Part shown: piece by piece, positions 1 through 64,000 of the stretch
Numbering within the stretch: position 1 is the first letter of the stretch
Layout of the letters: every line of letters begins with the position of its first letter
From: Adineta vaga
Lineage: Eukaryota; Animalia; Rotifera
DNA length: 64,000 nt
Assembly (NCBI GenBank): GCA_021613535.1
Contig: CP075493.1
Location: 18,082,848 to 18,146,847 of the forward strand
Reading direction: 5' to 3'
Position numbers and translations under genes: made by a program
Notes under the pieces: generated by a model
Told to the model about the DNA's origin: nothing
Databases searched by the model: none
The model's input: only the letters and a program-made list of their open reading frames with translations

Positions 1-620
1 ATTGAAATAAAAAAGAGAATTATAGAACAAGTAACAACACTGAGATGAAAGTAGATGTAGGTGTGAGCATTTGTCCTTCTGTTACTAACACTCTCACGCT
101 CACCCTCAATGTTGCTTCTTTCTTTCGAATGATGCCGTTAGTTGAAAGCCACGAGCACGTATATGTATTCAGTGATGAGTCATCTACTAGTAAAAATTCA
201 GTGTAGTGATGGTAGTTAATAATAACGCCAGGAAGTAGCCGATCTTCATGATTTTGGAGACCGTGCAATTTATACGCCTTCGCTCAACACTCGTACAATC
301 ACAGTTTTGGTTGTGTTTCTCTATTTGTCGCTGCTTTCAACCGTATGAGGTACTTTCACCTTTAATGACAGACAAAATGAAAACGAACACACCACAACAA
401 GCAATATATTCTAGAAGCAACTTCAGTTGTGATTGATTTCTTGACTCATCCTCAAAATGGAAGACACTTGTGGGACGACTGCATTTTGTCGAAAAGGTTA
501 CATTTCATTACGATAAGTCAGCAGATGAATCAGATACATGTAATCAATTTGTACTTGAATTCGAAAGTTTGGATTCCAGAAGTTATTAATTAGACCTGTC
601 ACTTGTAGTGGCATCCACAA

Positions 621-642
621 CCACACCCACACCCACACCCTC
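621..642 (-). repeat. Interstitial telomeric repeat tract (TGTGGG)3+, G-strand pointing left
   Basis: The plus strand reads ccacacccacacccacaccctc, which is GAGGGTGTGGGTGTGGGTGTGG on the minus strand. TGTGGG and TGAGGG are known bdelloid telomere repeats. Confidence 0.75.
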
Positions 643-1108
643 TGTTTACTTAATTGAAGATAATATAAAGCATATTTCATAAGATAATTGCTAGTACATT
701 CATGATTAGTCGTGCACATATATCGCCAAAATACGTCATTGTCACCATATGGTTTATAATTAAAATGAGCATCTGCTATCAGACTAGCATCAAAGACGAC
801 ATCAGTCATGTTATCACCATCGAAACTGGCAAGATCTCTAATTCCAACGTAATCCACATCAAAATGCATTACACATGTTTTAGCTTGAACATATGATTGA
901 CAGCGTGATGGAATCGCTATTGAATCGTTGGAGGAAATAGCAAAACGACACTTCGTGAGACAACGAATCAGTTTGTTCGAAGTTTGGGTAGTCGATGTGA
1001 TCTTCTGTTGATGATGAAACGAGTCATTTTTTGAAGATATGTGCGGTTTGTTCTCGACCAAAGCAAAACCAGCAAGTATCCATACAAATATCGTTTTACA
1101 CAACATAT
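643..1108 (-). pseudogene. Secreted Cys-rich protein, 3'-truncated by telomeric repeats
   Basis: ORF 498..1145 has a signal-peptide-like N-terminus (MLCKTIFVWILAGFALVEN) and spaced cysteines (CLTKC, SRC, KTC, YMCTTNHEC). It runs into a (TGTGGG)n tract that translates as RVWVWVW. Confidence 0.55.
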
Positions 1109-1279
1109 CAGTATAATAAAGCTTTTGCGACGTTTGATAAATCAAGAGCTCGCTCAGGTATTTTATATGTGATATATGACGTGTATGCGTGAATAATCTG
1201 TAAATATTACAGGTCTTGTATACAGATAAGAGTCTTCATTTATTTTTTTAAGGATGGCTCGAACGCATCAGTGATTGGA

Positions 1280-1535
1280 TACTTAGTACAGGACTTGGTA
1301 CTTTTCGTACTTTTTGCTTAAAAATCTCTAGTACTTAGTACAAATGTGCAGTACAAGTACATATACTTTTTACTTAGCTTGTGTACTTAGTACTGGCACT
1401 TCAGTACATTGTACTGGAGTACAATGTACTTAGTACCGGTACTATAGTACACTGTACTGGAGTACAATGTACTTAGTACCGGTACTACAGTACATTGTAC
1501 TCCAGTACAACGTAGTACATGTGTACTAGGTACTT
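1280..1535. repeat. hAT left subterminal GTAC/AGTAC motif array
   Basis: Dense TACTTAGTAC/AGTACA motifs, including a ~40-bp tandem duplication (~1410 and ~1453). Such arrays are typical transposase-binding subterminal repeats. Confidence 0.8.
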
Positions 1536-2033
1536 AATCAGATGTTGTTAAATTTAATCCTTTTTTCTAGCTGTTCATTTATGATTTCTGCGGGATACAT
1601 ACTTTTAATATGGTCTCGTCCATAGACATTCACTCAACAGCTTGCTAAATAGTGTATTTTTCAGGTAATCTTTTAATGTGGACTACTGAATTTTAAATTT
1701 TATGAATTATTTATCTATGCAACATCAAATCAAATACGGAATAATATTTTGTTGTTGAGTAGCCCGTTTGTTAAATATGTATTAAGTGCGCTTCACTTGG
1801 TAATTAGCTGTATATAAGCTTTCATTGAACATTCGATAATGAACATCAGATGATGTTAGAATGATAAGTAAAAACTTTATTCGTTTCATGAAAAGACAGC
1901 AGCAAACAGTGATTTAATAAAAAGCATAGTAAGTAAAAATAAAGAGCGAAACAAGTGACAAATAAATGGTAAAACAACAGAAACATATGTAAAAAGAACA
2001 ATTGATGCAAATAAAGAATGTGAGGCAATTGTT

Positions 2034-4098
2034 TCAAAGTAAATTCTGATTCACACGGAGAAGAACTAAATCATTAAATAAAGTCTCATTCATGTTCGTT
2101 CTTCTTGATGTTAATATCAATCCGGCATGAGAGAAAACTCTCTCAATGGGCGCTGAACTTGCCTGAACTGAAAAAATTCTTACGATTAAATTTTTAAGAA
2201 TCTTCAGTTGTGAATGAAACCAATAAGTAGAAAAATTTGAACGAACTGGATCGTTCAAAAACGCATCAAGTTCTATAGCAGGATCGAGTGAAGATGGTGC
2301 ATTCGAATTCAGATCAATATTATTATCATAGTTGAATAATTTCCGACGTTTTCTCGGTGGTGTGAAGGTAGAAGAAGAAGCAGAATATACGAATGATGAT
2401 GTTAAACAAGAATCGATATTCATTGGTGCACTAATTGTTGCTGGTAAATCCTTTTTCATTTCATTAATAATCAATTCGATTATGTGCTGTTTTAAACGAT
2501 TTTCTGCTGTAGCAGGCAATTTCAAATCATGGATCCATAAAAATTTAAATGCTGGATCCAAAACAGCACCTATGAAATATATTGGATCACCATAGGCAGA
2601 GTTATCAGCAACATCACCTAAATTCAATCGATTAATAATTCCACCAAAACGTGTTTTAATTGATTGTTCAAGTTGCTGCACCAGTTTAACACATAACGAT
2701 ATATCTTGTCTAACATCACGAAGATGTGAAATCAAATGTACAATAGATGGTACTACTAAACTAATCGTCATTGCTGCTTCTGCTTGACATTTAATTGAGA
2801 TATCATTAAATGGTTGAAGAATATCAACAAGCTCTTCTAAAACAATGAAATCATTATCAGAAAATTTAATTGGATCTTCCATTAAAGATGCAATCGATTC
2901 AAGATCTGTTTTACCAATTGACAAAATGGATTTGACTAATAAAAATTCACTATTCCACCGAGTAATTGTCATTTTGTTGATGTTTTTATTCAATTCTTCA
3001 AGTGTTTCGACAGCTTTTGATGATCTGTGTGAAAATTTGGCAAGCGCTTGACACTTTTTAAGTACTTTTGGTACATAAGAAGAATTTTTCAAACCATCAC
3101 GTATAGATAATTGTAAAGAATGTATAAAACATGATAAACGAATATTCGAAGGATTTTCCACATCATCATAATTGTCAGCAAATGAAACATTCATAAGCTT
3201 CAAGTCATCAATATTTATATCATCTACATTGAAATGATTTACATTATTTCTATTTTGTATTCATTTAAGTAGAAAAAAAATGCTTACGATCGTTGTCATC
3301 GAATGCAGTATTACTATTTGAATTTGGTTTAGGTTCATCGTTATAATCATCATAAATTTCATCATCAACGGACAGGCCAAATTTGTATGCTTTTATCATT
3401 GATGAAGCATTGTCCGTGACTATCTTATACACCTTGTCTTTGAGATTATAACGATCGAGAATAAATTCGGTAGTTCGTTGAATATTTTCACCAGTATGTG
3501 TTCCTTTTAATCGTACAAAATCGATTAAAACTGTTTGTGGTTCACACTTGTAATTAATAAAATGACAGGTCACGCCAATAAATGATCTGCTTCGTCTGTC
3601 AGACCATGCATCAACAGTTAATGTAACAAATTTTGCACCATTTAATGTTTCATAAAGAATTTTTTTCATCCTATTCGCCAAAAATGTAATTCCATCATGT
3701 TTCAATTTTCTCGACGATATGGGGTCCCATTTGACAGTACATTCTTTCATGAATAGACGAAAAGCAGCATTCTCTACTAAACTCAATGGTAAATTACATT
3801 TGATAATTAGATTTTTTGCAATAGACATATTAATACGATCTTGTTTAGTACTACTTGATGATAATTCTAATTTTGATTGACTATCACCAGCATTACCATC
3901 TTCTGATGCATCTTCAACGCGACAACCAAATAATGTTTCATATTCAGATGAATGTTTTCGTTTTAAATGCTTTACGAAATTGCTGACAATTCCAGTTTTA
4001 TCCTTGTAATTGCGATTGCACGGTTTACAATAACCATTCACTCTATTGTTGTCAATAATTGAAAAATCAAAATACTTCTTCAATTGTTCAGCAGCCAT
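2034..4098 (-). CDS. hAT transposase with BED zinc finger, 2 exons (4098-3288, 3223-2034), ~666 aa
   Basis: A 64-bp GTAAG...TAG intron (3287-3224) joins the two ORFs in frame. Motifs: BED finger CKPC...HLKRKH, catalytic DAW, VTDNASSM, CFIHSLQL, TRWNS, LDP, and C-terminal ASSAPIERVFS. Confidence 0.95.
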
Positions 4099-4463
4099 GC
4101 TTATTGACGAAGACTTGTATAGAATTTATATTCAGATGTAAGATGTTGTTTCACGGTGACTAATAACATATAGTCAGTTTTACGACCATGTACAAACAAG
4201 AGATTGGTGCACCCATTGTTCATACGCACCAATACACTTCCTTTTACTTTGCTATTTTATTTCTTTTCTGTCCTTCAGATAACACTATTCATTAATTATA
4301 TACCTCCATTGAAACTATATTGATTTTATGTCAATTAATACATGATATTGTAATATAAATATCTCTTTTTATTTTTTCATTCCTCTAGATGTCATTATAT
4401 CATGGCAACGGGAAATAATAACTTAGAAAATAATAATAAATACAAAACATGAAATTATAACGA

Positions 4464-4677
4464 AGTACTAAGTACATTGTACTGAGTACAATGTACTTAC
4501 TTTTTACTGTAGTACATTCTACTTAGTACATGTACCATAGTACATTGTACTAAAGTACATCGTACTCAGTACGGGTATTGAGTACAACGTACTACAGTAC
4601 AATGTACTGAGTCCAAGTCCATAGTACAATTACTTAAGTAACAATTATTTGTACTAGTACTTGTCGTACTTGTACTC
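4464..4677. repeat. hAT right subterminal GTAC/AGTAC motif array
   Basis: The same AGTAC/GTACT motifs are clustered just inside the right TIR. Confidence 0.8.
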
Positions 4678-5599
4678 GTCCAATCACTGGAACGCATGCA
4701 AAAAGATGAAAAAACATATCGTAATTACATACAAAACAAGAAACTTGTTTTTCGATATTGTGTCTTCTTGTTGGGTAATAATCTTACGGAGAAGATTATT
4801 TGTTCATCTCATCCCTCCTCAAGATATTCTTGATATAGAATCAATGGTATCAACATGGTATGAATATGGTGCTCGCGCTAGTTTAGTAGGTATTAAAAAG
4901 TGTTGCCCATCAATTGGCAAATATCCAACAATTAGAACAATTGCGTATGGAAGAATTGCTGAATTAGTTAAGTAGATCGTAATACACGTGGATCAATAAA
5001 CATTGGTTTTGATAGTTGATCCGATTCAAGTAAAACTATTCGATGTTCATTTTCGTATTTACATTTCACTTTGTATTGAAGAATTTCAGGTACAAAGAAT
5101 ATACAGGATTGGCAATAATATAATTTCAGGAGGGTAACGATACTATTTCAGGTACCCGTCCAGATGAAAGCCCGTCAAAAACAGAATTTATTAATATAAA
5201 ACAGAGTGTGTCAATAATAGTTTTTAGTGTCGAGCTCACACTAGTTCTGGAAACTTTACACTTTTTCGAGTAAAAAAACCATATAGTGATAATATCAACT
5301 TAAAACAACCAAGTTGTTCTTGCAGGTGTGAGGACAAGGATGGGTGTGAGTAGAATTACCACAAAACGTAGGTTTTTCACTATTATTGATATAGATTATC
5401 AAGTGGCAAGGTGTTCGTATAGAAGACTCACAAAGAATCAATACAGAATACAAGGGTTAAATTCAAGTATAGGAAAAATTGTTTTTAGTGCTGGTTTTGC
5501 TGGTTAGACCAACGATTTCTGTATAGAATGTTTGTGTGAAATATGTTAGGGTGAGTTAGATTGGTTAGTTTATTTGTTCAAGTTAGGTACCCGTCAATA

Positions 5600-6128
5600 C
5601 ATTGGGAGAGAGTTATAACTGTGGAAAATTTTACGAAAAATGTACTGGTGGCTCGCTTGTTGAATGATGAACGTCATGGTTTCCCTTTGTTCTAGCATAT
5701 GTAAATCTTGCTCATGGCGTTCTTGTTGTTATTCTCGTCGTAGTTGTTAGATGCGATCGATTTGTTGTAATTGCTCGTGGTCATCTCGGTGTTTTTGAAG
5801 TTCTTCTAGGTTATCCTCCAATGTAGTCTCATACTGTTGTAGTTGTGATTGAACATGATTGTTGAGATCTATCTCGTGCTCTTGTAAGATTTGTAGAACA
5901 TTTTCAATCTGTTGTTCTTGTTCTAAGTCGTCTTGTGTGGGTAGTAATTGTTCAAGGGCGGCGAAACCTTCTATTTCTGCGATTTGCTGATGATCCCATT
6001 CGTCTCCTTTGATGAAACGTCGCGGTGGATGCGGTTGATATGTGGCAAACACAGTACAATTCTGCGATGGCGTTTGTCTGGATCCAGGGAATAGTAGAGG
6101 AAACAGTGGTCGATATGTTGTAATCGCA
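5600..6128 (-). pseudogene. Q/E-rich coiled-coil ORF relic, possibly Athena/Terminon-associated, 5'-truncated at telomeric repeats
   Basis: The ORF reads LEQEQQIENVLQILQEHE...LEELQKHRDDHEQLQQIDRI* and continues past in-frame stops (QLRRE*QQERHEQDL). Its 5' side ends exactly at a telomeric tract. The family assignment is inference. Confidence 0.45.
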
Positions 6129-6159
6129 GTGGGTGAGGGTGTGAGGGTGGGTGAGGGTG
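6129..6159 (+). repeat. Interstitial telomeric tract, mixed TGAGGG/TGGG, G-strand pointing right
   Basis: gtgggtgagggtgtgagggtgggtgagggtg lies at the junction of two unrelated truncated sequences. Confidence 0.8.
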
Positions 6160-7049
6160 CTCTCGCAAGAAAGCAGAAACATTGTTGCTTCAGCAAGTGG
6201 TGTTAGAAACAGCGGCTCTCAAAAAGTGGTACGAGAAATTTTAGAGAAAACAGGACAGAAAGTGAGTTATTCTACGGTTCGTCGTGAACGCCAGCGACAA
6301 GGATTAAAACCATTCCATGTTATTTCAAAGCCACTGAAAACAGTCACACATGTTGAGGATCGAAAATGGCTTGCAAATTTCGTTGCTGACTGGACCGAGG
6401 AAGATTTCCTACATATGGCGCCGTCGGATGAATTTATATCTACGTGATAAGAAAACCAAACCATCAAAACGACAGAATTTGGGCAAAATCTGTTGAAGAC
6501 ATCACCGATGATGAAAGGTACCGTGAAATGGTTCGGAACGCAAAATGCATTGGAATTTTTGTTATGTTCACTGCAAAGAAACTTCTTTGGGTTCTGAAAG
6601 GGGATGGTCAATCATGGAATGGCGCCTATTTTCGTGACTTTATTCTGGAGAAACATGTGATTCCATTTCTGCATAACCTAGTCAATGTTGTTGATACAGA
6701 TGAAGTCATATTTCTTCACGATAAGGCACGCTGTATGAAAGCTAATGCAGCACAACATTTTCTGGAAGATGAAGGAGTGCATTTCTGGAGCAATTCGATT
6801 TGGCCTGGCAATAGTCCTGACACGAATCCTGCAGAGAACATCGGTGCAACTATCAAAGATAGAGTTGAAGAGCTGATGGCAAGTGAAGATCCTCAAGATA
6901 GATACAATTATGACGCTCTCAAAACTAACCTTGAGAGTGTCGTTGAGGAGCTAGAAAACGACACGGATCTTTTTGTTGATTTGCTGTGTTCCATGAGGAA
7001 AAGATTTGACGCTCTCGCAGCTGTCAGAGGAGGTCATACCAATTTCTAA
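6157..7049 (+). pseudogene. DD37E transposase, N-terminally truncated, 1-nt frameshift near 6435
   Basis: HTH remnant VSYSTVRR; D1 in PSDEF; D2 in FLHDKA; E in SPDTNPAENI, with 37 residues between D2 and E. Restoring one T gives EFYIYVIRKPN. Confidence 0.88.
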
Positions 7050-7345
7050 AGTTATAAAATTTACTGTTAAGCAGTTTATATCCTCAATAAATGAGAAACT
7101 TCATGATATATTCGAATAGGTGAATGGAATGATGGTTCTTGCACACATTCTAAATTAGAGGATATATGGCACTCTGGTATATATGGCATAAGCTCTTTTG
7201 ATTATGTAATAGACAACACCTGATTCGATAGTACAGGTTGATGTAGGAGTTTACAGGCTACGATTTGGTATAAACTTGTTGATGAAATCATTTGATCTAT
7301 AGGTAGAACCAGGGGGGGGGGGCGTAAAGGTTTTGAACCACCCTG
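6157..7345 (+). mobile_element. 5'-truncated Tc1/mariner (ITm) element, DD37E type
   Basis: The right end reads ...TTTGAACCACCCTG followed by TA (7346-7347), a Tc1-like CAGGGTGG terminus. No matching left TIR was found. Contains a transposase. Confidence 0.85.
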
Positions 7346-7567
7346 TATATGTGCATTATCTTCATTGTGTCGATATATTTTAGCATTCGTCAATAAAGAC
7401 CTCGCATGACTTGATAAATAATGCCAAACGATCAAGAAGTCATGCACGCATATAGCGAGCACGTACGTTTATAATTTCTCAATTTACCATCGATCAACAC
7501 AGGACTAACTATCATTTAACTATCCTGCATCTTTTTTCAATACGTTTTCTTATACAAGTCGAACCAA

Positions 7568-8618
7568 ATGAATACAACTGTATCGAATCCATTAAGTTAT
7601 CTTTTTCATGTTGAACAACTGATCAGTCGATATTTACTTATCATGATTGTTGTCATCGGAACTTTTAGTAATTTGGCAACAATAATAATATTTCGACAAA
7701 AACATCTACGCTCGACTAGCTGTTCATGGTATTTTATGAGTATGGCTCTCTGCCATTTATTGTATATTGATCTTGGATGTTTATCAAGAGCAATTGCAGC
7801 ATGGGCAGGATTTCATCCAAGTCTTGTTTCATCTGCACTCTGTAAACTATGGTCCTATTTAACAGGTTACCTACTTATTCTTTCGCGTCATTTTTTATGT
7901 TTGATTGCAATCGATCGATGGATGGTGACATCAAGAAATATAAAACTTCGAAGATGCAGTTCCCGAAAAATCGCTCAATGGTTAATTATCATTGGTTCAA
8001 TATTTTGGGCGCTGTTTAATATTCATTTGCTTATTAAGTTTCGTATTGAAATTGGTGACGGTTGTTCAGCATCTGACGACTCTTCGTATTTACTCTTCTA
8101 TATCATCCTTAACTTATGTATTACATTTGTGCCTCTAACTATTATCATCGTATTTAGCTGTCTACTTATGGTTAATATTCAGACAATCGGTCGAGCTCAA
8201 GCACTTTCACAGACAGACACAAGCTGCAGCGTACCACAAAACTCTATACAAAACTCACATCATCGAATAAACGTTCAATTTATTCGATTATCTCTCATTC
8301 AGATAGGCATGTACATTATTTGCAATCTATTGCATGTTCATAATGTAATATATGCATATGTATCACTTCATACTAATACAAGCGTCGAACGAAAAACGAT
8401 CACTATATTTCTTAATATTATGGGCGTCAACCTCAATTATCTCTACACATCAGTACGAAATTTTATTTTATTTCATTTTTTCTGATCTAGCTCTATGTTT
8501 GCTTATTTAGATAACTCTTTTCATCTTCACATGCGCATCAAGAACATTTCGGAAAGAACTTCAATTGGGCTGGCAATATTTGAGTCAACATTTCTTCGCT
8601 CTTTTTTCTCGCATGTAA
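7568..8618 (+). CDS. Class A (rhodopsin-like) GPCR, 2 exons (7568-8452, 8511-8618), ~330 aa
   Basis: Seven hydrophobic segments; TM1 GTFSN; TM3 C...IAIDRW (DRY-like). A 58-bp GT-AG intron restores TM7 and helix 8 (ITLFIFTCASRTFRKEL). Confidence 0.9.
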
Positions 8619-8864
8619 AATTGATTTATACAAGTGTATGAATTTTCAATCGCGAGATAATCTACTATAAACAGTGAATAAGAGACTTATTTCTAAGAAC
8701 TATTGGTATCAAGTATTTCTTCGTTCAAATGGGCATGTCTTTTTAGGGGATGTCAACTAAATAACTGGTGCTAATAAATACTGAGGATGAGTCAAGAAAA
8801 CTACGATGCGTTTTAGATATGTCCAATGTTTCTAGGGTTCGTTTGATTTGATGAGATCTATTAA

Positions 8865-9400
8865 CCCTTTCGAGTCGATTCAATTTTTCGACGAAATAGC
8901 TTTAGCAAATTCATTTTGATGTACATTTATCTTTCGATAAATGCACTTGTTGATCTTTCCAGTGTAGGTAACCTTTCTTTTTTCTTTTTCTTATTGTATC
9001 ATTGTGTAGCCGATCTTCTTCCATGTAGAATGAATAATTATTCACGTTTGCTTTCTTTTTCTTCTATCTATTACACAGCAAGAACGAGATAACGAAACGA
9101 AATTTCCATTTTCTTTTTTCTGCTGCATTCTTTTCGAAGCAATATCTTGTATTCTTTCCTTTCATTTGTATCTAAACAACTGAAGTCTTGATTCAATTTA
9201 CATGTCGTCTAAAGAAACCGATACAGAAGACAGCAGGAGCACAGCGAGTGATGTTAGTTCTTTGGATGATGATCTTGCTAGAATGCAAGTTGAAACATCA
9301 ACCCCTCCGAGGAAGAAGTTACTGATGATGACCGAGATTTACAAGTTTGGAATGATAATAGCGATAGGAGAGTACGATTAATATTTAATAAATAAATATT
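8865..9400 (+). mobile_element. Possible piggyBac 5' stub
   Basis: TTAA followed by CCCTTTCGAG at 8861-8874, and a short acidic/Ser-rich ORF from 9202 (MSSKETDTEDSRSTASDVSSLDDD). No right TIR or DDD core is seen. Confidence 0.35.
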
Positions 9401-9949
9401 TTACCTATATTGTATATAAAACTGATAATCCTATTGTAAACATTTGGTTTTCGATGTATATTGAATACAGTTGTTTCTTTCTATTCTTTTTAGAAGGGAA
9501 TTAAATAAAAGAAAATCTCTCAAATTCACTACATGCTGATTTTTCATCAATTAAGAACGAACAACATATTGCCCTCTGTCAGAAATTTTCTTATTTGATG
9601 AAATTCTTGTTATTGGTCAAATAGTTATGAGCATCTTCTATTTATCTTTTTCTTTTTATTGCGAAAAAACTCGTATTCAATCATCTTTTATGAGAAAAAA
9701 AACTATCTTATTAAATATAGTTCTCCTTTATTTCTTTTTTTTCAAGAAAAGAATCTAAAAAATTTCAATCAAACTAATTTTTTGTCTGTATAAATCGACT
9801 TATAGAAATTTTTTTAACTGCTAAATAGTAATCGTTAACGTTGATCAAAATTCTTTAGTACGTTTATTGAAAGGATAATTTTTTCTCATCCTTTTAGTTT
9901 TAGTTATAATAAAGAAAGGTTGATTGCCTTCTTAATCCAAGTTGATTTC

Positions 9950-11350
9950 TTTGATATATTTCAAAAATTTTGACAATGAGAATATATCTGATTATTCAAA
10001 AAATCCTTCATTATATCAAATAAAATTCATTAGTTTTGCTTCCCAATATAAACAATCAATTATGGAAAATAAACTAAATAGAATTGTATAAATCTAACAT
10101 AATTTCCATATTGATTTGATGAGCATTAAAAATAATAATTTTGTTATCACACTAACACTAGAATCGGTTAATCGATATGTATTTATTAAACGAGATGAAC
10201 TTTGAAAATGAATTGTTACAAATAATGTTAAAATATGTAATATTGAATTAATTGTTTAAGAGAAAAACGAATCAATTCAAAACAAGGTAAGTCTTTCTCT
10301 TACAAGAACACAAATTGGTTCAATATAGTTCTTTTTATTTGTATGATTACCACGGAGTAGTGTACAAAACATAATGAATCAGCTTGACTTAATAATGAAA
10401 AATAACATGTTACTATTGCTTGAAATGCTATGATTCATTTTTAATTAGTTTTCTTTTTAAAAATCAAAATAATTTATTGATAGCTATTTTTGATGAAAAA
10501 AATATTGGCAAATGTGTTGATGAAGGAATAGAACGATAAAAAATAAAATAAAAATCGAAAAATGAAGAGAAAATGAATATTTTTCTTTATGCATTTTTAA
10601 CAAATTCATGATGATGAATAAGAAGTGCAACTTATCGCTAATAATTTGTAATAACATATAGGGATTATAATATGAAACCAACTTGAACGAACAGACCATA
10701 TATCAAAACGATCGAAATCAGCAAATAAAGCGTCACAACTCTGGACAAATAAAAAACGACACCTAAAAATTTCAAGAAATTTCAAGAAAACAAAAAAAGA
10801 ATTATGTTCAAATCGATATGATAAAATCCTTGTTTTTCTCTTTGTAATAACAGTTATTGGTACAACTCAACATGAAGATTTCTTCTTTTGTAGATTTACA
10901 AAAAGAAATTTATCGTCTGAAAATTGATTTCTTTTTACTAATTCATAGAGATGGAGCTAACATTGAAACAATACTAACAAATGAATTGATTCGATTGGGT
11001 GATTGAGTACTCAGTTTCAAGTGAAAGAAGCACATAATGCACATGTTCCACCTAAAGAAAAAAATCGGAGAGAAGAAAAGATAAAACAAAAGATGAAAAC
11101 CTTTTCCTTTTATTGAAACAATAAATATGAAACTCCATATAACTAAGTTAACAGCAGCGATACATTGAAATTCGTTTGCAAGATCTTTTTCATTATCAAA
11201 TATTGTTTCAAGAACATATAATGAATTTGTTCCCACTAAAGATTTGAAGAAGAAAAAATCTTATTAAAGAAAATCTTATATATGACCAAGAATAATTCCT
11301 GATGAAGGAAATGTTAATTTTAGTAGCATAACTAAAGATAAGGATAATTT
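9950..11350 (-). pseudogene. Decayed KUP/HAK/KT potassium transporter gene with introns
   Basis: Collinear degenerate KUP motifs on the minus strand: LLKLTFPSSGIILGHI/GTNSLYV (cf. GVIYGDIGTSPLY), NLVIWSFIFIVSIK, VVPITVI, DALFADFDRF...VRSSWF (cf. EALFADLGHF), IIAFQAIVTCYFSLLSQA (cf. IIASQAIISGAFSL..QA), LINTY (cf. LANAYG). Stops and frameshifts are present. The C-terminal boundary is uncertain. Confidence 0.8.
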
Positions 11351-12967
11351 TTTTAAAGATTTTACTTCATTCTTTTGATTATTTTTATTTTTTATTGAGT
11401 TTTTGGAATTGTTGATTTAAGATTATCCATTCGATCCTTCTTTTTCTCATCAATTTCATAAAACAATTATTCTATATACTGGTCAAATAGGAAATAATAA
11501 ACACATTTTCAATTATCGAATAGAATTTTTTCCACGCTCAATAAAATAAAAAAGAAGATTTCGTATCGTTTTTATGAATTTAAATAAAGAAAATTTCTCT
11601 TTATAAAAATAAAGTTTATCGTTTGTTAGATTTAATGTTGTTTTATTGTCATAAAAAGATATTCCACTGATTTGTTTAAAGTTTTGACCAATATCGATAA
11701 TACAGCTTTTTTAAGTGAAACAAATGATCATCGATGAATGTTTTGTGGATTTCCCACCGAATGAGCTTTTATGTAATCAAAAATGACTTGATTCGTCATG
11801 TTTCATGAATATTATTTAATATTTTCGTACTAGTCGAATATGTGAATTGTTTTTCTACCTTCTACAATATGATCTCTATCTTTTATTGTAGTAGATAAAA
11901 CATGAAAACGAAAAACATATTTCATATATCTTGGTAATAATATGACATAAATCATATTCGATAACTCAGATTAAGATTATGTTAACTTATTTTGATTTCG
12001 AAAAAAATAAAGAAATTAAAAATTCAATCCTTCCTAACTTTTTTAGCAAAAGCAAATAAATTGTCTTTTTCCTCAAGAAATTTTTGATTAATGACGGAAA
12101 ACAAAATGAAGAAGTATTTCTTTCAAATTCTATTTTATAAACTTATCATTTTGTTCCATCAACAACAACTAACGTTTACGGAAGGTTTTCTTTATTAGAT
12201 TTTCTTCTATTCAGGCGCATTCATTCCTATTTGAGTTGGATATCGTATTGAATTCTTATACAATGAAAATATTTTATTTCCTTTGCGCCTTCGTAGAAAA
12301 AGATTCAAAGTAAAATAAAAGGTAAATGTCAAATGAAAATCCTTTAATTATTACGATTTCATTCATGAAAATTGCTTAATATTCAAAATATTAATATTCA
12401 TTTAAAAGTTTTCTATAAAAAGATAACATTTCAATTTCAAGTCTGTTGTGTATGTGTTCATTGAAACGCTAGTTGAATTTAGTTATTTTCAATAAGCATT
12501 GAGATTACACTAAGTATCTTGTTTATTATTTAGTTCTATAGATCATTTACGTTTTCGAAATGCGAAGAATGTTTTTGAACATTTGTAAATGATTGTTTCA
12601 ATCAATGATGAAAATTTATTTGCCGTAATTTGTAATCTATTGTTGATTGAAAATTTTGATACTGATGACAGCGATATTTAAACAATAAATTCTGTTTTGC
12701 AAAATGATATCATAAAGCTTTAATCTTTGAATGAATCTATATTAAAAATTTTAAGTTAATGTTCGATTAAAAATTATTGAAAGTGAATTCTCTAATGCAT
12801 CTTCAACGATATAATTTATTGTTGTGTAAATATAACAAGAAAAATCGAAAAAGATAGGCTATCGATTAGAACCATCAAACAAAAAAACATAATAATAAAA
12901 TTAGGCAAGAATGAATACGTTGTCAATTGTAACATTACTTGTTTCCAATTGGAGTTCTTGAATAAGA

Positions 12968-13168
12968 TTAGTTGCGACGTTTAAAACAGCAATAAGTAAC
13001 ACAAAATAAAAGTGTAATACATACACCAATGACGAATATAACATCCATTAAAAAAGTGGAATGAAACACTCGACAGCTATTACCTGAGTTTGATGGAAGA
13101 TTTCTTAGATTAACGGTGTTGTTATTGCCAACAATTGAAACATTACTATCAGAGCAATTTAAAAACAT
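12968..13168 (-). CDS. Small single-pass membrane protein (66 aa)
   Basis: ATG-initiated, one hydrophobic helix followed by YCCFKRR. Shares SIVGNNNTVNLRNLP with SVSGNQNTININKLP of the neighbouring gene. Confidence 0.55.
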   Translation of the reverse strand: MFLNCSDSNVSIVGNNNTVNLRNLPSNSGNSCRVFHSTFLMDVIFVIGVCITLLFCVTYCCFKRRN

Positions 13169-13839
13169 GTTGAAGATAGTGGATGTGTATATTCAACTTC
13201 GGCGAAATTCTCAACCTATTGCTATTGGTATTGATGAATGAATATTCCTTAAATATGAGAATTTTGTCTATCTCATCGACTTTTTCTTCTGATAGCCATC
13301 ACTTGACCGCTCTTTTTTTTCATATTGATTGACCTCGTTATGGCTTTTTCTCTCGTTCTAACTCGATTGTTTGACCTATCATTCGTGACCTATATGTTTT
13401 TTGATAAATAACGAAGAGAGGGCAGCGTCAACTGAATTTTATTGTGATTCTTCGTAGAGGCAAGGCAATTGATAAATGTTGATCTTTATATACGTAATAA
13501 TTATTCTTTCTAATCAACGTTACGATAATTGATACAAATAACGACGTAGTCAGTTTTGAAATGACTACTTATATCCTAAATTAGTTCATTCAAATTATAT
13601 GATTAAAATTATCTTTCAAAAACAAATTTTAGACGAAAAGAAAATCTTTATTATCTGTATTTTCACAAACTACCACACCCAAATTCTAATGATTAGTTCA
13701 CGAGAAGAAAAAAAACAAAGACACAATGTTACGTTTATAGTTGGATAAAACAGTGAGCTTTTAAATGAATAAATCGATGAGTATGAAAAATGACGAAAAC
13801 ACAAAGAAAATTATTGAATATTGATTGTATTGAAATATA

Positions 13840-14845
13840 CTATACAATTCGAGTTTCATCTTGGAGAGCTCGACGAAAAGATACAATTTTCATTGCATCA
13901 TCTAAAATCATTCTTGATAAATCTTGATGTCTGTAAGAAGATCCAACAGCAGAAGCTGTTTTACGTCGAACAATGCAATATATAAATAAGAGACAAACCA
14001 TTAGTATTGTTGTGCATACAAGATATGTGAGCCTATAAAGCAATAGATATTTCAAACATAGTCATCGAATTGATTCGAAATAGAATATGTGCAAAAAAAC
14101 ATAACAACAGATTTGATCTACGTATATATATATATATATTAAGTGATATCATTATGACTATTAAAGTCTGTGAAACTCTTCCTTATGAGATCGGACATGG
14201 GCACGATATATTTGTCGATTGTAATCAGATATAACTGAAAACAGAGAATTATTTTAGTATTCACTGAATGTTGAACTAAACGAATATTGGCATCAAATAG
14301 TTGGAAAGTTGGCGAACGAAAATCGTAGTACTACTCAAATTGTTTTTTCTCTCTTTTATTAAATTCTCGATATGTGACTATTTCTATTTTTCTTTGTAAA
14401 AATCTATTTGCTATAGACATTATTCTCACGCATCATTTATTAAATGAATCCATTATCTTTGTGCAAAATCTATCAATCGACGAATTTTACATAGATTTTG
14501 ATCGTATATTTCATGCATTAAAAAACCGCAACGGTTCAGTTTCCACAATGGATCGTTTTTATGAAAAAAGATAACGAAAGATCCATACCAGTTTTCCTGC
14601 ATATGATGTAACCATTTTGCAGGAGCAATTACGAGATCTTTAACGCCTTCAACCATTTCCCCAAGCTGACCACCCGTTTTTTGTAATAGAGTTGTTTCAT
14701 CTACACTTGGTAGTTTATTGATATTTATGGTGTTTTGATTACCGGAAACGCTTGGATTAGTTTCATGACCACCAATGTTTGTCTTCCATAGAGCTCGCTT
14801 AACAAATGAGCGAGTTATTTTTGTATTGAACATAGCTGATGGCAT
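13840..14845 (-). CDS. Small single-pass membrane protein, 2 exons (14845-14589, 14032-13840), 149 aa
   Basis: A GTATGG...TTATAG intron joins MQENW to LTYLVCTTILMVCLLFIYCIVRRK in frame. TATAAATAG lies ~90 bp upstream (14932-14940). Confidence 0.7.
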
Positions 14846-15799
14846 TGTAGTGTACGAAAAAGAGACAGTGAAAGATTAATGCTTAGCAGTAGCGTATGAA
14901 AAGCACAAAGAAGAAACTAATATGTGACTTTCTATTTATAGGTGAATATCGAACGGTCATAATCTAATGAGACTAGACTTTCTTAATCATTTAATTAGAA
15001 TGGAAACAAACAATTTTCGTGATTCATGAGCTAAATTATCTCGTCTTTTTCTAATTTTCTACTCGTATCTTTAATTCATGAGCCGTTAATTTCCGCGCGA
15101 CAGTGTTGATCGATGATATTGATACATTGCTCACCATTATTCTGCTGATATGAGGCTTCTGTCACCACTGTGTAGTGATTTAGTTGCAATAAAATAATAA
15201 ATGATCTATCTGTATCAGATAAATGATATAGGAATGAATGAAATGAATTTTTAGAAATAAAAACGTGACATCTAACATCAGTATTGTAAATGGATTTTCC
15301 TAAAATCAATAGATAATTGAAAAATTCGATCCATTCAACAATCAGTTGCTATTGCATATGCAATTCATTGAAATATAAATCTATTCAATAATGACCCATT
15401 GAAAATATTTAAAAGATTCTCATCAAATGAAATGTAGATATAGAAAAAAAAACAAGAAAAAAGATCTTGTTAATAACTATTCGAATCGTACTCAAACTTT
15501 AGAATTGAGATATTTTTCATCATTTCTTTTTCAAAAAATAAAAAATCACCAACGAACTGTCTTTGTGTATCGTTTGCGTGCCAATTAAGTGTTCAATTAT
15601 ATAAAGAAAAAGAATCTATTTTCATCAAACTACTTTTCGTGATGAACTATTTTTAAGATGATGTTACGAAAGCAGTATTTAACTTGATTGATACATATAT
15701 TTCAATGGTAGCAGATCATTTCAATTTATGAATTCAGAAAATAGATCAAAACAATACAGATATACATCACCAATCGAAATAAGAAGGAAATGAACAGTT

Positions 15800-17290
15800 A
15801 AGAGATAACAAAATAAAGATCATCTAAAAGATTGATGTTATAATTGAATATACAAGCTTGAATCATCTGCTTGTATTTTAGATAAAGAAATTTTCAAAAG
15901 ATTCCTTTTAAAACAACACCATTAAATGATGATATAGAGTGCGTTGTTTATGAAGATTTATTAGATCGCATTGATCTGAATTTTTCTTTAAAAGATTCTA
16001 TTTTTTCACATCGTAATGAGAAAGAAGAATTTGATTGAGTTATCAATATACATTGAACAAGCATTCACATTGTCATTGGATTTGATTTAAATAAGTTTAT
16101 TTAAGCACTGGCTGAAATAGACATCATTCAAGTAGATGATATTGTAATTGAAACATTGTAAATCTTCAACATAAATTATTAAAACATCACATTGTTTTGC
16201 AAGTCATGATTGTATAAATACCATACAATCATGATATAAACTATTCGTATGGAATTGTAATCAACCAATAGATAAATTTGTTGATTGAAACACCATTGGA
16301 TGATCAAATTTTGTTAATTCATAAAATTGTTAACAAACAAAGATGCTTTGGATGATTAAGACTGAATTCAAAATCAGATAGTCGATCTTTTCCTTGTCCA
16401 ATATGTACAGTTAATGATGTGAAATATTCTAATGTTAATAAACCATTCCATATTCGATTTGTTAAAGGCGCAAATCAATATTTAAATCTTGAATTGATAT
16501 AAATAAAACAACTGGAAATTTCATATGGATATTTATTATTATATGAACTGCAATGTAAACGTTTAACATGATTAAATAATCAATATCTTTTATTGATAAT
16601 ATTTCTTTATATTTACATATGAGTTTGGAAGAAAAGAGAACAATTCGAGAAAAAGTTATGACCAAGTTGATCAATTTTATCCAATATTTTTTTGCGTTCG
16701 TAATCGAAGAAAAAACGCTACATGGTTACTTTAATATTAATGTATAGTTACATCGTACAATTGATTATAAAAACAATTGAAAGTTTCCAATTTTTTCAAG
16801 AAAAAGTGCAAATATTCATCACTGTCTGTCCACATATAATGCCATTATCATAAATATACACGTATAAGATATTGACAGTTGTATTCTTAACAAATCATAC
16901 ACTAATTTTGTAAATAAAAATAGTCATAAAGACATGAGCAATTATAGATTGAAATATGATTCATAAATGACTGTTTCGATGAAAGAACTTTTTTAATCGT
17001 ATAGGGACATTCAATTGTACATAGAGGAAATGGATAAAGCAATCGAGTGAAAAATATTTGAATTAAATAGAATTGTTCTGCAATTTTTGATACATAGTCA
17101 ATATAAAAAAAGGGTCTTTTCATACGATTCGAAATGAGAATGTCTATTGAATAGATAACATTAAGTAGACAAATCAATCAATTCGAATATGAATCAATTT
17201 TTCAAATTTATCTATAATTTAAATAGTTGTTTTCAACACTTAAATGACCGTGTTAAAAGAAATTCAATTTGTTGATAAGCTCATTTTTCT
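15800..17290 (-). pseudogene. Possible decayed bdelloid-type F-box/LRR-like gene
   Basis: Fragmentary Leu/Ile-rich frames with many stops. QCDVLIIYVEDLQC near 16150-16200 resembles, from memory, the C-terminus of this expanded family. Boundaries are approximate. Confidence 0.3.
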
Positions 17291-18006
17291 TTGATATGGA
17301 TAACTAATCACTATTTAATGAGTGAAGATAAGTGACTGTTCTAGTGAACTCACGAAGAGATATAAATACCGACTGCTTTTCCTCATCTCAATAGTACTCG
17401 TCATTCTATTCAATCGTCGTCATTTCTGGAAGACTGCACATTGTTTTGTCTTTATACGTAGTGGTACTGTACGTTTGTTCTTTTTTTATCGTTATTATGA
17501 TTTTGATTATACTTTTAGGACGTCTGCGTTTTCATCTTTACCATCATTAAGCTAACGAATTATTTAAATAATGTAAGTCACTGATCCATTGAGGATATCG
17601 AACCGTTGCTGGTTTTTACAATTACATAAAGAGAAAACTTTTTTGAGAACGTAACGAGAATTTTAATTAAACATCAAATTAAGAGTATCATCTATGTGAC
17701 TATATCAATATTGTTTTGTCGATATCAATGTCTCTTGTAGCAAATAATGAGCAAAATGTCAGAACATTATGCTAGAAAAAAAGACATGTTTTGAGTTGTG
17801 ATGAGCGTAGATTAACTTATCAATATCAACATAGTTAAGTAGATCAAGTCGTCAATCTTAAGTTTATATAGGCAAATATTTCTCAATTGGACAGTGTCAT
17901 TCAGTAATTGTAAAATTCTTTCCATATGTAAAGAGACGAATATAAGATATCAAGTAATGAGTACGAGTTCAAGAGCTGCTAATTATTAATCGATTTATTT
18001 GATAGA

Positions 18007-18678
18007 ATGGAACATCGATTGGTGTTAAACAACCATTCAGAATCGGATATTCCAAATCATATGTTATGTGGACAACTACAGCAACAGTTAAAGTATTATA
18101 AGTTTCGTCGCGTACATACAAAAGCTGGAAAAGATATTTTTTATCTGTTCTTCAAAGGAGAACAAGAAACATACGATGCACTGCGAGCAGGGAAATCTAT
18201 TAAAAATATTTCTCTAGTTCGTTATCGTCATCGTACAATGGTCCCTGCACCTATATCTCGTCCTGATGAACTCTTACCAACTGAACAACAATATCAACCA
18301 GTGCCTTCTCGTCGTACTGTTGATGCGATTAAAAACAATTTTAGTAGATATATAGATAAATTTTCCGATAAAGTAAGAGCATATTATAGTTAATACATTT
18401 GGTTGTAACATCTGTCAATTTAGAGTACTTTCAAATTATGTATGAAACGTCTGTCAGAACAAGCAGTAGTTCAACGCATGAATATTTCCGAAAGTATGCT
18501 ATTCTATCTAATTGATTTAAGATACTATTTCTTGCGTTTTATTTCAGTATATGAAAGGAATTGCAAGGTTAACCATTGGTGGTGGTTAAATCCAGATTAT
18601 ACAATTAATAATCCTCAAAACATACAAAAGATTATGGATATTTTTTTTTACGTGATTGATTTTCGAGACCACTCTTAG
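18007..18678 (+). CDS. Hypothetical protein with RRM-like N-terminus, 2 exons (18007-18372, 18424-18678), ~206 aa
   Basis: A 51-bp phase-0 GTAAG...TTAG intron joins the two track ORFs in frame. IFYLFFKGEQETYDAL resembles RNP1 plus helix B. An upstream exon is possible. Confidence 0.7.
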
Positions 18679-19184
18679 CATATATATATGTTTTTTCATA
18701 TTTAATGTTTGCTGTGCAATCTCATTATTCTTTTCTATGTTCATTACTTTCGTTGAGACATATGATATTCAATCAAATCGTTAAGTTGATTTGAAATTTT
18801 TTACCTTCGTTTTTTCAAATGATTGTAATGGAAGAAAATATTTAGCTAGAATTTATTCATACAAAATATTGAGATAATCTTTTTAATACAGATATAGATA
18901 ATAATGTATTCTGAGCAATCGATATTTCTACATTGGTCATATAGAATTTATCAGCATCGAACATCGATGACAAGTTATGTCTATTTAATATCATTGACAA
19001 TGATGATGCCTAAGTGCAATTGATGACTTTCACATGGATCTCATATTTAAATGTAAAACAAATTAATCTTTATAATGATGATTATATAAATTAATTTGCT
19101 AATCTCAACTTTTGCTTCTTCAGCAATCGATCCTTTGTAGTCAACAATTATTTGAATTAATAAGATGTTTTCAATGAATAATAA

Positions 19185-19260
19185 ATGCAGATTTTGCTTT
19201 GCCGACGCGTTTCGTGTATTTATTTTAAAAAAATAAGAAACACTCATCAGGGCTCTGCAC
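19185..19260 (-). ncRNA. Type I hammerhead ribozyme in the Athena 3' UTR
   Basis: The minus strand reads GCC-CTGATGA-GTGT...ACAC-GAAAC-GC-GTC^GGC, with an intact core, stem II, a minimal palindromic stem III (ACGCGT), and stem I GCC/GGC extended by TGCAGA/TCTGCA. Predicted cleavage is between 19204 and 19203. Confidence 0.92.
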
Positions 19261-19482
19261 TTTTTATAAAAATGAAAACGGAAGGAAACAGGCTAGGTTA
19301 ATATATAAAGAAAGTAAAGAAAAGATATATAAAGAAATAGAGAAATCATAGAAATAATAATAACAACATTATTAATATACTATAATAAGTGAATGGAATA
19401 ACTTATATATATATATATAAAAAGATGAATAAGTGAAGAAATGAAGGATTAGAAATCCATAAATGTTTATTATCAAACCTTT

Positions 19483-21342
19483 TTATCTTGAGTTTCTAGT
19501 ATTTACGAGACGACGTTGTAAATTGTCGACGTTACGAGTACCCAAGATTGGTGTAATGTCATTTATTGGAGATTCAGAAAAGTATTTGAGCCAAAGATTA
19601 TGGAATTTATTCGGAAAGTTCTTCATATTGGAACAATAAGTGAAATGAACGAATATTTTATGACCATAATCAATTGGTCCTTTAGTTTCTATTGGGCTAT
19701 GAATAATTGATAGACGAATATCATTATAATTAGTTATATTCATAGTTTGTTCAATTCCATATTTATAGAAGACATGATTGAATTGTTGATCAATAAATTG
19801 ATTTGGATAGTTATTGATAAGTAATGCCATTTTTAATTGATCTCGTTCATGTTCATATGCTTTAAATGTTGAACAATACCTTATTGCTCTAATTAACATA
19901 GCAAAAGGTATGTTTTTCTTCATATGTAATGGATGAATGCTGTTGAATGGCAAATAATATGGTTCATAAGATGGTTTGTGATAAACTGAAGTAAACAATG
20001 TACCATCTCGATTTTCCATATGTAGATCCAAGAAATCAGCATGTAGACTAATGTTAGCTGATAATTTTATATTGGAATCAATTGTATTCCATCGATCAGT
20101 TTCTTTAAGGAGATGGCGAATTGGCCAATTAATAATAATAAAGATATCATCAATATAACGGACATATAAGCCCAAACTGTTATTAATTTGTTTAATTATG
20201 TCTTGTTCAAAAAAGAACATATAACAGTTGGCAATGGTTAGCGTTAATGGAGAACCCATAGCTCCGCCTTTAATTTGATGATAATATTGGCCATTGTATT
20301 TGAAATAATTATTAGTCATAACAAATCGAGCTAAACGAATAATAACTTCGATTTTTTGACCATCGATTTGTTTAAGATTTAAGTAATTCATCATCTTCTT
20401 TAATGATAGTACTCCTTCGACTTGTGGAATCATTGTATAAAGGTCAGCTACATCAATTGTACATAAGACTGTTTCTTGTTTCAAATTCTTTGAAGACCAT
20501 CTTTGAAGTTTTTGAAGTAAATCAAAGCCACATGTAACAGTTGTCTTAATGGCCATTTGATCAAATAATGGTCTTAATAAATTATCAAGAAACTTGGAGA
20601 TCTTTAAAGTTGGATGTTTTAATCCAGAAATGATTGGTCGAAGAGGAGTTCCTGGCTTGTGAGCTTTTGGTAAATAATAAAGATGAGCTAATTCAACTTC
20701 ATCTACTTTAATACATAATTGCTCATATTGTTTTTGAGTAAGCCATTTAGCTAGGCGAAGATCTAATAGATATTTATTTGTACGAATAATAAGATCAGGT
20801 AATGGATCATGAATACCAATACATCGATAAGCTTGAGTACGATCCATATATTCATTTGATCTTTGTTGATAATGTTCTGATCTTCCTAAATGAAACACCT
20901 TGGATTTATCAGTTTTTCTTAAAATAACATTTGTTGATCGAAATTTATATTTTAATCGTTTAATTAGTCGATTATAATTCTTTTTCTTAACAAATGTTGT
21001 TGTTGAATGATTATCATGAAGATTTTGAAGAAGAGTATCTAATTCAGTAATAAATTCTTGAACTGGACGACCAGGACTAACTTTTTTCTCATAAAAACGT
21101 GTTTCAATTTTTCGTTGTAGAGTAGTTAATTCAATAGTACGTCGTCGAGATGCTGTTTTAGGATCATCATAAATAAATCGAGGACCTAATTTAAGTAAAT
21201 GAGATTCTTCTTCTGTTAATCTAACATGTGGTGCTTCATTGATGATGTTTGGATTTATAATTCCATATTGATTGGAGCCTGAGCCGAAGGTATTATTATA
21301 TTGATGTCGCGTTCGACTCGTTCTTCGGCTCGCTCCTCGGCT
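19483..21342 (-). CDS. Athena reverse transcriptase (~620 codons, entered by -1 frameshift from ORF1)
   Basis: The frame is open from the slippery site to the stop. Motifs: LLKLGPRF, LRKTDKSK, YYLPKAHKPGTPLRPII, DVADLYT, GGAMGSP, YIDD, FLDL, YHKPSYEPYYLPF.S.HP. It ends after the thumb with no endonuclease. Confidence 0.93.
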   Translation of the reverse strand, partial: SRGASRRTSRTRHQYNNTFGSGSNQYGIINPNIINEAPHVRLTEEESHLLKLGPRFIYDDPKTASRRRTIELTTLQRKIETRFYEKKVSPGRPVQEFITELDTLLQNLHDNHSTTTFVKKKNYNRLIKRLKYKFRSTNVILRKTDKSKVFHLGRSEHYQQRSNEYMDRTQAYRCIGIHDPLPDLIIRTNKYLLDLRLAKWLTQKQYEQLCIKVDEVELAHLYYLPKAHKPGTPLRPIISGLKHPTLKISKFLDNLLRPLFDQMAIKTTVTCGFDLLQKLQRWSSKNLKQETVLCTIDVADLYTMIPQVEGVLSLKKMMNYLNLKQIDGQKIEVIIRLARFVMTNNYFKYNGQYYHQIKGGAMGSPLTLTIANCYMFFFEQDIIKQINNSLGLYVRYIDDIFIIINWPIRHLLKETDRWNTIDSNIKLSANISLHADFLDLHMENRDGTLFTSVYHKPSYEPYYLPFNSIHPLHMKKNIPFAMLIRAIRYCSTFKAYEHERDQLKMALLINNYPNQFIDQQFNHVFYKYGIEQTMNITNYNDIRLSIIHSPIETKGPIDYGHKIFVHFTYCSNMKNFPNKFHNLWLKYFSESPINDITPILGTRNVDNLQRRLVNTRNSR

Positions 21343-22979
21343 AAAAAATAACCAGATTGTTCAGCTTCTAATGTTAATCGTTTGGAATATAAATCATAAT
21401 ACTTTTTAAATGCATTGTAAACTTTATTATCATCATTTTGATCTTCTTGATTATCTTCTTCTTCTATTTGATCATGTTGAGTAATATCAAGAATATTTGA
21501 TGATGGTTTTGGTTTACAATTTTCTATAATAAGATCAATTTCATTTCTAACATAATTTCGTTGACGAGTGGTCGTTCTATAATAATATTCCATAGTTTGT
21601 TTTTGAAAATTATTTGTCATGTTGTGCATATCATCATAAACAGATTGAATATCTTCTTTATCAAAAGCTTTTTGATCAATTTTAAATGAAAAATTATTTT
21701 TCTTGATCATTTTTGGTAGTATACCATATTCAATCTGTTTTTGAATAGTATGTACATCTTTATTTTTATTTAGCCAATTTGTTAATTTTGGTTTTAACAT
21801 TAAATGTACATTCCAATATGATGTGGCCTGACCAATTTTCTTAAAAACTTCTAATGCTTGATAATCTTCATATTCTGCATCAGCTATTAGCCGACGTGCT
21901 TCACAATGTTTATAAATATGTTTAACATATAATTTAATATAATCTGCTACATCTGTTGTCATTTTAACATAATCACATGAGAGACGACCACTGTTATGAG
22001 TTGAATTTGTAGTGGTAGTAGTAGCATTATTTGTTGTTGTATGTTTACGATGTGCTGCTAATATTGCACGAAAATTATCAAATTCCATTTGAGATTTTAA
22101 AATAATAGCTTGAGATTTATCAATTAATAATTGATAATAATTAATTTTCTTTTGAACAAAATTTTTAATTATAGTTGAATTTTGTGGTCGACCTTTAATA
22201 CGATTAATAATTTCTTTTGTCCAAAAATCTTTTTCTTCACCTAATTCAAGATAATATTTCCATACTTCTAATTCATATTCTGCTCTTATCTGTTCATCAT
22301 AGATGGGAGCAGTTTCATAAAGAAATTGTTTTGTACCATCACATGTTCGATTATCTTGTAATAATTTGTGTATATAATTTGAGGTATTATTATTGAAATA
22401 ATTGATAAGTTTATTATGTAATAAATAATATCGTGTTTTCTTTTTCTTTTTATTTGTTCTATTATTTGGCATTTGTTGTTGTTGTTGATTATCTTGGTTA
22501 TTATCATTGTTGTCGTCGTCATTATCAATAACAAGAGGATCAAATCGATTATTAGTAATAATATTATTATGTTGTTGGTTTGATCGTTGTTGTTGGTGGT
22601 TACGTTTTTTCTGACGACGAAATGATGATGTTGTAGATTTGTGTTGTTTCTGTTGTTGCTGTGGTGGTGGCTGATTTTGAACAATAAATGGTTGTGTTGT
22701 ATTTGGATTATTATTATTATTATTATTATTATTTGTTGGATGTTGAATATAATTACCTAATGTATTTGGACGTGGTTGATTTCTCGGTCCACGTTTATCT
22801 CTTGAAGATGATCTTCTTCGATTATTATTGTTGGAATTATATCTTTGTTGTGCTAGTGGAGGCGGTGGTGGTGGTGGTGGAGATACAAAGGTTGTAGCAA
22901 TGGGGATTATTGAAAACGAATTTAACCAAATGCTTCTTCGAACTTTGAACGACTGGTTCTCATCAGAATCTGATATCAT
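21255..22979 (-). CDS. Athena ORF1 (N/Q/P-rich N-terminus, basic NLS-like patches, coiled-coil core)
   Basis: A 574-aa open frame directly upstream of and overlapping the RT frame. The first ~30 codons come from satellite-like junction sequence, so the true start is uncertain. Confidence 0.82.
   Translation of the reverse strand: MISDSDENQSFKVRRSIWLNSFSIIPIATTFVSPPPPPPPPLAQQRYNSNNNNRRRSSSRDKRGPRNQPRPNTLGNYIQHPTNNNNNNNNNPNTTQPFIVQNQPPPQQQQKQHKSTTSSFRRQKKRNHQQQRSNQQHNNIITNNRFDPLVIDNDDDNNDNNQDNQQQQQMPNNRTNKKKKKTRYYLLHNKLINYFNNNTSNYIHKLLQDNRTCDGTKQFLYETAPIYDEQIRAEYELEVWKYYLELGEEKDFWTKEIINRIKGRPQNSTIIKNFVQKKINYYQLLIDKSQAIILKSQMEFDNFRAILAAHRKHTTTNNATTTTTNSTHNSGRLSCDYVKMTTDVADYIKLYVKHIYKHCEARRLIADAEYEDYQALEVFKKIGQATSYWNVHLMLKPKLTNWLNKNKDVHTIQKQIEYGILPKMIKKNNFSFKIDQKAFDKEDIQSVYDDMHNMTNNFQKQTMEYYYRTTTRQRNYVRNEIDLIIENCKPKPSSNILDITQHDQIEEEDNQEDQNDDNKVYNAFKKYYDLYSKRLTLEAEQSGYFLAEERAEERVERDINIIIPSAQAPINMEL
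21272..21348 (-). promoter_or_regulatory. Programmed -1 ribosomal frameshift signal (U UUU UUA plus stem-loop)
   Basis: TAT TTT TTA G at 21350-21341 is in the ORF1 frame. Downstream, GGAGC-GAGCCGAAG pairs with CTTCGGCTC-AG-GCTCC, with an inner GTCG/CGAC hairpin. The RT frame is exactly -1. Confidence 0.88.
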
Positions 22980-23135
22980 TCATATTGTCTTTGATTAGAT
23001 GATATCTGAATTCTTGAATTCACTTTTGTGAACGATTAAATAGCCTGATACATTGACTTCAATAAATAGAATTACGCCAATAATTAGATGGATTGCTTCT
23101 ATAATTAGATTGATTGCCCCCAAAAGGGGTAGGTG

Positions 23136-26100
23136 TGAGGCATATCACAATGGGTGAGGGTGCTTCGAAAACGTGTTGCCTTTGATGAAAAATTTCATTT
23201 GATGCTACATTTGACTGATGTGCGCCGGAGGTGTGCGCTGTGCGCCGTGCGCCGTGTGTTTTCCTATAGAGCAATGTTAGCCGATGACCTGTAGCGCACA
23301 TTGATATTTTCTCTTGTATTGATAAAAAACCTTCGAAATGATCTCGATTTCTCATCAATACACACTTGTTCTCTATCTTATCATCTTGCCAGAGAGAGAA
23401 TACATATCTCTTCTCTCTTTGCTGCCTCATTCTCCTTGTCCTTGTGCTCAGCTGGCCCTTCGGGCCATGCTTCGCTTCTTTTTCTTTGAAATTTTCTGGA
23501 TTTCTCATCAAAATGCTTGATATCATTCATGTCTTTGTTAGATGATATCTTTCTTGAACATTCACTCTCTGTAATTGTTGATATATGCACACACTTCAAC
23601 AAAGATGTCTCCTCAACAAGTCTTTTGAGCTATATCTCGATAGAATGGGTGAGGGTGTGGGTGGATGTATGAGGGCATATCACAATGGGTGAGGGTGCTT
23701 CGAAAACGTGTTGCCTTTGATGAAAAATTTCATTTGATGCTACATTTGACTGATGTGCGCCGGAGGTGTGCGCTGTGCGCCGTGCGCCGTGTGTTTTCCT
23801 ATAGAGCAATGTTAGCCGATGACCTGTAGCGCACATTGATATTTTCTCTTGTATTGATAAAAAACCTTCGAAATGATCTCGATTTCTCATCAATACACAC
23901 TTGTTCTCTATCTTATCATCTTGCCAGAGAGAGAATACATATCTCTTCTCTCTTTGCTGCCTCATTCTCCTTGTCCTTGTGCTCAGCTGGCCCTTCGGGC
24001 CATGCTTCGCTTCTTTTTCTTTGAAATTTTCTGGATTTCTCATCAAAATGCTTGATATCATTCATGTCTTTGTTAGATGATATCTTTCTTGAACATTCAC
24101 TCTCTGTAATTGTTGATATATGCACACACTTCAACAAAGATGTCTCCTCAACAAGTCTTTTGAGCTATATCTCGATAGAATGGGTGAGGGTGTGGGTGGA
24201 TGTATGAGGGCATATCACAATGGGTGAGGGTGCTTCGAAAACGTGTTGCCTTTGATGAAAAATTTCATTTCGTGCTACATTTGACTGATGTCCGCCGGAG
24301 GTGTGCTCCGGACCTGTGCTCCGTGTGTTTTCCTATAGAGCAGTGTTAGCTGATGAACTGTGGAGCACATTGATATTTTCTCTTGTATTGATAGAAAATC
24401 TTCGAAATTTTCTGGATTTCTCATCAATACACACTTGTTCTCTATCGTATCATCTTGCCGGAGAGAGAATACATATCTCTTCTCTCTTTGCTGCCTCATT
24501 CTCCTTGTCCTTGTGCTCAGCTGGCCCTTCGGGCCATGCTTCGCTTCTTTTTCTTTGAAATTTTCTGGATTTCTCATCAAAATGCTTGATATCATTCATG
24601 TCTTTGTTAGATGATATCTTTCTTGAACATTCACTCTCTGTAATTGTTGATATATGCACACACTTCAACAAAGATGTCTCCTCAACAAGTCTTTTGAGCT
24701 ATATCTCGATAGAATGGGTGAGGGTGTGGGTGGATGTATGAGGGCATATCACAATGGGTGAGGGTGCTTCGAAAACGTGTTGCCTTTGATGAAAAATTTC
24801 ATTTGATGCTACATTTGACTGATGTGCGCCGGAGGTGTGCGCTGTGCGCCGTGCGCCGTGTGTTTTCCTATAGAGCAATGTTAGCCGATGACCTGTAGCG
24901 CACATTGATATTTTCTCTTGTATTGATAAAAAACCTTCGAAATGATCTCGATTTCTCATCAATACACACTTGTTCTCTATCTTATCATCTTGCCAGAGAG
25001 AGAATACATATCTCTTCTCTCTTTGCTGCCTCATTCTCCTTGTCCTTGTGCTCAGCTGGCCCTTCGGGCCATGCTTCGCTTCTTTTTCTTTGAAATTTTC
25101 TGGATTTCTCATCAAAATGCTTGATATCATTCATGTCTTTGTTAGATGATATCTTTCTTGAACATTCACTCTCCTGTAATTGTTGATATATGCACACACT
25201 TCAACAAAGATGTCTCCTCAACAAGTCTTTTGAGCTATATCTCGATAGAATGGGTGAGGGTGTGGGTGGATGTATGAGGGCATATCACAATGGGTGAGGG
25301 TGCTTCGAAAACGTGTTGCCTTTGATGAAAAATTTCATTTGATGCTACATTTGACTGATGTGCGCCGGAGGTGTGCGCTGTGCGCCGTGCGCCGTGTGTT
25401 TTCCTATAGAGCAATGTTAGCCGATGACCTGTAGCGCACATTGATATTTTCTCTTGTATTGATAAAAAACCTTCGAAATGATCTCGATTTCTCATCAATA
25501 CACACTTGTTCTCTATCTTATCATCTTGCCAGAGAGAGAATACATATCTCTTCTCTCTTTGCTGCCTCATTCTCCTTGTCCTTGTGCTCAGCTGGCCCTT
25601 CGGGCCATGCTTCGCTTCTTTTTCTTTGAAATTTTCTGGATTTCTCATCAAAATGCTTGATATCATTCATGTCTTTGTTAGATGATATCTTTCTTGAACA
25701 TTCACTCTCTGTAATTGTTGATATATGCACACACTTCAACAAAGATGTCTCCTCAACAAGTCTTTTGAGCTATATCTCGATAGAATGGGTGAGGGTGTGG
25801 GTGGATGTATGAGGGCATATCACAATGGGTGAGGGTGCTTCGAAAACGTGTTGCCTTTGATGAAAAATTTCATTTGATGCTACATTTGACTGATGTGCGC
25901 CGGAGGTGTGCGCTGTGCGCCGTGCGCCGTGTGTTTTCCTATAGAGCAATGTTAGCCGATGACCTGTAGCGCACATTGATATTTTCTCTTGTATTGATAA
26001 AAAACCTTCGAAATGATCTCGATTTCTCATCAATACACACTTGTTCTCTATCTTATCATCTTGCCAGAGAGAGAATACATATCTCTTCTCTCTTTGCTGC

Positions 26101-29100
26101 CTCATTCTCCTTGTCCTTGTGCTCAGCTGGCCCTTCGGGCCATGCTTCGCTTCTTTTTCTTTGAAATTTTCTGGATTTCTCATCAAAATGCTTGATATCA
26201 TTCATGTCTTTGTTAGATGATATCTTTCTTGAACATTCACTCTCTGTAATTGTTGATATATGCACACACTTCAACAAAGATGTCTCCTCAACAAGTCTTT
26301 TGAGCTATATCTCGATAGAATGGGTGAGGGTGTGGGTGGATGTATGAGGGCATATCACAATGGGTGAGGGTGCTTCGAAAACGTGTTGCCTTTGATGAAA
26401 AAATTTCATTTGATGCTACATTTGACTGATGTGCGCCGGAGGTGTGCGCTGTGCGCCGTGCGCCGTGTGTTTTCCTATAGAGCAATGTTAGCCGATGACC
26501 TGTAGCGCACATTGATATTTTCTCTTGTATTGATAAAAAACCTTCGAAATGATCTCGATTTCTCATCAATACACACTTGTTCTCTATCTTATCATCTTGC
26601 CAGAGAGAGAATACATATCTCTTCTCTCTTTGCTGCCTCATTCTCCTTGTCCTTGTGCTCAGCTGGCCCTTCGGGCATGCTTCGCTTCTTTTTCTTTGAA
26701 ATTTTCTGGATTTCTCATCAAAATGCTTGATATCATTCATGTCTTTGTTAGATGATATCTTTCTTGAACATTCACTCTCTGTAATTGTTGATATATGCAC
26801 ACACTTCAACAAAGATGTCTCCTCAACAAGTCTTTTGAGCTATATCTCGATAGAATGGGTGAGGGTGTGGGTGGATGTATGAGGGCATATCACAATGGGT
26901 GAGGGTGCTTCGAAAACGTGTTGCCTTTGATGAAAAATTTCATTTGATGCTACATTTGACTGATGTGCGCCGGAGGTGTGCGCTGTGCGCCGTGCGCCGT
27001 GTGTTTTCCTATAGAGCAATGTTAGCCGATGACCTGTAGCGCACATTGATATTTTCTCTTGTATTGATAAAAAACCTTCGAAATGATCTCGATTTCTCAT
27101 CAATACACACTTGTTCTCTATCTTATCATCTTGCCAGAGAGAGAATACATATCTCTTCTCTCTTTGCTGCCTCATTCTCCTTGTCCTTGTGCTCAGCTGG
27201 CCCTTCGGGCCATGCTTCGCTTCTTTTTCTTTGAAATTTTCTGGATTTCTCATCAAAATGCTTGATATCATTCATGTCTTTGTTAGATGATATCTTTCTT
27301 GAACATTCACTCTCTGTAATTGTTGATATATGCACACACTTCAACAAAGATGTCTCCTCAACAAGTCTTTTGAGCTATATCTCGATAGAATGGGTGAGGG
27401 TGTGGGTGGATGTATGAGGGCATATCACAATGGGTGAGGGTGCTTCGAAAACGTGTTGCCTTTGATGAAAAATTTCATTTGATGCTACATTTGACTGATG
27501 TGCGCCGGAGGTGTGCGCTGTGCGCCGTGCGCCGTGTGTTTTCCTATAGAGCAATGTTAGCCGATGACCTGTAGCGCACATTGATATTTTCTCTTGTATT
27601 GATAAAAAACCTTCGAAATGATCTCGATTTCTCATCAATACACACTTGTTCTCTATCTTATCATCTTGCCAGAGAGAGAATACATATCTCTTCTCTCTTT
27701 GCTGCCTCATTCTCCTTGTCCTTGTGCTCAGCTGGCCCTTCGGGCCATGCTTCGCTTCTTTTTCTTTGAAATTTTCTGGATTTCTCATCAAAATGCTTGA
27801 TATCATTCATGTCTTTGTTAGATGATATCTTTCTTGAACATTCACTCTCTGTAATTGTTGATATATGCACACACTTCAACAAAGATGTCTCCTCAACAAG
27901 TCTTTTGAGCTATATCTCGATAGAATGGGTGAGGGTGTGGGTGGATGTATGAGGGCATATCACAATGGGTGAGGGTGCTTCGAAAACGTGTTGCCTTTGA
28001 TGAAAAATTTCATTTGATGCTACATTTGACTGATGTGCGCCGGAGGTGTGCGCTGTGCGCCGTGCGCCGTGTGTTTTCCTATAGAGCAATGTTAGCCGAT
28101 GACCTGTAGCGCACATTGATATTTTCTCTTGTATTGATAAAAAACCTTCGAAATGATCTCGATTTCTCATCAATACACACTTGTTCTCTATCTTATCATC
28201 TTGCCAGAGAGAGAATACATATCTCTTCTCTCTTTGCTGCCTCATTCTCCTTGTCCTTGTGCTCAGCTGGCCCTTCGGGCCATGCTTCGCTTCTTTTTCT
28301 TTGAAATTTTCTGGATTTCTCATCAAAATGCTTGATATCATTCATGTCTTTGTTAGATGATATCTTTCTTGAACATTCACTCTCTGTAATTGTTGATATA
28401 TGCACACACTTCAACAAAGATGTCTCCTCAACAAGTCTTTTGAGCTATATCTCGATAGAATGGGTGAGGGTGTGGGTGGATGTATGAGGGCATATCACAA
28501 TGGGTGAGGGTGCTTCGAAAACGTGTTGCCTTTGATGAAAAATTTCATTTGATGCTACATTTGACTGATGTGCGCCGGAGGTGTGCGCTGTGCGCCGTGC
28601 GCCGTGTGTTTTCCTATAGAGCAATGTTAGCCGATGACCTGTAGCGCACATTGATATTTTCTCTTGTATTGATAAAAAACCTTCGAAATGATCTCGATTT
28701 CTCATCAATACACACTTGTTCTCTATCTTATCATCTTGCCAGAGAGAGAATACATATCTCTTCTCTCTTTGCTGCCTCATTCTCCTTGTCCTTGTGCTCA
28801 GCTGGCCCTTCGGGCCATGCTTCGCTTCTTTTTCTTTGAAATTTTCTGGATTTCTCATCAAAATGCTTGATATCATTCATGTCTTTGTTAGATGATATCT
28901 TTCTTGAACATTCACTCTCTGTAATTGTTGATATATGCACACACTTCAACAAAGATGTCTCCTCAACAAGTCTTTTGAGCTATATCTCGATAGAATGGGT
29001 GAGGGTGTGGGTGGATGTATGAGGGCATATCACAATGGGTGAGGGTGCTTCGAAAACGTGTTGCCTTTGATGAAAAATTTCATTTGATGCTACATTTGAC

Positions 29101-32100
29101 TGATGTGCGCCGGAGGTGTGCGCTGTGCGCCGTGCGCCGTGTGTTTTCCTATAGAGCAATGTTAGCCGATGACCTGTAGCGCACATTGATATTTTCTCTT
29201 GTATTGATAAAAAACCTTCGAAATGATCTCGATTTCTCATCAATACACACTTGTTCTCTATCTTATCATCTTGCCAGAGAGAGAATACATATCTCTTCTC
29301 TCTTTGCTGCCTCATTCTCCTTGTCCTTGTGCTCAGCTGGCCCTTCGGGCCATGCTTCGCTTCTTTTTCTTTGAAATTTTCTGGATTTCTCATCAAAATG
29401 CTTGATATCATTCATGTCTTTGTTAGATGATATCTTTCTTGAACATTCACTCTCTGTAATTGTTGATATATGCACACACTTCAACAAAGATGTCTCCTCA
29501 ACAAGTCTTTTGAGCTATATCTCGATAGAATGGGTGAGGGTGTGGGTGGATGTATGAGGGCATATCACAATGGGTGAGGGTGCTTCGAAAACGTGTTGCC
29601 TTTGATGAAAAATTTCATTTGATGCTACATTTGACTGATGTGCGCCGGAGGTGTGCGCTGTGCGCCGTGCGCCGTGTGTTTTCCTATAGAGCAATGTTAG
29701 CCGATGACCTGTAGCGCACATTGATATTTTCTCTTGTATTGATAAAAAACCTTCGAAATGATCTCGATTTCTCATCAATACACACTTGTTCTCTATCTTA
29801 TCATCTTGCCAGAGAGAGAATACATATCTCTTCTCTCTTTGCTGCCTCATTCTCCTTGTCCTTGTGCTCAGCTGGCCCTTCGGGCCATGCTTCGCTTCTT
29901 TTTCTTTGAAATTTTCTGGATTTCTCATCAAAATGCTTGATATCATTCATGTCTTTGTTAGATGATATCTTTCTTGAACATTCACTCTCTGTAATTGTTG
30001 ATATATGCACACACTTCAACAAAGATGTCTCCTCAACAAGTCTTTTGAGCTATATCTCGATAGAATGGGTGAGGGTGTGGGTGGATGTATGAGGGCATAT
30101 CACAATGGGTGAGGGTGCTTCGAAAACGTGTTGCCTTTGATGAAAAATTTCATTTGATGCTACATTTGACTGATGTGCGCCGGAGGTGTGCGCTGTGCGC
30201 CGTGCGCCGTGTGTTTTCCTATAGAGCAATGTTAGCCGATGACCTGTAGCGCACATTGATATTTTCTCTTGTATTGATAAAAAACCTTCGAAATGATCTC
30301 GATTTCTCATCAATACACACTTGTTCTCTATCTTATCATCTTGCCAGAGAGAGAATACATATCTCTTCTCTCTTTGCTGCCTCATTCTCCTTGTCCTTGT
30401 GCTCAGCTGGCCCTTCGGGCCGTTCTTCGCTTCTTTTTCTTTGAAATTTTCTGGATTTCTCATCAAAATGCTTGATATCATTCATGTCTTTGTTAGATGA
30501 TATCTTTCTTGAACATTCACTCTCTGTAATTGTTGATATATGCACACACTTCAACAAAGATGTCTCCTCAACAAGTCTTTTGAGCTATATCTCGATAGAA
30601 TGGGTGAGGGTGTGGGTGGATGTATGAGGGCATATCACAATGGGTGAGGGTGCTTCGAAAACGTGTTGCCTTTGATGAAAAATTTCATTTGATGCTACAT
30701 TTGACTGATGTGCGCCGGAGGTGTGCGCTGTGCGCCGTGCGCCGTGTGTTTTCCTATAGAGCAATGTTAGCCGATGACCTGTAGCGCACATTGATATTTT
30801 CTCTTGTATTGATAAAAAACCTTCGAAATGATCTCGATTTCTCATCAATACACACTTGTTCTCTATCTTATCATCTTGCCAGAGAGAGAATACATATCTC
30901 TTCTCTCTTTGCTGCCTCATTCTCCTTGTCCTTGTGCTCAGCTGGCCCTTCGGGCCATGCTTCGCTTCTTTTCTTTGAAATTTTCTGGATTTCTCATCAA
31001 AATGCTTGATATCATTCATGTCTTTGTTAGATGATATCTTTCTTGAACATTCACTCTCTGTAATTGTTGATATATGCACACACTTCAACAAAGATGTCTC
31101 CTCAACAAGTCTTTTGAGCTATATCTCGATAGAATGGGTGAGGGTGTGGGTGGATGTATGAGGGCATATCACAATGGGTGAGGGTGCTTCGAAAACGTGT
31201 TGCCTTTGATGAAAAATTTCATTTGATGCTACATTTGACTGATGTGCGCCGGAGGTGTGCGCTGTGCGCCGTGCGCCGTGTGTTTTCCTATAGAGCAATG
31301 TTAGCCGATGACCTGTAGCGCACATTGATATTTTCTCTTGTATTGATAAAAAACCTTCGAAATGATCTCGATTTCTCATCAATACACACTTGTTCTCTAT
31401 CTTATCATCTTGCCAGAGAGAGAATACATATCTCTTCTCTCTTTGCTGCCTCATTCTCCTTGTCCTTGTGCTCAGCTGGCCCTTCGGGCCATGCTTCGCT
31501 TCTTTTTCTTTGAAATTTTCTGGATTTCTCATCAAAATGCTTGATATCATTCATGTCTTTGTTAGATGATATCTTTCTTGAACATTCACTCTCTGTAATT
31601 GTTGATATATGCACACACTTCAACAAAGATGTCTCCTCAACAAGTCTTTTGAGCTATATCTCGATAGAATGGGTGAGGGTGTGGGTGGATGTATGAGGGC
31701 ATATCACAATGGGTGAGGGTGCTTCGAAAACGTGTTGCCTTTGATGAAAAATTTCATTTCGTGCTACATTTGACTGATGTCCGCCGGAGGTGTGCTCCGG
31801 ACCTGTGCTCCGTGTGTTTTCCTATAGAGCAGTGTTAGCCGATGACCTGTAGCGCACATTGATATTTTCTCTTGTATTGATAAAAAACCTTCGAAATGAT
31901 CTCGATTTCTCATCAATACACACTTGTTCTCTATCTTATCATCTTGCCAGAGAGAGAATACATATCTCTTCTCTCTTTGCTGCCTCATTCTCCTTGTCCT
32001 TGTGCTCAGCTGGCCCTTCGGGCCATGCTTCGCTTCTTTTTCTTTGAAATTTTCTGGATTTCTCATCAAAATGCTTGATATCATTCATGTCTTTGTTAGA

Positions 32101-35100
32101 TGATATCTTTCTTGAACATTCACTCTCTGTAATTGTTGATATATGCACACACTTCAACAAAGATGTCTCCTCAACAAGTCTTTTGAGCTATATCTCGATA
32201 GAATGGGTGAGGGTGTGGGTGGATGTATGAGGGCATATCACAATGGGTGAGGGTGCTTCGAAAACGTGTTGCCTTTGATGAAAAATTTCATTTGATGCTA
32301 CATTTGACTGATGTGCGCCGGAGGTGTGCGCTGTGCGCCGTGCGCCGTGTGTTTTCCTATAGAGCAATGTTAGCCGATGACCTGTAGCGCACATTGATAT
32401 TTTCTCTTGTATTGATAAAAAACCTTCGAAATGATCTCGATTTCTCATCAATACACACTTGTTCTCTATCTTATCATCTTGCCAGAGAGAGAATACATAT
32501 CTCTTCTCTCTTTGCTGCCTCATTCTCCTTGTCCTTGTGCTCAGCTGGCCCTTCGGGCCATGCTTCGCTTCTTTTTCTTTGAAATTTTCTGGATTTCTCA
32601 TCAAAATGCTTGATATCATTCATGTCTTTGTTAGATGATATCTTTCTTGAACATTCACTCTCTGTAATTGTTGATATATGCACACACTTCAACAAAGATG
32701 TCTCCTCAACAAGTCTTTTGAGCTATATCTCGATAGAATGGGTGAGGGTGTGGGTGGATGTATGAGGGCATATCACAATGGGTGAGGGTGCTTCGAAAAC
32801 GTGTTGCCTTTGATGAAAAATTTCATTTGATGCTACATTTGACTGATGTGCGCCGGAGGTGTGCGCTGTGCGCCGTGCGCCGTGTGTTTTCCTATAGAGC
32901 AATGTTAGCCGATGACCTGTAGCGCACATTGATATTTTCTCTTGTATTGATAAAAAACCTTCGAAATGATCTCGATTTCTCATCAATACACACTTGTTCT
33001 CTATCTTATCATCTTGCCAGAGAGAGAATACATATCTCTTCTCTCTTTGCTGCCTCATTCTCCTTGTCCTTGTGCTCAGCTGGCCCTTCGGGCCATGCTT
33101 CGCTTCTTTTTCTTTGAAATTTTCTGGATTTCTCATCAAAATGCTTGATATCATTCATGTCTTTGTTAGATGATATCTTTCTTGAACATTCACTCTCTGT
33201 AATTGTTGATATATGCACACACTTCAACAAAGATGTCTCCTCAACAAGTCTTTTGAGCTATATCTCGATAGAATGGGTGAGGGTGTGGGTGGATGTATGA
33301 GGGCATATCACAATGGGTGAGGGTGCTTCGAAAACGTGTTGCCTTTGATGAAAAATTTCATTTGATGCTACATTTGACTGATGTGCGCCGGAGGTGTGCG
33401 CTGTGCGCCGTGCGCCGTGTGTTTTCCTATAGAGCAATGTTAGCCGATGACCTGTAGCGCACATTGATATTTTCTCTTGTATTGATAAAAAACCTTCGAA
33501 ATGATCTCGATTTCTCATCAATACACACTTGTTCTCTATCTTATCATCTTGCCAGAGAGAGAATACATATCTCTTCTCTCTTTGCTGCCTCATTCTCCTT
33601 GTCCTTGTGCTCAGCTGGCCCTTCGGGCCATGCTTCGCTTCTTTTTCTTTGAAATTTTCTGGATTTCTCATCAAAATGCTTGATATCATTCATGTCTTTG
33701 TTAGATGATATCTTTCTTGAACATTCACTCTCTGTAATTGTTGATATATGCACACACTTCAACAAAGATGTCTCCTCAACAAGTCTTTTGAGCTATATCT
33801 CGATAGAATGGGTGAGGGTGTGGGTGGATGTATGAGGGCATATCACAATGGGTGAGGGTGCTTCGAAAACGTGTTGCCTTTGATGAAAAATTTCATTTGA
33901 TGCTACATTTGACTGATGTGCGCCGGAGGTGTGCGCTGTGCGCCGTGCGCCGTGTGTTTTCCTATAGAGCAATGTTAGCCGATGACCTGTAGCGCACATT
34001 GATATTTTCTCTTGTATTGATAAAAAACCTTCGAAATGATCTCGATTTCTCATCAATACACACTTGTTCTCTATCTTATCATCTTGCCAGAGAGAGAATA
34101 CATATCTCTTCTCTCTTTGCTGCCTCATTCTCCTTGTCCTTGTGCTCAGCTGGCCCTTCGGGCCATGCTTCGCTTCTTTTCTTTTTGAAATTTTCTGGAT
34201 TTCTCATCAAAATGCTTGATATCATTCATGTCTTTGTTAGATGATATCTTTCTTGAACATTCACTCTCTGTAATTGTTGATATATGCACACACTTCAACA
34301 AAGATGTCTCCTCAACAAGTCTTTTGAGCTATATCTCGATAGAATGGGTGAGGGTGTGGGTGGATGTATGAGGGCATATCACAATGGGTGAGGGTGCTTC
34401 GAAAACGTGTTGCCTTTGATGAAAAATTTCATTTGATGCTACATTTGACTGATGTGCGCCGGAGGTGTGCGCTGTGCGCCGTGCGCCGTGTGTTTTCCTA
34501 TAGAGCAATGTTAGCCGATGACCTGTAGCGCACATTGATATTTTCTCTTGTATTGATAAAAAACCTTCGAAATGATCTCGATTTCTCATCAATACACACT
34601 TGTTCTCTATCTTATCATCTTGCCAGAGAGAGAATACATATCTCTTCTCTCTTTGCTGCCTCATTCTCCTTGTCCTTGTGCTCAGCTGGCCCTTCGGGCC
34701 ATGCTTCGCTTCTTTTTCTTTGAAATTTTCTGGATTTCTCATCAAAATGCTTGATATCATTCATGTCTTTGTTAGATGATATCTTTCTTGAACATTCACT
34801 CTCTGTAATTGTTGATATATGCACACACTTCAACAAAGATGTCTCCTCAACAAGTCTTTTGAGCTATATCTCGATAGAATGGGTGAGGGTGTGGGTGGAT
34901 GTATGAGGGCATATCACAATGGGTGAGGGTGCTTCGAAAACGTGTTGCCTTTGATGAAAAATTTCATTTGATGCTACATTTGACTGATGTGCGCCGGAGG
35001 TGTGCGCTGTGCGCCGTGCGCCGTGTGTTTTCCTATAGAGCAATGTTAGCCGATGACCTGTAGCGCACATTGATATTTTCTCTTGTATTGATAAAAAACC

Positions 35101-38100
35101 TTCGAAATGATCTCGATTTCTCATCAATACACACTTGTTCTCTATCTTATCATCTTGCCAGAGAGAGAATACATATCTCTTCTCTCTTTGCTGCCTCATT
35201 CTCCTTGTCCTTGTGCTCAGCTGGCCCTTCGGGCCATGCTTCGCTTCTTTTTCTTTGAAATTTTCTGGATTTCTCATCAAAATGCTTGATATCATTCATG
35301 TCTTTGTTAGATGATATCTTTCTTGAACATTCACTCTCTGTAATTGTTGATATATGCACACACTTCAACAAAGATGTCTCCTCAACAAGTCTTTTGAGCT
35401 ATATCTCGATAGAATGGGTGAGGGTGTGTGGTGGATGTATGAGGGCATATCACAATGGGTGAGGGTGCTTCGAAAACGTGTTGCCTTTGATGAAAAATTT
35501 CATTTGATGCTACATTTGACTGATGTGCGCCGGAGGTGTGCGCTGTGCGCCGTGCGCCGTGTGTTTTCCTATAGAGCAATGTTAGCCGATGACCTGTAGC
35601 GCACATTGATATTTTCTCTTGTATTGATAAAAAACCTTCGAAATGATCTCGATTTCTCATCAATACACACTTGTTCTCTATCTTATCATCTTGCCAGAGA
35701 GAGAATACATATCTCTTCTCTCTTTGCTGCCTCATTCTCCTTGTCCTTGTGCTCAGCTGGCCCTTCGGGCCATGCTTCGCTTCTTTTTCTTTGAAATTTT
35801 CTGGATTTCTCATCAAAATGCTTGATATCATTCATGTCTTGTTAGATGATATCTTTCTTGAACATTCACTCTCTGTAATTGTTGATATATGCACACACTT
35901 CAACAAAGATGTCTCCTCAACAAGTTTTTGAGCTATATTCTCGATAGAATGGGTGAGGGTGTGGGTGGATGTATGAGGGCATATCACAATGGGTGAGGTG
36001 CTTCGAAAACGTGTTGCCTTTGATGAAAAATTTCATTTGATGCTACATTTGACTGATGTGCGCCGGAGGTGTGCGCTGTGCGCCGTGCGCCGTGTGTTTT
36101 CCTATAGAGCAATGTTAGCCGATGACCTGTAGCGCACGATTGATATTTTCTCTTGTATTGATAAAAAAACCTTCGAAATGATCTCGATTTCTCATCAATA
36201 CACACTTGTTCTCTATCTTATCATCTTGCCAGAGAGAGAATACATATCTCTTCTCTCTTTGCTGCCTCATTCTCCTTGTCCTTGTGCTCAGCTGGCCCTT
36301 CGGGCCATGCTTCGCTTCTTTTCTCTTGAAATTTTCTGGGATTTCTCATCAAAATGCTTGATATCATTCATGTCTTTGTTAGATGATATCTTTCTTGAAC
36401 ATTCACTCTCTTTGTTGATCATATCTCTGTTGATATATGCGACACACTTCAACAAAGATGTCTCCTCAACAAGTCTTTTGAGCTATATCTCGATCTAGAA
36501 TGGGTGAGGGTGTGGCGTTGGATGTATGAGGGCATATCACAATGGGTGAGGGCTGCTTCGAAAACGTTGTTGCCTTTTTGATGAAAAATTTCATTTGATG
36601 CTACATTTGACTGATGTGCGCCGGAGGTGTGCGCTGTGCGCCGTGCCAACCGTGTGTTTTCCTATAGAGCAATGTTAGCCGATGACTGTAGCGCACATTT
36701 CGATTATTTTTCTCTTGTATTGATAAAAAAACCTTCGAAATGATCTCGATTTCTCATCAATACACACTTGTTCTCTATCTTATCATCTTGCCAGAGAGAG
36801 AATACATATCTCTTCTCTCTTTAGCTGCCTCATTCTCCTTGTCCTTGTGCTCAGCTGGCCCTTCGGGCCATTGCTTCGCTTCTTTTCTTTGAAATTTTCT
36901 GGATTTCTCATCAAAATGCTTGATATCATTCATGTCTTTGTTAGATGATATCTTTCTTGAACATTCACTCTCTGTAATTGTTGATATATGCACACAACTT
37001 CAACAAAGATGTCTCCTCAACAAGTCTTTTGATGCTATATCTCGATAGACATGGGTGAGGGTGTGGGTGGATGTATGAGGGCATATCACAATGGCCCGTG
37101 AGGGTGCTTCGAAAACGTGTTGCCTTTGATGAAAAATTTCATTTGATGCTACATTTGACTGATGTGCGCCGGAGGTGTGCGCTGTGCGCCGTGCGCCGTG
37201 TGTTTTCCTATAGAGCAATGTTAGCCGATGACCTGTAGCGCACATTGATATTTTCTCTTGTATTGATAAAAACCTTCGAAATGATCTCGATTTCTCATCA
37301 ATACACACTTGTTCTCTATCTTATCATCTTGCCAGAGAATACATATCTCTTCTCTCTTTGCTGCCTCATTCTCCTTGTCCTTGTGCTCAGCTGGCCCTTC
37401 GGGCCATGCTTCACTTCTTTTCTTTGAAATTTTCTGGATTTCTCATCAAATGCTTGATATCATTCATGTCTTTGTTAGATGATATCTTTCTTGAACATTC
37501 ACTCTCTGTAATTGTTGATATATGCACACACTTCAACAAAGATGTCTCCTCAACAAGTCTTTTGAGCTATATCTCGATAGAATGGGTGAGGGTGTGGGTG
37601 GATGTATGAGGGCATATCACAATGGGTGAGGGTGCTTCGAAAACGTGTTGCCTTTGATGAAAAATTTCATTTGATGCTACATTTGACTGATGTGCGCCGG
37701 AGGTGTGCGCTGTGCGCCGTGCGCCGTGTGTTTCCTATAGAGCAATGTTAGGCCGATGACCTGTAGCGCACATTGATATTTTCTCTTGTATTGATAAAAA
37801 CCTTCGAAATGATCTCGATTTCTCAATACACACTTGTTCTCTATCTTATCATCTTGCCAGAGAGAATACATATCTCTTCTCTCTTTGCTGCCTCATTCTC
37901 CTTGTCCTTGTGCTCAGCTGGCCCTTCGGGCCATGCTTCGCTTCTTTTTCTTTGAAATTTTCTGGATTTCTCATCAAAATGCTTGATATCATTCATGTCT
38001 TTGTTAGATGATATCTTTCTTGAACATTCACTCTCTGTAATTGTTGATATATGCACACACTTCAACAAAGATGTCTCCTCAACAAGTCTTTTGAGCTATT

Positions 38101-41100
38101 ATCTCGATAGAATGGGTGAGGGTGTGGGTGGATGTATGAGGGCATATCACAATGGGTGAGGGTGCTTCGAAAAAACGAATGTTGCCTTTGATGAAAAATT
38201 TCATTTGATTGCTACATTTGACTGATGTGCGCCGGAGGTGTGCGCTGTGCGCCGTGCGCCGTGTGTTTTCCTATAGAGCAATGTTAGCCGATGACCTGTT
38301 TAGCGCACATTGATATTTTCTCTATGTATTTGATAAAAAAACCTTCGAAATGATCTCGATTTCTCTTCATCAATACACACTTGTTCTCTATCTTATCATC
38401 TTGCCAGAGAGAGAATACATATCTCTTCTCTCTTTGCTGCCTCATTCTCCTTGTCCTTGTGCCTCAGCTGGCCCTTCGGGCCATGCTTCGCTTCTTTTTT
38501 CTTTTTGAAATTTTCTGGATTTCTCATCAAAATGCTTGATATCATTCAATGTCTTTGTTAGATGATATCTTTCTTGAACATTCACTCTCTGTAATTGTTG
38601 ATATATGCACACACTTCAACAAAGATGTCTCCTCAACAAAGTCTTTTGAGCTATATCTCGATAGAATGGGTGAGGGGTGTGGGTGGATGTATGAGGGCAT
38701 ATCACAATGGGGTGAGGGTGCTTCGAAAACGTGTTGCCTTTGATGAAAAATTTCATTTTTGATGCTACATTTGACTGATGTGCGCCGGAGGTGTGCGCTG
38801 TGCGCCGTGCGCCGTGTGTTTTTTCCTATAGAGCAATGTTAGCCGATGACCTGTAGCGCACATTTGATATTTTCTCTTGTATTGATAAAAAACCTTCGAA
38901 ATGATCTCGATTTCTCATCAATACACACTTGTTCTCTATCTTATCATCTTGCCAGAGAGAGAATACATATCTCTTCTCTCTTTGCTGCCTCATTCTCCTT
39001 GTCCTTGTGCTCAGCTGGCCCTTCGGGCCATGCTTCGCTTCTTTTTTCTTTGAAATTTTCTGGGATTTCTCATCAAAATGCTTGATATCATTCATGTCTT
39101 TGTTAGATGATATCTTTCTTTTTTGAACATTTCACTCTCTGTAATTGTTGATATATGCACACACTTCAACAAAGATGTCTCCTCAACAAGTCTTTTGAGC
39201 TATATCTCGATAGAATGGCGTGAGGGTGTGGGTGGATGTTTATGAGGGCATATCACAATGGGTTTTTGAGGGTGCTTCGAAAACGTGTTGCCTTTTTGAT
39301 GAAAAATTTCATTTGATGCTACATTTGACTGATGTGATCGCCGGAAGGTGTGCGCTGTGCGCCGTGCGCCGTGTGTTTTCCTATAGAGCAATGTTAGCTG
39401 ATGACCTGTAGCGCACATTGATATTTTCTTTCTTGTATTGATAAAAAACCTTTCGAAATGATCTCGATTTCTCATCAATACACACTTGTTCTCTATCTTA
39501 TCATCTTGCCAGAGAGAGATACATTATCTCTTCTCTCTTTGCTGCCTCATTCTCCTTGTCCTTGTGCTCAGCTGGCCCTTCGGGCCATGCTTCGCTTCTT
39601 TTCTTTGAAATTTTTCTGGATTTTTCTTCATCAAAATGCTTGATATCATTCATGTCTTTGTTAGATGATATCTTTCTTGAACATTTCACTCTCTGTAATT
39701 GTTGATATATGCACACACTTCAACAAAGATGTCTCCTCAACAAGTCTTTCTGAGCTATATCTCGATAGAATGGGTGAGGGTGTGGGTGGATGTATGAGGG
39801 CATATCACAATGGGTGAGGGTGCTTCGAAAAAACGTGTTGCCTTTGATGAAAAATTTCATTTTGATGCTACATTTGACTGATGTGCGCCGGAGGTGTGCG
39901 CTGTGCGCCGTGCGCCGTGTGTTTTCCTATAGAGCAATGTTAGCCGATGACCTGTAGCGCACATTGATATTTTCTCTTGTATTGATAAAAAACCTTCGAA
40001 ATGATCTCGATTTCTCATCAATACACACTTGTTCTCTATCTTATCATCTTGCCAGAGAGAGAATACATATCTCTTCTCTCTTTGCTGCCTCATTCTCCTT
40101 GTCCTTGTGCTCAGCTGGCCCTTCGGGCCATGCTTCGCTTTCTCTTTTCTTTGAAATTTTTCTGGATTTCTCATCAAAATGCTTGATATCATTCATGTCG
40201 TTTGTTAGCATGATATCTTTCTTGAACATTCACTCTCTGTAATTGTTGATATATGCACACACTTCAACAAAGATGTCTCCTCAACAAGTCTTTTGAGCTA
40301 TATCTCGATAGAATGGGTGAGGGTGTGGGTGGATGTATGAGGGCATATCACAATGGGTGAGGGTGCTTCGAAAACGTGTTGCCTTTGATGAAAAATTTCA
40401 TTTGATGCTACATTTGACTGATGTGCGCCGGAGGTGTGCGCTGTGCGCCGTGCGCCGTGTGTTTTCCTATAGAGCAATGTTAGCCGATGACCTGTAGCGC
40501 ACATTGATATTTTCTCTTTATTGATAAAAAACCTTCGAAATGATCTCGATTTCTCATCAATACACACTTGTTCTCTATCTTATCATCTTGCCAGAGAGAG
40601 AATACATATCTCTTCTCTCTTTGCTGCCTCATTCTCCTTGTCCTTGTGCTCAGCTGGCCCTTCGGGCCATGCTTCGCTTCTTTTTCTTTGAAATTTTCTG
40701 GATTTCTCATCAAAATGCTTGATATCATTCATGTCTTTGTTAGATGATATCTTTCTTGAACATTCACTCTCTGTAATTGTTGATATATGCACACACTTCA
40801 ACAAGATGTCTCCTCAACAAGTCTTTTGAGCTATATCTCGATAGAATGGGTGAGGGTGTGGGTGGATGTATGAGGGCATATCACAATGGGTGAGGGTGCT
40901 TCGAAAACGTGTTGCCTTTGATGAAAAATTTCATTTGATGCTACATTTGACTGATGTGCGCCGGAGGTGTGCGCTGTGCGCCGTGCGCCGTGTGTTTTCC
41001 TATAGAGCAATGTTAGCCGATGACCTGTAGCGCACATTGATATTTTCTCTTGTATTGATAAAAAACCTTCGAAATGATCTCGATTTCTCATCAATACACA

Positions 41101-44100
41101 CTTGTTCTCTATCTTATCATCTTGCCAGAGAGAGAATACATATCTCTTCTCTCTTTGCTGCCTCATTCTCCTTGTCCTTGTGCTCAGCTGGCCCTTCGGG
41201 CCATGCTTCGCTTCTTTTTCTTTGAAATTTTCTGGATTTCTCATCAAAATGCTTGATATCATTCATGTCTTTGTTAGATGATATCTTTCTTGAACATTCA
41301 CTCTCTGTAATTGTTGATATATGCACACACTTCAACAAAGATGTCTCCTCAACAAGTCTTTTGAGCTATATCTCGATAGAATGGGTGAGGGTGTGGGTGG
41401 ATGTATGAGGGCATATCACAATGGGTGAGGCGTGCTTCGAAAACGTGTTGCCTTTGATGAAAAAATTTCATTTGATGCTACATTTGACTGCATGTGCGCC
41501 GGAGCGTGTGCGCTGTGCGCCGTGCGCCGTGTGTTTTCCTATAGAGCAATGTTAGCCGATGACCTGTAGCGCACATTGATATTTTTTCTCTTGTATTTGA
41601 TAAAAAACCTTCGAAATATCTCGATTTCTCATCAATACACACTTGTTCTCTCTATCTTATCATCTTGCCAGAGAGAGAATACATATCTCTTTCTCTCTTT
41701 GCTGCCTCATTCTCCTTGTCCTTGTGCTCAGCTGGGCCCTTCGGGCCATGCTTCCTTCTTTTCTTTGAAATTTTCTGGATTTCTCATCAAAATGCTTGAT
41801 ATCATTCATGTCTTTGTTAGATGATATCTTTCTTGAACATTTCACTCTCTGTAATGTTGATATATGCACACACTTCAAAACAAAGATGTCTCCTCAACAA
41901 GTTTCTTTTGAGCTATATCTCGATAGAATGGGTGAGGGTGTGGGTGGATGTATGAGGGCATATCACAATGGGTGAGGGTGCTTCGAAAACGTGTTGCCTT
42001 TGATGAAAAATTTCATTTGATGCTACATTTGACTGATGTGCGCCGGAGGTGTGCGCTGTGCGCCGTGCGCCGTGTGTTTTCCTATAGAGCAATGTTAGCC
42101 GATGACCTGTAGCGCACATTGATATTTTCTCTTGTATTGATAAAAAACCTTCGAAATGATCTCGATTTCTCATCAATACACACTTGTTCTCTATCTTATC
42201 ATCTTGCCAGAGAGAATACATATCTCTTCTCTCTTTGCTGCCTCATTCTCCTTGTCCTTGTGCTCAGCTGGCCCTTCGGGCCGCTTCACTTCTTTTCTTT
42301 GAAATTTTCTGGATTTCTCATCAAAATGCTTGATATCATTCATGTCTTTGTTAGATGATATCTTTCTTGAACATTCACTCTCTGTAATTGTTGATATATG
42401 CACACACTTCAACAAAGATGTCTCCTCAACAAGTCTTTTGAGCTATATCTCGATAGAATGGGTGAGGGTGTGGGTGGATGTATGAGGGCATATCACAATG
42501 GGTGAGGGTGCTTCGAAAACGTGTTGCCTTTGATGAAAAATTTCATTTGATGCTACATTTGACTGATGTGCGCCGGAGGTGTGCGCTGTGCGCCGTGCGC
42601 CGTGTGTTTTCCTATAGAGCAATGTTAGCCGATGACCTGTAGCGCACATTGATATTTTCTCTTGTATTGATAAAACCTTCGAAATGATCTCGATTTCTCA
42701 TCAATACACACTTGTTCTCTATCTTATCATCTTGCCAGAGAGATACATATCTCTTCTCTCTTTGCTGCCTCATTCTCCTTGTCCTTGTGCTCAGCTGGCC
42801 CTTCGGGCCGTAGCTTCGCTTCTTTTCTTTGAAATTTTCTGGATTTCTCATCAAAATGCTTGATATCATTCATGTCTTTGTTAGATGATATCTTTCTTGA
42901 ACATTCACTCTCTGTAATTGTTGATATATGCACACACTTCAACAAAGATGTCTCCTCAACAAGTCTTTTGAGCTATATCTCGATAGAATGGGTGAGGGTG
43001 TGGGTGGATGTATGAGGGCATATCACAATGGGTGAGGGTGCTTCGAAAACGTGTTGCCTTTGATGAAAAATTTCATTTGATGCTACATTTGACTGATGTG
43101 CGCCGGAGGTGTGCGCTGTGCGCCGATGCGCCGTGGTGTTTTCCTATAGAGCAATGTTAGCCGATGACCTGTAGCGCACATTGATATTTTCTCTTGTATT
43201 GATAAAAAACCTTCGAAATGATCTCGATTTCTCATCAATACACACTTGTTCTCTATCTTATCATCTTGCCAGAGAGAGAATACATATCTCTTCTCTCTTT
43301 GCTGCCTCATTCTCCTTGTCCTTGTGCTCAGCTGGCCCTTCGGGCCATGCTTCGCTTCTTTTTCTTTGAAATTTTCTGGATTTCTCATCAAAATGCTTGA
43401 TATCATTCATGTCTTTGTTAGATGATATCTTTCTTGAACATTCACTCTCTGTAATTGTTGATATATGCACACACTTCAACAAAGATGTCTCCTCAACAAG
43501 TCTTTTGAGCTATATCTCGATAGAATGGGTGAGGGTGTGGAGTGGATGTATGAGGGCATATCACAATGGGTGAGGTGCTTCGAAAACGTGTTGCCTTTGA
43601 TGAAAATTTCATTTGATGCTACATTTGACTGATGTGCGCCGGAGGTGTGCGCTGTGCGCCGTGCGCCGTGTGTTTTCCTATAGAGCAATGTTAGCCGATG
43701 ACCTGTAGCGCACATTGATATTTTCTCTTGTATGATAAAAACCTTCGAAATGATCTCGATTTCTCATCAATACACACTTGTTCTCTATCTTATCATCTTG
43801 CCAGAGATACATATCTCTTCTCTCTTTGCTGCACCTCATTCTCCTTGTCCTTGTGCTCAGCTGGCCCTTCGGGCCGTGCTTCGCTTCTTTTCTTTGAAAT
43901 TTTCTGGATTTCTCATCAAAATGCTTTGATATCATTCATGTCTTTGTTAGATGATATCTTTCTTGAACATTCACTCTCTGTAATTGTTGATATATGCACA
44001 CACTTCAACAAAGATGTCTCCTCAACAAGTCTTTTGAGCTATATCTCGATAGAATGGGTGAGGGTGTGGGTGGATGTATGAGGGCATATCACAATGGGTG

Positions 44101-47100
44101 AGGGTGCTTCGAAAACGTGTTGCCTTTGATGAAAAATTTCATTTGATGCTACATTTGACTGATGTGCGCCGGAGGTGTGCGCTGTGCGCCGTGCGCCGTG
44201 TGTTTTCCTATAGAGCAATGTTAGCCGATGACCTGTAGCGCACATTGATATTTTCTCTTGTATTGATAAAACCTTCGAAATGATCTCGATTTCTCATCAA
44301 TACACACTTGTTCTCTCTATCTTATCATCTTGCCAGAGAGAGAATACATATCTCTTCTCTCTTTGCTGCCTCATTCTCCTTGTCCTTGTGCTCAGCTGGC
44401 CCTTCGGGCCATGCTTCGCTTCTTTTTCTTTGAAATTTTCTGGATTTCTCATCAAAATGCTTGATATCATTCATGTCTTTGTTAGATGATATCTTTCTTG
44501 AACATTCACTCTCTGTAATTGTTGATATATGCACACAACTTCAACAAGATGTCTCCTCAAACAAGTCTTTTGAGCTATATCTCGATAGAATGGGTGAGGT
44601 GTGGGTGGATGTATGAGGGCAATATCACAATGGGTGAGGGTGCTTCGAAAACGTGTTGCCCTTTGATGAAAAATTTCATTTGATGCTACATTTGACTGAT
44701 GTGCGCCGGAGGTGTGCGCTGTGCGCCGTGCGCCGTGTGTTTTCCCTATAGAGCAATGTTAGCCGATGACCTGTAGCGCACATTGATATTTTTCTCTTGT
44801 ATTGATAAAAAACCTTCGAAATGATCTCGATTTCTCATCAATACACACTTGTTCTCTATCTTATCATCTTGCCGAGAGAGAATACATATCTCTTCTCTCT
44901 TTGCTGCCTCATTCTCCTTGTCCTTGTGCTCAGCTGGCATTCGGGCCATGCTTCGCTTCTTTTTCTTTGAAATTTCTGGATTTCTCATCAAAATGCTTGA
45001 TATCATTCATGTCTTTGTTAGATGATATCTTTTCTTGAACATTCACTCTCTGTAATTGTTGATATATGCACACTTCAACAAAGATGTCTCCTCAACAAGT
45101 CTTTTGAGCTATATCTCGATAGAATGGGTGAGGGTGTGGGTGGATGTGAGGGCATATCACATGGGTGAGGGTGCTTCGAAAACGTGTTGCCTTTGATGAA
45201 AAATTTCATTTGATGCTACATTTGACTGATGTGAAGCCGGAGGTGTGCGCTGTGCGCCGTGCGCCGTGTGTTTTCCTATAGAGCAATGTTACCGATGACC
45301 TGTAGCGCACATTGATATTTTTCTCTTGTATTGATAAAAACCTTCGAAATGATCTCGATTTCTCATCAATACACACTTGTTCTCTATCTTATCATCTTGC
45401 CAGAGAGAATACATATCTCTTCTCTCTTTGCTGCCTTCATTCTCCTTGTCCTTGTGCTCAAGCTCTGGCCCTATCGGCCATGCTTCGCTTCTTTTCTTGA
45501 AATTTCTGGATTTCTCATCAAAATGCTTGATATCATTCATGTCTTGTTAGATGATATCTTTCTTGAACATTCAACTCTCTGTAATTGTTGATATATGCAC
45601 ACACTTCAACAAAGATTCTCCTCAACAAGTCTTTTGAGCTATATCTCGATCGAATGGTGAGGGTGTGGGTGGATGTATGAGGGCATATCACAATGGGTGA
45701 GGGATTCTTCGAAAACGTGTTGCCTTTGATGAAAAATTTCATTTGATGCTACATTTGACTGATGTGCGCCGGAGGTGTGCGCTGTGCGCCGTGCGCCGTG
45801 TACACGTTTCCTATAGGGAGCAATGTTAGCCGATGACCTGTAAGCGCACATTGATATTTTCTCTTGTATTGATAAAACCTTCGAAATGATCTCGATTTCT
45901 CATCAATACACACTTGTCTCTATCTTATCATCTTGCAGAGAGAATGACATATCTCTTCTCTCTTGCTGCCGTCATTCTCCTTAGTCCTTATGCTCAGCTG
46001 GCCCTTCGGGCCGTAGCTTCTGCTTCTTTTTCTTTGAAATTTTCTGGATTTTCATCAAAATGCTTGATATCATTCATGTCTTTGTTAGATGATATCTTTC
46101 TTGAACATTCAACTCTCTGTAATTGTTGATATAATGCACACACTTCAACAAAGATGTCTCCTCAACAAGTCTTTTTGAGCTATATCTCGATAGAATGGGT
46201 GAGGGTGGGTGGATGTATGAGGGCATATCACAAGGGGTGAGGGTGCTTCGAAAACGTGTTGCCTTTGATGAAAAATTTCATTTCGTGCTACATTTGACTG
46301 ATGTGCGCCGGAGGTGTGCGCTGTGCGCCGTGCGCCGTGTGTTTTCCTATGAGCGAATGTTAGCCCGATGACCTGTTAGCGCACATTGATATTTTCTCTT
46401 GTATTGATAAAAACCTCGAAATGATCTCGATTTCTCATCAAGTACACACTTGTTCTCTATCTTATTCATCTTGCCAGAGAGAGAATACATATCTCTTCTC
46501 TCTTTGCTGCCTCATTCTCCTTGTCCTTGTGCTCAGCTGGCCCTTCGGGCCCCCATGCTTCGCTTCTTTTTCTTTGAAATTTTCTGGATTTCTCATCAAA
46601 TGCTTTGATATCATTCATGTCTTTGTTAGATGATATCTTTCTTGAACATTCACTCTCTTGTGATAATTGTTGATATATTGTTGCACACACTTCAACCAAA
46701 GATGTCTCCTCATAACAAGTCTTTTGAGCTATATCTCGATAGAATGGGTGAGGTGTGGGTGGATGTATGAGGGCATATCACAATGGATGAGGGTGCTTCG
46801 AAACGTGTTGCCTTTGATGAAAAATTTCATTTGATGCTACATTTGACTGATGTGCGCCGGAGGTGTGTGCGCTGTGCGCCGTGCGCCGTGTGTTTCGTCC
46901 TATAGAGCAATGTTAGCCGATGACCTGTAGCGCACATTGATATTTTCTCTTGTATTGATAAAAACCTTCGAAATGATCTCGATTTCTCATCAATACACAC
47001 TTGTTCTCTATCTTATCATCTTGCCAGAGAGAACTACATATCTCTTCTCTCTTTGCTGCCTCATTCTCCTTGTCCTTGTGCTCAGCTGGCCCTTCGGGCC

Positions 47101-50100
47101 ATGCTTCGCTTCTTTTTTCTTTGAAATTTTCTGGTTTCTCATCAAAATGCTTGATATCATTCATGTCTTTGTTAGATGATATCTTTCTTGAACATTCACT
47201 CTCTGTAATTTCGTTGATATATGCACACACTTCAACAAAGATGTCTCCTCAACAAGTTCTTTTGAGCTATATCTCGATAGAATGCGGTGAGGTGTGGGTG
47301 GATGTATGAGGGCATATCACAATGGGTGAGGGTGCTTCGAAAACGTGTTGCTTTGATGAAAAATTTCATTTGATGCTACATTTGACTGATGTGCGCCGGA
47401 GGTGTGCGCTGTGCGCCGTGCGCCGTGTGTTTTCCTATAGAGCAATGTTAGCCGATGACCTGTAGCGCACATTGATATTTTCTCTTGTATTGATAAAAAA
47501 ACCTTCGAAATGATCTCGATTCTCATCAATACACACTTGTTCTCTATCTTATCATCTTGCCAGAGAGAGAATACATATCTCTTCTCTCTTTGCTGCCTCA
47601 TTCTCCTTGTCCTTGTGCTCAGCTGGCCCTTCGGGCCATGCTTCGCTTCTTTTCTTTGAAATTTTCTGGATTTCTCATCAAAATGCTTGATATCATTCAT
47701 GTCTTTGTTAGATGATATCTTTCTTGAACATTCACTCTCTGTAATTGTTGATATATGCACACACTTCAACAAAGATGTCTCCTCAACAAGTCTTTTGAGC
47801 TATATCTCGATAGAATGGGTGAGGGTGTGGGTGGATGTATGAGGGCATATCACAATGGGTGAGGGTGCTTTCGAAAACGTGTTGCCTTTGATGAAAAAAT
47901 TTCATTTGATTGCTACATTTGACTGATGTGCGCCGGAGGTGTGCGCTGTGCGCCGTGCGCCGTGTGTTTTCCTATAGAGCAATGTTAGCCGATGACCTGT
48001 AGCGCACATTGATATTTTCTCTTGTATTGATAAAAAACCTTCGAAATGATCTCGATTTCTCATCAATACACACTTGTTCTCTATCTTATCATCTTGCCAG
48101 AGAGAGAATACATATCTCTTCTCTCTTTGCTGCCTCATTCTCCTTGTCCTTGTGCTCCGCTGGCCCTTCGGGCCATGCTTCGCTTCTTTTTCTTTGAAAT
48201 TTTCTGGATTTCTCATCAAAATGCTTGATATCATTCATGTCTTTGTTAGATGATATCTTTCTTTGAACATTCACTCTCTGTAATTGTTGATATATCACAC
48301 ACTTCAACAAAGATGTCTCCTCAACAAGTCTTTTGAGCTATATCTCGATAGAATGGGTGAGGTGTGGGTGGATGTATGAGGGCATATCACAATGGGGTGA
48401 GGGTGCTTCGAAAACCGTGTTGCCTTTGATGAAAATTTCATTTGATGCACATTTCGACTGATGTGCGCCGGAGGTGGTGCGCTGTGCGCCGTGCGCCGTG
48501 TTTTCCTATAGAGCAATGTTAGCCGATGACCTGTAGCGCACATTGATATTTTCTCTTGTATTGATAAAAAACCTTCGAAATGATCTCGATTTCTCATCAA
48601 TACACACTTGTTCTCTATCTTATCATCTTGCCAGAGAGAGAATACATATCTCTTCTCTCTTTGCTGCCTCATTCTCCTTGTCCTTGTGCTCAGCTGGCCC
48701 TTCGGGCCATGCTTCGCTTCTTTTCTTTGAAATTTTCTGGATTTCTCATCAAAATGCTTGATATCATTCATGTCTTTGTTAGATGATATCTTTCTTGAAC
48801 ATTCACTCTCTGTAATTGTTTGATATATGCACACACTTCAACAAAGATGTCTCCTCAACAAGTCTTTTGAGCTATATCTCGATAGAATGGGTGAGGTGTG
48901 GGTGGATGTATGAGGGCATATCACAATGGTGAGGTGCTTCGAAAACGTGTTGCCTTTGATGAAAAATTTCATTTGATGCTACATTTGACTGATGTGCGCC
49001 GGAGGTGTGCGCTGTGCGCCGTGCGCCGTGTGTTTTCCTATAGAGCAATGTTAGCCGATGACCTGTAGCGCACATTGATATTTTCTCTTGTATTGATAAA
49101 AACCTTCGAAATGATCTCGATTTCTCATCAATACACACTTTGTCTCTATCTTATCATCTTGCCAGAGAGAAATACATATCTCTTCTCTCTTGCTGCTTCA
49201 TTCTCCTTGTCCTTGTGCTCAGCTGGCCTTCGGGGCATGCTTCGCTTCTTTTCTTTGAAATTTTCTGGATTTCTCATCAAAAATGCTTTGTATATTCATG
49301 TCTTTGTTAGATGATATCTTTCTTGAACATTCACTCTCTGTAATTGTTGATATATGCACACACTTCAACAAAGATGTCTCCTCAACAAGTCTTTTGAGCT
49401 ATATCTCGATAGAATGGGTGAGGGTGTGGGTGGATGTATGAGGGCATATCACAATGGGTGAGGGTGCTTCGAAAACGTGTTGCCTTTGATGAAAAATTTC
49501 ATTTGATGCTACATTTGACTGATGTGCGCCGGAGTGTGCGCTGTGCGCCGTGCGCCGTGTGTTTTCCTATAGAGCAATGTTAGCCGATGACCTGTAGCGC
49601 ACATTGATATTTTCTCTGTATTGATAAAAAAACCTTCGAAATGATCTCGATTTCTCATCAATACATCACTTGTTCTCTATCTTATCATCTTGCCAGAGAA
49701 GAGAATACATATCTCTTCTCTCTTTGCTTGCTCATTCTCCTTGTCCTTGTGCTCAGCTGGCCCTTCGGCCATGCTTCGCTTCTTTTTCTTTTGAAAATTT
49801 TCTGGATTTCTCATCAAAATGCTTGATATCATTCATGTCTTTGTTAGATGATATCTTTCTTGAACATTCACTCTCTGTAATTGTTGATATATGCACACAC
49901 TTCAACAAAGATGTCTCCTCAACAAGTCTTTTGAGCTATATCTCGATAGAATGGGTGAGGGTGTGGGTGGATGTATGAGGGCATATCACAATGGGTGAGG
50001 GTGCTTCGAAAACGTGTTGCCTTTGATGAAAATTTCATTTGATGCTACATTTGACTGATGTGCGCCGGAGGTGTGCGCTGTGCGCCGTGCGCCGTGTGTT

Positions 50101-53100
50101 TTCCTATAGAGCAATGTTAGCCGATGACCTGTAGCGCACATTGATATTTTCTCTTGTATTGATAAAAAACCTTCGAAATGATCTCGATTTCTCATCAATA
50201 CACACTTGTTCTCTATCTTATCATCTTGCCAGAGAGAGAATACATATCTCTTCTCTCTTTGCTGCTCATTCTCCTTGTCCTTGTGCTCAGCTGGCCTTCG
50301 GGCATGCTTCGCTTCTTTTTCTTTGAAATTTTCTGGATTTCTCATCAAAATGCTTGATATCATTCATGTCTTTGTAGATGATATTTTCTTGAACATTCAC
50401 TCTCTGTAATTGTTGATATATGCACACACTTCAACAAAGATGTCTCCTCAACAAGTCTTTTGAGCTATATCTCGATAGAATGGGTGAGGGTGTGGGTGGA
50501 TGTATGAGGGCATATCACAATGGGTGAGGGTGCTTCGAAAACGTGTTGCCTTTGATGAAAAATTTCATTTGATGCTACATTTGACTGATGTGCGCGGAGG
50601 TGTGCGCTGTGCGCCGTGCGCCGTGTGTTTTCCTATAGAGCAATGTTAGCCGATGACCTGTAGCGCACATTGATATTTTCTCTTGTATTGATAAAACCTT
50701 CGAAATGATCTCGATTTCTCATCAATACACACTTGTTCTCTATCTTATCATCTTGCCAGAGAGAGAATACATATCTCTTCTCTCTTTGCTGCCTCATTCT
50801 CCTTGTCCTTGTGCTCAGCTGGCCCTTCGGGCCATGCTTCGCTTCTTTTCTTTGAAATTTTCTGGATTTCTCATCAAAATGCTTGATATCATTCATGTCT
50901 TTGTTAGATGATATCTTTCTTGAACATTCACTCTCTGTAATTGTTGATATATGCACACACTTCAACAAAGATGTCTCCTCAACAAGTCTTTTGAGCTATA
51001 TCTCGATAGAATGGGTGAGGGTGTGGGTGGATGTATGAGGGCATATCACAATGGGTGAGGGTGCTTCGAAAACGTGTTGCCTTTGATGAAAAATTTCATT
51101 TGATGCTACATTTGACTGATGTGCGCCGGAGGTGTGCGCTGTGCGCTGTGCGCCGTGTGTTTTCCTATAGAGCAATGTTAGCCGATGACCTGTAGCGCAC
51201 ATTGATATTTTCTCTTGTATTGATAAAAAACCTTCGAAATGATCTCGATTTCTCATCAATACACACTTGTTCTCTATCTTATCATCTTGCCAGAGAGAGA
51301 ATACATATCTCTTCTCTCTTTGCTGCCTCATTCTCCTTGTCCTTGTGCTCAGCTGGCCCTTCGGGCCATGCTTCGCTTTTTTCTTTGAAATTTTCTGGAT
51401 TTCTCATCAAAATGCTTGATATCATTCATGTCTTTGTTAGATGATATCTTTCTTGAACATTCACTCTCTGTAATTGTTGATATATGCACACACTTCAACA
51501 AAGATGTCTCCTCAACAAGTCTTTTGAGCTATATCTCGATAGAATGGGTGAGGGTGTGGGTGGGATGTATGAGGGCATATCACAATGGGTGAGGGTGCTT
51601 CGAAAACGTGTTGCCTTTGATGAAAAATTTCATTTGATGCTACATTTGACTGATGTGCGCCGGAGGTGTGCGCTGTGCGCCGTGCGCCGTGTGTTTTCCT
51701 ATAGAGCAATGTTAGCCGATGACCTGTAGCGCACATTGATATTTTTCTTGTATTGATAAAAAACCTTCGAAATGATCTCGATTTCTTCATCAATACACAC
51801 TTGTTCTCTATCTTATCATCTTGCAGAGAGAGAATACATATCTCTTCTCTCTTTGCTGCCTCATTCTCCTTGTCCTTGTGCTCAGCTGGCCCTTCGGGCC
51901 ATGCTTCGCTTCTTTTTCTTTGAAATTTTCTGGATTTCTCATCAAAATGCTTGATATCATTCATGTCTTTGTTAGATGATATCTTTCTTGAACATTCACT
52001 CTCTGTAATTGTTGATATATGCACACACTTCAACAAAGATGTCTCCTCAACAAGTCTTTGAGCTATATCTCGATAGAATGGGTGAGGGTGTGGTGGATGT
52101 ATGAGGCATATCACAATGGGTGAGGGTGCTTCGAAAACGTGTTGCCTTTGATGAAAAATTTCATTTGATGCTACATTTGACTGATGTGCGCCGGAGGTGT
52201 GCGCTGTGCGCCGTGCGCCGTGTGTTTTCCTATAGAGCAATGTTGAGCCGATGACCTGTAGCGCACATTGATATTTTCTCTTGTATTGATAAAAACCTTC
52301 GAAATGATCTCGATTTCTCATCAATACACACTTGTTCTCTATCTTATCATACTTGCCAGAGAATCAGAGAAAACATATCTCTTCTCTCTTTGCTGCCTCA
52401 TTCTCCCTTGTCCTTGTGCTCAGCTGGCCCTTCGGCCATGCTTCGCTTCTTTTTGCTTTGAAATTTTCTGGATTTCTCATCAAAATGCTTGATATCATTC
52501 ATGTTCTTTGTTAGATGATATCTTTCTTGAACATTCACTCTCTGTAATTGTTGATATATGCACACACTTCAACAAAGATGTCTCTCTCAACAAGTCTTTT
52601 GAGCTATATCTCGATAGAATGGGTGAGGGTGTGGGTGGATGTATGAGGGCATATCACAATGGGTGAGGGTGCTTCGAAACGTGTTGCCTTTGATGAAAAA
52701 TTTCATTTGATGCTACATTTGACTGATGTGCGCCGGAGTGTGCGCTGTGCGCCGTGCGCGTGTGTTTTCCTATAGAGCAATGTTTAGCCGATGACTTAGC
52801 GCACATTGATATTTTCTCTTGTATTGATAAAAACCTTCGAAATGATCTCGATTTCTCATCAATACAGTCACTTGTTCTCTATCTTATCATCTTGCAGAGA
52901 GAGATACATATCTCTTCTCTCTTTGCTGCCTCATTCTCCTTGTCCTTGTGCTCAGCTGGCCCTTTCGGGCCATGCTTCAGCTTCTTTTCTTTGAATTTTC
53001 TGGATTTCTCATCAAAATGCTTGATATCATTCATGTCTTTGTTAGATGATATCTTTCTTGAACATTCACTCTCTGTAATTGTTGATATATGCACACACTT

Positions 53101-56100
53101 CAACAAAGATGTCTCCTCAACAAGTCTTTTGAGCTATATTCGATAAGAATGGGTGAGGGTGTGGGTGGATGTATGAGGGCATATCACAATGGGTGAGGGT
53201 GCTTCGAAAACGTGTTGCCTTTGATGAAAAATTTCATTTATGCTACATTTGACTGATGTGCGCCGGAGGTGTGCGCTGTGCGCCGTGCGCCGTGTGTTTT
53301 CCTATAGAGCAATGTTAGCCGATGACCTGTAGCGCACATTGATATTTTCTCTTGTATTGATAAAAAACCTTCGAAATGATCTCGATTTCTCATCAATACA
53401 CACTTGTTTCTCTATCTTATCATCTTGCCAGAGAGAGATACATATCTCTTCTCTCTTTGCTGCCTCATTCTTCTTGTCCTTGTGCTCAGCTGGCCCTTCG
53501 GGCATGCTTCGCTTCTTTTCTTTGAAATTTTCTGGATTTCTCATCAAAATGCTTGATATCATTCATGTCTTTGTTAGATGATATCTTTCTTGAACATTCA
53601 CTCTCTGTAATTGTTGATATATGCACACACTTCAACAAAGATGTCTCCTCAACAAGTCTTTTGAGCTATATCTCGATAGAATGGGTGAGGTGTGGGTGGG
53701 ATGTATGAGGGCATATCACAATGGGTGAGGTGCTTCGAAAACGTGTTGCCTTTGATGAAAAATTTCATTTGATGCTACATTTGACTGATGTGCGCCGGAG
53801 GTGTGCGCTGTGCGCCGTGCGCCGTGTGTTTTCCTATAGAGCAATGTTAGCCGATGACCTGTAGCGCACATTGATATTTTCTCTTGTATTGATAAAAAAC
53901 CTTCGAAATGATCTCGATTTCTCATCAATACACACTTGTTCTCTATCTTATCATCTTGCCAAGAGAGAAATACATATCTTCTCTCTTTGCTGCCTCATTC
54001 TCCTTGTCCTTGTGCTCAGCTGGCCCTTCGGGCCATGCTTCGCTTCTTTTTCTTTGAAATTTTCTGGATTTCTCATCAAAATGCTTGATATCATTCATGT
54101 CTTTGTTAGATGATATCTTTCTCTTGAACATTCACTCTCTGTAATTGTTGATATATGCACACACTTCAACAAAGATGTCTCCTCAACAAGTCTTTTGAGC
54201 TATATCTCGATAGAATGGGTGAGGGTGTGGGTGGATGTATGAGGGCATATCACAATGGGTGAGGGTGCTTCGAAAACGTGTTGCCTTTGATGAAAAATTT
54301 CATTTGATGCTACATTTGACTGATGTGCGCCGGAGGTGTGCGCTGTGCGCCCGTGCGCCGTGTGTTTTCCTATAGAGCAATGTTAGCCGATGACCTGTAG
54401 CGCACATTGATATTTTCTCTTGTATTGATAAAAAACCTTCGAAATGATCTCGATTTCTCATCAATACACACTTGTTCTCTATCTTATCATCTTGCCAGAG
54501 AGAGAATACATATCTCTTCTCTCTTTGCTGCCTCATTCTCCTTGTCCTTGTGCTCAGCTGGCCGCTTCGGGCCATGCTTCGCTTCTTTTTCTTTGAAATT
54601 TTCTGGATTTCTCATCAAAATGCTTGATATCATTCATGTCTTTGTTAGATGATATCTTTCTGAACATTCACTCTCTGTAATTGTTGATATATGCACACAC
54701 TTCAACAAAGATGTCTCCTCAACAAGTCTTTTGAGCTATATCTCGATAGAATGGGTGAGGGTGTGGGTGGATGTATAGAGGGCATATCACAATGGGTGAG
54801 GGTGCTTCGAAAACGTGTTGCCTTTGATGAAAAATTTCATTTGATGCTACATTTGACTGATGTGCGCCGAGGTGTGCGCTGTGCGCCGTGCGCCGTGTGT
54901 TTTCCTATAGAGCAATGTTAGCCGATGACCTGTAGCGCACATTGATATTTTTCTCTTGTATTGATAAAAAACCTTCGAAATGATCTCGATTTCTCATCAA
55001 TACACACTTGTTCTCTATCTTATCATCTTGCCAGAGAGAGAATACATATCTCTTCTCTCTTTGCTGCCTCATTCTCCTTGTCCTTGTGCTCAGCTGGCCC
55101 TTCGGGCCATGCTTCGCTTCTTTTTCTTTGAAATTTTCTGGATTTCTCATCAAAATGCTTGATATCATTCATGTCTTTGTTAGATGATATCTTTCTTGAA
55201 CATTCACTCTCTGTAATTGTTGATATATGCACACACACTTCAACAAAGATGTCTCCTCAACAAGTCTTTTGAGCTATATCTCGATAGAATGGGTGAGGGT
55301 GTGGGTGGATGTATGAGGCATATCACAATGGGTGAGGGTGCTTCGAAAACGTGTTGCCTTTGATGAAAAATTTCATTTGATGCTACATTTGACTGATGTG
55401 CGCCGGAGGTGTGCGCTGTGCGCCGTGCGCCGTGTGTTTTCCTATAGAGCAATGTTAGCCGATGACCTGTAGCGCACATTGATATTTTCTCTTGTATTGA
55501 TAAAAAACCTTCGAAATGATCTCGATTTCTCATCAATACACACTTGTTCTCTATCTTATCATCTTGCCAGAGAGAGAGAATACATATCTCTTCTCTCTTT
55601 GCTGCCTCATTCTCCTTGTCCTTGTGCTCAGCTGGCCCTTCGGGCCATGCTTCGCTTCTTTTTCTTTGAAATTTTCTGGATTTCTCATCAAAATGCTTGA
55701 TATCATTCATGTCTTTGTTAGATGATATCTTTCTTGAACATTCACTCTCTGTAATTGTTGATATATGCACACACTTCAACAAAAGATGTCTCCTCAACAA
55801 GTCTTTTGAGCTATATCTCGATAGAATGGGTGAGGGTGTGGGGTGGATGTATGAGGGCATATCACAATGGGTGAGGGTGCTTCGAAAACGTGTTGCCTTT
55901 GATGAAAAAATTTCATTTGATGCTACATTTGACTGATGTGCGCCGGAGGTGTGCGCTGTGCGCCGTGCGCCGTGTGTTTTCCTATAGAGCAATGTTAGCC
56001 GATGACCTGTAGCGCACATTGATATTTTTCTCTTGTATTGATAAAAAAACCTTCGAAATGATCTCGATTTCTCATCAATACACACTTGTTCTCTATCTTA

Positions 56101-59100
56101 TCATCTTGCCAGAGAGAGAATACATATCTCTTCTCTCTTTGCTGCCTCATTCTCCTTGTCCTTGTGCTCAGCTGGCCCTTCGGCCATGCTTCGCTTCTTT
56201 TTCTTTGAAATTTTCTGGATTTCTCATCAAAATGCTTGATATCATTCATGTCTTTGTTAGATGATATCTTTCTTGAACATTCACTCTCTGTAATTGTTGA
56301 TATATGCACACACATTCAAACAAAGATGTCTCCTCAACAAGTCTTTTGAGCTATATCTCGATAGAATGGGTGAGGGTGTGGGTGGATGTATGAGGGCATA
56401 TCACAATGGGTGAGGGTGCTTCGAAAACGTGTTGCCTTTGATGAAAAATTTCATTTGATGCTACATTTGACTGATGTGCGCCGGAGGTGTGCGCTGTGCG
56501 CCGTGCGCCGTGTGTTTTCCTATAGAGCAATGTTAGCCGATGACCTGTAGCGCACATTGATATTTTCTCTTGTATTGATAAAAACCTTCGAAATGATCTC
56601 GATTTCTCATCAATACACACTTGTTTCTCTATCTTATCATCTTGCCAGAGAGAGAATACATATCTCTTCTCTCTTTGCTGCCTCATTCTCCTTTCCTTGT
56701 GCTCAGCTGGCCCTTCGGGCCATGCTTCGCTTCTTTTCTTTGAAATTTTCTGGATTTCTCATCAAAATGCTTGATATCATTCATGTCTTTGTTAGATGAT
56801 ATCTTTCTTGAACATTCACTCTCTGTAATTGTTGATATATGCACACACTTCAACAAAGATGTCTCCTCAACAAGTCTTTTGAGCTATATCTCGATAGAAT
56901 GGGTGAGGGTGTGGGTGGATGTATGAGGGCATATCACAATGGGTGAGGGTGCTTCGAAAACGTGTTGCCTTTGATGAAAAATTTCATTTGATGCTACATT
57001 TGACTGATGTGCGCCGGAGGTGTGCGCTGTGCGCCGTGCGCCGTGTGTTTTCCTATAGAGCAATGTTAGCCGATGACCTGTAGCGCACATTGATATTTTT
57101 CTCTTGTATTGATAAAAAACCTTCGAAATGATCTCGATTTCTCATCAATACACACTTGTTCTCTATCTTATCATCTTGCCAGAGAGAGAATACATATCTC
57201 TTCTCTCTTTGCTGCCTCATTCTCCTTGTCCTTGTGCTCAGCTGGCCCTTCGGGCCATGCTTCGCTTCTTTTTCTTTGAAATTTTCTGGATTTCTCATCA
57301 AAATGCTTGATATCATTCATGTCTTTGTTAGATGATATCTTTCTTGAACATTCACTCTCTGTAATTGTTGATATATGCACACACTTCAACAAAGATGTCT
57401 CCTCAACAAGTCTTTTGAGCTATATCTCGATAGAATGGGTGAGGGTGTGGGTGGATGTATGAGGGCATATCACAATGGGTGAGGGTGCTTCGAAAACGTG
57501 TTGCCTTTGATGAAAAATTTCATTTGATGCTACATTTGACTGATGTGCGCCGGAGGTGTGCGCTGTGCGCCGTGCGCCGTGTGTTTTCCTATAGAGCAAT
57601 GTTAGCCGATGACCTGTAGCGCACATTGATATTTTCTCTGTATTGATAAAAACCTTCGAAATGATCTCGATTTCTCATCAATACACACTTGTTCTCTATC
57701 TTATCATCTTGCCAGAGAGAGAATACATATCTCTTCTCTCTTTGCTGCCTCATTCTCCTTGTCCTTGTGCTCAGCTGGCCCTTCGGGCCATGCTTCGCTT
57801 CTTTTCTTTGAAATTTTCTGGATTTCTCATCAAAATGCTTGATATCATTCATGTCTTTGTTAGATGATATCTTTCTTGAACATTCACTCTCTGTAATTGT
57901 TGATATATGCACACACTTCAACAAAGATGTCTCCTCAACAAGTCTTTTGAGCTATATCTCGATAGAATGGGTGAGGGTGTGGGTGGATGTATGAGGGCAT
58001 ATCACAATGGGTGAGGGTGCTTCGAAAACGTGTTGCCTTTGATGAAAAATTTCATTTGATGCTACATTTGACTGATGTGCGCCGGAGGTGTGCGCTGTGC
58101 GCCGTGCGCCGTGTGTTTTCCTATAGAGCAATGTTAGCCGATGACCTGTAGCGCACATTGATATTTTCTCTTGTATTGATAAAAACCTTCGAAATGATCT
58201 CGATTTCTCATCAATACACACTTGTTCTCTATCTTATCATCTTGCCAGAGAGAGAATACATATCTCTTCTCTCTTTGCTGCCTCATTCTCCTTGTCCTTG
58301 TGCTCAGCTGGCCCTTCGGGCCATGCTTCGCTTCTTTTTCTTTGAAATTTTCTGGATTTCTCATCAAAATGCTTGATATCATTCATGTCTTTGTTAGATG
58401 ATATCTTTCTTGAACATTCACTCTCTGTAATTGTTGATATATGCACACACTTCAACAAAGATGTCTCCTCAACAAGTCTTTTGAGCTATATCTCGATAGA
58501 ATGGGTGAGGGTGTGGGTGGATGTATGAGGGCATATCACAATGGGTGAGGGTGCTTCGAAAACGTGTTGCCTTTGATGAAAATTTCATTTGATGCTACAT
58601 TTGACTGATGTGCGCCGGAGGTGTGCGCTGTGCGCCGTGCGCCGTGTGTTTTCCTATAGAGCAATGTTAGCCGATGACCTGTAGCGCACATTGATATTTT
58701 CTCTTGTATTGATAAAAACCTTCGAAATGATCTCGATTTCTCATCAATACACACTTGTTCTCTATCTTATCATCTTGCAGAGAGAGAATACATATCTCTT
58801 CTCTCTTTGCTGCCTCATTCTCCTTGTCCTTGTGCTCAGCTGGCCCTTCGGGCATGCTTCGCTTCTTTTTCTTTGAAATTTTCTGGATTTCTCATCAAAA
58901 TGCTTGATATCATTCATGCTTTGTTAGATGATATCTTTCTTGAACATTCACTCTCTGTAATTGTTGATATATGCACACACTTCAACAAAGATGTCTCCTC
59001 AACAAGTCTTTTGAGCTATATCTCGATAGAATGGGTGAGGGTGTGGGTGATGTATGAGGGCATATCACAATGGGTGAGGGTGCTTCGAAAACGTGTTGCC

Positions 59101-62100
59101 TTTGATGAAAAATTTCATTTGATGCTACATTTGACTGATGTGCGCCGGAGGTGTGCGCTGTGCGCCGTGCGCCGTGTGTTTTCCTATAGAGCAATGTTAG
59201 CCGATGACCTGTAGCGCACATTGATATTTTCTCTTGTATTGATAAAACCTTCGAATGATCTCGATTTCTCATCAATACACACTTGTTCTCTATCTATCAT
59301 CTTGCCAGAGAGAGAATACATATCTCTTCTCTCTTTGCTGCCTCATTCTCCTTGTCCTTGTGCTCAGCTGGCCCTTCGGGCCATGCTTCGCTTCTTTTTC
59401 TTTGAAATTTTCTGGATTTCTCATCAAAATGCTTGATATCATTCATGTCTTTGTTAGATGATATCTTTCTTGAACATTCACTCTCTGTAATTGTTGATAT
59501 ATGCACACACTTCAACAAAGATGTCTCCTCAACAAGTCTTTTGAGCTATATCTCGATAGAATGGGTGAGGGTGTGGGTGGATGTATGAGGGCATATCACA
59601 ATGGGTGAGGGTGCTTCGAAAACGTGTTGCCTTTGATGAAAAAATTTCATTTGATGCTACATTTGACTGATGTGCGCCGGAGGTGTGCGCTGTGCGCCGT
59701 GCGCCGTGTGTTTTCCTATAGAGCAATGTTAGCCGATGACCTGTAGCGCACATTGATATTTTCTCTTGTATTGATAAAAAAACCTTCGAAATGATCTCTC
59801 GATTTCTCATCAATACACACTTGTTCTCTATCTTATCATCTTGCCAGAGAGAGAATACATATCTCTTCTCTCTTTGCTGCCTCATTCTCCTTGTCCTTGT
59901 GCTCAGCTGGCCCTTCGGGCCATGCTTCGCTTCTTTTTCTTTGAAATTTTCTGGATTTCTCATCAAAATGCTTGATATCATTCATGTCTTTGTTAGATGA
60001 TATCTTTCTTGAACATTCACTCTCTGTAATTGTTGATATATGCACACACTTCAACAAAGATGTCTCCTCAACAAGTCTTTTGAGCTATATCTCGATAGAA
60101 TGGGTGAGGGTGTGGGTGGATGTATGAGGGCATATCACAATGGGTGAGGGTGCTTCGAAAACGTGTTGCCTTTGATGAAAAATTTCATTTGATGCTACAT
60201 TTGACTGATGTGCGCCGGAGGTGTGCGCTGTGCGCCGTGCGCCGTGTGTTTTCCTATAGAGCAATGTTAGCCGATGACCTGTAGCGCACATTGATATTTT
60301 CTCTTGTATTGATAAAAAACCTTCGAAATGATCTCGATTTCTCATCAATACACACTTGTTCTCTATCTTATCATCTTGCCAGAGAGAGAATACATATCTC
60401 TTCTCTCTTTGCTGCCTCATTCTCCTTGTCCTTGTGCTCAGCTGGCCCTTCGGGCCATGCTTCGCTTCTTTTTCTTTGAAATTTTCTGGATTTCTCATCA
60501 AAATGCTTGATATCATTCATGTCTTTGTTAGATGATATCTTTCTTGAACATTCACTCTCTGTAATTGTTGATATATTGCACACACTTCAACAAAGATGTC
60601 TCCTCAACAAGTCTTTTGAGGCTATATCTCGATAGAATGGGTGAGGGTGTGGGTGGATGTATGAGGGCATATCACAATGGGTGAGGGGATGCTTCGAAAA
60701 CGTGTTGCCTTTGATGAAAAATTTCATTTGATGCTACATTTGACTGATGTGCGCCGGAGGTGTGCGCTGTGCGCCGTGCGCCGTGTGTTTTCCTATAGAG
60801 CAACTGTTAGCCGATGACCTGTAGCGCACATTGATATTTTCTCTTGTATTGATAAAAAACTTCGAAATGATCTCGATTTCTCATCAATACACACTGTTCT
60901 CTATCTTATCATCTTGCTAGAGAGAGAAACATATCTCTTCTTCTTTGCTGCTCATTCTCCTTGTCTTGTGCTCAGCTGGCCCTTCGGGCCATGCTTCGCT
61001 TCTTTTCTTTGAAATTTTCTGGATTTCTCATCAAAATGCTTGATATCATTCATGTCTTTGTTGTAGATGATATTCTTTCTTGAACATTCACTCTCTGTAA
61101 TTGTTGATATATGCACACACTTCAATACAAAGATGTCTCTCAACAGTCTTTTGAGCTATATCTCGATAAGAATGGGTGAGGGTGTGGGGTGATGTATGAG
61201 GGCATATCACAATGGGTGAGGGTGCTTCGAAAAAACGTGTTGCCTTTGATGAAAGAAGTTTCATTTGATGCTACATTTGACTGATGTGCGCCGGAGGTGT
61301 GCGCTGTGCGCCGTGCGCCGTGTGTTTTCCTATAGAGCAATGTTAGCCGATACCTGTAGCGCACATTGATATTTTCTCTTGTATTGATTAAAAACACCTT
61401 CGAAATGATCTCGATTTCTCATCAATACACACTTGTTCTCTATCTTATCATCTTGCCAGAGAGAGAGATACATATCTCTTCTCTCTTTGCTGCTCATTCT
61501 CCTTGTCCTTCGTGCTCAGCTGGCCTTCGGGCCATGCTTCGCTTCTTTTCTTTGAAATTTTCTGGATTTCTCATCAAAAATGCTTGATAATCATTCATGT
61601 CTTAGTTAGATGATATCTTTCTTGAACATTCACTCTCTGTAATTGTTGATATATGCACACACTTCAACAAAGATGTCTCCTCAACAAGTCTTTTGAGCTA
61701 TATCTCGATAGAATGGGTGAGGGTGTGGGTGGATAATATGAGGGCATATCACAATGGGTGAGGGTGCTTCGAAAACGTGTTGCCTTTGATGAAAATTTCA
61801 TTTGATGCTACATTTGACTGATGTGCGCCGGAGGTGTGCGCTGTGCGCCGTGCGCCGTGTGTTTCCTATAGAGCAATGTTAGCCGATGACCTGTAGCGCA
61901 CATTGATATTTTCTCTTGTATTGATAAAAACCTTCGAAATGATCTCGATTTCTCATCAATACACACTTGTTCTCTATCTTATCATCTTGCCAGAGAGATA
62001 CATATCTCTTCTCTCTTTGCTGCCTCATTCTCCTTGTCCTTGTGCTCAGCTGGCCCTTCGGGCCGTGCTTCCGCTTTCTTTTCTTTGAAATTTTCTGGAT

Positions 62101-64000
62101 TTCTCATCAAAATGCTTGATATCATTCATGTCTTTGTTAGATGATATCTTTCTTGAACATTCACTCTCTGTAATTGTTGATATATGCACACACTTCAACA
62201 AGATGTCTCCTCAACAAGTCTTTTGAGCTATATCTCGATAGAATGGGTGAGGGTGTGGGTGGATGTATGAGGGCATATCACAATGGGTGAATGCTTCGAA
62301 AACGTGTTGCCTTTGATGAAAAATTTCATTTGATGCTACATTTGACTGATGTGCGCCGGAGGTGTGCGCTGTGCGCCGTGCGCCGTGTGTTTTCCTATAG
62401 AGCAATGTTAGCCGATGACCTGTAGCGCACATTGATATTTTCTCTTGTATTGATAAAACCTTCGAAATGATCTCGATTTCTCATCAATACACACTTGTTC
62501 TCTATCTTATCATCTTGCCAGAGAGAATACATATCTCTTCTCTCTTTGCTGCCTCATTCTCCTTGCTTGTGCTCAGCTGGCCCTTCGGGCCATGCTTCAC
62601 TTCTTTTCTTTGAAATTTTCTGGATTTCTCATCAAAATGCTTGATATCATTCATGTCTTTGTTAGATGATATCTTTCTTGAACATTCACTCTCTGTAATT
62701 GTTGATATATGCACACACTTCAACAAAGATGTCTCCTCAACAAGTCTTTTGAGCTATATCTCGATAGAATGGGTGAGGGTGTGGGTGGATGTATGAGGGC
62801 ATATCACAATGGGTGAGGGTGCTTCGAAAACGTGTTGCCTTTGATGAAAAATTTCATTTGATGCTACATTTGACTGATGTGCGCCGGAGGTGCTGTGCGC
62901 CGTGCGCCGTGTGTTTTCCTATAGAGCAATGTTAGCCGATGACCTGTAGCGCACATTGATATTTTCTCTTGTATTGATAAAAACCTTCGAAATGATCTCG
63001 ATTTCTCATCAATACACACACTTGTTCTCTATCTTATCATCTTGCCAGAGAGAATACATATCTCTTCTCTCTTGCTGCCTCATTCTCCTTGTCCTTGTGC
63101 TCAGCTGGCCTTCGGGCCGTGCTTCGCTTCTTTTCTTTGAAATTTTCTGGATTTCTCATCAAAATGCTTGATATCATTCATGTCTTTGTTAGATGATATC
63201 TTTCTTGAACATTCACTCTGTAATTGTTGATATATGCACACACTTCAACAAAGATGTCTCCTCAACAAGTCTTTTGAGCTATATCTCGATAGAATGGGTG
63301 AGGGTGTGGGTGGATGTATGAGGGCATATCACAATGGGTGAGGTGCTTCGAAAACGTGTTGCCTTTGATGAAAAATTTCATTTGATGCTACATTTGACTG
63401 ATGTGCGCCGGAGGTGTGCTGTGCGCCGTGCGCCGTGTGTTTTCCTATAGAGCAATGTTAGCCGATGACCTGTAGCGCACATTGATATTTTCTCTTGTAT
63501 TGATAAAAACCTTCGAAATGATCTCGATTTCTCATCAATACACACTTGTTCTCTATCTTATCATCTTGCCAGAGAGAGATACATATCTCTTCTCTCTTTG
63601 CTGCCTCATTCTCCTTGTCCTTGTGCTCAGCTGGCCCTTCGGGCCGTGCTTCACTTCTTTTCTTTGAAATTTTCTGGATTTCTCATCAAAATGCTTGATA
63701 TCATTCATGTCTTTGTTAGATGATATCTTTCTTGAACATTCACTCTCTGTAATGTTGATATATGCACACTTCAACAAAGATGTCTCCTCAACAAGTCTTT
63801 TGAGCTATATCTCGATAGAATGGGTGAGGGGTGTGGAGTGGATGTATGAGGGCATATCACAATGGGTGAGGGTGCTTCGAAAACGTGTTGCCTTTGATGA
63901 AAAATTTCATTTGATGCTACATTTGACTGATGTGCGCCGGAGGTGTGCGCTGTGCGCCGTGCGCCGTGTGTTTTCCTATAGAGCAATGTTAGCCGATGAC
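23136..64000. repeat. Tandem array of ~76 copies of a 535-bp telomere-associated unit (runs off the window)
   Basis: Period 535 (TGGGTGAGGGTGCTTCG at 23151, 23686, 24221 and onward). Each unit has TGGGTGAGGGTGTGGGTG and a second ATGGGTGAGGGTG 40 bp later. Copies are near-identical to ~35.4 kb and show scattered small indels after that. Confidence 0.98.

What the first reader, a model, noticed from the sequence alone, without database searches (positions are those of the whole stretch)
23136..64000. Athena RT element capped by a >40-kb array of a structured 535-bp unit bearing telomere-complementary tracts: candidate RT-plus-noncoding-template chromosome-end system
Seen: the array begins directly at the 5' end of an Athena element whose RT frame is intact. 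On Athena's sense (minus) strand, every unit carries two copies of CACCCTCACCCAT, of which 11 nt (CACCCUCACCC) are in perfect register with (TGAGGG)n, about the length of a telomerase template. The unit is also a chain of hairpins. Established: EN-deficient Athena elements attach to chromosome ends by annealing short reverse-complement telomeric stretches in their RNA to G-overhangs. Inference: the unit may be a non-autonomous RNA template copied onto ends by Athena RT or TERT, or the array may act as promoter/leader for the proximal Athena. The invariant junctions argue against one-unit-at-a-time addition with telomerase capping. They fit rolling-circle copying of a 535-nt circle or recombinational amplification better.
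Basis: partly seen in the sequence, partly recalled or inferred. Interest (0 to 1): 0.85.

Follow-up and report, generated by a model that had tools for sequence, protein, structure and literature searches.

The report
Athena-derived 535-bp repeat capping chromosome end
The last 41 kb of one rotifer chromosome is a real array of about 76 copies of a 535-bp non-coding, cut-down relative of the neighbouring Athena retroelement, so it looks like a retroelement-seeded chromosome cap, but nothing yet shows that reverse transcriptase built the whole array.

Summary
From 23133 to 64000 the window holds about 76 head-to-tail units of about 535 bp. Position 64000 is also the end of contig C1, in a 6-contig, 100.8-Mb Adineta vaga-type assembly. 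The G-rich strand runs 5'->3' towards the end. The array abuts the 5' end of an intact EN-less Penelope-like (Athena-like) element.

- **What the unit is.** It is not an anonymous satellite. Its first 165-223 nt match the Athena 5' leader and a hammerhead-flanked short element 779 kb away. It ends in a C-rich telomere-complement tail whose last 21 nt are unpaired in the predicted fold.
- **What it lacks.** It has no canonical hammerhead or other Rfam ribozyme, and no RNA run holds it.
- **How it is distributed.** The family occurs at only one of the 12 contig ends.
- **How it varies.** All junctions are identical and no unit is 5'-truncated. One unit is a mosaic of two unit types.

Best reading: reverse transcription seeded the array on the chromosome end, and whole-unit copying then expanded it. 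I favour DNA recombination for that step; RT concatenation or rolling-circle copying is not excluded. Earlier notes of this scan describe Athena tails and short riders elsewhere in this genome, but not this array. I rate it a new variant of a known kind, of moderate to high interest.

The parts
23133..64000 (-). Terminal tandem array: about 76 head-to-tail units of about 535 bp. Unit sense lies on the minus strand. The array runs to the end of contig C1.
   Evidence: depth ratio of about 60-73 units per Athena copy
23645..24179 (-). Reference unit U (U1 = 24179, U535 = 23645), read in Athena sense from the 5' leader to the C-rich tail.
23957..24179 (-). Leader module of the unit (U1-223). It is homologous to the 5' UTR and ORF1 start of the adjacent Athena and to the short element in L012. 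It contains the conserved TGATGAGAA block and the GC hairpin GGCCCGAAGGGCC.
   Evidence: Local alignment scores of 114 and 144 against shuffle means of 38-40, sd about 6; alignments
23849..23899 (-). Long imperfect hairpin (about 17 bp) that embeds the second TTGATGAGAAATC...ATTTCGAAG motif. It resembles a hammerhead (U instead of C3, G instead of A15.1) but is not a canonical core. Coordinates are approximate.
23645..23698 (-). C-rich tail and junction (U482-535): CACCCTCACCCAT, then 27 nt, then CACCCTCACCCAT. On the + strand it reads as the G-rich telomere-like tract ATGGGTGAGGGTGTGGGTGG... The last 21 nt are unpaired in the MFE fold.
23117..23141 (.). Junction of the Athena 5' end (sense TTTTGGGGGCAATC...) with the first, tail-truncated unit, through GGGGTAGGTGTGAGG.
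   Evidence: X1 contig covering 23070-23167
19051..23125 (-). Athena-like EN-deficient Penelope-like element, full length. Its family 3' terminus lies at about 19051-19055, with no C-rich tail.
21255..22979 (-). Athena ORF1 (574 aa, low-complexity N-terminal part, no Pfam hit).
19483..21360 (-). RT reading frame, open for 625 codons. It overlaps the ORF1 end in another frame. It shows YIDD, the LPKAHKPGTPLRPIIS motif and the N-terminal LTEEESHLLKLG motif.
19201..19253 (-). Canonical minimal type I hammerhead of the Penelope-like kind (gcc CUGAUGA, helix II, GAAA, palindromic ACGCGU, cleavage after C19204, then ggc). It is the only canonical core in the window.
   Evidence: Rfam models miss it
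24271..24804 (-). Variant unit u03, with 21 substitutions confined to + unit positions 1-191.
   Evidence: its own short-read contigs at depth 29 (X1) and 12 (X15)
31760..32293 (-). Mosaic unit u17. It carries 10 of the u03 substitutions (+ positions 1-74) and is otherwise the common type.

Best explanation
The array is a chromosome-terminal stack of one short, non-coding, non-autonomous derivative of an Athena/Terminon-type retroelement. It keeps an Athena-type 5' leader and a C-rich telomere-complement 3' tail, and it has lost ORF1, the RT and a working hammerhead.

Shown:
- Homology of the unit to the Athena leader.
- The polarity of unit and Athena.
- The terminal position of the array.
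- A copy number of about 60-76.
- Invariant junctions between units.

Inferred, step 1: the array was seeded by reverse transcription. A G-rich 3' end left on the Athena 5' end annealed to the CCCUCA-containing tail of the unit RNA and primed cDNA synthesis by an Athena-type RT acting in trans. At least one further unit was then added, which created the unit-to-unit junction.

Inferred, step 2 (my commitment): the jump to about 70 copies came from copying whole units at the DNA level. Candidate routes are unequal sister or homologue exchange, break-induced replication, or rolling copying of excised repeat circles, as in recombination-maintained telomeres. The array now serves as the buffer or cap of this one chromosome end, with its Athena-like leaders facing the proximal Athena.
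For: - The array is real and terminal.
- Independent short-read contigs give 60-73 units per Athena copy and bridge the junction.
- The + strand is the G-rich strand running towards the end, like the true (TGTGGG)n end at the C4 start, which also carries TGAGGG variants.
- U1-165 is colinear with the Athena 5' end, starting within about 12 nt of both 5' termini. The score is 114 against shuffles of 38 +/- 5.6.
- U1-223 matches L012 with a score of 144 against 40 +/- 6.
- The first unit is truncated inside its tail, exactly where a telomere-primed cDNA would start.
- The terminal 21 nt of the tail are unpaired, and the sense RNA is more stable than shuffles (z = -3.0).
- For DNA-level expansion: all junctions are identical, no unit among 76 is 5'-truncated, and u17 is a mosaic of two unit types.
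- Unequal crossovers and length differences are documented at A. vaga chromosome ends, chromosome 1 in particular (PMC13564844).
Against: - No transcript evidence at all. One contig from a run only guessed to be RNA (X18) crosses a unit junction, but the same alternative flank is also seen in a DNA run.
- The neighbouring Athena family has no C-rich tail of its own, so its RT is not shown to use such tails.
- A short 535-nt template could be copied full length every time. Template jumping or a circular template would also give invariant junctions, so the DNA-level step is a preference, not a result.
- The distal two thirds of the array are too noisy to read real variation.
- The physical end and its cap are not in the assembly.
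Confidence: 0.5

Rival explanations
1. RT-built array. The 535-nt sense RNA is a dedicated template that an Athena-type RT copies many times in one or a few events. It would do so either by jumping from the 5' end of one RNA to the 3' tail of the next, or by going round a circular RNA (rolling-circle reverse transcription). This would extend the chromosome end by tens of kb without telomerase.
For: - The phase of the array at its proximal edge and the Athena-type 5' and 3' ends of the unit.
- Invariant junctions and full-length units.
- A structured sense RNA with a free C-rich tail, and 5' and 3' regions paired in the MFE fold.
- The first 24 units are almost all 100% identical.
- Relatives of the unit sit next to canonical hammerheads in L012. 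Animal retrozymes are regarded as Penelope-like-element derivatives copied from circles (bioRxiv 10.64898/2026.07.22.740005).
Against: - The unit has no canonical hammerhead core and no Rfam ribozyme hit, so no known route to a circle.
- No RNA run holds it.
- Variant and mosaic units (u03, u17) need more than one template, or recombination.
- There is only one such array in the genome.
Confidence: 0.27
2. Ordinary subtelomeric satellite with no retroelement mechanism. A piece of an old Athena-to-Athena junction (leader plus telomere tract plus tail) was simply duplicated in tandem and expanded, and the RNA-level features are relics.
For: A single locus. Invariant junctions. No ribozyme. No RNA evidence. 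Subtelomeres here are patchworks of telomere-tract scars, for example 6127-6160.
Against: - The proximal edge of the array falls inside the C-rich tail at the Athena 5' end, as priming predicts.
- The unit spans a leader 5' terminus to a tail rather than an arbitrary segment.
- Strand-specific fold stability.
- The same modules recur in environmental contigs L022-L026, so they are conserved elements rather than junk.
Confidence: 0.18
3. Assembly artefact. The assembler over-expanded or misjoined a short repeat at the contig end.
For: The distal 28 kb are noisy, with scattered indels. The contig ends inside the repeat.
Against: Unit word depth is 60-73 times that of the single-copy Athena in two runs from different studies. 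A short-read contig bridges the junction, and the variant unit u03 has its own contigs.
Confidence: 0.03

Closest known systems
Athena/Terminon head-to-tail chains at bdelloid telomeres (Gladyshev & Arkhipova 2007; Arkhipova et al. 2017; summarised in PMC6431247 and PMC8557442)
   Same: Same host clade and the same polarity (3' ends proximal). C-rich (TCACCC/ACACCC)-type 3' tail. Attachment at a G-rich tract capping the 5' end of the previous element. The unit leader is homologous to an Athena 5' end.
   Different: The unit is 535 bp, has no RT or ORF1 and has no canonical hammerhead before the tail. Described chains have mostly 5'-truncated copies separated by variable short telomeric stretches. 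Here about 75 junctions are identical and all units are full length.
Animal non-LTR retrozymes (tandem hammerhead-bearing repeats, non-autonomous derivatives of Penelope-like elements; bioRxiv 10.64898/2026.07.22.740005; PMC7761336)
   Same: A short non-coding tandem unit derived from a Penelope-like element and presumed to depend on its RT. A relative of the unit (L012) lies between two minimal hammerheads.
   Different: No canonical hammerhead in the unit, and circular RNA is not shown. From my own knowledge, retrozyme units are usually 170-400 nt and dispersed in intergenic DNA; here there is a single terminal array with a telomere-complement tail.
Drosophila HeT-A (from my own knowledge; reviewed in PMC5537684, whose text I did not read)
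   Same: A telomere-specific retroelement without its own RT, in head-to-tail arrays with 3' ends proximal, dependent on an RT supplied in trans.
   Different: HeT-A is about 6 kb, encodes Gag, attaches by poly(A), shows variable 5' truncation and serves all chromosome ends. This unit has only an orphan ORF and is found at one end.
Terminal complex satellites of Diptera (Chironomus about 340-bp repeats, Anopheles 2L array) and recombination-based telomere maintenance (yeast Y' amplification, K. lactis roll-and-spread, ALT); from my own knowledge
   Same: A long homogeneous array of a complex unit at the very end of a chromosome. Recombination or rolling-circle DNA copying explains invariant junctions.
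   Different: Those units have no demonstrated retroelement leader or tail. In Chironomus all ends carry such repeats; here 1 of 12 contig ends does, and at least one other end carries normal (TGTGGG)n.
Telomerase RNA template with TERT
   Same: Penelope-like RTs are the sister group of TERT (PMC8557442). A non-coding RNA with a telomere-complementary stretch would be copied onto a G-rich 3' end.
   Different: The template would be 535 nt rather than about 1.5 short repeats. Repeated copying is not shown, and no dedicated RNP is known.

Membership tests
Athena (EN-deficient Penelope-like element): the RT element at 19051-23125 | Penelope-like RT without a GIY-YIG endonuclease | tested here: met
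   RVT_1 hit and YIDD motif. 544 homologues at E <= 0.001; every listed hit that carries a species name is from a bdelloid rotifer. The RT frame ends at 19483, only 230 nt before the hammerhead, so there is no room for an endonuclease. The name 'Athena' itself is not given by any source.
Athena (EN-deficient Penelope-like element): the RT element at 19051-23125 | Minimal type I hammerhead in the 3' region | tested here: met
   My own descriptor scan finds one canonical core, at 19253-19201(-).
Athena (EN-deficient Penelope-like element): the RT element at 19051-23125 | Short reverse-complement telomeric repeats right after the hammerhead at the 3' end | tested here: not met
   Family homology ends at about 19051-19055 in about 20 copies, and neither this copy nor L020 has a C-rich stretch there.
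Athena/Terminon terminal chain: the 535-bp unit | C-rich telomere-complement 3' tail, with the 3' end towards the centromere | tested here: met
   CACCCTCACCCAT twice per unit on the minus strand only. The array ends the contig.
Athena/Terminon terminal chain: the 535-bp unit | Hammerhead immediately upstream of the tail | tested here: not met
   No CUGANGA / helix II / GAAA core in any unit on either strand. No Rfam hit at E <= 10. Only degenerate look-alikes are present (U3, G15.1).
Athena/Terminon terminal chain: the 535-bp unit | Variable short telomeric stretches and frequent 5' truncation between copies | tested here: not met
   Junctions are identical, and all 76 full units measure 524-558 bp.
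Animal non-LTR retrozyme | Tandem non-coding unit related to a Penelope-like element | tested here: met
Animal non-LTR retrozyme | Active-type hammerhead in every unit | tested here: not met
Animal non-LTR retrozyme | Circular RNA of unit length | not testable with these tools
   No RNA run on record holds the stretch, and only contigs were available.
Recombination-maintained terminal satellite (Chironomus type) | Complex repeat at the extreme chromosome end in place of short telomeric repeats | tested here: inconclusive
   The contig ends in the array without (TGTGGG)n, but the physical end is not assembled. The depth ratio suggests little is missing.
Recombination-maintained terminal satellite (Chironomus type) | Present at all or most chromosome ends | tested here: not met
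   Only the C1 right end carries it. The C4 start has (TGTGGG)n and the other ten contig ends are unique sequence.

The most novel reading that the evidence does not exclude
The 535-nt unit is a dedicated non-coding RNA template. An Athena-type RT, the closest relative of telomerase RT, copies it again and again onto a chromosome end, either by re-aligning on the C-rich tail or by going round a circle. That would amount to a giant-repeat, telomerase-like end-maintenance module in an animal that also has ordinary telomeres.
Probability: 0.2. Interest if true: 0.9.

Novelty: new variant of a known kind. Interest (0 to 1): 0.6.

Why it matters
Penelope-like RTs are the sister group of telomerase RT, and bdelloid Athena/Terminon elements are the best living example of retroelements that attach to chromosome ends. 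A short non-coding rider with an Athena leader and a telomere-complement tail makes up the last 41 kb of a chromosome. That would be a natural intermediate between 'retroelement at telomeres' and 'RT plus RNA template that builds telomeres'.

Even under the more conservative reading (RT-seeded, then recombination-expanded), it gives A. vaga a chromosome end of the dipteran terminal-satellite type next to ends with normal (TGTGGG)n. It also offers internal markers (u03, u17) with which existing mutation-accumulation and irradiation lines could show how such an end grows and shrinks. I found no description of this array in the papers I could search: PMC8494291, PMC13564844, PMC7943196, PMC6431247 and PMC8557442.

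Tried and rejected
- **Rfam for hammerheads.** I ran it three times with no hammerhead hit anywhere. It also misses the obvious minimal hammerhead at 19253-19201, so a blank from Rfam is uninformative for this kind. I replaced it with my own core and helix II descriptor.
- **The TTGATGAGAAATC...ATTTCGAAG motifs as hammerheads.** Rejected. They carry U at position 3 and G at 15.1, and they sit inside a 17-bp hairpin. In the environmental contig L026 the same motif is a roughly 52-nt tandem module.
- **A 14-unit higher-order repeat.** It was suggested by u03 and u17, but no distal unit resembles u03.
- **The 143-aa unit ORF as a conserved protein.** It has no Pfam hit. It has no homologue among 5.8 billion proteins within 0.55-1.75 times its length. 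Within the genome the 150 scored matches are all in the array itself. The variant unit changes many residues.
- **The unit's 3' part (U200-480) against the Athena 3' UTR and the L012 hammerhead region.** Scores do not exceed shuffles. MAFFT puts the L012 hammerhead opposite U440-480 at about 50% identity, too weak to call a decayed hammerhead.
- **The alternative flank seen in X15 and X18 contigs.** It is absent from the haploid assembly.
- **The primary Terminon and Athena papers** (PMC5850863, PMC1890498) are not held.
In my folds the two unit types adopt different local structures in the GC-rich region, so I could not confirm it.
- **A note on method.** I used a majority letter per column only inside a script, to count differences between satellite units.
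Full report
**1. What is there**

The window is the last 64 kb of contig C1 (18,146,847 bp) of a 100.8-Mb, six-contig assembly. Its size, contig number and (TGTGGG)n telomere match the Adineta vaga AV20 chromosome-level assembly (PMC8494291).

From 23133 to 64000 there are 76 full head-to-tail units plus partial copies at both ends. Spacing is 524-558 bp and identity to the unit at 23201-23735 is 94.7-100%. TRF missed the array only because its longest period is 500.

Most of the proximal 24 units are identical to the reference unit. From about 36 kb onwards the units carry scattered, mostly singleton indels in homopolymers and AG runs. I read these as unpolished long-read error, not divergence.

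The copy number is real. In short-read contigs of two runs from different studies, the unit has 60-73 times the word depth of the adjacent single-copy element. One contig also bridges the element/array junction at 23070-23167.

**2. Polarity and telomere context**

The + strand of every clean unit carries ATGGGTGAGGGTG twice. The first copy continues as ...TGTGGGTGG. The complement never occurs on the + strand. The G-rich strand therefore runs 5'->3' into the chromosome end, as at a telomere.

The only contig end that stops in true telomeric repeats (C4 start) shows (TGTGGG)n with interspersed TGAGGG. (TCACCC)n tails are already described for Terminons (PMC6431247). The other ten contig ends stop in unique sequence.

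**3. The neighbouring element**

On the minus strand lie these features:

| Feature | Coordinates | Evidence |
|---|---|---|
| ORF1, 574 aa | 22979-21255 | |
| RT frame, open for 625 codons, overlapping the ORF1 end in another frame | 21360-19483 | |
| Canonical minimal type I hammerhead, palindromic ACGCGU helix III, cleavage after C19204 | 19253-19201 | |

- The RT frame carries YIDD, LPKAHKPGTPLRPIIS and an N-terminal LTEEESHLLKLG motif.
- The frame arrangement fits the frameshift described for Athena (PMC8557442).
- The RT has 544 homologues at E <= 0.001; every listed hit that carries a species name is from a bdelloid rotifer. Longer homologues align across the whole open frame in one piece.
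- No endonuclease fits between the RT stop and the hammerhead.

This is an intact EN-deficient Penelope-like element of the Athena kind.

One defining feature fails. In about 20 genomic copies the family ends at window position 19051-19055, and neither this copy nor L020 has a C-rich tail there.

**4. What the unit is**

I read the unit in Athena sense, with U1 = 24179 and U535 = 23645.

- **Leader.** The first 165 nt are colinear with the first roughly 200 nt of the Athena (5' UTR, the ORF1 ATG and its first codons), starting within about 12 nt of both 5' termini. The score is 114 against 38 +/- 5.6 for shuffles.
- **A relative on the same chromosome.** U1-223 matches, even better (144 against 40 +/- 6), a short non-coding element 779 kb proximal on the same chromosome (L012). 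There the module lies between two canonical minimal hammerheads and several CACCCTCA motifs.
- **Tail.** The unit ends in ...TTTTCGAAG-CACCCTCACCCAT-TGTGATATGCCCTCATACATCCACCCA-CACCCTCACCCAT.
- **Fold.** The last 21 nt are unpaired in the MFE fold. The sense RNA is more stable than shuffles (z = -3.0), unlike the antisense strand (z = -0.68).
- **Environmental relatives.** Contigs L022-L026 from metagenomes carry the same modules:
  - the GC hairpin AGCGAAGCATGGCCCGAAGG;
  - a roughly 52-nt TTGAT[G/A]AGAA..ATCCA module, tandemly repeated;
  - CACCCTCA motifs;
  - the U349-395 module.
- **Distribution in this assembly.** The GC hairpin occurs only in the array, in L012 and at one doubtful site. 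The unit as a whole occurs only here.

The unit is therefore a cut-down, non-coding member of a family of Athena/Terminon-associated short elements. It is present as one array at one chromosome end.

**5. What it lacks**

My descriptor (CUGANGA, helix II of at least 3 bp, GAAA) finds exactly one hammerhead in the window, the Athena one, and none in any unit. Rfam finds no ribozyme of any class in the unit at E <= 10.

The two TTGATGAG...GAAG/AAAG motifs look like hammerhead cores, but they have U3 and G15.1 (or A12). One of them is buried in a 17-bp hairpin. The motif is a repeated module in relatives.

No sequencing run on record as RNA holds the stretch. One contig from a run only guessed to be RNA (X18) crosses a unit junction, but its alternative flank is also seen in a DNA run.

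Each clean unit holds a 143-aa ORF starting at the ATG homologous to the ORF1 ATG. It is longer than in all 500 shuffles. It has no homologue anywhere and is not conserved in the variant unit. I leave it unexplained.

**6. How the array formed**

- **The proximal edge is informative.** The first unit starts inside its tail (…GGGGTAGGTG-TGAGG-CATATCACAATGGGTGAGGGTG…), directly on the Athena 5' end (sense TTTTGGGGGCAATC…). A telomere-primed cDNA would begin there. A random duplication breakpoint has no reason to fall there.
- **Seeding.** Together with the polarity and the leader-to-tail extent of the unit, this supports seeding by reverse transcription in trans. I put this at about 0.6-0.7.
- **Independent additions are excluded.** The roughly 75 unit-to-unit junctions are identical and no unit is 5'-truncated.
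- **More than one template, or recombination.** Unit u03 carries a 191-bp patch with 21 substitutions. Unit u17, 14 units away, carries the first 10 of them. Contigs reveal a further diverged unit type that is not in the haploid assembly. So more than one template, or recombination between unit types, was involved.
- **Known behaviour of these ends.** Unequal crossovers cluster at A. vaga chromosome ends, and the chromosome 1 homologues differ in length (PMC13564844).

I therefore favour DNA-level whole-unit amplification after RT seeding (about 0.5). RT concatenation or rolling-circle copying comes next (about 0.27). A relic satellite without any RT step follows (about 0.18), then artefact (about 0.03).

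**7. Comparison and novelty**

Known Athena/Terminon chains share the host, the polarity and the tail. They consist of RT-bearing, mostly 5'-truncated copies with variable telomeric spacers and a hammerhead before the tail (PMC6431247).

Animal retrozymes share the derivation from Penelope-like elements and the tandem form, but they are defined by a hammerhead (bioRxiv 10.64898/2026.07.22.740005). The remaining comparisons rest on my own knowledge:

- HeT-A is the closest functional analogue: no RT, telomere-specific.
- Dipteran terminal satellites and recombination-based telomere maintenance are the closest structural analogues.

None of the papers I could read mentions this array.

Earlier notes of this scan report Athena tails, hammerhead cassettes and a short non-coding rider elsewhere in this genome. 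They do not report this array.

**Verdict:** a new variant of a known kind. Interest is 0.6. The telomerase-like template reading remains possible at about 0.2.

Noticed in passing
window 6127-6160: An interstitial telomere-like tract (TGGGTGAGGGTGTGAGGGTGGGTGAGGGTG on the + strand). It separates a region with a minus-strand reading frame from a mariner/Tc1-like transposase fragment (ORF 6444-7049). It looks like a healed or re-joined former DNA end.
   Followed up: partly
window 19051-19055 and L020:1500: This Athena-like family ends about 150 nt after its hammerhead in ...GATTAATTTGTTTT, without any C-rich telomere-complement stretch, in about 20 genomic copies. It is an EN-less Penelope-like family whose way of attachment is not explained by the usual tail.
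   Followed up: partly
L012:5490-6240 (G000:C1:17367489-17368239), minus strand: A short non-coding element in which the unit-like leader lies between two canonical minimal hammerheads. Upstream of the leader are five or more CACCCTCA(AG) motifs and a CACCCACA tract. It is retrozyme-like or pLTR-like.
   Followed up: partly
L026:1-1520 (metagenome contig Ga0136617_10141267): Tandem runs of a roughly 52-54-nt module, GTACATTGAT[A/G]AGAA(GC)ATCCATAGAAATTCAA. This is the same motif as the hammerhead look-alike in the unit. Also present are GC tetraloop hairpins and four GGTTTTTCACCTACCCC repeats; CACCTACCCC also sits at the Athena 5' junction in the window (23126-23135, minus strand).
   Followed up: partly
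window 23630-24061 (-) and every clean unit: An orphan 143-aa basic ORF that starts at the ATG homologous to the Athena ORF1 start and reads through the C-rich tail into the next unit. It is longer than in all 500 composition-matched shuffles, yet has no homologue in 5.8 billion proteins.
   Followed up: yes
Ends of contigs C1-C6 (L001-L011): Only the C4 start ends in (TGTGGG)n, with TGAGGG and TGGG variants. The C1 end stops in the 535-bp array and the other ten contig ends stop in unique sequence, so most physical telomeres are not in this assembly.
   Followed up: yes
window 22878-23069: In run X1 a short-read contig replaces these 192 bp of the Athena 5' UTR and ORF1 start with 167 other letters, yet joins the same first array unit. 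This points to a second allele or copy of the Athena/array junction.
   Followed up: no
window 23434 and 24503 (unit + position 234): Contigs in runs X15, X18 and X1 join a different sequence (...TTTCTTTCCTTCTCACTA) to the unit at this point. That 30-mer is absent from the haploid assembly, so a diverged unit subfamily or another array border exists outside it.
   Followed up: partly
window 1382-1514 and 4465-4640: GTAC-rich palindromic tandem repeats (14-43-bp periods) flank hAT-like transposase pieces (zf-BED at 3265-4098, hAT dimerisation domain at 2034-3203). They give spurious microRNA-precursor hits in Rfam.
   Followed up: no
window 24271-24462: The GC-rich (GGCGCAC)x3 segment of the unit is replaced in u03 and u17 by a version that forms a CCGGAG/CUCCGG stem. 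Predicted local folds of the two types differ, so I could not confirm the compensatory-change note s1-502172.
   Followed up: partly

Follow-up and report, generated by a model that had tools for sequence, protein, structure and literature searches.

Two unit types of a satellite array at a contig end of the bdelloid rotifer Adineta vaga differ in both arms of a potential stem, and the arms remain complementary. Is this stem a structure that is preserved by compensatory change, or is it a by-product of other processes acting on repeated DNA? The preliminary description of the locus proposed the former from the letters of one 64-kb stretch (the window), with the concerted change of a protein-binding motif as the alternative. 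Here, we describe the array, the two versions of the stem, the relatives of the stem in other loci and genomes, and the retroelement that adjoins the array.

The terminal satellite array

The window is the final 64 kb of an 18.15-Mb contig (C1), in an assembly of 100.8 Mb and six contigs. Most of it is occupied by head-to-tail, non-coding units of a fixed length, that is, by a satellite.

22933-23146: diverged partial unit preceding the array, aligned to unit offsets 334-534
23148-64000, plus strand: tandem array of at least 77 units of ~535 bp by anchor spacing, continuing to the end of C1
23446-23475: strongly conserved 26-30-mer with the hairpin TGGCCC-TTC-GGGCCA, one copy per unit, used as a probe for relatives
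23640-23699, plus strand: degenerate telomere-type G-strand repeats TGAGGG/TGTGGG, present at each unit junction and oriented to the chromosome end

The telomere repeat of Adineta vaga is (TGTGGG)n (PMC8494291). The junction that carries the telomere-type repeats is shared by all 77 units. Units 1-24 are nearly identical to one another. The differences of units 25-76 from the consensus are almost purely indels (as many as 20 events in one unit), and substitutions are few. These indels look like long-read noise, because the six-contig genome appears to be AV20, a polished nanopore assembly of this species (PMC8494291). Apparent arm mutations in these distal units were therefore given no weight. 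Units 25, 48, 75, and 76 had been candidates for uncompensated arms and were dropped, since indels of the distal kind are typical of unpolished long reads. Outside this array, no further close copy of the stem-bearing half of the unit is present in the assembly, and the 143-aa ORF of the unit retrieved zero matches when used as a probe for relatives.

The stem in the major and variant units

All four arm sequences of the preliminary description are present at the coordinates given there, two in the major unit and two in the divergent third unit.

23231-23240: major 5' arm, GTGTGCGCTG, unit 1
23292-23301: major 3' arm, TAGCGCACAT, unit 1
24271-24462, plus strand: variant patch of 190 bp in unit 3, with 21 substitutions and 1 indel relative to the major unit in the alignment
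24301-24310: variant 5' arm, GTGTGCTCCG, unit 3
24361-24370: variant 3' arm, TGGAGCACAT, unit 3
31707-32240, plus strand: unit 17, chimeric, joining a variant 5' arm (31790-31799) to a major 3' arm (31850-31859)

Between the major unit and unit 3, two base pairs are altered on both sides and pairing is preserved, as had been described. The length of 10 bp needs qualification. On the plus strand, pairing does extend over this length, but the Watson-Crick core comprises 8 bp (TGTGCGCT/AGCGCACA in the major unit versus TGTGCTCC/GGAGCACA in the variant), and the helix conserved across families measures 7-9 bp. The terminal G-U pairs are present on the plus strand, whereas the minus strand has A.C mismatches at these positions.

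Outside the patch, unit 3 does not differ from the major unit. Within the patch, the two double-sided stem changes account for 4 of the 21 substitutions. Across the 100.8-Mb assembly, there is a single copy of the variant 3' arm and there are two of the variant 5' arm, one each in units 3 and 17. Unit 17 contains the left half of the patch alone, which leaves a stem with two mismatches. This left half-patch, with 10 substitutions and 1 indel, is identical in the two units.

Motif copies, folds, and chance within the window

The arm sequence is a repeated motif that is found in 4-5 copies. In unit 1, the two arms TGTGCGCT and AGCGCACA lie at 23232-23239 and 23293-23300, and more direct copies start from about 23219, 23239, and 23247. 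GTGCGC is present in the major unit in four direct copies and one inverted copy, and the variant has none. Conversely, GTGCTCC is present in the variant in two direct copies and one inverted copy, and the major unit has none. The variant arm TGTGCTCC at 24302-24309 has its second direct copy at 24315-24322, and the inverted arm GGAGCACA at 24362-24369 is the single genomic occurrence of this sequence. In the variant, a perfect local palindrome (CCGGAG-GTGTG-CTCCGG) has arisen as well.

An inverted repeat of 8 bp is commonplace, with at least one found in 52% of dinucleotide-shuffled units. In the minimum free energy (MFE) fold of the major unit, the inverted copy partners another direct copy than the one described, and the z-scores are weak (-0.7 to -2.4). 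Single-sequence folds of the two unit types pair the inverted copy with differing direct copies. RNAalifold, applied to the plus strand of the three haplotypes in the window, did not choose the described pairing. The double compensation was simulated by placing 20 independent substitutions in the patch in 500,000 runs. At least two double-sided compensations with no broken pair arose in 2.4e-4 of these runs. Chance is improbable by this figure, but there is a single compensated unit. With one compensated haplotype and one stem-breaking chimera, the evidence in the window is thin and would not have been enough by itself. We initially preferred to explain the pattern by a concerted change of the motif or a mosaic left by gene conversion, without selection on the stem. 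This preference was reversed because of the cross-family data described below.

A conserved module in relatives of the unit

Probing with the 26-mer of the unit retrieved nine metagenome contigs that carry telomere-type repeats and a module of ~100 nt. An initial search of metagenomes with a pattern spanning both arms gave no match. The module consists of three parts when read on the plus strand. The first part is a GC-rich motif of 7-14 nt, specific to the family and present in 2-5 tandem copies. This is followed by a conserved spacer of ~45-50 nt with the sequence GTTTT-CTATAG-AGCAATGTTAGC-GACCTGTA. The third part is a single inverted copy of the motif. Seven motif families were recognized, whose arms are almost wholly different and retain complementarity. 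The direct and inverted motifs are listed below by locus.

This array, major unit: direct TGTGCGCT, inverted AGCGCACA
This array, variant unit: direct TGTGCTCC, inverted GGAGCACA
L094 and L006: direct ATCCGCTA(CA), inverted (TG)TAGCGGAT
L092: direct GTACCCTG, inverted CAGGGTAC
L087: direct AGGACCC, inverted GGGTCCT
L086: direct GACACC or GGGACA, inverted GGTGTC or TGTCCC
L088: direct TGCACCAT, inverted ATGGTACA, with one position G-U on the minus strand
L091: direct GTACTCT, inverted AGGGTAC, with one G-U on the plus strand

The complementary stretch begins at a fixed position, directly after a conserved TGTA. At L094, complementarity extends into the conserved sequence (ATCCGCTACA/TGTAGCGGAT). 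The spacer is conserved between families whose flanks can no longer be aligned. L092 contains about nine tandem modules with only ~5 bp of complementarity. Rfam was searched on both strands and has no matching family for the module; the miRNA and snoRNA matches returned were at chance level, far below gathering scores.

Covariation of the arms across families

For covariation analysis, 14 module instances from the seven motif families were assembled from the array, a second locus of the same genome, and metagenome contigs. In a swap test, the longest Watson-Crick helix between the 5' block and the 3' block of the same family has a mean length of 7.1 bp. When the 3' blocks of other families are used, the mean is 4.75 bp, and the observed sum was reached in 2 of 20,000 permutations (~1e-4). 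In a structure-free MAFFT alignment, 72.2% of the cells in the columns of the described stem pair, versus 51.2% in shuffles (0/500); the instances are not phylogenetically independent, with several per contig, and such shuffle counts are not to be read as probabilities. The same alignment has double-sided changes at 8 of the 9 pairs, with 23 such cells versus 9.7 expected, and a covariation score of 0.46 versus 0.19. Controls in which the columns were slid had 31-47% of cells paired. RNAalifold predicts a single helix from the MAFFT alignment of the 14 instances, and on both strands this helix is the one of the preliminary description. Covariation above controls is thus present in a larger set of variants, and the proposal that compensatory change preserves the stem is supported, mainly by this cross-family comparison (72% versus 51%, 8/9 pairs).

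A covariance model built from the MAFFT alignment identified 31 instances in the retrieved loci, some of them outside the training set. In these model-aligned instances, 77% of the cells pair versus 49% in shuffles (0/500, again a count and not a probability). In the genome of the array itself, the model recognized only array units and L006 among 150 scored candidates, and nothing significant was found with it in the left flank of the array. The modules of the two unit types in the window are as follows.

23209-23312, minus strand: stem-loop module of unit 1 (major type), from the covariance model (73.3 bits) and the motif census
24279-24381, minus strand: stem-loop module of unit 3, with direct copies, conserved spacer, and inverted copy (covariance model, 70.3 bits, E 3.7e-17)

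MFE folds of the sense RNA have the arms paired in six other families, and two of the z-scores are -4.7 and -5.2. Pairing is nearly equal on the two strands (72.2% and 70.6%), and an attempt to assign the strand by G-U versus A.C pairs ended in this tie. Since the strands score alike, these statistics do not distinguish between RNA, cDNA, and a motif of double-stranded DNA with direct as well as inverted copies. Taken with the conservation of the module, the hairpin is probably a real and previously uncatalogued structural element.

The adjoining retroelement and the telomeric context

Athena/Terminon elements are endonuclease-free Penelope-like retroelements, and their tails carry a hammerhead and reverse-complement telomere repeats. 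The tails are 5'-truncated by telomere repeats and are arranged in head-to-tail arrays (PMC6431247, PMC8557442). A retroelement adjoins the satellite array on its left side.

19201-19253, minus strand: canonical minimal hammerhead motif (CUGAUGAG ... CGAAAC GCGUC), ~230 nt downstream of the stop codon of the reverse transcriptase (RT) frame
19483-22979, minus strand: adjoining retroelement, with ORF1 at 21255-22979 (574 aa) and an overlapping RT frame at 19483-21360 (625 codons)

The RT contains YIDD, and it has DKS where Penelope-like elements carry DKG. Pfam recognizes RVT_1 alone in the RT, and no endonuclease domain was seen with it. In ORF1, a DNA-binding domain was not found. The best homologues of the RT are all from bdelloid rotifers, and its relatives in the same genome are mostly located within ~2 Mb of contig ends. 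The sequence upstream of the ORF1 start codon is a diverged homologue of unit offsets 334-534. When the element was searched for a unit copy on its 3' side, only chance-level alignments were obtained.

The hammerhead motif downstream of the RT was identified by reading the motif and is not reported by Rfam at E<=1. The core CUGA[AU]GAG...CGAAA is also present in the homologous 3' regions of Adineta ricciae and of one sequencing-run contig. The 535-bp unit has no Rfam hammerhead match on either strand and lacks the CUGAUGA core. Two candidates in the unit deviate from the hammerhead at core positions, namely CUGAUG (plus strand) and UUGAUGAG...CGAAGG (minus strand). The latter is a hammerhead-like relic in which core position 3 is U and position 15.1 is G. 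Changes at these two core positions should greatly reduce or abolish cleavage, as is the case in hammerhead mutagenesis.

The second locus of the same genome, L006 (C1, 17.37 Mb), can be aligned with the greater part of the unit, and at its end the opposite strand carries a canonical hammerhead. L006 was tried as an outgroup to polarise the 21 differences between the unit types and was rejected, since the alignment is too weak across the arm region. At a third locus, L070, the 26-mer, which is the best-conserved part of the unit, is truncated and telomere repeats form a cap. The telomere-type repeats of L070, L087, L088, and L092 have the same orientation as those of the array.

The non-coding tail of an Athena/Terminon-type telomeric retroelement from a bdelloid rotifer seems to be the source of the array. 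As in these elements, the array is located at a chromosome end and is arranged head to tail, and at every unit junction the 3' end of the sense strand bears reverse-complement telomere repeats. The array also adjoins an element with ORF1, RT, and a hammerhead, whose RT family is found mostly near contig ends. The hammerhead beside the 3' telomeric tail is absent in the unit and is present in the adjoining element and in L006. From this match of context, the sense strand of the unit is taken to be the minus strand of the window. The unit differs from Athena/Terminon in that its 535 bp have neither coding capacity nor an intact hammerhead. Unlike serial insertions of such elements, the 77 units share one junction and behave as an amplified satellite. 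We infer that the unit is composed of a retroelement tail and a short tract of telomere repeats, and that this composite was amplified at least 77 times as a satellite. The array would have grown by unequal exchange of the composite unit, and not by 77 separate additions.

Alternative explanations

Our main reading, to which we give a probability of roughly 60%, is that a conserved covarying helix, of which the stem is one copy, closes a ~100-nt module in Athena/Terminon-type tails. The protein-binding motif that was the alternative of the preliminary description is a rival reading. It would be a site on double-stranded DNA in direct and inverted copies, most plausibly for the ORF1 product of the element, and the sites would co-evolve in each family. 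The complementarity of the arms would then be a by-product of having the same sequence at all sites. The whole motif set does change jointly between the unit types (GTGCGC to GTGCTCC), one arm is always multi-copy in tandem, and the pairing statistics are equal on both strands. However, seven families have nearly unrelated motifs beside a conserved spacer, and each of them would need a matched change of protein specificity, whereas base pairing requires no such change. In addition, complementarity starts right after TGTA and extends into it in some families, as is expected of a loop-closing helix, and the ORF1 product has no detected DNA-binding domain. We consider a protein site unlikely.

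The stem could also be functionless and be kept up by mutation, if one arm of the quasi-palindrome is repeatedly copied onto the other by short template switches or by gene conversion, along with slippage of the tandem copies. Template switching is a documented source of one-step "compensatory" changes in hairpins (PMC8794818). The two unit types resemble such hairpins in that a multi-base, perfectly complementary change has affected both arms of the inverted repeat, within a set of clustered multi-base differences. In the patch, the cluster TTTTCTGG replaces GATCTCGA and makes the variant match an internal paralogous segment, and the palindrome CCGGAG-GTGTG-CTCCGG is gained. On the other hand, the mismatched arms of unit 17 indicate that correction is not automatic. 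The spacer between the arms is conserved in families with unalignable flanks, pointing to a constraint on the whole module, and the architecture and the arm position are retained in many lineages. Unlike in template-switch hairpins, one helix position covaries over many diverged families around a conserved loop, and cross-family covariation at a fixed helix would not be predicted from neutral mutation alone. Upkeep by mutation alone has, in our judgment, a small chance of being the full explanation. An artefact of assembly, or a chance pattern in a uniform satellite, is extremely improbable as the origin of the variant unit. The array does sit at a contig end, and its distal two thirds are clearly affected by noise (as many as 20 indel events in a unit). 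Units 3 and 17, however, are located in the clean part, differ from the major unit by substitutions, and share an identical left half-patch. Chance produced the double compensation at a rate of 2.4e-4 in the simulation, and the cross-family covariation is independent of both units.

A possible role in template recognition

The conserved helix may act in cis, and our preferred mechanism, which we hold to be somewhat more probable than its alternatives combined, is that the helix, in RNA or cDNA, displays the conserved loop so that the template is recognized. Pairing of the inverted copy with a direct copy would turn the conserved spacer into the loop. The helix would form in the sense (minus-strand) transcript or in its cDNA. 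The loop could then be offered to the proteins of the element itself, in the manner of the 3' stem-loops of other retrotransposons. Element families would be able to swap arm sequences almost entirely as long as complementarity is held, and the major and variant units of the satellite would carry two versions of the helix.

Some retrotransposons, namely "stringent" LINEs/SINEs and R2 with its 3' UTR, have 3' stem-loops that are recognized by their own RT. The module is similar to these in being a putative hairpin in 3' non-coding sequence, whose stem varies but stays complementary and whose loop is conserved, and in lying immediately upstream of the priming sequence for reverse transcription. 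It differs from them in that one arm is present in 2-5 tandem copies and that the arms are nearly all replaced between families. Hammerhead satellites and retrozymes, such as newt satellite 2, Schistosoma Sm-alpha, and the metazoan retrozymes, are a further group for comparison. Like them, the array is a tandem repeat with a unit of a few hundred bases and a kinship to Penelope-like elements. Unlike them, the unit has a hammerhead relic only, with no match on either strand.

The 2-5 tandem copies of one arm are left unexplained by a simple stem-loop. The family-specific arms might instead be an address code that is read by pairing between molecules, either RNA with RNA or RNA with a single-stranded chromosome end. 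Each family would then recognize its own kind and add head to tail, which would explain the rapid and complete turnover of the arms as well as the homogeneous array of 77 units. We rate such a code as quite improbable. In its extreme version, the inverted copy may serve as an internal template, and the telomerase-related RT may recopy it to yield the tandem copies.

A role of the cis-acting helix in template recognition would bear on how chromosome ends are maintained in bdelloid rotifers, where they are capped or repaired with Athena/Terminon retroelements. How endonuclease-free elements choose their template and build head-to-tail arrays is not yet understood. The hammerhead beside the telomere-complementary repeats is the sole RNA feature of the tails described so far. 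The Athena/Terminon literature searched makes no mention of a covarying module; an earlier description in the primary papers is possible. As a second conserved module with a covarying helix, absent from Rfam, the element described here is a candidate for template recognition or self-targeting. The module is also a potential marker for finding such tails in further genomes. A terminal satellite that seems inert thus retains a structured element from its mobile ancestor. In MFE folds of several other families, the conserved spacer of this element also makes an inner hairpin.

Hammerhead-like Fold in the Repeat Unit

The 535-bp satellite unit carries two conserved elements, which are located as follows.

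Window 23315-23363, minus strand: hammerhead-like fold, present in all units
Window 23446-23475, one per unit: 26-mer CTCAGCTGGCCCTTCGGGCCATGCTT, also found in L006, L070 and L086-L094

On the minus strand, the hammerhead-like fold is arranged in the order GUAUUGAUGAG, a 5-bp hairpin, CGAAGG and AUC-AAUAC, the last of which closes an outer helix of 9 bp. In the core, position 3 is U and position 15.1 is G. The box UGAU(G/A)AGAAAUCC...CGAAG is repeated, in many cases in tandem, in three related metagenome contigs (L094, L088, and L086). Judged by this recurrence, the hammerhead-like box of the unit is therefore a conserved, non-canonical motif and not a product of random decay. A second, weaker hammerhead-like copy lies around window 23495-23520.

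The 26-mer is nearly invariant among relatives in which the flanking sequence can no longer be aligned. It contains a hairpin of 6 bp with a loop of 3 nt.

Stem-Loop Module and Local Palindromes

The stem-loop module, in which direct motif copies are followed by a spacer and an inverted copy, is tandemly arrayed in two metagenome contigs (L092:67-1029 and L094:1718-2060) with a period of approximately 115-150 nt. One inverted copy in L094 matches the direct copies of the downstream module over 14 bp, compared with 8 bp for those of its own module. The variant unit (unit 3) has gained a perfect local palindrome, CCGGAG-GTGTG-CTCCGG (window 24296-24312), which is absent from the major unit. At an approximately equivalent place, L006, another locus of the same genome, has a different 6-bp palindrome, ATCCGC-TCG-GCGGAT.

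Telomere-Repeat Junction and Remaining Features

The other features are listed below.

L070:5020-5110 (same genome, C3:0.569 Mb): head-to-head telomere-repeat junction, a joint of palindromic type
Window 2034-4098 (minus strand), 6444-7049 and 7568-8485 (plus strand), all towards its left end: open reading frames carrying a hAT dimerisation region and a BED zinc finger; part of a DDE_3 transposase; a reading frame for a 7TM receptor of the rhodopsin type
Window 1382-1514 and 4465-4640: GTACT-rich short tandem repeats

At the L070 junction, a truncated 26-mer is capped by G-strand repeats, and C-strand repeats follow 12 nt further on. In the distal part of the terminal array (window 36000-64000, from unit 25 onward), units show up to 20 indel events each relative to the consensus, and substitutions are almost absent. 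These 28 kb probably represent an unpolished long-read consensus instead of true divergence.
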